From assembly GCA_000503875.1 (NCBI GenBank), contig CP006913.1, positions 900,001 to 932,000 of the forward strand: 32,000 nt of DNA, written 5' to 3'. How positions within the stretch are numbered: the stretch's first letter is position 1; the number at the start of each line of letters is the position of its first letter. The position numbers and the translations under genes were made by a program. Positions 1 to 32,000 of this stretch are shown one piece after another. The notes beneath the pieces are model-generated. The model was given only the letters and a program-made list of their open reading frames with translations, was not told where the DNA came from and did no database searches. This DNA is from Candidatus Saccharimonadota bacterium. Lineage in GTDB: Bacteria; Patescibacteriota; Gracilibacteria; Absconditabacterales; Absconditicoccaceae.

Positions 1-1
1 T

Positions 2-934
2 AGCACCAAATATGGTTGGGCAAAATCGCTCTACACCATTATGATTGGAAACTTTCGAGTACCTGAAAAAGTGTCCGGACTCAACGAAGATAGTATTCAA
101 TACAAGGAACTCACCGACAATGAACGCAGAGCCTACGATGGAATTCTTTCTTTTCTTATTTTTCTCGATAGTATCCAAACCGTCAATCTCCCTAATTTTT
201 CGGATTACATCACAGCTCCAGAAGTCAGTCTTCTTCTAGCAATCCAAACCTATCAAGAAGCTATTCATTCCCAAAGCTATGCAACTATTTTGGAAAGCGT
301 TGTGGAATCATCCAAAAGAGACGACATCTATTATTTCCGAAGAGACAATCCAATTCTTCTAGAAAGAAACCAATACATCGGACAAATCTATCAAAATTTT
401 ATGGACAATCCCAATGATGATAATTTTTTCAAAGGTTTAATCTGAAATTTTTTATTGGAAGGCTTATATTTTTACAATGGATTTGCTTTTTTCGATACCC
501 TTGCTGATCATCAAAAAATGAAAGCTACCGATAGAATGATCAATTATATTCGTAGAGATGAACTTACTCATGTAACCATGTTTACCTATATTATCAAAGA
601 AATTCAAAAAGAATTTCCTCAAATATTTGATAAAAAAGTAGTATACGATATGTTTCAAAATGCGGTAGAACAAGAGATCAAACGATCACAATTCATTTTG
701 GGAAACAACATAATCTGAATCAACCATCAGACTACAGAAATTTATACCAAATGGTTAGCCAACAATAGATTGAGCCTAATTGGCCTCGAGCCCCTTTACC
801 CAGACATCACCGAAAACCCCTACAAGCACCTCGAACGCCTCCAAGACAACAACTCAGAAAAATCTAATTTTTTTGAATCAACAGTAACTAATTATACACA
901 ATCTAGTAGTATGAAAGGAAATCGAGATTTTTAA
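2..934 (+). CDS. Ribonucleotide reductase class I beta (R2, NrdB/NrdF-type) subunit, 5' end cut by the window edge
   Basis: Frame 2 reads through TGA at 443-445 and 716-718 to TAA at 932-934. R2 hallmarks are present: GNF[CGA]VPEKV (the FW.PEE motif), QEAIHSQSY, YIRRDELTHV and NIIG(TGA)IN...YTKWLANNRL. The two track ORFs 41..445 and 455..718 are in the same frame. Confidence 0.9.
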
Positions 935-977
935 AAAACTATTAGCAATCAAAAATAAAAACTATATATTTTCAACC

Positions 978-2171
978 ATGAAACTCCTCAAACAAATCAA
1001 CAAAGCGCTCGCTTACGTGATAATCATTTTTATCAAAATCTACCAATTCACGCTCTCGCCAGATAAGAGCATATTTTTCTTATATCTCAGAGGAAGAGTC
1101 TGTGCGCATCATCCTCACTGCAGCCAATATAGCATCAATGTCCTCAAAAGATATGGATTTTGGCCAGGAATTTTCTATGCTTTTGACAGAGTTTTACATT
1201 GTACACCAAGCATGACCATCAATTACGATCCTGATCACTACAAAATAGTTTTCTTCTCATCAGCTCCTATTGGAGTACCTTTTTTGCAAGAATTAGCAAA
1301 AGACAAAAGATTTGAAGTTGTAGGGGTTGTTACTCAATGCGACAAACCGCAATGAAGAGGTATGGAAACCTGTGAAAATATTATCAAAACTGAAGCCAAA
1401 AAGATATTTCCAAATCAAAACGAAAATTTCATCAATACTCCAACCAAACTTAATCCAGAAAAATCGGAAGAAGGAAAAGAATTTCACAAGCGACTCACGT
1501 CAAAAGAGCCAGATTTCCTAGTTGTGATAGCCTACGGAAAGATCATCCCAGAAAATATTCTTGATATAGCTAAGATAGCCCCTATCAATGTCCATGGATC
1601 AATTCTCCCAAAATATCGCTGAGCATCTCCTATTCAGTCTGTTTTCCTCAATAGAGAGAAATCATCAGGGATAACTATCATGAAAATGGATAAAGGAATG
1701 GATACTGGAGATATGATCGACATCAAACAAACCAAACTCCACTTTGATCGAACTTGCAAAGATCTTATCGAACGAATGAAGTCAGAATGACCAGCATTCC
1801 TAAATGACACCGTTCGAAAATTCGGTAAAAAAGTCCTTGGACACAAAAAACAAGACGATGATAAAGCTACTTATTGTTCCAAAATAGAAAAAGAAAGCTG
1901 ATTAATCGACCCTTACAAGGATTCATTGGAAGAAATTTATAACAAATATCGCGCCTTCTTTCTTCGACCAAAAATTTATTTTATACATAATGGGAAAAGA
2001 GTTATTATCGAAGAATTACAACGAAATGAAGCAAGTTATAACGAAGAAAAACACACGCCATTACTCAATATTCAACACGCAACACCCAGGACAGTGAAAA
2101 CACTGAAAGTGAAACCAGAAGGAAAAAAGCCAATGGATCGAGATTCATTCAAAAATGGATATTTAAAATAA
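978..2171 (+). CDS. fmt: YidD (membrane protein insertion efficiency factor) fused in frame to methionyl-tRNA formyltransferase
   Basis: A single frame-0 ORF runs from ATG 978 to TAA 2169-2171 with four in-frame TGA. The first ~85 aa match YidD (IYQFTLSP, CAHHPHCSQYS, GFWPGIFYAFDRVLHCTP..NYDP). Fmt follows only 3 residues later (KIVFFSSAPIGVPFL, VVTQCDKPQ-G(TGA)-RG, NVHGSILPKYR-G(TGA)-ASPIQ, RAFFL[CGA]P). There is no stop or ATG/GTG/TTG at the junction. Confidence 0.85.
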
Positions 2172-2218
2172 CTACGAGCAATAAAAAGAACAAACAAAGA
2201 AACTCGACTAATAAAAAG

Positions 2219-2347
2219 GTGAGCGTTTACATTTTTAGGTGAAGAAAATACATGGAGTCGAATTTGTTTGTGTTTTCTACCGTTAAGAAAATGTAACAGC
2301 TCACGAGGGGTTTTTGGTTACTTTTTGACCTGGGAGCAAAAAGTAAC
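2219..2347. ncRNA. Structured intergenic element of unknown class, made of a long irregular hairpin plus a perfect 11-bp hairpin
   Basis: 2219-2233 (gtgagcgtttacatt) pairs with 2290-2304 (aatgtaacagctcac) at 13 of 15 positions. The helix continues inward (2238-2240 with 2279-2281, 2243-2248 with 2273-2278, and further). A second hairpin pairs 2317-2327 (gttactttttg) with 2337-2347 (caaaaagtaac) around a 9-nt loop. The strand is undetermined. Confidence 0.25.
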
Positions 2348-2480
2348 ATAGAAAATATCCCAGCAGAGTAATCAAAATAAATTTTATTTATTTTTTATTG
2401 TGAGAAAACTAGATAACTTTATGAAATAGATAACAAAATACTATTTTGTCAAATAAAAGGCGATTTTCATGTCGCTTTTT

Positions 2481-2508
2481 TTGCTTTTTAAAAATTTCTA
2501 GATATAAT
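2481..2508 (+). promoter_or_regulatory. Sigma-70-like promoter upstream of the 2549 gene
   Basis: TTGCTT (2481-2486), a 16-nt spacer, then TATAAT (2503-2508), about 40 nt upstream of ATG 2549. Confidence 0.35.
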
Positions 2509-2548
2509 AAATCTGTTAGTCCTTTAGTACCCAATAACACGCCAATAT

Positions 2549-4027
2549 ATGGAAGAAAACAAGAATCAAACAACTCCACAACAACCAGCCAAAGCCGAAG
2601 AAAATACAATCGACTTTAGCAAATTTTCACTTTGATCAGAAAATACACAGATACCAAATGCAGACGCAAATGTTTTTCAACAAACACCTGAAAACAATGG
2701 AAAACAAGAATCAAAGACACAAATCACAGAACAAACAGAGACAAAAAACCTTATTGCTGAACTCAATCTAATACAACAAGATACAGCACCTGACGTAGAT
2801 ATATCAAATATTATTATTGAAGAAAGTAAGCCAGAAAATAAAGAAGCTCCTATTTTGGGTTCAAGTGGAATTGGAAAACAAGCCATAACACAAAAATCAA
2901 ATACAAAGATAGAACAAGTAATGTCTGCTTATATAGTGATAACTATCTCTATTATAGCTATTTTCTTTATCAGTTTATACAATAAATACATTTCATTATC
3001 TGTAGATACAACACAAGCAACAAGCCAAACATTTGTGGAAAAAGTACAAATAGTTACCAAAGTAATCAGCGAACAAACAAACATCAACGAATATGCCAAA
3101 CGAGCAGAAAAAACAGATGTTTTAACCAGTGATGATGCTAAAAACACAACAAAAAGCGTAATTCAAAGCCAAAAATTAAATTACTTACATAAGAAAGATA
3201 TTTTAGAAAAGAATATGACAGTATTAAATGAAAAAACTATACAAAACGCTCAATCATTAGATAACATCAAGAAAGAAATTATAAAATATGGATTTATTCC
3301 CCAACAATTATATAATATTATAGAAACACAACAAGGAACTAGTGGAATCAAAAAGAGAATTGCATTAATGGAAAATATTAGATTTTTGACAGCATTCAAA
3401 GCATTTTCTTATATGGAAAGTTTTATCCAATGATTAGCTAATAATTTGGGGAAAGATCCTCTTATTGTTGAAAGTAAACTCAAAAAAACAGTTGTAGATT
3501 GAGAAAAAGACATCGTAGTATATACCAATACATGTTTTCTAAATCCATATGAGATAACAACTAATTGTAGTATGATAGAAGATTTCGATAATTATTATAA
3601 AATAATAGATACCCAAAGAACAGTTGATACAGAATTTATAAAGCAATTAGCAACATACGTAGACAACAAGCTTCAAGAAACAGATGTTCCAACATTTAGT
3701 ATCAACTTTATAAAGTTCAATCCAAAAGAAGAAACTCTAGATTTTACTATAGATTTAAACACTCACTCTCAAGATGAAATAGCACTAAACAAACAAGGAA
3801 TATTAAATCCTCACGTATTTATTGTAACAAATTTAATTAATTTATTAAAGCAAAGTTTGCTCGTTATTGGAGAAGATATTAAAGCAGATCAAATAAAAAC
3901 TAATCCAAAAACAATTAGAGTGGGCTCTACCGTTTTTACGGTTAATAATTCATCAATTAAGATGAGTTTACCTATACAAAAAAGTAGTCAAAGAGAAATT
4001 AGTGACTTTTTTAGTAGCAAATACTAA
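2549..4027 (+). CDS. Hypothetical single-pass membrane protein (~492 aa) with an acidic low-complexity N-terminus
   Basis: Frame 2 is open from ATG 2549 (TAG lies upstream at 2525-2527) through three in-frame TGA to TAA at 4025-4027. One hydrophobic helix is present (SAYIVITISIIAIFFISLY). Track pieces 2855..3433 and 3572..4027 share the frame. I recognise no family. Confidence 0.7.
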
Positions 4028-4032
4028 TATTC

Positions 4033-5529
4033 ATGGAAAACATCAAGCAGGAAAAGGCTATTATGAAACCAATAATAGATCCAGAACAAATCAAAAAGGC
4101 AAAAGAAATGGCTATATATGCACGAAATATTGCAAAAAATTTTTTTCATAGCAAAAAAAACGATAAAAAAACAATAATTTTTATTGCTGGAGTTTTGTCT
4201 TTAATAGCTATATATCTTGGAATATCTCTTTATATAAAAATTTCAGCATTAAATAAAGATCCATACTCTCTAGAAAAAATAAACCAATATGACATCACTA
4301 ATCTAAAAACAAATACGTTAACAAGAAATAGTATTGCGTCCGCAACGACAATATATGATCTGATTCAAAATAATGAAGACATTCAAGACGAAACTCAAAG
4401 ATATAACAAATACAAAGAAAATTTGCTCTATCCTTATACATATTTTTTACAATATCTCTTATTACCAAAACTCAATATTCGAAAAGAACCATATACTGAT
4501 ATTCTAAAAACAGATATTTTAGGAAGAAGTTTTTTGGAAGAAAATCCATATAATGATATAAATCTTCTCCAAAGACGAACTGATTTTTTTAGTTCGACAG
4601 ATCAAAACGAAATAAATCAAATTAAAGACATAAAAATCAATGATATTCAAGAATATGAAAATGGTATTTTCGGTATAAAAATCGATTTCTCTTTTGTATC
4701 ACCATCAAAAAATGCTCTTTTGTTTTTAACAGACAAAATTACGACAACATCTGATGAAGAAAATATCAGTTTATTAGGTGAATTTTTCTATTATCTTCGA
4801 CAACAAATAAAAATAGATAGGAAAGATTTTTTGGACGAACAAATTAAAAACGGATTATTTTCATGAGAAAATAACATCAATAAAACGCTTTGATATCATT
4901 TTTACAATCGAATTATCAACGATGAAGATAGCGATTTAGTTGACGACACGACTATAAATAGAACTATTTTTACCATGATGGGTTGTTCTCCAGAAACCGA
5001 AAGCCAATGTTTTTATAGATTTAGAGAAAAATATAGAAATATTGCAGGACTAGCATATACTGTAGGAATGAAAGATAATACAAACAAAACAGAAGATCTC
5101 AAAGATTTTTTAAAAAATATGCCACCTATTATTGCTGTGCAAGAATTCATGTATACAAAAGTTCAAGAATCTTCTATAATCAAACAAAATACTTCCAAAT
5201 TTGAATGAAAAATATCATTGGAAATTTATGGACAAAGTATTTCTCCAGAAGAAAGAGATGAAATTGCGGTAGATTTATGAAAAAAATGTTTTGCAGACAA
5301 TAAAATTCTTTCCCCTGAAGAAGTACTAAATACAATCAATGAAACTATCAGAAAAAAGTCAGATCTCATAGAAGAGAATCAAAGCAAAGCAAATAGTATT
5401 CGAGATCTCAAAACAATTATAGAAAATATTGGTACCAATTACGAATGACTAAGTAATTACAGAAAAACTATTAAATTATTTGAGATGTATAGAATGCTCA
5501 ATGAAAACTGATTATGTAAAACTATTTAG
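4033..5529 (+). CDS. Hypothetical single-pass membrane protein (~498 aa)
   Basis: Frame 1 is open from ATG 4033 through six in-frame TGA to TAG at 5527-5529, checked codon by codon. A TM helix is present (IIFIAGVLSLIAIYLGISLYI). It starts 5 nt after the previous gene. I recognise no family. Confidence 0.7.
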
Positions 5530-5530
5530 A

Positions 5531-5554
5531 AAAAAATCCCTCCGGGGATTTTTT
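5531..5554. terminator. Bidirectional intrinsic terminator between convergent genes
   Basis: aaaaaatccc tccg gggatttttt forms a GC-cored stem flanked by an A-run and a T-run. It lies between the stop at 5527-5529 (+) and the yebC stop at 5553-5555 (-). Confidence 0.6.
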
Positions 5555-6302
5555 ATTTAACATTAGTCCAAACTTTATCTACATCTTCATCATTTTCCAA
5601 AGCGTCAACAAGCGTATGTAATTGATCTAAATCTTCACCAGATAACGAAATTTCATTTTGTGGCAAAAATTGTAAATCTGATTCTACAATATGATATCCC
5701 AAAGTATCCATTGCTCTGGAAACTTCTGTAAAGTTAACTTTCTGAGCAAAAATAACAGCAACTCCTTCTTCAATAGAAATATCATCAACAGGAAGTTCCA
5801 ATACTTCCATTTCTACTTCATCTTGATTGAGCGGCAAAACTGTTTCCACCTCATTTCCCTTAATTATTTCTTTTTTAATTTTTCCATCAGTTACAATAAC
5901 TCATTTTTCATCAAATTGCCAAGCAACAGATCATTGTTGCCCCAAAGAACCACCAAACTTATTTAAGGTTGTTTTTACATTGGTAGCAGTTCTATTACTA
6001 TTAGACGTCAATGTTTTGATCACTAATGCGCTTCCAGCGGGACCATATCATTCGTAAAAAATCTCTTGTAGATCCTCTCCTTCCAATTGGCCAGACCCTT
6101 TTAAAATAGCTCTTTCTACAATATCTCTAGGTACACTATGGTATCTTGCTTTTTGTAAAACTAAATCCAAACTGGGATTCATTTTCGGATCTGCTCATTT
6201 TTTTGCGGCTATTTGAATAAGTTTGGAAATCATTGCATATGCTTTTGATTTTCAAGCGTCTCAAGCTGCTTTTTTTGCAGCAATACTATGTCGTCTTCCC
6301 AT
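5553..6302 (-). CDS. yebC: YebC/PmpR-family DNA-binding transcriptional regulator
   Basis: The minus-strand frame is open from ATG (6302-6300) to TAA (5555-5553), 249 aa. Motifs: MGR[CGA]HSIAAKKAAGDA, YE-G(TGA)-YGPAG, TSNSNRT, C-terminal DEDVDKVWTNV. Confidence 0.9.
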
Positions 6303-6328
6303 AAGAATAAAAAATAAATAAAATATTT

Positions 6329-6787
6329 TTAGTTAATATAATTCAATTCAACACCAATTTCCTTAAAAATTTCTTCTGATTCACTACTAGCTTCATTTTT
6401 TTCTTCACAAACAACTTTCTTTATTCCAGAACTAACAATAAGCATTGCGCAAGTTCTACAAGGAGTTACTTTACAATACAAAGTTCATCATTCAACAGAA
6501 ACACCGAGTCTCGCTGCCTGACAAATTGCATTTTGTTCTGCATGAACAGTTCTCATACAATGATTGGTTACATTACCATTTTCATGAGTAACTTGCTTAA
6601 AATGATGTCAAACTTGATCACAATGAGGCATTCATGATGGAGAACCAACATATCATGTTACCAACAAACGATTGTTTTTTGCTATTACACAACCACTTCT
6701 ATCTCTATCACAAGTTGCTCTCTTAGCGATAGATCTTGTGACCTCCATAAAATATTCATCCCACGTTGGTCTGACATATAAAGACAT
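6329..6787 (-). CDS. dCMP (deoxycytidylate) deaminase, ComEB-like
   Basis: 152 aa. N-terminus RPTWDEYFMEV, zinc-ligand motifs VHAEQNAI and TPCRTCAMLI. In-frame TGA occurs at Gly-compatible sites. It lies 26 nt upstream of yebC on the same strand. Confidence 0.9.
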
Positions 6788-6960
6788 GACAAAAAATAGG
6801 AAATAAATTGGCAAGAATATATCCTTTTAAACAGCAAAATCAATAAATAATCTTGCACTTTTACCTTATTTAACTAAATATAACCTGCTACTCTCAATCA
6901 TTACTAGTGGCAACGAAACAATCCAAACTATTAGACTTTTTAACTATTGATCTCTATATT

Positions 6961-7854
6961 ATGATTCTCCGATGAAAAGAACTCTCAGTTAAAATGCAAG
7001 AAAACCTAAAATTAAAAGCAAAAACTTTGTCAGATAATTCTTACATGGCAATTCTTTTTTTTGGAAATGATTTTTCTTCAGGAACATACGTTCGTCACAA
7101 GCAAAAATATGGTGAATCAATATGAGTTCCCGTTAAAATTTTTACTGAAGAATGATTTTCTCCGCTCGTACAAGAAAAAGAAAGTTTTGCAAATCGAGTT
7201 TTCAACCTAATACATCAACTCAATCACGATTCATTTTGTATAGGAATTATTATCCAACTACCACTTCCTGAAGAACTTAAATGACACCAAAACGAGCTTC
7301 TTTCCACAATTTCACCCGAAAAAGATATCGACGGACTTTGATGAGTAAATACTGGACTCTCTTCAACAGGACTTATTGATTTTATCCCGGCAACACCAAA
7401 AGCAGTTATCACCCTATTGGAAGAATATAAACTCGATAATCTCAAAGGCAAAAAAGTAGCCATTATTGGACAAAGCAACATAGTTGGAAAGCCACTTATT
7501 ATGGAATGTATCAAAAGATGAGCAATCGTTTCTTCTTTTAATATCGACTATACTCCAGAAGAAATCAAACAATTTACACAAAAATCTGACTATATTATTG
7601 CTTGTACTGGACAAGTACATTTGGTTGACGATTCACGAATTCGCCACGATCAAAGCCAAATAATTATAGATGTAGGATATGGACACATTGACGGCAAACC
7701 CGTCGGAGATGTAAACATTGAGAGTATCGCGGACAAAGTTTTCGCCTATACCCCAGTTCCCGGATGAATAGGTCCGCTTACCGTAGCCTGCCTTTTCGAC
7801 AACATTTTCACCTTACAATGATACAAAAAGATATTGGAAAAATATAGAGGATAA
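6961..7854 (+). CDS. folD: Bifunctional methylenetetrahydrofolate dehydrogenase/cyclohydrolase
   Basis: Frame 1 runs from ATG 6961 to TAA 7852-7854. Motifs: YVRHKQKYG, GIIIQLPLP, EKDIDG, IIGQSNIVGKP, IIIDVG, TPVPG-G(TGA)-IGPLTVA. Confidence 0.92.
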
Positions 7855-7886
7855 AATTACAATGTTTTATTTATTAAAAAATAATC

Positions 7887-8255
7887 ATGGAAATTTCTAT
7901 TTTCTTGGCAAAATTTTGGGGAAGTTTGTTTATGATCCTTGGTGTATTGTCTATTTTAGCAAAATTTTTGAGTAGAGTTATAGAGTATACAGAAGACAAA
8001 ACCATTACGATATCTACCGGTTACATTACTTTTTTGTTGGGTTTAGCAACCGTTGTTGCACACAATGTTTGGGTAGCTGACTGGCCAGTCGCTGTCACAA
8101 TTTTGGGATGGATTACCTTATTCAAAGGTATTGAAAAAATTGGATTCCCCGATCGCGTTAATAAAAAAGCACAAATGTTCAAAAATCAGCCAGTAATTTG
8201 GGGTAGTGTTATATTTTTAATAGGGGTTTGATTTTTTTGGATTAGTCTAAGATAA
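7887..8255 (+). CDS. Small integral membrane protein (~122 aa, 3-4 hydrophobic helices)
   Basis: Track ORF 7887..8231 continues through one TGA to TAA at 8253-8255. The sequence is strongly hydrophobic. I recognise no family. Confidence 0.6.
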
Positions 8256-8352
8256 GAATCGACATAAGATTAGTCACGAACGTTATAATTTTTCATAAAA
8301 AATACTAGATCCACAAACATAAAAAATTTAGTTATAGTATTAAAAATGTATG

Positions 8353-8955
8353 CTAAATAAAATCCTTAGCTATTGGCATATCATAGATTTTGTTATTCAT
8401 TGCCCATTTATTTAGGTAAGTTATTATTGCATTTGCATGCTCTTTTATTACCTTTCATTCTGGGATTTTATTTAATATTTTATCATTTATAATCGGTACA
8501 GATTTTCAATAACCAGCTTCATACTCATCTCATAAATCTTCATCGTCATCAAAAACATTTTCAATACCAACAACAATACTTGGTCAATTTTCTGGGAATT
8601 TTTGATCATATTCAAATTTTACTCAAGAAATTTTAGTTGAATCATCATTATTAGTCATTTGTTCTAATGCCATTTTTTTTGCTCTATTTATATAGTCCAA
8701 TATATAAAAAGTATCATGACTTGTTAAAATAAAACCATTTTCTCACAAACGAGAAAATAATTTACCATCAAGAAATTCTGTAAGTCAAAAGTCTGTAGTT
8801 TTTGTTTCTTGTTCATAACTTTTCATTACTCGAGATCAGTCAGATAGTTTTTCCATAAATCATCAAATTCTATCTAAAGTTTCTTGTTGTTCCTTAGAAA
8901 TATTTTTTCAACCTATTTTTTCTCTTCACAAAAGTTTTCCTAAAAATTTTTTCAT
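8353..8955 (-). CDS. Hypothetical cytoplasmic protein (~200 aa)
   Basis: The minus frame is open from ATG (8955-8953) to TAG (8355-8353) with 11 in-frame TGA. A consensus promoter lies directly upstream. The standard-code track shows nothing here because it is so fragmented. Confidence 0.6.
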
Positions 8956-8987
8956 ATTTACATAGTAAAAAATTAAAACGCAATCAT

Positions 8988-9015
8988 ATTATATCTTTTT
9001 TTACTATTTTGTCAA
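8988..9015 (-). promoter_or_regulatory. Consensus sigma-70 promoter for the 8353..8955 gene
   Basis: On the minus strand: TTGACA (9015-9010), a 16-nt spacer, TATAAT (8993-8988), about 33 nt upstream of the ATG at 8955. Confidence 0.5.
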
Positions 9016-9214
9016 ATAATCTCTACACTTAATTTAATTTATTTTAATTAAACAAAATTTCCTCCAAGTAATTGGATAATCGATAAGCACAGACAATAGA
9101 TATTATTTAAATATATTTCATAAGTCATGACTAGTCACAAATATTATATCCAAAAGTCTCTTGAAAAACACTTTAAGAAGAATAGAAAAGGCCCTGTAAT
9201 AAAAAACAAAAACT

Positions 9215-9361
9215 ATGATAATAGATATTATTACTTCTGATCCTGGAGCACTCTGCGGATTCTTATTCGTAGTAACGATTATCGTTATTTCTGTTGTAGA
9301 TCCTCAATTCAAAAGCAGGACAATCAAAAAACGAAGAGAAAAATCTCAACAAGCCACATAA
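9215..9361 (+). CDS. Possible 48-aa single-TM peptide
   Basis: ATG 9215 to TAA 9359-9361: MIIDIITSDPGALCGFLFVVTIIVISVVDPQFKSRTIKKRREKSQQAT. A hydrophobic core is followed by a basic tail, and a terminator-like hairpin overlaps the stop. It is short, so this call is speculative. Confidence 0.3.
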   Translation: MIIDIITSDPGALCGFLFVVTIIVISVVDPQFKSRTIKKRREKSQQAT

Positions 9362-9376
9362 GTGACTTGTTTTTTT
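9350..9376 (+). terminator. Intrinsic terminator-like hairpin with a T7 tract
   Basis: caagccac (9350-9357) pairs with gtgacttg (9362-9369) at 7 of 8 positions around a 4-nt loop. ttttttt follows at 9370-9376. Confidence 0.45.
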
Positions 9377-9460
9377 AATAAATAATTGCTATTTTCCTTG
9401 ATTTTCCTCCGAAAAACAACACAATTCTTTAAGAGAAATTTTTAGTAATTCAACTGATTC

Positions 9461-11560
9461 ATGAACCTCAATCCAAACTATAGATACATTGGTCTCGACT
9501 TCGAAACTACTTGATTAGATTTTTCCAAGGACGAACCAATTCAAATCGGAATAGTCGAAATAGATCATACAGGGAAAATTATCAAAGAATTTTCTTCCCT
9601 ACTCAAACCCACAAAAGATCTAAGTGAACTCAAAACAATAGTCTGATTTATCACAGGAATATCTATCGATGATATAGCAAACGCTCCAACTCCACAAGAT
9701 ATCTTACCACAAATTCAATGATTTTTCACAGATAACACTATTCTTATAGGTCACAACATCAGGTTTGACCTAGAATTTCTTCATAAATTTTTTCCCGAAC
9801 TAAGCTATGCAAACAACATAGACACCTACCCGCTGGCACAAGGAATGATTCACTATCAGTCCAGTTACGCCCTAGAGGTTCTTGTGCCAGGAGAAAATGC
9901 TCACAACGCACTTCAAGATACCAAAAACGCACTTACGCTTTTTCAAAAGATCATCGAAAAAATAGAAAATCTCCAAACGAAATACCCTATCGTTTCGCAT
10001 TTCACCTCACAAGAAATATTTTCTCTCGCTGCATATTTACCAGCAAAAGGCCCAACATTAAACAACGACATCAAAGACATTCCCAGGCTCAACAAAATTA
10101 TGGGTGCAAATACCCAATCACAGGCTAACGAATCTACAATTGATCTCTGACAACTCGAAAATCAAAAAAGATATTATCTAGGAAACACCAATCTCAAAAC
10201 TTTTTTGGAACGTGTTGCTCCCAACAAAAATATTATCTTAGCTTTCTCCAATCTCCAAAAACTCAATATTGCAAAATCAATGCTCAATGCTATGGGTATC
10301 AAAAATCTCGGATTTCTCAAAGATGACCAGATGATTGATTATCAGAAATTTGAAAGTTTTCTCAACAAAACAACATTCACCAATGAAGAAATTTTATTTA
10401 TCTGTAAATATTATTCTCATCTAGAACAAGGATTGGGACTCCTCGATCTCAACACCAAGAGCGATTATCAGATTTATCATTTTCTCAAAAACAAAAAAGA
10501 GAAAACAAGATATCCAATCGTTCTCGCTACCCACCAATGATTATTTAGCTATATTCAAGAAACAACCAACGAATATCAAGATTACGATATCTTATTTTTC
10601 GATGCAGAACGACGATATAAAAGTTATAATTTGTTTCTTTCTCGTCCACAAGATATGTATTATACGCTAAACTTTATAGAAACGCTCCTCTACAAACAAT
10701 TTTTAGAACAAGAGACAAACGCCAAAACCACAAAATCAAATAATCAAAAAATAGCTGCATTTTATACTTCTTTCCAAATTTTTATCGGTCAACTTTTTAT
10801 GGAAAGCAAGCAACTTTTCACAGGAAATAATGCAGAAAGAATACAAAGCAACCCCATTTCCACAGATTCAACTTTTTACAAAACAAATCTTATTTGGAAA
10901 CAGATCATAGATGCGTTGCCAACATTGGAAGACGAAGTCGATCCAAGTGATTTTGAAACAATAAAAAAACAATTTGATCACATTGAGACACTCTTCAATA
11001 CCGTAATTACTATCGAGAAAAAAATGATGAACGATGATATGTATTTCGTCTATAGTGAACATACCCAATATACATCATGGTCAGAATTTATTGAAATTTT
11101 TCCATCAACTATTTACTTTTTTTCCAATAGCGATAAAGCCGCAACCAATTTATTTCCCAACGAACAACCAAAAATTAATATCAAAACAAACAAAATCTGA
11201 CTTTATGACAAAATCGTTTGATATATTACCAACAACAGCCAAACACCACAAGACTACAAACAACAATCTTTTTTTATAGCATCCACAAGGAAAGAAGAAT
11301 CAAAACAATTATTTGAATCTCTCTACAAAAGTAATCTGCATAATCACTATACCATAGTCGCCGAAAACATTACCTGATGAGCCGGAAAAAACATTTTTAA
11401 GTTAAAAAACTCGGCTCCAAAGATTATTATCGGATGATATGCGTTCTTACTCGCTATATATGCAGAGTGTATTTCTCTTGATGAAATCATCGTTTTCAAT
11501 ATAAGAGGAAACAATGAGCAATCGATTTTAGATGACATCCAACGGTATGCCAATAGTTAA
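9461..11560 (+). CDS. DnaQ-family (DEDDh) 3'-5' exonuclease domain with a long DinG-like but apparently degenerate C-terminal region (~699 aa)
   Basis: Frame 2 is open from ATG 9461 to TAA 11558-11560, with junctions checked. Motifs: Exo I IGLDFETT-G(TGA 9512-9514)-LD, Exo II LIGHNIRFDLEFL, Exo III AHNALQDT. I saw no GKT/GKS Walker A in the ~520-aa extension. The C-terminus (KIIIGGYAFLL...IIVFNIRG) recalls DinG-type helicases. Confidence 0.8.
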
Positions 11561-11567
11561 AATCTTG

Positions 11568-12425
11568 ATGAGCGACATTATCAAATTTTTTCTAGCAACA
11601 ATAATTCTTTTGCTAGGATTTTTATGGAAAGGTGAAAAGGTATGAGAAATACAAGAAATACTCTTTTTTCAAGATTATTTAAGCCAAGAAAGTATCGAAG
11701 AACAAATAGAAGAACAAAAAATACATCCTAGTGCACCAGATATTCAAGATACATGTTCTTCTCAAGATCAACTCTGTAAAAAAATAAAAACACTTGAAAC
11801 ACAGGAGATGATTCCTTATAAAAATCAAGTTCATATCGCAACATATTTTATAAACGACAATCAAATTATTGAAAAAAAAATTGTAAATACTATCAAAGAA
11901 ATTGAAATCAAAAATAATGAAGAAGGAAAAAGGGGGTCTGCAACACGAGATACAATAGAACTCAACGTATGACTAACCAATTGACTCAAGGAATTTCAAA
12001 ATCTTTCGACGCATGAATTATGACATATTTTTGATTTAGGGGTAATTCAAGGAAAACAATCGACAAAAAGCAAAGTATTTACTGAAGGGAAAAGAGTCGT
12101 TTTTGCAACAGATGACCCATCATTCTTCTTTTATAAACTATCACGAACATCAGAATCTATTAGAAAGAAAGACGTAAGCAAAAAAGATTTTTGTAGCTGA
12201 TATGGTATGACAGATCCATTTGAAGACTTTTCAGAATGTTTTAACTTATATATCAATAATCAAAATTTTTTCAAATTTATTGCCAAAAAAAACAAGATTC
12301 TCGCGAAAAAATATAATTTTATAGCTACTCTTCTTCAATGACAATATAAAGAAAAAAATACTGAAGCTATATTATTACTAAAAGGAAATACCGCTCGAAG
12401 ACCACGAGATACAACAAAACTATAA
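11568..12425 (+). CDS. Putative membrane-anchored HExxH zinc metallopeptidase-like protein (~285 aa)
   Basis: ATG 11568 to TAA 12423-12425. N-terminal TM helix (IIKFFLATIILLLGFLW) and motif STHELGHIFDLG. It starts 7 nt after the previous gene. Confidence 0.65.
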
Positions 12426-12450
12426 AACATAATTTACATTCAACAAAATA

Positions 12451-13836
12451 ATGCTCAAAAGAAAATTTATCATTAGTACACTAATAATAATACGATGAAT
12501 ATCTCCATTCATTTCTTTTTGAGCAAACGAACAACCAACTTCTTGTGCAGCATGCTGAAGTTCTCCAACTAATTTGAGTTTAATAAATAGTTTTACAACA
12601 GAAATATTAGCAAATATCAAAACTATTTGAGATAAAGATCCATATGCGGGGAAGCATGTTCCACCAAGTCGATATGATTCAGGTAAGTTTGTGGCTCCCA
12701 AACAAAGCATTGTTTCAAAAACGCTTAGACGAGCAAGAGAATCTTTGGGAAGTGTTTTAGCAGTCAAAAGAATCCATTTAGAATTGAGTGATCTAGCAAA
12801 CGTTGGTGATTCACTTGGTGTGTTAGCAAAGAATCATGTTGTTCTAAGGGATCGACAAAAAATGAGTAAAATTGAACAAGATATAAACAGAAAAAAATAC
12901 GAATTATCCGTTGGTTGATGACGAACAGATACCATAGCATGAGTTACTCTTGAAAAAATGCAATCAGTCATCAAAAGATACGAAGAATTATGAATATTAG
13001 ATACTTCAACAATAATAGATGATTGAGCAGAGTATGGAGATTTGATACTTTTATTGTGAAGACTCAATAGTTCTGTAAAACATTTGGTAGCTCTCGGAGG
13101 AGAAGCATGGGCGAAATCAGAGAAAGACGTATTCCTAGACCTCCGAACCAGTTGAGAAGTTGCGATAAAACTAAAGAAAAAGGCGGTAGAAGATATTAAA
13201 GCAGATTATGATTGTACAAAACGATATGCTTGTGAACAGTCTTGGACAAACATAAAAGATGAGATGAAAAAAATAAAAGATGCTTTCAAAGACGGTTTAG
13301 GAAATACTAAAGAACAAATAGCAATTGCCAATCAAAATCTCAAAAAAGCGTATTCTCAAGAAAATCTCAAAAAGACATTTATAACAGAAAATACTCTTGT
13401 AAATCAACTTTCATGAACATTAAAAAATCTAAAAAAACGAAGAGATAAAGCTGTAGAAATGGATAAAGAATACAATGAACGAGAAGATGGTGTATTAGAA
13501 AATCTTGCAAAAAAAGACACAACAATCAAAGATTGAGAAAAAGAAATAGCCAATTCTTTTGCAACAACCAATGATAAACAAAAAATTAAAGATAATTTCA
13601 AAAAAAGAATTCAAGAGACGCAAAAGACTATACAAGATGAAACCAATTCTATGATTGGTAGATACGAAACAAACGATATTTCAGATATTATGGCATATTT
13701 TGTAGCAATTTCTCAAAGGACTAATGGAATAATCAATAAAACAATAGGAAGCAAAGATGAAGGGCTTATCAGTAATTTAGGTGCTCTTTGTGAAAAACAA
13801 TGTAGTAACATCGGAAATAAATCTTGTTATTATTAA
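12451..13836 (+). CDS. Secreted hypothetical protein (~461 aa), partly charged and coiled-coil-like, with a Cys-containing C-terminus
   Basis: Frame 1 is open from ATG 12451 (TAA upstream at 12430-12432) to TAA 13834-13836, checked line by line. The N-terminus is signal-like (MLKRKFIISTLIII..ISPFISFGA). There are many in-frame TGA and nine CGA codons. Confidence 0.7.
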
Positions 13837-13850
13837 TCTTACTATACCAT

Positions 13851-15032
13851 ATGAAAAAAAGAAATGCGCATCAACTAGCAATCAAGTTTATATGAAGCAT
13901 CATCATAATATGTTTATTTTTTTGATGATGGAATTTCGCAGAAATAATAAATACAGAAACCCTTATTTGATGAATTGATGCTATAGAAAAAGCAAGTACA
14001 GATAGAGAAAAATTTGATGAGATGATACTTCATTTTTGTTGAGCAATAACCAAATGAAATGAAGATATTTATGACAGTCACCAATCATTATTTGTATATT
14101 ACATTTGCAAAAATCAACCAAACCCAAATAAAGTAGAAACATACAAATTAGATCCAACTTTCGATCAAAATAAATGATTCTCGGAAAACGCCAAAACATC
14201 ATATACAAGATTTATAGAAGATGATGAAGGAAATAAAATAAATGAATTAGATATAAATCTGCCATCTATGTATTACAATACCGAGGATTATATTCAGACT
14301 TTATTTGATATTATAATAGGAAGTTATACGAGTATATATCAAGCAAACGTTTATGGATATATCAACAATCCAGATAAAACAATAGAGGAAAATATTCACG
14401 ATAACTTTGCAAATAAATATTTTAAAATAGATCCAGAAGAAAATACATATATAAAATTTTGTGCTACTGATGATGAAAAATACAAATACCCAAAAACTTG
14501 TAAAAAACTCAAGGAATATTTTTATGGAGCGTGAAATCTCATAAATTCCAATGAAGAAAATTATTTAAACGATAAAAATATATACAAAACATACGAAACC
14601 AATAAAGAAAGCTGTACAGAGAAAAACAGCAAAAATAATATTATTCCTTGTTGATTATATGGATGAGAAACAAAATATTTTACAAAACTCGTATACAATG
14701 AACTAATGTTTTATGCGCTTTTTGTAGATTATTATTCTTATCTTTTGCAAAATAAATCTGATTTTAAAAATTGGGATGTTATCGAATTTCAAAAAAAACT
14801 CGCAAACAATCAAAACAGAATCCAAGATATGATAAATAATATAGAAACATCTAGAGAAGCAATCCAAACAACAATCAAAATGTTAAAAGAAATTCAATAT
14901 ACATTTCCTATTCATATTGGATTCTTAATGTATAGCGAAGATATCTACAAATTCACAACTAGCATGAATAAAACATTAACTCCAATATACACTTTACACG
15001 ACATCTTGAGAAATGTTCAAAAGACAGACTAG
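13851..15032 (+). CDS. Secreted or membrane-anchored hypothetical protein (~393 aa)
   Basis: Frame 0 is open from ATG 13851 to TAG 15030-15032, checked. N-terminal hydrophobic segment (IKFIGSIIIICLFFGGW). Track pieces 14268..14534 and 14706..15032 share the frame. Confidence 0.7.
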
Positions 15033-17034
15033 AAGAATCAAACAAATTATTATTCTATGAGCTTTATTATGACTGATACTAAGCCTATTTTTTCTCAAAA
15101 AAGAAGTATTTGGTGCTACAATAAACAGTGTATTACAAGGGTTAATCAATACCATAGAAGGTAATGAACCAACAGAAAAATTATTTGAATGAGATGCTAT
15201 GGTAGAAAATATTTACAAAAAAGCTATTAATGGTAAAAAAAGAAAAACAGCAAATATAACAAACATTGGAATAGAAAAAATACAATTTATAAATAGTTGA
15301 GTAACTATAGAAAAAGAAGATCTCTTAAATATCTTATATAATAGCAATAACAATGTAAATGTAGGTATACGTTTTCTATGTAAAACTTGTAAAATTTCTC
15401 CCAGTGATATAAATAAAAGCTATGAAAAAGTAATTTTAGAATTAGAAAAAACACAGGCTATAACAACAAAAAATGACAATGTTCTAACAAGAGCAAAAGT
15501 TGATGAACGAATAAATAGTCAATTTATTATTGCTTCTAATGGGGAAACAGCTTTGACAAAATTCAATGAAGCAACCGTTGGGGAAGATTTATTTATAAAT
15601 GGTGTTGAAGACGATAGTGATTATGATTTACAAATAGACATTGAAAATATAGGAAATCTTTTGTTTGAATCTTTTATAGCTCCTATTGAAACAGTGTTTT
15701 ATAAATTACCACCAAACAAATCCGGCTCTTCATCAAACAATAATGTAAATACTAGCACCGATAAACAAGATCTAATAAATATATTACAAAACACACTCAC
15801 CTCACCATCTATAAATACATGAGTAATAACAAATTGATGATGACAAATTACTAACACGTCAAAAACAACGAATACCAAGAATACCCCAACAACAAATACA
15901 CCAAAAACAACGAATCAAGATATGTCTGATACAGAAATAGCCGATACAACATTACAAAAATTTGTAGATAAAAATACACTAACACAAAAAGCAACAACAC
16001 AATTAGCTGGTATAGAGTGAGATATTTGTAGAGAATGAGTAAGTGCAGGACCAATAACACCAACAGAGGAACAAGAAGAAAACATAAATGCTGAAGACCT
16101 TGATACGTATCTGTCTACTATTCAATGACAAATAGAAACATATGACAATATATATCCAGAAAATCAATACATACCAAATATAACAAACAATCCAGCTTTT
16201 AATGATATGACACCTAGCCAGACAAATCAATTTATTGAGCAATATATAGAAGATCTATTCAAAGTAGAATCAACTGAATCTTGTATAAAGAATTGTAGTA
16301 GTTTACCCTTATCTGAAAGAACTGTTTGTCAAATACAATGTCTATGCTTCACTATGAGCTGGCCAAAAGATCCAGATATAAGAGTCAAAAGTATGAATGA
16401 AATGCTCAAGCTAAGATTTTGTATGGTTCCTGCAAAAAGTATGGCAATACCAAAATGAAAAAATATTTATAGTCTCGATGATATTTTGACAAGAATAGAA
16501 ACAAATATGGGTGATTTGGTTAATTGATGAGATATGGTAAAATTTCAAAAAACCAAAGAATTTTTAGACAATCCTATTGCAGAATTTAGCTTTTCAAAAT
16601 TAATATCATTTCAAATTAATCTCAATATGAAACCGATTTTCAACAACAAATCCGCTATAGCAAAAAAAGATCAAAAAGAAACTTCTATCCAAAAATTAGA
16701 AAAAATAAGTTGAAAAGAACAAACAGTAGGTATTGATACAAATAAATATCTTGTCGTTCAAGATAATGAAAAAAACAAAGTATACAAAAAATATGCTTGA
16801 TCAGTAGAAGAATATCAAAACAATTATGAACAAGCAAAATTAATAAGAGATATGACTTGACGACAAAATGTGTCTATAGATACAAGAAAAATACCTATAG
16901 TAGAAGAAGAAAAAAGTAAGATGTTAACAATTATAGTGGATTTTTTAGAACAAAATCTCACCTTTCGAGAACAGACAGAAAAAGAACTTCAAAATCTAAA
17001 TAATATTGTATTTTCTCTTCAAAGTAAGCTTTAG
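15013..17034 (+). CDS. Secreted hypothetical protein (~673 aa) with a Thr/Asn/Lys-rich linker and a Cys-rich segment
   Basis: Frame 1 is open from ATG 15013 to TAG 17032-17034, checked. Signal-like N-terminus (MFKRQTRRIKQIIILGALLGLILSLFF). It overlaps the upstream gene by 20 nt. Linker TNTSKTTNTKNTPTTNTPKTTNQ; Cys cluster CIKNCSS...CQIQCLC. Confidence 0.7.
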
Positions 17035-17492
17035 GTCAAAAATGCTGCAGTAATAGCTTTCATAATTGCGTATGAAAAAGTAATAACAATAACACCTATA
17101 ATAGCATTTTTTATTGCTGTATTTCATTTTGATGTAGCTCAAGAATCAGCATTAAATATACTAGTAGCGTAAAGATATCCCGCATAAACGATAAAACAGG
17201 CTCCAACAAAAATTCCTATTTCAGACAAAAATTTAATAAGGTATGCTAAATAATCCAATAAAGTATCCCAAGTAAAAATACCCGAAGCCATCTGAGCCGC
17301 TAAATTTCAATCTTCTTGATATTCAGTAGCTTGTCTATTATATTCATCCCAGACATGTCATCATACTCAAACCTCATTTACATCTTTTTCTACGGTATCA
17401 CCAGGCTTAAGTTCTGGTATAATTTCTAAATTTTGAGCAAACAACGATCAATAAAAACCCAAGGAAATAATAAGTATCACAAGGTATTTCAT
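17031..17492 (-). CDS. TrbC/VirB2-like (T4SS-pilin-like) small two-TM protein (~153 aa)
   Basis: The minus frame is open from ATG (17492-17490) to TAA (17033-17031), checked. After a signal peptide (MKYLVILIISLGFYGSLFA) come two hydrophobic helices separated by a short polar loop (FLSEIGIFVGACFIVYAGYLYATS..SGATSKGNTAIKNAIIGVIVITFSYAIMKAI). This is the layout I associate with the pilin-like family common in CPR genomes. Confidence 0.65.
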
Positions 17493-17514
17493 GAGAAATA
17501 TATAAAAAATAAAG

Positions 17515-18357
17515 TTATTTTGTACAGGTATCTGATAGTGGTGCTTGTTTAACTAATGTATTGAAAAGACTGGAAATAGCAACAAACTTATCAAATAGTT
17601 TCATCAATCTATCTTGCACAAATTGTTTAGTATAAGATGTTAAACCATCAACTAACAACGTTGCTGCATTATATTGAGATATCATTATAGCCAAAGATGT
17701 TTCTTGTCTTATTCTTGCCTTAACCATAGACAAACATCTACCATAATATCAATCATTTACTATATCTATATTACGAAGATTTAATCATTGATAATACATC
17801 ATCATCGACATAAAACAATAATTAATATATTTATCGTGAAGATTAAATCACTTACTTTCATTTATTATATTACGAAGAGTAGTCGCGTAATTACTTGATT
17901 CATAACGAGAAAAAAGATAGGTTCAAGATAACATCCAATATTTTAAATAATATTTCTGAAAAATTTTGGGCGTTTTAATCTGTTCAGTATTTTTTACAAA
18001 TTCTCTCCATATTTTTCATTGAGGATCTGGTTCCATATTAGGATACATAGATTCTGCATCTAATTTTCTGAGTCCAACATCTATCAAATGATCATACCAA
18101 TAAGGACTTTCTGCTCCAAAAACAAGATTATCACATTTTCAAATCAAAGCAGAAAGATCCGCTCTATTTGTACAACAATAAGATCTTAAGTGATCGCGAG
18201 CAATTTCTAAATCATTTGCTGGCAAAAAGTTTTCAAATAATGACCAAGAAGCAACTACAGAAATAGATTCACAATCGTCTTTTGCAAAACTAAACGCAGA
18301 AAAAAAAACAACAAAGATCAAACAAAATCAGAATATTTTTTTGGTTAAATTAGTCAT
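17515..18357 (-). CDS. Secreted Cys-containing hypothetical protein (~280 aa)
   Basis: The minus frame is open from ATG (18357-18355) to TAA (17517-17515), with all triplets checked. Signal peptide (FGFCLIFVVFFSAFSFA). Track pieces 17515..17733 and 18139..18321 share the frame. Confidence 0.7.
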
Positions 18358-18410
18358 GACCAATAATAAACAAGAATAAAACTATCGACTATTAACTATA
18401 AGCCATTAGC

Positions 18411-21400
18411 TTATTTCATAAGACGAGTTTTTGTCGTAATTCTTACAATATCTTTTTCCAAGAAATCTTTGATAACATAAATAACCGAACGAGTTGTTGT
18501 ATCATAACGATACTCACCTACAAGTGATGTTGATGCTAATTTTGGAATATAAATCTGACCTATAGGAGAAATATACAAGATACATTCCTTATCTAAAGAT
18601 TGGATACAACTTCATCCAAAGAACGATCCAAAACTTGGTTGCGTAATATCTATCTTGGTATAAAAAGGTTCTTTCTGATATAAGGTAACATCATTCAATG
18701 CAAATGCTGGCATTTGAATCCAAAACACTGTCGTTGATGTTTTTTTATTTAACACACGAACCAATGGATATCAAGTAATTAAATCGAGCATCACTGTATA
18801 GGTATCTTGATATGCAGGAAGAATTGTTATATTTCCATCAATTGAAATCTGACCTATTTCATTTCAACGATCATCATAAAGTCCTACTGTATTTCACATA
18901 CTAAAAACAGATCACGTAACAATAGTTTGTTTTGGTCAGACAGAAAATCATCAATAGCTGTTAGCCAAAGTACCTGACATTTCTTGCCAAAGATCATTTC
19001 TTTGTCTTTGAAAGATAACCATTCATTCATCTATATCATGAGATAATTCAGCAACAAGTTTGCCAGAAAATTCCGATACAGGGACAAATTCTTGTAATGC
19101 AATATTTGGTATTTGTATATCCAAAGTAGCTTTTTCTAATTGTCTATTTCCATTAAAATCTTCTGCTCCTATAAGATATTCCAAAGAATTTACACCAGTA
19201 AAATATAATCAAGTAATTTGGATATTTCCTGTTTGATTGGTTCCTGTCGAAAAAGAGATTAATTTACCATCTTTTTCAATCCACATATTAGATACAGCAA
19301 CATTATCTTTCCAATCAACAACAAGATTATAATATGTTCATACAAATCATTTATGACGTGATCAAGTACTTACTACCTCAGAAATAGATGGTCTTTGAAG
19401 CGTTATAACTGCTTCTGGTCAGACCATATCAGCAATAATTTGTCTTCCTGCAACTATTTGATTAGACCAAGGTCATTGAGGAATATAATAAGGATTTTCC
19501 AATGTATTGGTATTTTTGAGTGGTACAATTTCTGCATATTGCCAATTTCTTGGAATCTCATTTAGTCCAATCGATATTGTTGGTTGAGTTGGTTGATAAA
19601 ATTTTATTCCATAAATCAATTCTGAATACGTTCATCCAGAAAGGAAATCCAGAACATCCCTTGCTTTGCCAGCATCTTTACCTTTATAATAATATCTTTC
19701 TTTAAAATCTATTGTTGCTCAAGAATAATTTGTTTGATTAGGTAAGATCAAAATATATCTCTTATTCAAAAACTCGTCATCCAAGAAACGGAAATTACTA
19801 TCTTTATCTTGATAGGTATCTATCCTGTGATTTAATTTAATGAGATACCCATCTGCAGGTTCTCATAAAACAGTATGATTTGTCCAAGACATCTGAATAG
19901 CATCAAATGATTGTCCAACCATTTTAAAATTTTTCACTTCTTGAACAGGAGAAATCAGTTTTACAGAGATATCTCAAAAATCAACATATCACTCATCATC
20001 AGCTTTTTTAACCAAATCCTCATAAGAATCAGCAAAAGAAGATGAAAAAATACCCGGTGAATAAGTATATAATGATGTTGTTGTATCAGAATTTTTATGT
20101 TGAGATTCTTGTTTAGCATACTTAACATAAATAGTATTTGTGTCCCACATAATTAAATCTTGTCCAAGATCTTGGTTAATATCTGCTGAAAAATAACGAT
20201 CACGTATTTTTGTTACATATGGTTGAGATCTTACCACATTGATCATAGTTCATGATTGTGGATTTTCGACAAAGACTCAACGAACATAAGAAGAAATGTC
20301 AGATGAAAAATTAGTTGTCGGAGAAGTTGTTGGTGATGATGATGTTTGACTAAGTAATGGTTGATCCGAAGATGTCTCATTGCTAGCTATATAAGGAATT
20401 CAACAAGAAGCATAACTTATTTTATCAAATCATAATTTATCATATACATCATCAATAGTTGATTTCATTCCTTCTAAATATTCTGTTGTTTGCTCATAGT
20501 CAGACTTTGTCATACGAAGCTCATCAGGAGAAGATGTCGAAAGCGTTTCAAGATATCAATTAACCAACGTTGCATTGGTATCCATATATGCTTTAAAAGG
20601 AGATTCTTGTTGTTCGATAAGATCGTAGGTCTCTTTGTTCGTTGTAAACAACGGTGAGGCAAATGAAATTTCAATACGATCATCGTCAACCAAAGCAATA
20701 TCGTTACGTTTTAGTTGCGCTACAAAACGATCGTATGAGGAAACTGTTTTAGTTAATTCGCTAATTTCTTTTTGTTTTTTGATTAAAATAGTCTGAATTT
20801 CTTTTTGTATTGATTGAAGTTCTTTTGTAGCTGGAATAACAACAGCTGGTTTTTGTAAAACAGAGTTGATCTTTCAAATATCTTTTTGAATATCTGGATC
20901 ATCAACACGCATAGCAAATTCTTTAAGTCAGGCAGAAAGTTGTTTATATGCTACATCATATTCCAATGTTGGTGTTTCAGAAATCAATCAATCAAGCGGA
21001 ATATCAAGCGGTGGAACAGTAAAGTCTAAATTAACGTCTTGTATATCTTTGTTCAGAAAATCCATAACTTTATTGTTCTTTAATCCAGAAGTAGCTTGGT
21101 TAACTGCTTTGGAATATGAATTAGAAACATTATATGAAAAAGAATTAGCTGTCTCTGCAATTTGATTTAAGAATCCATAAAATCATGAGAAATCCATTTT
21201 AAATTGCAAAAAGCCATCAAGTTGTAAATCAAATCATTGAGGTTTTGGATCAGTTTTCCAAGTAAATGTTTGATTGAAAAAATCGAAAATAGGTACATCC
21301 CACGTTCTTTGTGTCATTTGTTCAACCTTTGCCTTTACTCACTCTTCTCCCACAAGACCAAATCCTTTTTTCAAAATACAAAATATTTTTACTACAAAGT

Positions 21401-24400
21401 CTGCTATCTCTATAATCGAAGATATCTCTGGAATAATATTTGGAATTTTTGGTGCTGGTGGAAGTAACGGTAATGAAAAATCTATCTTCGGAATAAAAGA
21501 TGGTAACTCTGGAAGAGTTGGTGGTTCAGGCAACAAAGGAATTTCTGGCAAATCATAATTAAATTGAATAGAAAAATCAAATCACGCTGCCAAGTTAAAG
21601 TCAGGAGGTGTAGGTAAATTAGGCAATTGTGGTAATGGAAAATCTACTGGTGTAAAAACAAATCTTGGTAATGCTATACTAATACCCATATCAACATGAG
21701 AAAGATCTATGTTAATGTTTGGAATTTTAAAAGCTGGTATAGGTATGATTGGAATTTGAGGAAACAAAAATCCGAGACTACAACCATGAGATCCATAACC
21801 ATCACGTGAACATTTTCCACATTTTTTTGTCCAGTTTACTGATAGATCTATAATTACTTGCCAAGTTTTTATAGCTGACAAAATAAGGACTAATGCATCA
21901 ATTCGCTTAGCATAAATTTTCGCATTTACATTTACCCATCAAATCAATGTAGATGATAATGTAGAAACAAAATTCATAATATCCGCCATATACCTATCAA
22001 CAAAGTGCATCCAATCATACAATTGCAATGGAAATTGTTTATATTTTTCCAAAATTTGAATATTCTGTTGTACATTTTTTACCAAAGAAGTAGCCTGATT
22101 ATAAAAAGAAGTAAATCAATCAATGTCTGCTGAAAATGTTGCGCATGTAGAAAGACTACTAACTCTATCCTGAATATGTAACAATAATTCTCTATCTTCA
22201 GCTGTTGGGTTTGGTTTTGCACGTAACCAAACTTCTGTTGTTTTTAATCTTGGAAGAGAAATTAATTTTTGTGAGAAAAATTGAAACTGTCTACCTATAT
22301 CAGTAAATACAGCAGGAATATCATCTATAATAATATTTCCTGTTTGAGTAACAATATCTCAATTAATAACTTTTTGAAGAAATATTTTTTCTTTTCATGC
22401 CGAATCAATGAGTTTCTTAAGTGTTGTTGATTGCTTATTCATTTTGTTAATTTCAATTATTTCTTCTTCTAAGAGAACAAGATCTCTCTTTGCTTGAGCA
22501 GGTGTTATACCTCCACAAATAGAAGCCAATTCATGAATAGCCTCGAGCCATTGTTTAAGTATTTTTTGTTGATTTTTAAGCCATCATCTAAGATAACTAT
22601 CATATTTCAAAAGATCATCAGTTGTTGGTAATGGAATTTTGAAAACAATATCTTTCGTATATAAATCCACCAAAGGAACTGATTGAAACATAGTGATAAG
22701 AGATTCAAATGGATTGTTTACTGAAGATGTCATTGCGTTAAAATTTTGTTTTGATCAAATAGCCTTAAGATTATCTAAAGTACTTTGATCCTTAGAAACA
22801 TTTGCATAATTAGCATCATCTTCTTGTGATTTTTCACTTGCGTCTGACCAATCTGCTGCAGAAAACAATGAATCAAATCCATCTGCTAATTGAGAAACAT
22901 CTGGTAAGGTAACATTTATAGTAAGTTTAGTCAGATTATTAATCATATATTTAACTTGTCTACCCAACCAATCTTTGACTAAGGATTTAATAATTCCTTT
23001 TGCATTACTATCCTTAATTTTGAGATCTATCTTTGGTCATTTAACAAAACTCAATGCATCAAAACCAAAACCACTTTCCATTCATCAATAAGAGGTTGTA
23101 CTACGTTTTTTTGTTGGTTTTGAATTAAATGAAATATATCCGAATCAGCCAAAATTTCAATTTGGAACTGCCATTGTCCAAGAAGAATTTTGAGATCCTA
23201 ATGAAGAAAGTCTAAAAGCTGATGGATAAGTAGGTTGTTGAATAATCAATGTATTTGATACTACTTTTGCCGATGATTGTTGAAGTGGTTGTTCACAAGA
23301 ACCATTATTTGCTAAATCAGACATCCAAGGTTCTAATTCTTCTGTAACTGGTTCATCACCAGATCATGATCATCCTCCATTACAAGCATATAAAGGAAAT
23401 GCTACGACAACACAATTTCCTCACAAATCCCTAAAAAGAGGTGGGATAGCTTTTCAAAGAGTTGTTGGTCCAAAACAAATAGCAACTCCCATTTGAAGTG
23501 TTAATGTAGGCACAAGGTAAAGTCTTACCCAAGATGAATAAGATCATACTTGAGGTCATCCAATAAAAAAGTCATCGCTACCAGCCATTCTCACAGGAAA
23601 CCCAAAAATATCTGGCAAAGGAAGGTATCCAGCTGGCGTTGGTCATCGATTACCAGGCACACTGAGAACAGGAAGTCCTTTTCCTAATGTACTACTAATT
23701 GGTTTTAAAAGATTTTGAAAACATCCAAAAATATGATATTCTCATGCCCCCAAAAACGCTTGATTGAATGGTATTTTATTAAAAGGAACTGGTGGTTGAC
23801 AACCGGCTTTTGCTCACAATTTAAATCACTGACAAAGACCATCAAGAATTTTATCTATGTCTTCTGAAACAGGTGCCATCAAAGTATCCAAAGCTTTCAT
23901 ATCAAAAGAAAGATTTGCCTGTCACTGAGAAAACAAATCGGTAACTGTCCATGATTCAAAAAGACCATCCATATCAATTTGATCAAGTATATCATTAACA
24001 CCATCTTGATAATTCGATGCTGATGATCAAGAAGCAAAAGAGTCTGAAGATGTAGTTGGCATTGATCATGCCAAAAGAGCATCTCATTCAGCTTGTCACT
24101 TAGCAGTATATACATCTAATTTCGCTTGAATATTATCATATACTTCATCATAGTTTCTATGACTTTGCGAAGAATTATTAAAAAATACTCGTCTATATTT
24201 TTTACAACTATCTGCCGGGAAAACAATAATATCAGAATATGTATCTTTTTTCTTGTTTGCATCAGAAAACAATACATCCTTAACTTCTATAGAAACCGTT
24301 GGCTCTCAAAGATAAACAACATCATAAGAAAAACGTAAAGACTGACGAAAATCTAAATTAATATCATCTAATACAAAAAGAGCTTCATCGGAATCCAGCC

Positions 24401-27400
24401 ATGTAATATTTTCCTCGGTAAAATTGCCCAATTCTTTTTTGAAAGAAAGTATTTTGTCTGCATCATCAGACAAAATTTCCCAAGGTCAAATCAAGCGGTC
24501 TATATATGTCGCCTCAATATTATTTTTTAGTCAGAGAATTGTTGTCGTTATTTTAACAACATCTCAACTCAATAAAACACCACCATTATTATCTTTGTAT
24601 TGCTTATATACACTAAGAGATGCATCACCAGAAAGTTGAAGAAGCGTTTTGTATCATATATCATCCAAAGAAGAATTTTCTTCATAACTAGGGATATAAG
24701 AAATAGGAGCAACTGTTAATTGGTTTGAAAGACTATCAGCAGCAAGATTTTGAAAAGAATTTGCCATTCATCAAACAAAACTTCACAAATCAAGATCCCC
24801 CATTTCTGGATTCATAGAACCTGTATCGGTAACCAGGTCATTTACTTGATCCGAAGATATTGGTGTCTGAGCATCGATACTCCAGCCTTTAACATGAACC
24901 ATACTTTCATCTTGAATATAGAAATCTGGTTCTATAACTACGCCATAACTCTTCACCAAACGGACGCTTTCTTTTTGTCTAGCATGCCAATCATCATCAC
25001 AAGCATATTGCAAAGTAGACACATAATGTCATTGTCCATTTTTAGATCAACCATAAAATATTTTAATATCTCATATAACATCATTGGTAACAATATCTAT
25101 ATTTCCATCTTTATCCATATCCTCAAAAAACAATTGCTGTAATCATGCAACAGATTCTGGATTTTTTTGGATTTTTGTTCCATCAGCATTTATATTTAAA
25201 CATATCATATTCCCATCAACATCGAGAACTCATTTATCATTTTTATAGACTCTCAATTGTTGATTATTTGTCCATACCAATATATCTGGATAATTATTTC
25301 AATCAACATCTCCTACAAAAATATCTTTAATACTATCAGACAAACGCATCAAGTCTTGCATGTTTGTATAAGGATGCGTTCCTCAATAATTTTTTAATAA
25401 TTTGATAGTTCCATCACTAAACACAGTTATAATATCTGTAAGCCCATCATTATTAATATCAGTATTCAAAACTTTAAAAATAGCCTTTGATGTATTAGTA
25501 TATACTTGTTCACCTATTCATAAATCAAGATCAACAGATTTTATTTCGACATTTTCAGATATTCTAGACAATAGTGGATCTCAAAAATTTATAAGAAATT
25601 GTGAGCCAAAAGGGATTGTTGATTCTCAAACCGTTTTTCCATCACCAAATAAAGTAATGTTTTTAAAATCAGATCTAAATCCAATTCCTTCTGCATAACT
25701 TGTACTATCTTCTATAGAAAGATATCCTTCTTTTTCAAACGTCCCCAAAAGATCAATAATTCAGATTCCTTTTTCTCAATTCGTTGTTCATTCCGCAAAG
25801 GTTATTGTTTTATCATATGCAATACTAGAATAGACAACAACTTCAGATAAATCTAATGATTTATTTGCTGCTTGAATAAAATACAATTTTCAAAGCTCCT
25901 CTTCTTGATAAATAACATTCCAAATACTATATCCTTGATCCATTTTTTCTGACAACTCAATAGACAATCATGAATTCCAAATATCTTTTTTGAAATTAAA
26001 TAATACTTCTCCACTAAATGATAAACTATTATCAGTAAGTTCAAAATTTAATTCTTGTAAAGAAGTGTTTTTAGAAAATACCAAAGAAGCCGAATCTTTT
26101 TTAGACAATTCTTTTGCTGTCTGAAATGGATCTTCAGATGAAAAAAGTGTAAGCGGTTTTGCCTGAGTAAGTGGAATATATCAAATTCCATCAAATTCTG
26201 CAACCAAAGATCATGAAAGAATTTGTAAGGTAACTTCACGTTCAGAAAAATTACGAACTTGACCATGCTCAGAAACAACAGCTGCAAATTTTTTGATACG
26301 TGATGGCTCTACAATTTGGGTAGTAACTGACAAAAGTTTTTCAGAAGAAGAAACTAAATCAGGTACATATGAAGGATCCAAAGCATCTTGTGTCCAAAGA
26401 TTTCATCGATCAGAACCAAAAAGATTAAGATACATAACATTAAGTTTTTTTTCAGGGAGAAATTTTTCTTGAATAACTATTTTTTGATAAGCGGGTGATT
26501 GTTGTTCTAAAGCAAGATCATTTATAGATGCATAAACATATCAAATTCCACCTTTTTCTTTTGTTTTTAAAGAGAAATTATATTGCTCATCACTTACTTG
26601 AACAATTTTTGAAGGAAAATCTAATGCTCAGGTAAATCCCAAAACCAAAGATGTTGGTGTTGAAATAGTATTGCCCCATGCGTCGGTAACAGACAACGAT
26701 CCGCTCAAAGATTCTCAAATAGAAAGAGATGCTGCTGATGTAGTAAGATTAACATGATATGGTTTTCATGAAGTAACAGTAACGGGTATAATTATCGGAT
26801 CTAAACCAGGAATTTGTATCCAGATTTCATCAGTTCCTGCACGATAACTTGGCATAAGAAAGATAGCTTGCTCTGCTTTTTCCAGAAAGAAAGATCCCAA
26901 AGAAACAAAATTTCCCGAAGAGACAACTCAAGGAGTAACCAATCAATTTTTACTAAAAATAGTAAATGGTGTTTGTAATTGAGAGCCATCTTGAGCGCGC
27001 AAAGAAACAATAATTCTCGGTATTGTAGAATAGGTAGAGTCAATTTCTGTAAGAGTAAATTCTAATTTTGATTGTGCTTTATTGTTGGTATAAAGTTTTT
27101 TTGATCAAAAAGATACTTGAAAATCCCCTGGGGTAACAGTAATCGTTTTTTTGGCACCAGCATCTGCTCACGTAAGAGAAAATGTTACTGTGGTCGGTTT
27201 ATTAACAATTGGTGCCTGGTAAACAAGCATAGTATTATCAAAATCAGAAAACTCCATACTCTGTGGTCAAGGAAGTCCTCCTCATATAAATTCTCAGTTT
27301 CCTGTAGCAACATAAACGACATAAGAATCCATAACTCTTGAAACAGAATTACCAGAAAAATCTTTAGCAGATATTGCTATAGGTAATTGCGATCATGCAA

Positions 27401-30400
27401 GAAGTTTTGTTGTTGGAATTTCCAAAGAAAATGTTTTGATTTTTGGTAATAATGAAGTATCATCTCAATCAATAAGAACAATATTTGATCGATATTCTGA
27501 AATATTTCCAGAAAAATCAGCTCATGGAGATTTTTCAGAATTTGTTATCTTACTAAAAGAATTTTTCCAATCATCAAAACTACCCTTCAATCACGATAAG
27601 AATTCTCCAAATGATGGTCCAACTTCCATAGATACATCAAATTTTACTGAAGAACCCAAGGTACTCCACCAACATTGTAATGCAGTAATCCAAGGCATTT
27701 TTCATTTACCTTCTTTTTCTTTTAGATCAAAAATAAGCTCTGTATAACTAGAATCTATTCAACATTGACGTCTTGTCGCAGAAAAAAGATCATTTGATGC
27801 CAAAACAGAATCCTCAATAAAAGTATTGGCAACTGTTTTTTTGTTATCTTGTAATTTTTGGATAAATTTAGGTATTTCTGCAGCAGAAATATAATCAGAT
27901 CTATCAGAATTAATATAAGCGACTTCATATCATGAGGCATTATACGCTGGTGTAATCAGAGATCATTGATCTGGATGTTGAGTAAGATATCCTGAAACAA
28001 TATATGATATTTTTTTGTTTAAATCAAATGCTGTTCTAGTGGCATTCAAATCTTTATCTACATACGTTTCTTTTTGTTTTGTATAGACAGGCAATGTTTG
28101 ATAGTATAATAATTCAGCCAAATCATAAATACGCTGTTTACCAATCAATGACACAAAGAAATCTTCTGGCAAGTAAACAGTAGAACGAGTATTTGGAGAC
28201 GCAAGTGAATCTGAAGTAGCAAGAAAATTAAACGCCGCTGGATTTTTATTGTAATGTTGTTGACGAGTTTTTTCTTGAGCCAAAAGAAGCGTATTATATT
28301 CTTTCGTTTTTGATAAAAGATAATCGAGCATCGATTGATTGATTTCTTCTATAGTCTTAAGGGTAAGAATAGATCATTCTTGTTTATATACCGGTATATC
28401 ATACACATTTGGATATACAAATGTCACCAAGCTTCATCACAATCATTGGAATGTTATACTTCTTGGTCAATCTATTGGCCTATCTGCAGTTGTTTGATTA
28501 AGTCATGGTGTTTTTGTTAGTGGTGGTACTTTATCAACTGTTTTAATTGAATTAATTCCAGACAAAACAAGCGGAATATCAGAAAGAAAGCCTGTTTCTG
28601 TGGCTGCATCTTCAAATGAAGCTTCAAATCATGAAAGAATTTTTATTTCTATAGGCGTAGGTGTTCAATCAATATCCTCAGTAACTGTTGTTGTTCTAAG
28701 TGTATAAAGTGTTTGAGATAAATTATTCAATGATCAGGTAAGTGCATCTATGTAATCACAAACCTGTTTATAAAGATTTGCACATCAACAATAATTAGCA
28801 GTTACGGTTCAACAATTTTGAAGATCATTTATATTTTTTCTCTTTGTTGCCAACAATCATGTAGCAAAAGCATTTGTTGTTGTAATAGATGTATACACTC
28901 AGTTAATCTGAGCAAAAGAATTTGGTAATGAATTATATTGATTTCTTATAATAATAACCTTTTTTTTCAAATCATTACTCCAACCAGAAAGAAATTGTGT
29001 TTTTTGATTGTAGAGCGATTCTATTTCTTGTATTCTATCAAAATAAGACAAAACTAATCAAAAACTCAATGCTGGTAACAAATCAGAACTTTGTTCCAAT
29101 GAAGAAAAAACTCAAGAAAAAGTCTCAATATATTCTTGGTGTCCTGTTTGAGAAAGAATATTTTTAGCTCAAGACAACAAAACAAGAGGATCAGAAGATG
29201 TTAGAGAGACAAAAGAATTAATACCAGAATTAATTTCTTTATTACCAGAAAGCAAAGACAACAAACCAGAATAAGATTGAGAAAAAGAAAGTTTAGAATC
29301 CTCTTGAAGGGATAATAATTCAGTGTTTAAATAATCATAATGTTTCCAAAACAATCCTTGTTCAGAAAATTCATTTTGATAGGTCCCATTAATTTGATCA
29401 GGCGTTGGAGCTGTGTTTTTTACTCTAGAATCTATTGTTTTGTAGGTATAATCAAAGATTTCTCTTTTCCCATCACATTTTCATCACATAGAATCTGAAG
29501 ATTTTCGTTCTTGATTTATTCAATTTACATCAATAGTTTTCCATTTTTTACTTCACTTATCATCGGATTTATTCCAAATAGAAAAATAATCAAGCTCCTC
29601 ATATGATTTACGAATTTTTTTTGTACCAATAAGTTCTCTATATCAATCCTGTTCAGAAGAGTAAATATCCAATGGGTATACTTCAGCATCTTTATCTCAT
29701 TTTAAATATTTAGGATAATCCAATACTCAATAACGATCTTTGACTTTGATAACCGAAGGAAATGATTTTGCACCCAAAAATGAATATGCTGCAGTTTTTC
29801 CTGTAGCAACAGCAGAAGATCAACCTATATTATAAATAGGAAACATTGCTGATAAATAATCATATTGTTGAAGTTTATATACCGGAGGATTTGCAGACAA
29901 TGCACCAGAATCTAGATTAAGACTCGATGCTCATCATCGACCTCTAAGAGAAAAATCTTCTACAGTTTCATCTTTTTCTCAAACACTTTTTGTCTTTTTT
30001 GTCATACAAAAAATATCTATTCGCAAAATCCTAAAATATCTACTACAGCTTATTTGTTTTTTTTGTTTAACTTTATTTTCATTATAGGTGTCATAATCAC
30101 CGGCAGCCGCCATAATATTATATCCTCTATTTGCCTCTACTTGTGTAGCAAAAAGACTATTACTAGCTCCTAATGTTTTTCCATTAGAAGAACCATATCC
30201 TGTATTCAAAAGAGCAACTCCAGAAAAAGAATCTAAATTTCTAAAAGTTCATCTATACGCACTAAATTCTTGTGCTGAAACTATATCTTGAGCAAATGTA
30301 CCAAAATAATAATTTTTATAGAGATCATTTGTTGTTCTTTCACACCAACGTTTAGGAAATATTCAGATTCGTTTCTTTTTGTTAGTTCGATCTTGATGAA

Positions 30401-31598
30401 GAGATTCTGCTATAACAGGGATCGTCATATACCAATTATTGCTCTCAATCTTTTTATCCAATGCTTCTTCCATAGCATCATTAAATGAAATCATAATAGG
30501 CGATATTCATTTTCATGCATCTCAAAGAGTTAGAGAATCTTTCAATGCTACTTTATGGATATGAGAATCTACTCCATCAACCCGTTCTCCACTTCCTGTC
30601 TTTTTATACCATCTTGCTGCGGCCTGCGTGTTGTCTTTGATTGTTGACAAAAAGACACCAGGATAAAGATTTTCATATCTCGTGATTAATTCTTTTATAA
30701 CAGACAACAACATAGTTGTTGGAACACTTGATTCACCCAGAGCATCAAAAGTACCAGCTCATGATAACATAATTTGGGTTAATTCTGGGTTGTTTTGAGA
30801 GACACTTGCCAATCAATCAATCAAATCAGACATATCATCATTTTGAACTTGTTTGAAATAATCAAGCATCAAATTGGTAAATCTATGATATCATATATCC
30901 TCTGTAAACAAGAAATTATTGATATAGAAAGGGAGTGTATCTTCAGCAAATGTTGTTTTCATTGCAACAAAATCATCATACCATAGAAGTGGTGCGACGA
31001 AATCAGCTGGGGCAGCTGCATATTTTCTTAATTTTTGGAAAAAATCATGATATTTAGAATCTTCTGATCAAAAATTAAGTATTCAATGCCAGATTTCCGC
31101 CTGCCCCCTTGGATTATTGTTATACACAAAAAACTGTTGATTTGCATCATAGACAAATTGTTGCTCTTCAAAATCTACATACGGAAAAATCGTAGGATAG
31201 ATAAATCCATTATTTTGAACAACTGGCAACGGAATATCTCAGATAAAAACAGCTCATAACAAATCAGATGTTTCTCATTTTATACCATCAAAATACATAT
31301 TTTCCAACATTCTCACCACATCAATTGCTTTGAAATTTTGAGTATTAATAGGTAAAACCAATGCTTTAGAATTGGAAATACGTTGTTGAATATAATCAGT
31401 AGCATACCATTCAATATCACTTTTTGCATTTTGATAAATATCTTTATCTACAAAAACAGCCACCAAATGAGTCCTATCCAAGGGGTTTTCTGCAAAAACA
31501 GATCAAAAATCAACAAAAAACCAACTCTGTAAAAAGTAGGACAAAGAATATATAAGCAACAAAAGTCAAATCAAATGCCTTTTATGCAAAAAATACAT
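18411..31598 (-). CDS. Giant secreted/surface protein, ~4,395 aa, as a single ORF under table 25
   Basis: I checked every minus-strand codon in the frame whose plus-strand triplets start at positions divisible by 3, either by hand or via the ten same-frame track ORFs (19989..20246 through 31275..31481). No TAA or TAG occurs between TAG at 31760-31758 and TAA at 18413-18411, and well over 100 in-frame TGA are present. The ATG at 31598 gives a signal peptide (MYFLHKRHLIGLLLLIYSLSYFLQSWFFVDFGSVFA/ENP). An alternative ATG lies at 31649. Confidence 0.85.
21415..21790 (-). other. Proline-rich periodic module within the giant ORF
   Basis: FPQIPIIPIPAFKIPNINID ... FPLPQLPNLPTPPDF ... LPEIPLLPEPPTLPELPSFIPKIDFSLPLLPPAPKIPNIIPEI, with recurring (I/L)P-x-(I/L)P units. 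Confidence 0.55.
25040..25470 (-). other. FG-GAP/VCBS-like calcium-binding repeat block within the giant ORF
   Basis: Four spaced DxDxDG-type motifs in beta-strand context: TDINNDGLTDIITVFSDGTIKL, VGDVDGNNYPDILVWTNNQQLRVY, LDVDGNMICLNINADG, EDMDKDGNIDIVTNDVIGDIKIFYGG. Confidence 0.5.
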
Positions 31599-31851
31599 GC
31601 TTGTTTTTCAAGATAAAACTTTCAAACAAAAACATAACAAACAATACATCGCAACTATACAAAAACAAAATCAAAAATAAACAAAAAATCAGATTTTATA
31701 TGCTTTTTCAAATTGACAATTAACGTTAAATGTATACCATCTCTTATGTTTGATCCACTATGGCAAATTTAGGGTTTTAAATATGAAAAAATTCATTATT
31801 ATAAAAAAGATGACAACAATATATTTAGTCACTAATTAAAAAATCTAATAT

Positions 31852-32000
31852 ATGAACGAACCACTTTCATCACTCCTCAGACCACAAACATTAGACGAAT
31901 GTATAGGACAACAACATCTCATTGGAGAAGGTAAACCTATACGTGGTTTTTTGGAACAAAAAAAAATTCCTTCAATGTTATTCCGATGACCTCCAGGCTG
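31852..32000 (+). CDS. rarA: Replication-associated recombination protein A (RarA/MgsA AAA+ ATPase), 3' end cut by the window edge
   Basis: From ATG 31852: MNEPLSSLLRPQTLDECIGQQHLIGEGKPIRGFLEQKKIPSMLF[CGA][TGA]PPG. This matches the RarA N-terminus up to the Walker A lead-in (SMILWGPPG in E. coli). Confidence 0.8.

What the first reader, a model, noticed from the sequence alone, without database searches (positions are those of the whole stretch)
56..31986. CGA codons sit on conserved tryptophan positions, suggesting a second reassignment (CGA -> Trp) on top of UGA -> Gly
CGA aligns with conserved Trp in several independent families.
- RNR R2: FW.PEE (56-58), the EKDW.DYL region (683-685), and possibly the NrdF-like W at 338-340.
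- Fmt: RAFNPWP (1965-1967).
- YebC: HSKW (minus-strand codon at 6293-6291).
- FolD: GDWIK (7636-7638).
- RarA: ILWGPPG (31984-31986).
CGA also lies inside the hydrophobic core of a signal peptide (12493-12495), where Arg would be odd. Conserved arginines in the same genes use AGA, AGG or CGT (IRRDE, YVRHK, G-R-G of Fmt, LRP of RarA). As far as I recall, a computational screen (Codetta, Shulgina and Eddy 2021) inferred CGA/CGG -> Trp in a clade of Absconditabacterales. If so, this window would be from such a doubly recoded lineage, for which I know of no experimental confirmation. Every predicted protein here that contains CGA would be mistranslated by table 25.
Basis: partly seen in the sequence, partly recalled or inferred. 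Interest (0 to 1): 0.8.

Follow-up and report, generated by a model that had tools for sequence, protein, structure and literature searches.

The report
CGA codons read as tryptophan

Summary
The window is 100% identical to contig DPJE01000005.1 of assembly GCA_003543185.1.

Independent tests confirm CGA = Trp:
- Across 1226 alignment columns built from 49 standard-code homologues, 12 of 14 CGA columns are Trp-majority and none is Arg-majority (P = 7e-23).
- Log-odds are W +68.7 bits, against -25.8 for the next best residue (Tyr).
- In 16 closely related species, codons at this organism's CGA sites are CGA 154, TGG 96, CGG 14, and never AGA, AGG, CGT or CGC.
- Its Arg sites never carry CGA or CGG in those relatives.
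- The two CGG codons that could be tested also sit on Trp positions.

Shulgina and Eddy (eLife 2021, Codetta) list this very assembly as UGA = Gly, CGA = Trp, CGG = '?', and papers from 2026 treat the reassignment as known. The proposed mechanism, a tRNA(UCG) charged with Trp, could not be tested because 44 kb of the contig contain no tRNA gene.

One side observation may be new: the choice between CGA and TGG follows strand compositional skew. CGR:TGG is 61:23 for plus-strand genes and 16:79 for minus-strand genes, and the trend repeats in 19 relatives.

The parts
56..58 (+). CGA codon in ribonucleotide reductase small subunit (R2, gene 2-934), at the 'NF-W-VPEK' position
   Evidence: Trp in 64/64 homologues outside the recoded clade. 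In 16 close relatives the codon is CGA 9, TGG 6, CGG 1.
338..340 (+). CGA codon in R2, 'YYF-W-RDN'
   Evidence: Trp in 60/64 and Phe in 4/64 distant homologues. Relatives: CGA 11, TGG 4, CGG 1.
683..685 (+). CGA codon in R2, 'EQEIK-W-SQ'
   Evidence: Trp in 63/64 distant homologues. Relatives: CGA 11, TGG 5.
923..925 (+).
   Evidence: Trp in 34 of 49 homologues that align. Relatives: CGA 11, TGG 5.
1965..1967 (+). CGA codon in the Fmt part of the fused YidD-Fmt ORF (978-2171), at the 'NP-W-P' motif
   Evidence: Solved Fmt structures have T, W, W, W here. Database relatives show W (P0012, P0019) or a mistranslated R (P0006, P0007). Changing R to W raises the Pfam Formyl_trans_C score by 5.9 bits.
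1491..2141 (+). Six further CGA codons in Fmt: 1491-1493, 1749-1751, 1773-1775, 1815-1817, 2022-2024, 2139-2141
   Evidence: Coordinates. These are mostly variable columns. Database relatives show a W/R mix at 1491, 1815 and 2139, and L at 2022. Position 1773 is K/R in distant Fmt, but a close relative has TGG. The net Pfam effect on the N domain is -6.7 bits.
6291..6293 (-). CGA codon 4 of YebC/TACO1-family gene (5553-6302, minus strand), equivalent to the 'GHSK-W' position
   Evidence: Both close relatives that align have TGG and one distant homologue has W. Changing R to W raises the Pfam TACO1_YebC_N score by 5.8 bits.
7636..7638 (+). CGA codon in FolD (6961-7854), 'DDS-W-IRHD'
   Evidence: Solved FolD structures have M, M, W, M at this column. 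Changing R to W raises the Pfam C-domain score by 3.7 bits.
6970..7197 (+). Two further FolD CGA codons (6970-6972, 7195-7197) on variable polar columns
   Evidence: They align with D/S and with E in solved structures, so they say nothing for either reading.
31984..31986 (+). CGA codon just upstream of the RarA/MgsA Walker A motif, 'ML-F-W-GPPG' (gene starts at 31852 and runs off the window)
   Evidence: E. coli RarA (3pvs) has W and 8g28 has Y. Downstream, in L082, a CGG codon of the same gene aligns with W, W, Y.
12493..12495 (+). CGA codon inside the hydrophobic core of a predicted signal peptide (gene 12451-13836, which has 9 CGA in all)
   Evidence: The sequence reads MLKRKFIISTLIII-CGA-GISPFISFG. 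No homologues were available, so this is only consistent with Trp, not tested.
10610..10615 (+). Tandem CGA-CGA in the DnaQ-exonuclease/helicase-like gene (9461-11560); the same gene has a CGG at 11543-11545
   Evidence: Coordinates. No orthologues were present in the fetched loci.
4123..5403 (+). Six CGA codons in lineage-specific gene 4033-5529
   Evidence: In the two close relatives the same sites carry CGA, TGG or TTT, and never an Arg codon.
18411..31598 (-). Giant ORF (about 4400 aa) with 10 CGA, 1 CGG and 50 TGG
   Evidence: The low CGA share fits the strand-skew pattern.
1..32000 (.). Background code: in-frame TGA read as Gly throughout; AGA, AGG, CGT and CGC used for Arg
   Evidence: TGA columns score G +11.1 bits, and TGA swaps with GGA in relatives. 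AGA columns score R +106.8 bits.

Best explanation
The window belongs to an Absconditabacterales (candidate division SR1) genome, genus-level group UBA5124, probably the same species as RAAC1_SR1_1. Its genetic code differs from the standard one at three codons: UGA = Gly, and CGA and CGG = Trp. CGU, CGC, AGA and AGG remain Arg.

**Shown here.** CGA and CGG occupy tryptophan positions. They interchange freely with UGG among related species and never interchange with arginine codons.

**Inferred, not shown here.**
- Decoding is carried out by a tRNA with anticodon UCG, helped by a tRNA(CCG). Both would have lost the arginine identity element A20 and carry Trp-type identity (G73), so that TrpRS charges them.
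- CGU and CGC are read by tRNA-Arg(GCG). There is no tRNA(ACG/ICG) that would bridge CGA to Arg.
- The reassignment was made possible by low G+C (0.31), which drove CGR codons to rarity before they were captured.
- The fully synonymous route UGG -> CGG -> CGA then let mutational bias repopulate Trp sites with CGA.
For: **Source and prior publication**
- The source contig was identified as GCA_003543185.1.

**Profile and column evidence**
- Pfam bit-score change on replacing R with W at CGA: R2 +17.3, Fmt_C +5.9, YebC_N +5.8, FolD_C +3.7, Fmt_N -6.7, FolD_N -2.3; net +23.7 bits.
- A Codetta-like test on 49 standard-code homologue loci gives, for 14 CGA columns, W +68.7 bits against Y -25.8 as runner-up. 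Controls behave as expected: AGA -> R +106.8, TGG -> W +36.3, TGA -> G +11.1.
- 12 of 14 CGA columns are Trp-majority and none is Arg-majority, P = 7e-23. All 18 Trp-majority columns are encoded by CGA, CGG or TGG.

**Codon swaps in 16 related species, over 11 genes**
- At the query's CGA sites (35 sites, 286 cells): CGA 154, TGG 96, CGG 14, and no AGA, AGG, CGT or CGC.
- At its TGG sites: TGG 59, CGA 40, CGG 9.
- At its AGA sites (590 cells): no CGA or CGG.
- In standard-code homologues the same Arg sites carry CGA 130 and CGG 69, which shows that the test can see CGA = Arg where it applies.

**Other support**
- CGG: RNR large subunit codon 614 is W in 51/54 homologues. The RarA CGG aligns with W, W, Y.
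- The phylogenetic boundary matches the published one.
- Trp codon choice tracks strand skew, as expected for truly synonymous codons.
Against: - No tRNA gene was found in the window or in 44 kb of the contig, so the decoding tRNA and its identity elements were not examined here.
- No protein-level evidence exists in the literature I could search.
- A few CGA codons sit on polar or basic columns of distant homologues: FolD codons 4 and 79, and Fmt 1749 and 1773. Replacing R with W lowers two Pfam domain scores. These columns are variable, and close relatives show TGG or non-basic residues at the sites that could be checked.
- Comparative data cannot exclude a minor fraction of Arg insertion, that is, ambiguous decoding.
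Confidence: 0.93

Rival explanations
1. CGA is decoded ambiguously. Competing tRNAs or imperfect tRNA identity insert mostly Trp but a substantial share of Arg, as with CUG in some yeasts.
For: Nothing positive. The decoding tRNAs were not seen, and the 2021 paper itself says ambiguity cannot be excluded without experiment. A few CGA codons lie on polar or basic columns.
Against: CGA never appears at conserved Arg columns in 16 related species. CGA is used at invariant, functionally critical Trp positions in essential genes. On plus-strand genes it is the majority Trp codon, which would be costly if it were misread often.
Confidence: 0.05
2. CGA keeps its standard meaning (Arg), and this lineage has simply replaced many conserved tryptophans with arginine.
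For: It is the default reading, used by table 25 and by public annotations. Replacing R with W slightly lowers two Pfam domain scores.
Against: - 12 of 14 CGA columns are Trp-majority and none is Arg-majority, P = 7e-23.
- Arg is not among the four best-scoring residues for CGA columns, where W scores +68.7 bits.
- CGA alternates with TGG, a two-base change, and never with AGA or CGT in relatives.
- Under this reading the organism would have almost no Trp in R2, RNR, Fmt, FolD and RarA.
Confidence: 0.01
3. CGA encodes another hydrophobic or aromatic residue (Tyr, Phe or Leu) rather than Trp.
For: Some CGA columns are Y, F, L, I or M in homologues: AhpC2 codon 117, RNR codon 17 and FolD 7636.
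Against: Log-odds are W +68.7 against Y -25.8 and F -31.5. In relatives the codon exchanged with CGA is overwhelmingly TGG: 96 cells, against about 20 for all hydrophobic codons together.
Confidence: 0.01
4. The pattern is an artefact of sequencing or assembly error, contamination, or mRNA editing of CGA to UGG.
For: None.
Against: The same pattern appears in at least 19 independently assembled genomes from different studies. The gene frames are intact. Editing would need two coordinated base changes at every site.
Confidence: 0.005

Closest known systems
Absconditabacteria/Absconditabacterales code predicted by Codetta (Shulgina and Eddy, eLife 2021, PMC8629427): UGA = Gly, CGA and CGG = Trp
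   Same: The same reassignment, the same clade and the same assembly: GCA_003543185.1 is listed with CGA = Trp. It also shares low G+C, AGA-dominated Arg usage, and CGU/CGC kept as Arg.
   Different: Nothing in kind.
- This work adds codon-level CGA<->TGG swap evidence.
- It adds support from two CGG sites, where Codetta returned '?' for this assembly.
- It shows that in this 44 kb region CGA is not rare: 54 per 10,000 codons overall, and the majority Trp codon on one strand. The paper describes CGA/CGG as not yet rebounded in frequency.
CGG -> Trp in Anaerococcus and in RFN20 Bacilli ('Onthovivens')
   Same: An arginine CGN codon is captured by tryptophan in a low-G+C bacterium.
   Different: In those lineages only CGG is reassigned. 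tRNA(UCG) is absent, and CGA stays Arg through tRNA(ICG). Here both CGA and CGG are Trp, and the clade lacks tRNA(ACG).
NCBI translation table 25 (SR1 and Gracilibacteria: UGA = Gly)
   Same: UGA is a glycine codon here: TGA columns score G +11.1 bits, and TGA swaps with GGA in relatives.
   Different: Table 25 keeps CGA and CGG as Arg, which is wrong for this organism. BD1-5/Gracilibacteria relatives do keep CGA = Arg or lack the codon.
AGG -> Met in Enterosoma (CAG-288 Bacilli)
   Same: A bacterial sense-to-sense reassignment of an arginine codon, inferred from profile columns and tRNA identity elements.
   Different: A different codon and a different amino acid. In that case the tRNA was shown to descend from an Arg tRNA by synteny; the origin of the CGR-decoding tRNA here is unknown.

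Membership tests
Absconditabacterales genetic code (UGA=Gly, CGA/CGG=Trp; Codetta 2021) | CGA occupies conserved Trp columns and not Arg columns | tested here: met
   12 of 14 columns are Trp-majority and none is Arg-majority, P = 7e-23. W scores +68.7 bits.
Absconditabacterales genetic code (UGA=Gly, CGA/CGG=Trp; Codetta 2021) | CGG also occupies Trp columns | tested here: met
   Only two testable sites: RNR large subunit codon 614 (W in 51/54) and the RarA CGG (W, W, Y). In relatives CGG swaps with CGA and TGG. The sample is small, and Codetta gave '?' for this assembly.
Absconditabacterales genetic code (UGA=Gly, CGA/CGG=Trp; Codetta 2021) | UGA is a sense codon for Gly | tested here: met
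   Genes are intact only if TGA is read through. 4 of 5 TGA columns are Gly-majority, +11.1 bits. In relatives TGA swaps with GGA.
Absconditabacterales genetic code (UGA=Gly, CGA/CGG=Trp; Codetta 2021) | AGA, AGG, CGU and CGC remain Arg | tested here: met
   AGA scores R +106.8, CGT R +6.9, CGC R +11.3. AGG has only three columns and is inconclusive on its own. In relatives these sites never carry CGA or CGG.
Absconditabacterales genetic code (UGA=Gly, CGA/CGG=Trp; Codetta 2021) | Low genomic G+C (0.26-0.38) | tested here: met
   The window's G+C is 0.308.
Absconditabacterales genetic code (UGA=Gly, CGA/CGG=Trp; Codetta 2021) | Phylogenetic placement in order Absconditabacterales | tested here: met
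   The source assembly appears in the paper's Absconditabacteria sheet. Among named relatives, R2 is 89% identical to UBA5124. Codon usage is almost identical to RAAC1_SR1_1.
Absconditabacterales genetic code (UGA=Gly, CGA/CGG=Trp; Codetta 2021) | tRNA(UCG) and tRNA(CCG) with Trp-type identity (G73, no A20); no tRNA(ACG) | not testable with these tools
   No tRNA gene was found in the window, in L001, in L082 or in loci from close relatives. A metagenome pattern scan returned only organellar and phage tRNAs. The published table reports the genes as present (UCG 1, CCG 1, ACG 0), and the paper states that the tRNAs are consistent with Trp.
NCBI translation table 25 | All codons other than UGA keep their standard meaning | tested here: not met
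   CGA and CGG sit on Trp columns.

The most novel reading that the evidence does not exclude
In this lineage the reassignment is complete and at a late stage, not incipient. CGA, CGG and UGG behave as one neutral synonymous family, and their proportions are set by strand-specific mutational skew, probably replication-related. As a result CGA has overtaken UGG as the main Trp codon in genes whose coding strand is C- and A-rich (73% CGR), while UGG dominates on the opposite strand (83%). I did not find this described in the papers read here. It gives a quantitative picture of how a captured codon spreads.
Probability: 0.55. Interest if true: 0.35.

Novelty: already known. Interest (0 to 1): 0.25.

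Why it matters
Sense-to-sense codon reassignments in free-living or episymbiotic bacteria are very rare. This one also changes a charged residue into the bulkiest aromatic one.

The practical consequence is immediate. Every protein from these genomes translated with table 25, 4 or 11 carries wrong residues: R in place of W at CGA, and W or a stop in place of G at UGA. Such errors are visible in public protein databases. They damage homology searches, structure prediction and proteomics.

The discovery itself was published in 2021 for this very assembly. The value of this check is confirmation by an independent method (codon swaps among relatives), a list of diagnostic sites for proteomic validation, and the strand-skew observation.

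Tried and rejected
- **Concatenated protein query.** I searched the large protein database with R2, Fmt, YebC and FolD joined into one query. The hits still proved useful.
- **Table-25 translation look-up.** A table-11 ORF fragment worked. ORF 41-442 was not on record.
- **tRNA search.** ARAGORN found nothing in the window, L001, L082 or 51 related loci. I then scanned metagenome contigs for a tRNA with anticodon UCG and U20. The 80 loci returned were mitochondrial (code 4, cox/nad genes), plastid-like or phage tRNA arrays.
- **Supplements of the 2026 NAR paper.** I looked there for Absconditabacterales tRNA sequences. Only BD1-5 tRNA-Trp(CCA) entries were held.
- **Giant ORF as foreign DNA.** I considered that its TGG-rich, CGT-rich usage meant horizontal acquisition. 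I rejected this in favour of strand skew, because SecA and other minus-strand genes show the same usage, and the pattern flips with local skew in relatives.
- **Rfam.** Searches of the window and of the 2150-2560 intergenic region found no credible family.


Full report
**1. What the window is**

The 32 kb window has 30.8% G+C. Its genes are intact only if TGA is read as a sense codon.

A table-11 ORF fragment from the window was found on one public contig, DPJE01000005.1 (122,663 bp), of NCBI assembly GCA_003543185.1, 'Candidatus Gracilibacteria bacterium'. The window is identical to that contig at every compared position. The one exception is window 2267-2325, which the stored copy replaces with 'NN'.

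Two flanking loci, L001 and L082, extend the readable region to about 44 kb. They add the RNR large subunit, a nitroreductase, two AhpC-type peroxiredoxins, full-length RarA and SecA.

**2. Checking the observation**

All seven cited codons are CGA and in frame. The window's genes contain 54 in-frame CGA or CGG codons in total.

Replacing R with W at CGA changes Pfam domain scores as follows:

| Domain | Change (bits) |
|---|---|
| R2 | +17.3 |
| Fmt C domain | +5.9 |
| YebC N domain | +5.8 |
| FolD C domain | +3.7 |
| Fmt N domain | -6.7 |
| FolD N domain | -2.3 |
| Net | +23.7 |

Alignments to solved structures place the cited codons as follows:
- RarA on W (E. coli) or Y.
- Fmt on T, W, W, W.
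- FolD on M, M, W, M.
- YebC: the N-terminus was not aligned by phmmer, but the ungapped register puts the codon on the GHSKW tryptophan.

**3. An unbiased test with related genomes**

One scan of GTDB species representatives with the R2 protein returned 80 loci, from 92% to 54% identity. I mapped every codon of 11 genes of this organism onto the orthologous codons in those loci, using tblastn with code 25.

In the 16 closest species (R2 77-92% identical, all with in-frame TGA):

| This organism's sites | Cells | Codons found in relatives |
|---|---|---|
| CGA (35 sites) | 286 | CGA 154, TGG 96, CGG 14, 22 hydrophobic or other; no AGA, AGG, CGT or CGC |
| TGG (12 sites) | 108 | TGG 59, CGA 40, CGG 9 |
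| AGA | 590 | no CGA or CGG |
| AGG, CGT, CGC | 165 | no CGA or CGG |

In the remaining loci, which are mostly standard-code organisms including archaea, Alphaproteobacteria and Fusobacteria, the CGA sites are TGG in 530 of 666 cells. In those same genomes CGA and CGG appear freely at the Arg sites (130 and 69 cells at AGA sites). This shows that the method detects CGA = Arg where it applies.

Using only the 49 loci with no in-frame TGA as a reference profile:
- Of 1226 evaluable columns, 18 are Trp-majority. This organism encodes all 18 with CGA (12), CGG (1) or TGG (5).
- 12 of 14 CGA columns are Trp-majority and none is Arg-majority (hypergeometric P = 7e-23).
- A Codetta-style log-odds sum gives W +68.7 bits for CGA, with Tyr next at -25.8.
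- Control codons return their expected amino acids: AGA R +106.8, TGG W +36.3, TGA G +11.1, AAA K, TTT F, GGA G.

The two CGG codons that could be tested (RNR large subunit codon 614 and one in RarA) also lie on Trp columns.

**4. Exceptions**

A few CGA codons fall on polar or basic columns of distant homologues:
- FolD codon 4 (D/S) and codon 79 (E).
- Fmt 1749-1751 (D/E) and 1773-1775 (K/R).

These columns are variable within the clade. Where close relatives could be compared, they carry CGA, TGG or Ala. These sites do not favour Arg over Trp. They account for the two negative Pfam differences.

**5. Already published**

Shulgina and Eddy (eLife 2021, PMC8629427) reported that Absconditabacteria have reassigned CGA and CGG to Trp, in addition to UGA = Gly. 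Their Figure 4-source data 1 lists GCA_003543185.1 itself:
- UGA = Gly, CGA = Trp, CGG = '?'.
- tRNA(ACG) 0, tRNA(GCG) 1, tRNA(UCG) 1, tRNA(CCG) 1, tRNA(CCA) 1.
- Usage per 10,000 Pfam-aligned codons: CGA 25.4, CGG 1.7, UGG 56.3.
- G+C 0.31.

Its codon usage is almost identical to that of RAAC1_SR1_1 (GTDB s__UBA5124 sp000503875), so it is probably the same species. All ten featured Absconditabacterales have CGA = Trp, whereas BD1-5/Gracilibacteria mostly keep CGA = Arg or lack the codon.

My own per-locus analysis reproduces this boundary:
- 19 loci have CGA and CGG only on Trp columns.
- Very low-G+C BD1-5-like loci lack CGA, and a few have CGG on a Trp column.
- Three higher-G+C Gracilibacteria loci carry CGA and/or CGG on Arg columns.

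Papers from 2026 treat the reassignment as known. The original paper states that only experiment can establish in vivo decoding. I found no proteomic test.

**6. Mechanism**

Shown here: CGA, CGG and UGG form one synonymous set, separate from the Arg set.

Inferred from the published tRNA inventory and from general tRNA-identity knowledge (Arg identity depends on A20; Trp identity on G73 and the anticodon):
- tRNA(UCG) and tRNA(CCG) are charged by TrpRS.
- tRNA-Arg(GCG) reads CGU and CGC.
- The absence of tRNA(ACG/ICG) removes the usual link between CGA and Arg.

I could not inspect the tRNAs. There is no tRNA gene in the 44 kb available or in the loci from close relatives. A metagenome pattern scan returned only organellar and phage tRNAs. 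How TrpRS tolerates a UCG or CCG anticodon, and how U34 is kept from reading CGU and CGC, remain open.

**7. Side observation: strand-dependent Trp codon choice**

Over 26 genes in the 44 kb region:

| Genes | CGR:TGG | Four-fold sites | CGT (Arg) codons |
|---|---|---|---|
| Window plus strand | 61:23 | A 919, T 616, C 391, G 138 | 10 |
| Window minus strand | 16:79 | T 1213, A 907, G 192, C 163 | 60 |

- The CGR:TGG difference gives Fisher P = 2e-14. Without the giant ORF the minus-strand ratio is 5:29 and P = 8e-9.
- SecA has 0 CGA and 11 TGG. The neighbouring, oppositely oriented RarA has 3 CGA, 1 CGG and 0 TGG.

In 186 ORFs from 19 related genomes:
- ORFs with C>G and A>T at four-fold sites have CGR:TGG = 314:165.
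- ORFs with the opposite skew have 66:108 (P = 4e-10; Spearman rho about 0.43).
- Where the local skew around R2 is inverted (L008, L013, L014), the preference inverts too.

This is the behaviour expected of neutral synonymous codons under strand-specific mutational bias. The path UGG -> CGG -> CGA is synonymous at every step. It is further evidence for the reassignment. It also suggests a later stage of codon capture than the 'not yet rebounded' description in the 2021 paper. In this region CGA is at 54 per 10,000 codons and UGG at 75. The region is small and contains a single change of gene orientation, so a genome-wide test is needed.

**8. Verdict**

The finding is already known, and was published for this exact assembly. 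Confidence that CGA is decoded mainly as Trp is 0.93. The tRNA-level mechanism was not tested here.

Noticed in passing
Window 1-32000 plus flanks L001:1-6025 and L082:1-6331: The choice between the Trp codons CGA/CGG and TGG depends strongly on strand. Plus-strand genes have CGR:TGG = 61:23 and minus-strand genes 16:79 (P = 2e-14). This parallels four-fold-site skew (C>G and A>T against G>C and T>A) and CGT-versus-AGA use for Arg. The trend repeats in 186 ORFs from 19 related genomes.
   Followed up: yes
L082:1601-4660 (SecA) and L082:5287-6480 (RarA), just beyond window position 32000: These neighbouring, oppositely oriented genes use opposite Trp codons. SecA has 11 TGG and 0 CGA. RarA has 3 CGA, 1 CGG and 0 TGG.
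   Followed up: partly
Window 978-2171 (+): YidD (membrane protein insertion efficiency factor) and Fmt are encoded in one uninterrupted reading frame (Pfam YidD, Formyl_trans_N and Formyl_trans_C). Database relatives P0006, P0007 and P0012 have the same fusion, with a large alpha/beta-hydrolase-like insertion inside Fmt.
   Followed up: partly
Window 18411-31598 (-): A giant ORF of about 4400 aa with an N-terminal hydrophobic segment and stretches that look like FG-GAP/VCBS repeats (for example 'DINNDGLTDIITVFSDGTIK' and 'VGDVDGNNYPDILVW'). No orthologue was found in the fetched loci. I did not run it against family libraries.
   Followed up: no
Window 2219-2304 (+), intergenic region downstream of Fmt: An 86-nt long hairpin, -36.5 kcal/mol for the 136-nt segment, z = -3.2. 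There is no Rfam match. Parts of window 2245-2358 recur at 95% identity at the end of L002, and immediately upstream of R2 in L003 and L005. The stored public copy of the contig has 'NN' in place of window 2267-2325.
   Followed up: partly
Proteins P0002-P0007 (database relatives of R2 and Fmt): Public protein predictions for this clade are systematically mistranslated. They show W where TGA means Gly (code 4 was used), for example 'VMVWNFW', and R at the invariant Fmt 'WP' tryptophan where the DNA presumably has CGA.
   Followed up: partly
Window 10610-10615 (+): Two consecutive CGA codons in the DnaQ-exonuclease/helicase-like gene. They read 'DAE-W-W-YK' under the reassigned code.
   Followed up: no
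Window, L001 and L082 (contig DPJE01000005.1, positions 3504-47802): ARAGORN finds no tRNA gene in 44 kb of contiguous sequence, nor in about 240 kb of syntenic loci from 16 close relatives.
   Followed up: yes
Loci L046, L039, L047 (BD1-5-like, G+C 0.23-0.28) and L030, L024, L035 (Gracilibacteria, G+C 0.37-0.40): Outside Absconditabacterales, very low-G+C UGA = Gly relatives lack CGA entirely, but three of them have a CGG on a Trp column. Higher-G+C relatives use CGA and/or CGG at Arg columns. This matches the mixed picture for Gracilibacteria in the 2021 paper.
   Followed up: partly

Follow-up and report, generated by a model that had tools for sequence, protein, structure and literature searches.

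The window analysed, 32,000 nucleotides of contig CP006913.1, comes from a tiny bacterium of a predatory lineage, candidate division SR1. It holds a locus of seven genes, in which A, B, C and D on the plus strand converge on the giant G and on F and E, read in that order from the minus strand. The pilin-like protein E is 100% identical to a protein of SR1 bacterium RAAC1_SR1_1. Translation with table 11 gave broken open reading frames, and reading TGA as a sense codon (code 25, UGA = glycine) gave long frames at the positions first noted. At the codon level, the TGA codons of G stood opposite GGN or TGA in each of four orthologous loci, with TGG as partner in only 0-1 cases per locus, and TGG codons of G were paired mostly with TGG in the three closer orthologues. 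This codon alignment, with its GGN and TGA partners and almost no TGG, supports the glycine assignment.

The genes are tightly packed. Gene A starts 7 nt past an exonuclease gene; the gaps are 25 nt between A and B, 14 nt between B and C, 53 nt between G and F and 22 nt between F and E, C and D overlap by 20 nt, and the stop codons of D and E overlap (TTAG at 17031-17034). A hydrophobic segment lies at the N-terminus of each of the seven products (mean Kyte-Doolittle value over 19 residues of 1.65 or more), and these export signals, together with conserved cysteines, indicate an extracytoplasmic location. A first-pass annotation made from the sequence had reported these spacings, the stop-codon overlap aside, and had predicted every product to be extracytoplasmic; on recheck each gap and overlap was exact, and the export prediction held. 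The observation of the gene arrangement was thus confirmed, and its interpretation was partly supported. Flanking sequence was inspected for 6-10 kb on each side of the window, and the contig neighbours beyond the locus encode MgsA, SecA, ribonucleotide reductase and AhpC.

The minus-strand operon

Protein G (18411..31598, minus strand; 4395 aa in the code-25 frame, with an alternative ATG at 31649 that would add 17 aa) is a giant secreted or N-terminally anchored protein of the FG-GAP/VCBS family. Residues 9-27 form its sole strongly hydrophobic segment that is conserved. Membership of PF13517 (FG-GAP_3) was established by a match with E = 1.3e-8 and 35.7 bits against a cut-off of 26.9, in two stretches within residues 2047-2108 (25275-25460), which make up less than 6% of the protein. 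The match and the conservation together outline a beta-propeller-like FG-GAP/VCBS region at residues ~1950-2200 (24999..25751, minus strand), which is among the best-conserved blocks of the family alignment. More than 160 homologues were found. Among the 120 listed, lengths ran from 3,000 to 5,900 aa and exceeded 3,900 aa in nearly every case. The homologues are named as VCBS or FG-GAP repeat proteins, come from Absconditabacteria, SR1 and Gracilibacteria, and most carry PF13517 or PF01839. Typical repeat adhesins are variable; in contrast, G is conserved collinearly from end to end across the 120 homologues. In the earlier name "giant adhesin", the word "adhesin" draws only on the FG-GAP repeats.

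Protein F (17515..18357, minus strand; 280 aa) has a signal-like N-terminus and eight cysteines, seven of them conserved, in agreement with its first description as Cys-rich and secreted. It is the one of the orphans B, C, D and F with a structure model, an AF2 prediction (pLDDT 76) that is wholly helical and ends in a C-terminal helix of 69 residues. No match was found in Pfam or NCBIfam, and a fold search of the model against the PDB gave none with E below 1. A role as a VirB5/TraC-type minor pilin was considered for F and not confirmed, since neither sequence (Pfam, NCBIfam) nor PDB fold similarity pointed to it. The family comprises 265 clusters at 50% identity, with full-length members of ~270-345 aa.

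Protein E (17031..17492, minus strand; 153 aa) is VirB2/TrbC-like by its topology and by profile matches at family level. The T4SS_pilin profile PF18895 covers residues 77-145 (17058..17264, minus strand), two hydrophobic helices and a loop, with E = 3.8e-4 and 20.9 bits, under the cut-off of 26.6; the pilin-like conjugal transfer protein model NF045849 gave E = 1.3e-3 and 18.4 bits, under its cut-off of 40. Among 21 aligned family members, eight matched PF18895 with an E-value no higher than 0.01 (best 2.2e-7), one matched PF04956 TrbC (2e-4), and PF18895 was already assigned to ~26 of 100 homologues whose E-values against E were 1e-11 to 1e-93. Hydrophobic segments lie at residues 1-22, 84-112 and 126-149, and AF2 predicts a hairpin of helices 75-113 and 119-151, so that E has the signal peptide, two-helix hairpin, short loop and small size of a pilin. 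A conserved stretch of ~55 residues on the N-terminal side, predicted to be extracellular, falls outside the pilin profile and is atypical for pilins. Foldseek of the model against the PDB returned only generic helical hairpins and bundles (best E 0.57); hairpins this short are poorly told apart by such a search. We assign E to the T4SS_pilin/TrbC-like family from sequence, at the level of its family. The earlier pilin-like call thus survived family-level profile searches, but E itself fell short of the curated thresholds of the two pilin models.

The plus-strand operon

Gene A (11568..12425, plus strand) encodes a membrane-anchored protein (285 aa), and a start at another ATG, at 11532, would make it overlap the exonuclease gene. 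The HExxH motif that had been noticed in one plus-strand product is present in A as HELGH at 12012-12026, and the family has the invariant motifs HExGH..DLG and, ~65 residues downstream of HExGH, PFEDFxEC. All nine orthologues matched PF15887 Peptidase_Mx at E <= 0.05 (best 5.5e-6), six of the nine matched Peptidase_Mx1 and four ATLF. A is a predicted zincin-type metallopeptidase (Peptidase_Mx PF15887 / ATLF-like, clan MA), assigned by family because its own PF15887 score of 16.8 bits is under the cut-off of 27.

The other three genes encode orphan families, outlined from their frames, hydrophobicity and alignments. B (12451..13836, plus strand; 461 aa) is secreted and rich in helices or coiled coils, with conserved cysteines at both ends; its family profile gave only coiled-coil noise against the PDB. 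C (13851..15032, plus strand; 393 aa) begins with a TM or signal segment and keeps conserved Cys pairs, as well as a helical region near the C-terminus that is also conserved; its family profile had no match in the PDB. A single weak NCBIfam match of C was discounted, as it recurred in just one of ten orthologues. D (15013..17034, plus strand; 673 aa) also starts with a TM or signal segment, and its conserved N-terminal domain is joined to a Cys-rich domain by a linker rich in T and N; searches of Pfam, NCBIfam, PHROGs and the PDB gave no match. Five of the seven products had initially been described as without a recognisable family, and B, C, D and F, together with the greater part of G, indeed matched nothing in family searches. 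Remote-homology searches, proposed as a check, revealed no unrelated housekeeping function for B, C, D or F, which stay orphans.

Conservation of the arrangement

Synteny was assessed in 54 non-redundant loci from Absconditabacterales and Gracilibacteria-labelled genomes. F lies directly upstream of E in 46 of 52 loci, G precedes them as a G-F-E trio in 38 of 46, and D-C-B converge on E in 28 of 40, in 18 of which D ends less than 100 nt from E. B was found in 33 loci and C in 35, and D adjoins E in 36; A stands beside the locus in only 11, all from close relatives, and an unrelated TPR protein takes its place in 18. The housekeeping genes around the locus vary. The trio is kept at 29% G identity despite other flanks, either ribosomal proteins/RNA polymerase and BipA or DNA polymerase III delta' and UvrB. 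Recurrence in dozens of species-level genomes with differing flanks places the arrangement beyond chance. In one lineage the giant upstream of F-E is a different protein, unrelated to G, and in a more distant clade F-E occurs without any giant, which means that G is not obligatory for F-E. The core is thus G-F-E and, at greater depth, F-E; B-C-D joins in a large subclade and A only in close relatives. Gene order in relatives, which had been proposed as a check, is conserved across Absconditabacterales and Gracilibacteria-labelled genomes. The proposal of two converging operons as one unit was right about the convergence but not about equal linkage, given the G-F-E core and the replacement of A by the TPR protein.

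Secretion genes near the locus

No VirB4-, VirD4- or VirB6-like gene was found in the window, as first reported, or in the 6-10 kb flanks on the same contig, and in none of the ~54 loci (about 1 Mb total) did a VirB4-like ATPase lie 10 kb or less from E. The Walker-A proteins of 450-1300 aa in the 54 loci, D orthologues aside, were all judged housekeeping: an FtsK (confirmed by Pfam), a DEAD-box-helicase-like protein and a GTPase-like protein (the last two by sequence motifs only). Pfam and NCBIfam scans of A-G and the A-D family profiles gave no match to VirB3/PrgI, VirB6/PrgH, VirB8/PrgL, TrsD or a coupling protein. With neither VirB4, the hallmark of all T4SS (PMC12102498), nor other channel genes detected nearby, the locus does not qualify as a T4SS gene cluster of any MPF class, which bears out the statement that it is not canonical.

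The missing ATPase had further been taken to suggest an undescribed surface apparatus. Its absence in and near the locus is confirmed, but that absence is no proof of novelty, since pilins apart from virB4 and dispersed T4SS genes have already been reported. Of the 1,948 Patescibacteria assemblies with both VirB4 and VirB2-like pilins, only 1,135 have the pilins near virB4; about 40% of pilin-bearing Patescibacteria encode the pilin elsewhere, and in class Gracilibacteria the T4SS genes are dispersed (PMC12102498). Given this dispersal, a VirB4 ATPase is likely encoded at a distance in the present genome.

Discussion

G, F and E encoded together likely mark a host-contact apparatus. In the explanation that we prefer, and to which we give about an even chance, E is a T4SS pilin-type subunit whose VirB4 is encoded elsewhere, and F and G are surface proteins associated with the pilin that make contact with a host or prey cell. 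The locus would be a cell-envelope module of Absconditabacterales with G-F-E as its core operon, the three products being exported through Sec. G would either be released from its N-terminal hydrophobic segment or held by it, and at the cell surface would display the FG-GAP/VCBS propeller and ~4,000 residues of lineage-specific, length-conserved structure. F would be a disulfide-stabilised helical secreted protein, and E a VirB2/TrbC-type hairpin inserting in the membrane as the pilin-type subunit of a patescibacterial MPF-FATA-derived type IV secretion apparatus, with VirB4 at another site as is usual for class Gracilibacteria. In most Absconditabacterales, B, C and D would be further exported envelope proteins, accompanied by either the zincin A or the TPR protein, and A may process exported components in this genome. 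No adhesin has been detected for the patescibacterial T4SS (PMC12102498), and if F and G contact the host or prey cell they would supply this lacking function. The pilin reading of E is supported by the matches of its family to T4SS_pilin/TrbC profiles and by its signal peptide and hairpin topology, and the G-F-E unit by the frequencies of F-E and of the trio and by their persistence with changed flanks. The analysis shows the gene structures, the export signals, the families of E, A and G and the conserved linkage; that E, F and G associate physically, form a filament, depend on VirB4 and act in host contact is inferred. Against this explanation stand the scores of E under both pilin cut-offs, its non-specific Foldseek hits, the lack of VirB5/TraC similarity in F, the lack of a VirB4-like ATPase within 10 kb of E, and the dispensability of G beside F-E.

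An alternative is a module that is independent of type IV secretion, in which E is uncoupled from it and serves F and G as, for example, an anchor, a docking site or a hairpin that forms a pore; the whole would be a device for attachment or predation, specific to the lineage, with Sec as its only requirement for export. T4SS genes are lacking beside E in every locus, the family has its ~55-residue extension, and the conserved length of G is what one expects of a machine part more than of an adhesin that varies. E is moreover single-copy and follows F, as opposed to the pilin arrays in T4SS clusters of other Patescibacteria, and Gracilibacteria are reported to lack VirB6 homologues (PMC12102498). 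We nevertheless regard this alternative as possible rather than probable: the E family is homologous to T4SS pilins and no sequence sign of an anchoring or pore function was seen. To our knowledge every characterised VirB2-type pilin needs VirB4, and VirB4 is reported across Patescibacteria classes, Gracilibacteria included (that report: PMC12102498). An unlikely alternative concerns the extent of the module, namely that F-E, with or without G, is the sole functional unit and that A-D are unrelated exported envelope proteins, for example for cell-wall or surface maintenance, kept near E only for want of rearrangement at this site in the clade, whose genomes are small and stable. Nine loci with at least 8 kb downstream of E lack B-C-D (L007, L041, L044, L048, L057 and L058 with G-F-E; L054, L055 and L059 with F-E only), the E/D junction carries insertions of 0.5-7.5 kb, and A is exchanged for the TPR protein as described. 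However, D-C-B converge on E at just 21-31% protein identity and do so although the genes beyond the operon differ (one clade has the exonuclease there, another has SecY and ribosomal proteins), and the junction often measures a few nucleotides, with the overlapping stop codons in the window.

The locus had also been called an island, and it could in principle be what remains of an integrated conjugative element or of a prophage-derived island, with a leftover pilin gene and surface proteins. The weak resemblance of E to the Mycoplasma ICE protein of NF045849 is in line with such an origin, as is the view that the patescibacterial T4SS derives from monoderm conjugation systems (PMC12102498). 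GC content is however flat across the window (0.27-0.34), no tRNA lies in it, the seven products and the flanking genes had no match to integrase, relaxase or coupling-protein families, PHROGs gave none, and the module occurs in 38 of 46 sampled relatives and in practically every Absconditabacterales genome sampled, at housekeeping positions. The remnant reading is very improbable and effectively refuted, and the uniform composition without integrase, relaxase or tRNA argues against an acquired island; the locus is a vertically inherited core module.

Among known systems, the patescibacterial T4SS (e.g., Southlakia epibionticum SEML1_0006-0019 and Nanosynbacter TM7x) shares the PF18895/TrbC-like pilin family with E (PMC12102498, PMC10633639), and both occur in monoderm-type, host-dependent bacteria, lack a relaxase, and often have pilin genes apart from virB4, scattered in Gracilibacteria. 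The Southlakia pilins are essential and clustered with the T4SS (PMC10633639). Here, in contrast, a single-copy E with a conserved N-terminal extension forms an operon with the orphan helical F and the 4,400-aa FG-GAP G, VirB4, VirB3, VirB6 and TrsD are absent nearby, and the pilin-like protein is accompanied by G, an adhesin partner being unreported in the patescibacterial survey (PMC12102498). In Vampirococcus lugosii, a predatory member of Absconditabacteria, membrane proteins that reach 4,163 aa and carry integrin-type domains were proposed to attach the cell to its prey (PMC8080830), and giant genes are conserved beside pilus/secretion genes in Omnitrophota (bioRxiv 10.1101/2023.11.21.568195). 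Like G, these giants are exported, have interaction domains and belong to small bacteria that live as predators or epibionts, but G is conserved over its full length and is not mosaic. The locus extends the patescibacterial T4SS-pilin theme, and in the literature searched no description was found of a fixed operon of a VirB2-like pilin with F and G.

In the Agrobacterium/pKM101-type T-pilus, the major pilin VirB2 is joined by VirB5 (TraC), a helical minor protein at the tip. This pairing of a hairpin pilin with a signal-peptide-bearing all-alpha protein of 220-300 aa resembles E and F in kind, but F has no sequence or fold likeness to VirB5/TraC, and here there is neither an outer membrane nor VirB3-B11 genes. 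Gram-positive conjugative systems such as pCF10 are likewise monoderm and have a large exported surface protein, PrgB, an LPXTG-type adhesin (about 1,300 aa) encoded with the mating-channel genes. PrgB is unrelated to G, and pCF10-type systems are not known to have VirB2-type pilins. Patescibacteria have no known homologue of PrgB (PMC12102498). The pCF10 system also includes the NlpC/P60-CHAP hydrolase PrgK, and in one relative of the present genome an NlpC/P60 hydrolase gene lies between G and F.

Genetic code and gene layout

Translation of the window with table 11 yielded only short open reading frame (ORF) fragments; with TGA read as a sense codon, long and tightly packed genes were obtained. 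In the gene encoding the giant protein (G), window TGA codons were compared with four orthologous loci: they aligned with GGN or TGA, and with TGG 0–1 times per locus. The TGG codons were mostly opposite TGG in the three closer orthologues. This is direct codon-level evidence that TGA encodes glycine (code 25) in the window. Database entries translated with code 4 carry W at sites where other entries have G. Since most tools default to table 11, the window proteins were entered as code-25 translations.

Four genes lie on the plus strand: A (11568–12425), encoding an HExxH protein of 285 aa, and B (12451–13836), C (13851–15032) and D (15013–17034), encoding exported proteins of 461, 393 and 673 aa. 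Gene A starts 7 nt after an exonuclease gene and is followed at 25 nt by B; B in turn ends 14 nt before C, and the last 20 nt of C overlap the start of D. Three minus-strand genes converge on this operon: G (18411–31598; 4395 aa), F (17515–18357; a Cys-containing protein of 280 aa) and E (17031–17492; a pilin-like protein of 153 aa), with 53 nt between G and F and 22 nt between F and E. All coordinates and spacings in the first-pass annotation were correct on the code-25 ORFs. Its claim that the four plus-strand products start with a transmembrane (TM) or signal segment also held, and an N-terminal hydrophobic segment was found on each of the seven products, with two further ones in E. D and E end on overlapping stop codons (TAG for D; TAA, minus strand, for E) within the tetranucleotide TTAG at 17031–17034, leaving zero spacer between the two convergent operons. 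No terminator-like hairpin was found between them, and the D/E junction measures 3–25 nt in near relatives. Promoter and terminator scans across this AT-rich DNA were uninformative.

The window lies on contig DPJE01000005.1 (GCA_003543185.1), from which the flanks were read. Past the window end are the genes for MgsA (divergent from G) and SecA, and ahead of the window start are those for ribonucleotide reductase, a nitroreductase and AhpC, so that the locus is set among housekeeping genes. GC content was flat along the window, and tRNA and Rfam searches of the window gave no match. The earlier description of the locus as an island, if taken to mean that it was acquired, is not supported. A PHROGs search gave no match, and no paralogy was detected among A–G.

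Conservation of gene order

Loci from relatives (numbered L0xx) were gathered by exact-protein look-up of E and G homologues and by scanning GTDB species representatives with an alignment of the E family (48 loci). The code-25 ORFs of these loci were the targets of searches with the window proteins and family HMMs. Counts refer to 54 non-redundant loci with an E homologue, and denominators are the loci with sufficient flank. F was immediately upstream of E on the same strand in 46/52 loci, a giant of the G family was upstream in 38 of 46, and D-C-B converged on E in 28 of 40; among these 28, D ended at most 100 nt from E in 18. The order was kept in more distant relatives despite protein identities of 21–31% for B, C, D and F. 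The cluster is thus a conserved, lineage-wide module, as a check of synteny across relatives, proposed with the first-pass annotation, now demonstrates.

F-E is the deepest unit of the module. G-F-E occurs across Absconditabacterales, and B-C-D was added in a large subclade. In a distant clade F-E is found without the giant and converges with another conserved gene pair. That pair encodes proteins of approximately 250 and 265 aa, with similar size in L054 (10451–11986), L055 (10498–12030) and L059 (4848–6428), and one of the two proteins has internal hydrophobic segments in these loci. Genes beyond the module vary: a DEDD exonuclease in the clade of the window, SecY and ribosomal proteins in others. 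Distant G-F-E trios are flanked by ribosomal proteins or RNA polymerase together with BipA, or by DNA polymerase III delta' and UvrB.

The E/D junction is also an insertion site, with 0.5–7.5 kb of additional DNA in L022, L025, L026, L029, L031, L032, L035–L038 and L042. The inserts were considered as hidden parts of a type IV secretion system (T4SS) and rejected, as by eye they look accessory, with Fic-like and methyltransferase-like genes and genes for secreted coiled-coil proteins in duplicate.

The pilin-like protein E and the giant protein G

E is 100% identical to P148_SR1C00001G0839, a hypothetical protein of candidate division SR1 bacterium RAAC1_SR1_1. Residues 77–145 matched the Pfam family T4SS_pilin (PF18895; E = 3.8e-4, 20.9 bits, under the gathering score of 26.6), and a match to the NCBIfam Mycoplasma ICE 'pilin-like conjugal transfer protein' (E = 1.3e-3) was likewise under cut-off. 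More than 100 homologues of E were found, the named ones being from Absconditabacteria, SR1 or Patescibacteria, and about one quarter of the homologues carry precomputed PF18895. In the aligned E family, 8/21 members matched PF18895 (best 2.2e-7) and one of the 21 matched TrbC/VirB2 (PF04956). The family-level matches settle the assignment of E as a predicted pilin: the earlier pilin-like call stands for the family and falls below cut-offs for E alone. E has the topology to be expected of such pilins, a predicted signal peptide and then two long hydrophobic helices with a short loop between them; an AlphaFold2 model (pLDDT 71) places the helices at 75–113 and 119–151. Foldseek searches with the model returned generic hairpin matches only. 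Unusually, E also carries some 55 conserved residues after the signal peptide and ahead of the first helix, outside the coverage of the pilin profile.

Pfam gave a single match in G, to FG-GAP_3 at residues 2047–2108 and above cut-off, and no sequence relatives of G were found in the PDB. More than 160 homologues were detected; the 120 listed have 3,000–5,900 residues, nearly all of them more than 3,900. The named ones come from Absconditabacteria, SR1 or Gracilibacteria and are annotated as VCBS or FG-GAP repeat proteins. The homologues align collinearly with G across nearly its full length, the best-conserved blocks lie at about residues 50–240, 1950–2200, 2590–2740 and 3250–3430, and strong hydrophobicity is conserved at the N-terminal segment only. 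Because of its length, collinearity, conserved blocks and single conserved N-terminal hydrophobic segment, G looks like an exported protein of fixed architecture rather than a mosaic with variable adhesin repeats.

In the lineage of L005 (2–7981) and L006 the giant upstream of F-E is unrelated to G; it has SBBP-like beta-propeller repeats, Ig/Fn-like modules in several copies and a LamG-like region, and its gene is followed by an extra one of 210 aa. In one relative, which is without the B-C-D operon at this site, a gene for an NlpC/P60 cell-wall hydrolase (PF00877, E = 1e-14) lies between the G and F homologues (L007 8229–8831, L008 6140–6550).

The orphan proteins B, C, D and F and the HExxH protein A

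B, C, D and F had no significant match in Pfam, NCBIfam or PHROGs. Profiles of B, C and D yielded at most coiled-coil noise against all PDB sequences, and D orthologues had no match in Pfam. A relationship of C to the Mycoplasma Mbov_0283 lipoproteins was rejected: the weak NCBIfam match (E = 0.0045) was taken as chance because it occurred in only one of ten orthologues. F was modelled from a code-4 translation 98% identical to F of the window. The model (pLDDT 76, pTM 0.63) is all-alpha with a C-terminal helix of 69 residues and matched no PDB fold, for which reason F was rejected as a VirB5/TraC-like minor pilin. In a full HMMER scan against 1.84 billion representatives, the F family yielded 265 clusters; the listed entries, truncated ones aside, have approximately 270–345 residues. 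B, C, D and F all have conserved cysteines, in keeping with the predicted extracytoplasmic site of these proteins.

A contains an invariant HExGH..DLG motif, with PFEDFxEC about 65 residues further downstream. All nine orthologues matched Peptidase_Mx (best 5.5e-6), and several also matched Peptidase_Mx1 and the anthrax lethal factor domain family. A is therefore predicted to be a membrane-anchored protein of the zincin type. It occurs in close relatives of the window genome only; elsewhere an unrelated TM and TPR protein of about 500 aa precedes B. This TPR protein was considered as a diverged A and rejected, having no HExxH and an hhalign probability of 0.1. Upstream of A, an in-frame ATG at 11532 would lengthen the gene by 36 nt (11532–11567) and make it overlap the exonuclease gene by 29 nt. 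As orthologues of A in L009–L011 likewise begin MTSNGMP..., the true start may be 11532.

Secretion ATPases and interpretation of the module

Absconditabacteria (SR1) are ultrasmall, and cultivated members kill bacterial hosts by contact. The genes of the module, G, F and E first and then B-C-D, are candidate host-contact genes of these predators.

The first-pass annotation reported no secretion ATPase in the window. We found none there, in 6–10 kb fetched on either side on the contig, or near E in approximately 1 Mb of related loci. The screen of related loci covered Walker-A proteins of 450–1300 aa, D orthologues excluded, and left three that were judged housekeeping: an FtsK (by Pfam), a DEAD-box-helicase-like protein and a GTPase-like protein (both by motifs alone). 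In L048 an ATPase of the FtsK family lies near E; it was rejected as a coupling protein since its alpha, motor and gamma domains make up a complete FtsK.

In a published survey, VirB4 was found in 2,417 of 3,035 patescibacterial assemblies, in every class sampled, and VirB2-like pilins in 1,948 VirB4-containing assemblies, near virB4 in only 1,135 (PMC12102498). In the class Gracilibacteria the T4SS genes are scattered, TrsD and VirB3 homologues being mostly away from virB4 and VirB6 undetected; the survey reports pilins and no adhesins (PMC12102498). A search of its supplements for per-genome VirB4 calls found no entry for the window genome or Absconditabacterales. In Southlakia, pilins clustered with a T4SS are essential for epibiotic growth (PMC10633639). 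Vampirococcus has giant membrane proteins with integrin-type domains, the largest of 4,163 aa, for which a role in attachment was proposed (PMC8080830). The locus joins these two published strands, T4SS pilins without an adhesin and attachment-linked giants. No description of an operon linking a pilin and a giant was found in the literature searched. What is new is a single VirB2-like pilin fixedly coupled, away from any ATPase, to an orphan helical secreted protein and a length-conserved FG-GAP protein of about 4,400 residues; the three genes are locked in an operon, with giants of 4,000–5,000 residues, across deep divergence.

The reading with the best support, to which we give an even chance, is that G, F and E are the surface-exposed, pilin-associated part of the patescibacterial T4SS-like apparatus. 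Its VirB4-type ATPase would be encoded elsewhere in the genome, F and G would supply the host-contact function, and B-C-D (here with A) would be co-inherited envelope partners. The products would then associate physically, E may form filaments, and the apparatus would depend on VirB4. The published separation of pilin genes from virB4 is consistent with this reading. The main rival, which we regard as possible and rather doubtful, is that the E hairpin is uncoupled from any T4SS and forms, with F and G, a Sec-only, lineage-specific contact device. The lack of an ATPase near E and the conserved residues ahead of its hairpin are compatible with such a device; the PF18895 matches and the wide occurrence of VirB4 point to a T4SS. 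The locus offers a way into the question of whether a pilin works without an adjacent, or any, VirB4.

A bolder proposal, which we consider unlikely, is that predatory Absconditabacteria use G-F-E with B-C-D as an undescribed contact apparatus. A VirB2-type hairpin freed from VirB4 would then build, with the orphan helical protein and the length-conserved giant, a Sec-exported structure for attaching to or breaching the prey envelope. If true, this would make the module a novel type of device for cell-cell interaction rather than a T4SS accessory. As a lesser rival, the A–D operon could be merely syntenic, with a function unrelated to G-F-E. G-F-E loci lacking B-C-D are compatible with this; the recurrent convergence of D-C-B on E argues against it, and we judge it improbable. 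An ICE or prophage remnant, to which the sub-threshold ICE match of E might point, is effectively excluded, given the flat GC content, the empty PHROGs search and the housekeeping flanks. From the interpretation in the first-pass annotation we retain a real, conserved cluster; the island is not retained, and the pilin fits the already known theme of patescibacterial T4SS pilins.

Other genes of the window

The exonuclease gene (9461–11560, plus strand; 699 aa) adjoins A in close relatives of the window only. Residues 7–172 alone match models of DEDD 3'-5' exonucleases and the DinG N-terminal domain, and the remaining approximately 520 residues gave no match. Two adjacent plus-strand genes (2549–4027 and 4033–5529) encode proteins of 492 and 498 aa, each with one TM segment, for which Pfam and NCBIfam gave nothing credible (one weak Pfam match below cut-off). 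A homologous pair, with 31–33% identity, is found in another Absconditabacterales genome 5 kb from E (L049 15018–18386). Membership of the pair in the system was rejected and its position near E deemed positional, because the neighbours in L049 look housekeeping by eye (UvrC, ThrRS, TruD, MurB, ValRS). At 978–2171 (plus strand) a YidD-like membrane-insertion factor (PF01809) and a methionyl-tRNA formyltransferase are fused in a single code-25 ORF of 397 aa. The formyltransferase part is complete (Formyl_trans_N and Formyl_trans_C), and table-11 calls split this ORF into four pieces.

Follow-up and report, generated by a model that had tools for sequence, protein, structure and literature searches.

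A giant multidomain protein of an Absconditabacterales (SR1) bacterium is encoded at the head of a conserved operon with a pilin-like protein

The Absconditabacteria and the Gracilibacteria live as obligate epibionts or predators. Several described systems resemble a giant gene in one such genome. The FG-GAP/VCBS giant surface proteins (PF13517) are, like its product, secreted and very large; the product shares with them an above-threshold FG-GAP_3 match and three DxDxDG-type motifs. An adhesion or attachment role has already been suggested for such proteins by authors studying Gracilibacteria and SR1, and 'VCBS repeat' proteins of Gracilibacteria have been detected by metaproteomics (PMC11452946). 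The giant protein differs in that it is not built from tandem repeats and its FG-GAP part is small. PilY1/PilC-type adhesins are also large and secreted, with a Ca-binding beta-propeller-type region and adjoining pilin genes. However, the giant protein is ~4x larger and has no detectable sequence similarity to them, and its neighboring pilin is VirB2-like rather than a type IV prepilin.

A third comparison is with VirB2/TrbC pilins and their tip adhesin VirB5, and with Gram-positive T4SS adhesins such as PrgB; in the window, a large surface protein shares its operon with a small pilin-like protein (PF18895/PF04956-like). A survey of T4SS in Patescibacteria found VirB2-like pilins to be widespread, no PrgB-like adhesin, and T4SS genes that are dispersed in Gracilibacteria (PMC12102498). 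The giant protein is nonetheless dissimilar in sequence to VirB5 and PrgB, and no T4SS ATPase or channel genes lie nearby. Finally, LapA, SiiE and Bap, the RTX adhesins and the giants of predatory Omnitrophota match it in size class, Sec- or surface-targeting, Ca-binding motifs and a proposed role in cell-cell contact. In contrast to the repeat-type adhesins, it carries no RTX or T1SS signal, and its domain order and length are fixed class-wide rather than modular and variable.

The gene lies on the minus strand of the window (the whole 32,000-nucleotide stretch analyzed), running from an ATG at 31598 to a TAA that ends at 18411 (TTA…CAT in the plus-strand view). Translated with TGA as Gly and CGA/CGG as Trp, it has 4,395 sense codons, of which 145 are TGA and none is TAA or TAG, which bears out the 4,395 open codons and >100 TGA codons of the initial annotation. 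Base composition predicts only 87 in-frame TGA codons and gives a TAA/TAG-free run of this length a chance probability of ~1e-112. The open frame extends to 31757 and offers another candidate ATG at 31649; the start at 31598 agrees with the N-termini of homologues. Read with the standard code (table 11), the same frame falls into pieces of at most 122 aa (27963-28331), in agreement with the initial annotation. The gene occupies 1.1% of a 1.18-Mb genome, and the view of it as a very large investment stands. Could the frame be an artefact: misassembled, the remnant of a pseudogene, or open by chance once TGA is ignored? Besides the negligible chance probability, contiguity is supported by an ENA reassembly (L001), made independently, that shows 0 mismatches across 13,053 bp, and by >77 homologous loci in which the frame is kept open. 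There are hundreds of full-length homologues, as low as 26% identity; some relatives have a gene without any TGA, and the sum of TGA and GGN codons is roughly constant over 81 giant-gene loci. We found nothing in favor of an artefact; the comparative data refute it, and we give it practically no credence. We conclude that this is a genuine protein-coding gene of an Absconditabacterales (SR1) bacterium in which UGA encodes Gly and CGA encodes Trp.

Genetic code 25 with CGA/CGG read as Trp has been described in Absconditabacteria (Shulgina & Eddy 2021, PMC8629427), and both reassignments were borne out in nearby housekeeping genes and within the giant gene. In alignments to solved structures, TGA falls at conserved Gly positions of FolD (PVPG-x-IGP) and RNR-beta, and at three CGA codons of RNR-beta the two PDB homologues displayed both have Trp. 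In the giant family, TGA columns are 52% Gly among table-25 homologues and behave as GGA/GGT columns do; CGA columns are like those of TGG and unlike those of AGA, and the CGA codons align with TGG in the close relatives L005-L008. Most database copies of the family are mistranslated: table 4 places Trp for Gly at ~3% of positions, and CGA is read as Arg. Alignments and structure predictions are poorer as a result.

The gene itself is already known. It belongs to the 2013 genome of candidate division SR1 bacterium RAAC1_SR1_1, and the presence of giant surface proteins in Absconditabacteria and Gracilibacteria had been noted before. The suggestion that it is invisible to standard gene calling holds under table 11 only: full-length table 25 or table 4 calls of its DNA are public, full-length calls also exist for >150 homologue clusters, and NCBI labels some relatives 'VCBS repeat-containing protein'. 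What is new is that the gene heads a conserved operon with a secreted Cys protein and a pilin-like protein, and that in distant relatives with the standard code the giant gene comes right after genes of the type IV pilus.

The picture of a protein that is secreted and multidomain, with Ca-binding repeats of FG-GAP/VCBS type, a Ser/Thr linker, a proline-rich module and Cys-bearing regions, was upheld, as was the remark that most of its length belongs to no named family. FG-GAP_3 is the sole Pfam match above threshold; the FG-GAP region makes up ~6% of the protein, and the other ~94% has no Pfam, NCBIfam or PDB family match. At the N-terminus (all features of the protein are on the minus strand) is a putative Sec signal peptide (aa 1-36; 31491..31598), in which a basic KRH is followed by the hydrophobic LIGLLLLIYSLSYFL and then SVFA|E. 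Read by eye, this is consistent with the classical signal peptide first proposed, and the AE that follows the hydrophobic stretch is kept in homologues.

The most conserved N-terminal domain is an alpha/beta domain (aa 40-240; 30879..31481) with invariant His, Asp and Glu residues, the His lying in AEIWHG (aa 170-172) and a WYDDF motif at aa 206. AF2 predicts a beta-alpha-beta-alpha-beta order (pLDDT 60-79) confined to its first ~90 aa. We assign this domain only tentatively as gingipain-like (Peptidase C25, clan CD). The beta-alpha-beta start and an invariant His-Gly in the family are shared features, and pieces of two of eight relatives match Peptidase_C25 weakly over aa ~60-190, with a best score of 22.7 bits (cut-off 23). 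Perhaps, then, the giant protein is a secreted enzyme or toxin-like effector, either a gingipain-like peptidase or a protein whose Cys-rich domain inserts into the prey membrane for feeding? The invariant His, Asp and Glu would suit the former, and the hydrophobic domain further along (aa 2560-2760), which is conserved and rich in Gly and Pro, the latter. However, no Cys is conserved at the C25 nucleophile position or anywhere in aa 40-470, and ~35 residues after the His (WHG, aa 171) the sequence reads WYDDF. Neither the window's protein nor any of 10 distant relatives matches C25, solved gingipain structures are unmatched, and no toxin family is matched. We regard an effector as very improbable.

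A poorly conserved helical, coiled-coil-like spacer follows (aa 745-1000; 28599..29366), for which PDB matches were of coiled-coil type only and none was significant, and then a conserved block with the motif TxDRPID…ITFQG (aa 1001-1300; 27699..28598). The beta-rich region at aa 1375-1720 (26439..27476) had been described as Ig-like beta-sandwich segments. A Pfam search of five family members gave no match there, and weak Big_1 and Invasin_D3 matches appeared only in the distant relatives P0356 and P0313; the Ig-like description was not confirmed for the window's protein. The FG-GAP/VCBS repeat region (aa 1960-2240; 24879..25721) includes a Pfam match and Ca-binding-type motifs: FG-GAP_3 (PF13517) matches aa 2047-2108 (25275-25460) with an E value of 3.6e-7 and a score of 31.1 bits (cut-off 26.9), and the three DxDxDG-type motifs, DINNDGLTD (aa 2047), DVDGNNYPD (aa 2097) and DMDKDGNID (aa 2160), occupy columns that are invariant or almost so in homologues. 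Of a putative seven-bladed beta-propeller, only two stretches passed Pfam, and a PDB sequence search with the family profile found no match to the PilY1 propeller. By eye, the beta-rich region at aa 2290-2500 (24099..24731) is possibly DUF11/TIGR01451-like; the window's protein gave no such match, while distant relatives carry the JGI name 'TIGR01451 family', with a weak match to CLIPPER/DUF11 in one of them.

The Cys-, Gly- and Pro-rich hydrophobic domain (aa 2560-2760; 23319..23921) is conserved, with invariant cysteines and the motifs LPVPFNQAFLAPGxYHxFGC, RLYxxPTLT and GGNCVV in that order; its AF2 pLDDT is below 50. A long alpha-helical bundle at about aa 2990-3255 (21834..22631) is the sole region modeled with moderate confidence (pLDDT 70-87), and Foldseek returned only generic helical matches for it (best E 0.06). 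Overlapping it is the best-conserved block, a superfamily signature module (aa 3168-3505; 21084..22097) that is shared even with the remotest relatives. It contains a helix, a CxxC…C cluster (aa 3260-3275), invariant prolines within a stretch rich in proline (aa 3276-3392) and the motif GLVGEExVKAKVEQMTQRT. The Ser/Thr-rich linker, SSSPTTSPTTNFSSD, lies where it had been placed (aa 3742-3770; 20289..20375), in a gappy, poorly conserved alignment block. A conserved beta-rich region (aa 3771-4395; 18414..20288) completes the protein. We found no transmembrane segment in this C-terminal region, whose end is polar, and no LPx[TSA]G (LPXTG) sorting motif anywhere in the protein; its hydrophobic peaks, which lie at aa 3241 and aa 3400, are only marginal and carry charges. 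Structure prediction in segments, a check proposed with the initial annotation, reached moderate confidence only for the helical bundle; both AF2 models were poor overall (pLDDT 40.5 and 46.3), and the domain assignments are drawn from sequence.

These domains keep a constant order in all members of the superfamily, which are 4,000-6,000 aa long: N-terminal alpha/beta domain, FG-GAP/VCBS Ca-binding propeller region, Cys-rich domain, helical bundle, CxxC and proline-rich signature module, beta-rich C-terminus. Homologues formed 158 clusters, of which the 120 listed measure 3,000-5,900 aa and cover the entire query length. At least 96 species-level genomes encode full-length, collinear homologues, and the central module matches 668, 528 and 278 cluster representatives at E ≤ 1e-3, 1e-10 and 1e-30, respectively. 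Collinearity holds along the full length throughout the class-level clade, in lineages from groundwater, lakes and the human mouth alike, with one conserved giant gene per locus. Relatives match SLH, TSP3_bac, Big_1 and Invasin_D3. We conclude that the giant protein represents one conserved, single-architecture family clade-wide, with relatives in standard-code organisms.

Its content had been called adhesin-like. Self-BLASTP yielded the identity match only, revealing no internal tandem repeats, and this result, the lack of LPXTG and the class-wide collinearity together make the protein unlike a typical adhesin. Might it instead be an envelope scaffold, a housekeeping structural component that has no part in host recognition? 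Such a scaffold could be S-layer-like or span the wall, or the protein could glue stacked daughter cells together. Collinearity in every lineage and any habitat, the single gene per locus and the lack of a hypervariable or repeat-expansion region would all fit, as would the SLH (S-layer homology) matches of standard-code relatives and a conserved proline-rich stretch that could cross the cell wall. Against this, the window's protein has no SLH match, its poorly conserved blocks (aa 640-1000 and 3040-3160) could hold specificity, and linkage to pilin-type genes in both lineages indicates an appendage. We judge a scaffold unlikely, though it is an alternative to be taken seriously.

The linkage to pilin-type genes emerged from the synteny of related genomes, another check proposed at the outset. 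The giant gene is followed by genes for a ~290-aa secreted Cys protein and a ~150-aa VirB2/T4SS-pilin-like protein. Of the 63 loci with room to test, 56 have both of them right behind the giant gene and in its orientation; the intergenic gaps are short and contain no terminator-like site. The initial annotation did not mention this conserved operon with its pilin gene and other secreted partners. In the window the first partner, A290 (17515..18357, minus strand), has 280 aa, is secreted and carries cysteines that are conserved (DC…AYCC…C…YPxSxYLFDHLxDVxMRRLDG…C). It had no match in a Pfam search and lies immediately 3' of the giant gene in 61 loci. The second, B150 (17031..17492, minus strand), has 153 aa and is 100% identical to NCBI P148_SR1C00001G0839. 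It has a cleavable signal peptide and two hydrophobic helices; in an alignment of 30 members, FAQ| is followed by IIPE, the two helices and an invariant FSYAIMK. T4SS_pilin (PF18895) is matched by 13 of the 30 (best E 2.2e-7) and TrbC/VirB2 (PF04956) by 3, with the window's own B150 scoring 20.9 bits against a cut-off of 26.6 and finding no match in PDB.

The giant protein might be a T4SS component: the surface adhesin or tip factor still missing from the Patescibacteria T4SS, assembled on a VirB2-like pilus with B150 as its subunit. The Pfam matches of the B150 family and the conserved operon speak for this, and the surveyed Patescibacteria systems, with widespread VirB2-like pilins and no PrgB-like adhesin (PMC12102498), leave a place for such a factor. 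However, B150 of the window falls below the pilin threshold, neither VirB4, VirB6 nor any other T4SS gene occurs within 10 kb of the giant gene in four code-25 loci (L001-L004), and in distant relatives the giant gene has type IV pilus genes, not T4SS genes, as its partners: PilB, PilC and a prepilin directly precede it in three of four standard-code relatives. No type IV pilus genes lie beside it in the window or in L001-L004. A T4SS role is, in our estimation, quite unlikely.

The giant gene is linked genetically to genes of pilin type and to a constant set of small, secreted Cys proteins. End-to-end conservation together with the pilin-like gene downstream makes the protein a probable part of a cell-surface contact structure, and an exported, surface location is supported by the signal-peptide-like N-terminus, the invariant cysteines, FG-GAP_3 and the SLH, TSP3_bac, Big_1 and Invasin_D3 matches of relatives. 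Judging from these sequence features, we lean toward a pilus- or filament-associated surface contact protein, for which host or prey attachment is a plausible role. Such a protein would be exported via Sec and kept at the cell surface by its small operon partners, the two-helix, pilin-like B150 serving as membrane anchor or filament subunit and the Cys proteins as disulfide-linked adaptors. It would display the Ca-dependent propeller and beta-rich domains toward the host or prey cell, a part comparable to that of PilY1 or VirB5 in pili.

Several observations count against a contact protein. The window's B150 has neither an above-threshold Pfam score nor a PDB match, the code-25 loci examined have no adjacent T4SS or type IV pilus genes, and the giant protein has no recognizable cell-wall or membrane anchor of its own. 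Strict end-to-end conservation across habitats is also odd for a host-specific adhesin and fits a structural role equally well.

Downstream of the operon is C673 (15013..17034, plus strand), a convergent and recurrent neighbor that encodes a 673-aa secreted or anchored Cys-rich protein and adjoins B150 in 23 loci. In standard-code relatives a homologue of C673 comes after the giant gene; with the L083/L084 counterparts, hhalign gives a probability of 94.6% (P 7e-8). A bolder and rather unlikely extension of the contact-protein reading is that the giant protein, its two small partners and C673-type proteins form one lineage-wide contact organelle, with the giant protein capping or decorating a filament. 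That filament would be made from the co-operonic VirB2-like pilin in the UGA-recoded lineages (SR1, Gracilibacteria) and from type IV pilin in standard-code relatives. If true, this would be the long-sought host/prey attachment and feeding interface of these epibiotic or predatory bacteria, its pilin partner swapped in evolution. In place of "some big adhesin" there is now a defined five- or six-gene candidate system, testable in the few cultivable relatives. The C673 cluster contains two further secreted proteins, D393 (13851..15032) and E461 (12451..13836), both on the plus strand. Their links to counterparts in standard-code loci were not significant; in the code-25 locus L004, homologues of both occur in the same order.

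The giant ORF lies on the minus strand, where it runs from an ATG at 31598 to a TAA at 18411 and comprises 4,395 sense codons, 145 of them TGA and none TAA or TAG. The plus-strand reading of 18411-31598 was rejected: the interval there runs TTA…CAT and contains 117 TAA/TAG in frame. Given the base composition, the chance of a TAA/TAG-free frame this long is ~1e-112, and TGA is over-represented (145 observed vs 87 expected). In-frame TGA also occurs in all other genes of the window. The initial annotation had described a single 13.2-kb ORF with more than 100 TGA, seen by gene calling as fragments of at most 122 aa plus antisense shadow ORFs. Table 11 does split the frame in this way, and the annotation was correct on each of these points. 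Could the frame be an artefact? An independent ENA reassembly of Rifle sediment run SRR944699 showed 0 mismatches over 13,053 bp of the giant gene and an identical gene order. An artefactual origin is excluded, and we conclude that the ORF is genuine: it is translated in code 25, with CGA as Trp, and occupies 1.1% of the genome.

The gene had also been said to escape gene calling. That claim did not hold: table-25 calling finds it. Since both the published genome and the reassembly contain the giant gene, it is neither new nor hidden from such calling. The genome paper of Kantor et al. 2013 already remarks on large surface proteins, reaching 5,900 aa, whose domains include beta-propellers (PMC3812714). 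The gene and the general idea are both in the literature. What we add is modest, namely a conserved operon, a pilus linkage and standard-code relatives, which together make a testable system.

The proposed reading of TGA as Gly and CGA as Trp was confirmed in housekeeping genes and in the giant gene itself. When RNR-beta was aligned to solved structures, CGA fell at three Trp positions (NFW-PE, Y-W-RD/E and EI-W-Q) and TGA at one Gly position; in FolD, aligned likewise, TGA encodes the Gly of PVPG-G-IGP. In a 121-sequence alignment of the giant protein, TGA columns resemble GGA/GGT columns (52% Gly in correctly translated homologues), while CGA columns resemble TGG columns and are unlike AGA columns. 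The closest relatives have TGG opposite the CGA codons, and the sum of TGA and GGN is roughly constant over 81 homologous loci. Shulgina & Eddy have described the same code in Absconditabacteria (PMC8629427). CGT columns that did not look like Arg raised the suspicion of a further reassignment. We rejected it because Fmt, dCMP deaminase and FolD have CGT/CGC at canonical Arg positions; CGT in the giant gene simply falls at variable sites.

Codon usage in the giant gene departs from that of its surroundings. Among the Trp codons of the 16 neighbouring genes (41-18357), the reassigned CGA predominates (CGA 41, TGG 26), a share exceeding that reported for any Absconditabacteria in PMC8629427, whereas the giant gene has CGA 10 and TGG 48 (Fisher p = 6e-7). 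The CGT:AGA ratio is 34:52 in the giant gene vs 10:98 elsewhere in the window (p = 7e-7), with CGT-coded Arg mostly at variable sites that are K/N/S in relatives. Exchange of CGT and AGA was never seen between the giant gene and its close relatives (loci L005-L011); with CGA as Trp, the synonymous single-step path between the two Arg codon families is gone. Divergent from the giant gene, 31852-32000 (+) covers the first part of a RarA/MgsA-type AAA ATPase whose Walker A motif LFWGPPG is encoded TTA TTC CGA TGA CCT CCA GGC, the two reassigned codons being adjacent.

A homologue search returned 158 clusters, at least 120 of them of 3,000-5,900 aa, with identity down to 26% and end-to-end query coverage. 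At NCBI, members from Absconditabacteria, SR1, Absconditicoccaceae and Gracilibacteria go by the names 'FG-GAP-like repeat-containing protein' and 'VCBS repeat-containing protein'. When one genome per species was scanned, 96 carried the family, among them human oral SR1 HOT-345 and a complete genome of 1.0 Mb. Searching with a profile of aa 2550-3475 gave 668 cluster representatives at E <= 1e-3, 528 at 1e-10 and 278 at 1e-30, and the best 150 matches were all giant proteins or fragments of them. In Vampirococcus, a predator that has been cultured, no protein is longer than VAMP_16_20 (4,163 aa, 'hypothetical'), which is probably a member. We conclude that the giant gene is conserved throughout the clade and that its architecture is fixed. 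'VCBS repeat' proteins of Gracilibacteria that may belong to the same family have been detected by metaproteomics (PMC11452946), which is consistent with expression.

Most public copies of the family carry Trp in place of Gly through table 4, which seems to have been used for 108 of the 120 homologues listed (Trp content 2-5.5%). Table-25 entries still read CGA as Arg. The database protein P0001 and the window share the same DNA, but mistranslation lowers their identity to 96%. In many MAGs titled 'uncultured Candidatus Peribacteria bacterium' (L006-L008, L014-L019, L068 and others), the giant gene has dozens to hundreds of in-frame TGA. These organisms are therefore UGA-recoded, and the title looks like a taxonomy-mapping artefact.

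Conservation and composition gave the domain order. A signal-peptide-like N-terminus (aa 1-36) precedes a very conserved alpha/beta domain with an invariant His in AEIWHG (aa 40-240), a conserved region (aa 241-740), a variable helical spacer (aa 745-1000), a conserved block (aa 1001-1300) and a beta-rich region (aa 1375-1720). The FG-GAP/VCBS region, with three DxDxDG-type loops, spans aa 1960-2240; there follow a second beta-rich region (aa 2290-2500), a hydrophobic Cys-, Gly- and Pro-rich domain with invariant cysteines (aa 2560-2760) and a helical bundle (about aa 2990-3255). The signature module (aa 3168-3505) combines a CxxC…C cluster, a proline-rich stretch with invariant prolines and GLVGEE-VKAKVEQMTQRT. 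A helical region (aa 3480-3740), a Ser/Thr linker (aa 3742-3770) and a beta-rich C-terminal region (aa 3771-4395) complete the protein, in which we found neither internal repeats nor an LPXTG motif.

FG-GAP_3 was the sole Pfam family above threshold. Beyond it, searches of Pfam, NCBIfam and PDB with the whole protein, a 24-sequence family profile and segment sets gave no match. The Ig-like segments of the initial annotation were not supported, as Pfam detected none in the giant protein and weak matches (Big_1, Invasin_D3, DUF11) were confined to distant relatives. AlphaFold2 was run twice, on segments of the homologue P0003 equivalent to aa 38-640 and 2550-3475, with shallow alignments of 11-12 sequences. 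Both models were of low confidence (pLDDT 40.5 and 46.3), the helical bundle alone being usable, and a Foldseek search of PDB with the aa 2550-3475 model returned generic coiled-coil matches and nothing specific. Possible transmembrane segments at aa ~3241 and ~3400 were rejected for marginal hydrophobicity and charges within; AlphaFold2 places the aa ~3241 stretch inside a long helix.

Might the protein be an enzyme? The N-terminal pieces of two relatives scored just below threshold for Peptidase_C25, which we keep as a weak lead. Neither the window's protein nor distant relatives gave this match, PDB searches did not recover it, and there is no conserved Cys. An enzymatic or toxin role is less supported.

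Directly downstream, on the same strand, are A290 (17515-18357), encoding a 280-aa secreted cysteine protein, and B150 (17031-17492), encoding a 153-aa protein. The spacers measure 53 and 22 nt and lack a terminator-like site; promoter and terminator scans stayed at chance level. The trio is present in four divergent loci, and HMMs of both partners found A290 and B150 together in 56 of the 63 loci with enough downstream sequence. B150 matches, at 100% identity, P148_SR1C00001G0839 from a 1,177,760-bp contig of candidate division SR1 bacterium RAAC1_SR1_1, whose genome comes from the Rifle aquifer. It shows an invariant FSYAIMK, a signal peptide that looks cleavable and two hydrophobic helices. 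Of 30 proteins in its family, 13 matched Pfam T4SS_pilin, the best at E 2.2e-7, and 3 matched TrbC/VirB2; the window's own B150 is below threshold (20.9 vs 26.6 bits). The giant gene stands in a conserved operon with a pilin-like gene. Convergent to this operon are three genes for secreted proteins, C673, D393 and E461, of which C673 adjoins it in 23 loci. Converging at 17031-17034, B150 (-) and C673 (+) have stop codons with a 4-nt overlap and no terminator-like structure between them. At L077 (9904-10933), two tandem B150-type pilin-like genes follow A290; pilin arrays have been described in other Patescibacteria.

Ten remote family members are collinear with the query in six blocks: the N-terminal domain, ~1035-1085, FG-GAP, ~2650-2720, ~2960-3015 and 3168-3505. 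The giant genes of three lack in-frame TGA and therefore come from standard-code organisms; the standard-code MAGs are GCA_013824265.1, GCA_964424075.1 and GCA_964352145.1. A type IV pilus set (PilB-like T2SSE, PilC-like T2SSF and an N-methyl prepilin) lies directly upstream of the giant gene in three of four distant loci, namely two of the three TGA-free loci and that of P0313, for which no DNA is on record. In the loci with the pilus set, the giant gene is followed by four secreted cysteine proteins, one of them homologous to C673 (hhalign 94.6%, P 7e-8); hhalign pairings for A290, D393 and E461 were not significant. Thus, the giant gene has two kinds of neighbour in both lineages, a C673-type accessory gene and a small gene of the filament type. 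The conserved order in L083 (2863-26698), L084 (640-24272) and the JGI locus of P0313 is two unknown genes, PilB, PilC, prepilin and giant, then the four cysteine proteins, HTH_17 and UvrA. These standard-code giants (5,011-6,066 aa) carry SLH and TSP3_bac matches absent from the window's protein.

The adhesin-like surface role put forward initially remains plausible, in a form shorn of its Ig-like and 'invisible' parts. The giant protein would be exported, held on the surface by partner proteins and make contact with host or prey, perhaps as a pilus-associated adhesin like PilY1 or VirB5. Its strict conservation would fit an envelope scaffold equally well. A T4SS-specific role, to which the T4SS_pilin matches of the B150 family might point, is less supported; a Patescibacteria survey found VirB2-like pilins throughout, T4SS genes scattered in Gracilibacteria and no PrgB-type adhesin (PMC12102498).

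Three further parts of the window deserve mention. In a single 397-aa ORF at 978-2171 (+), a complete methionyl-tRNA formyltransferase (Formyl_trans_N plus C) is fused to a YidD membrane-insertion-factor domain at aa 14-85 (E 1.8e-15). The 699-aa protein of 9461-11560 (+) combines an exonuclease domain of the RNase_T/DnaQ type at its N-terminus (E 1.4e-20) with a C-terminal extension of ~540 aa that has no family match. Each of two adjacent ~495-aa proteins at 2549-5529 (+), which lack a Pfam match, contains a single hydrophobic segment in a central or N-proximal position; a similar pair, with no significant similarity to them, lies upstream of PilB in L083.
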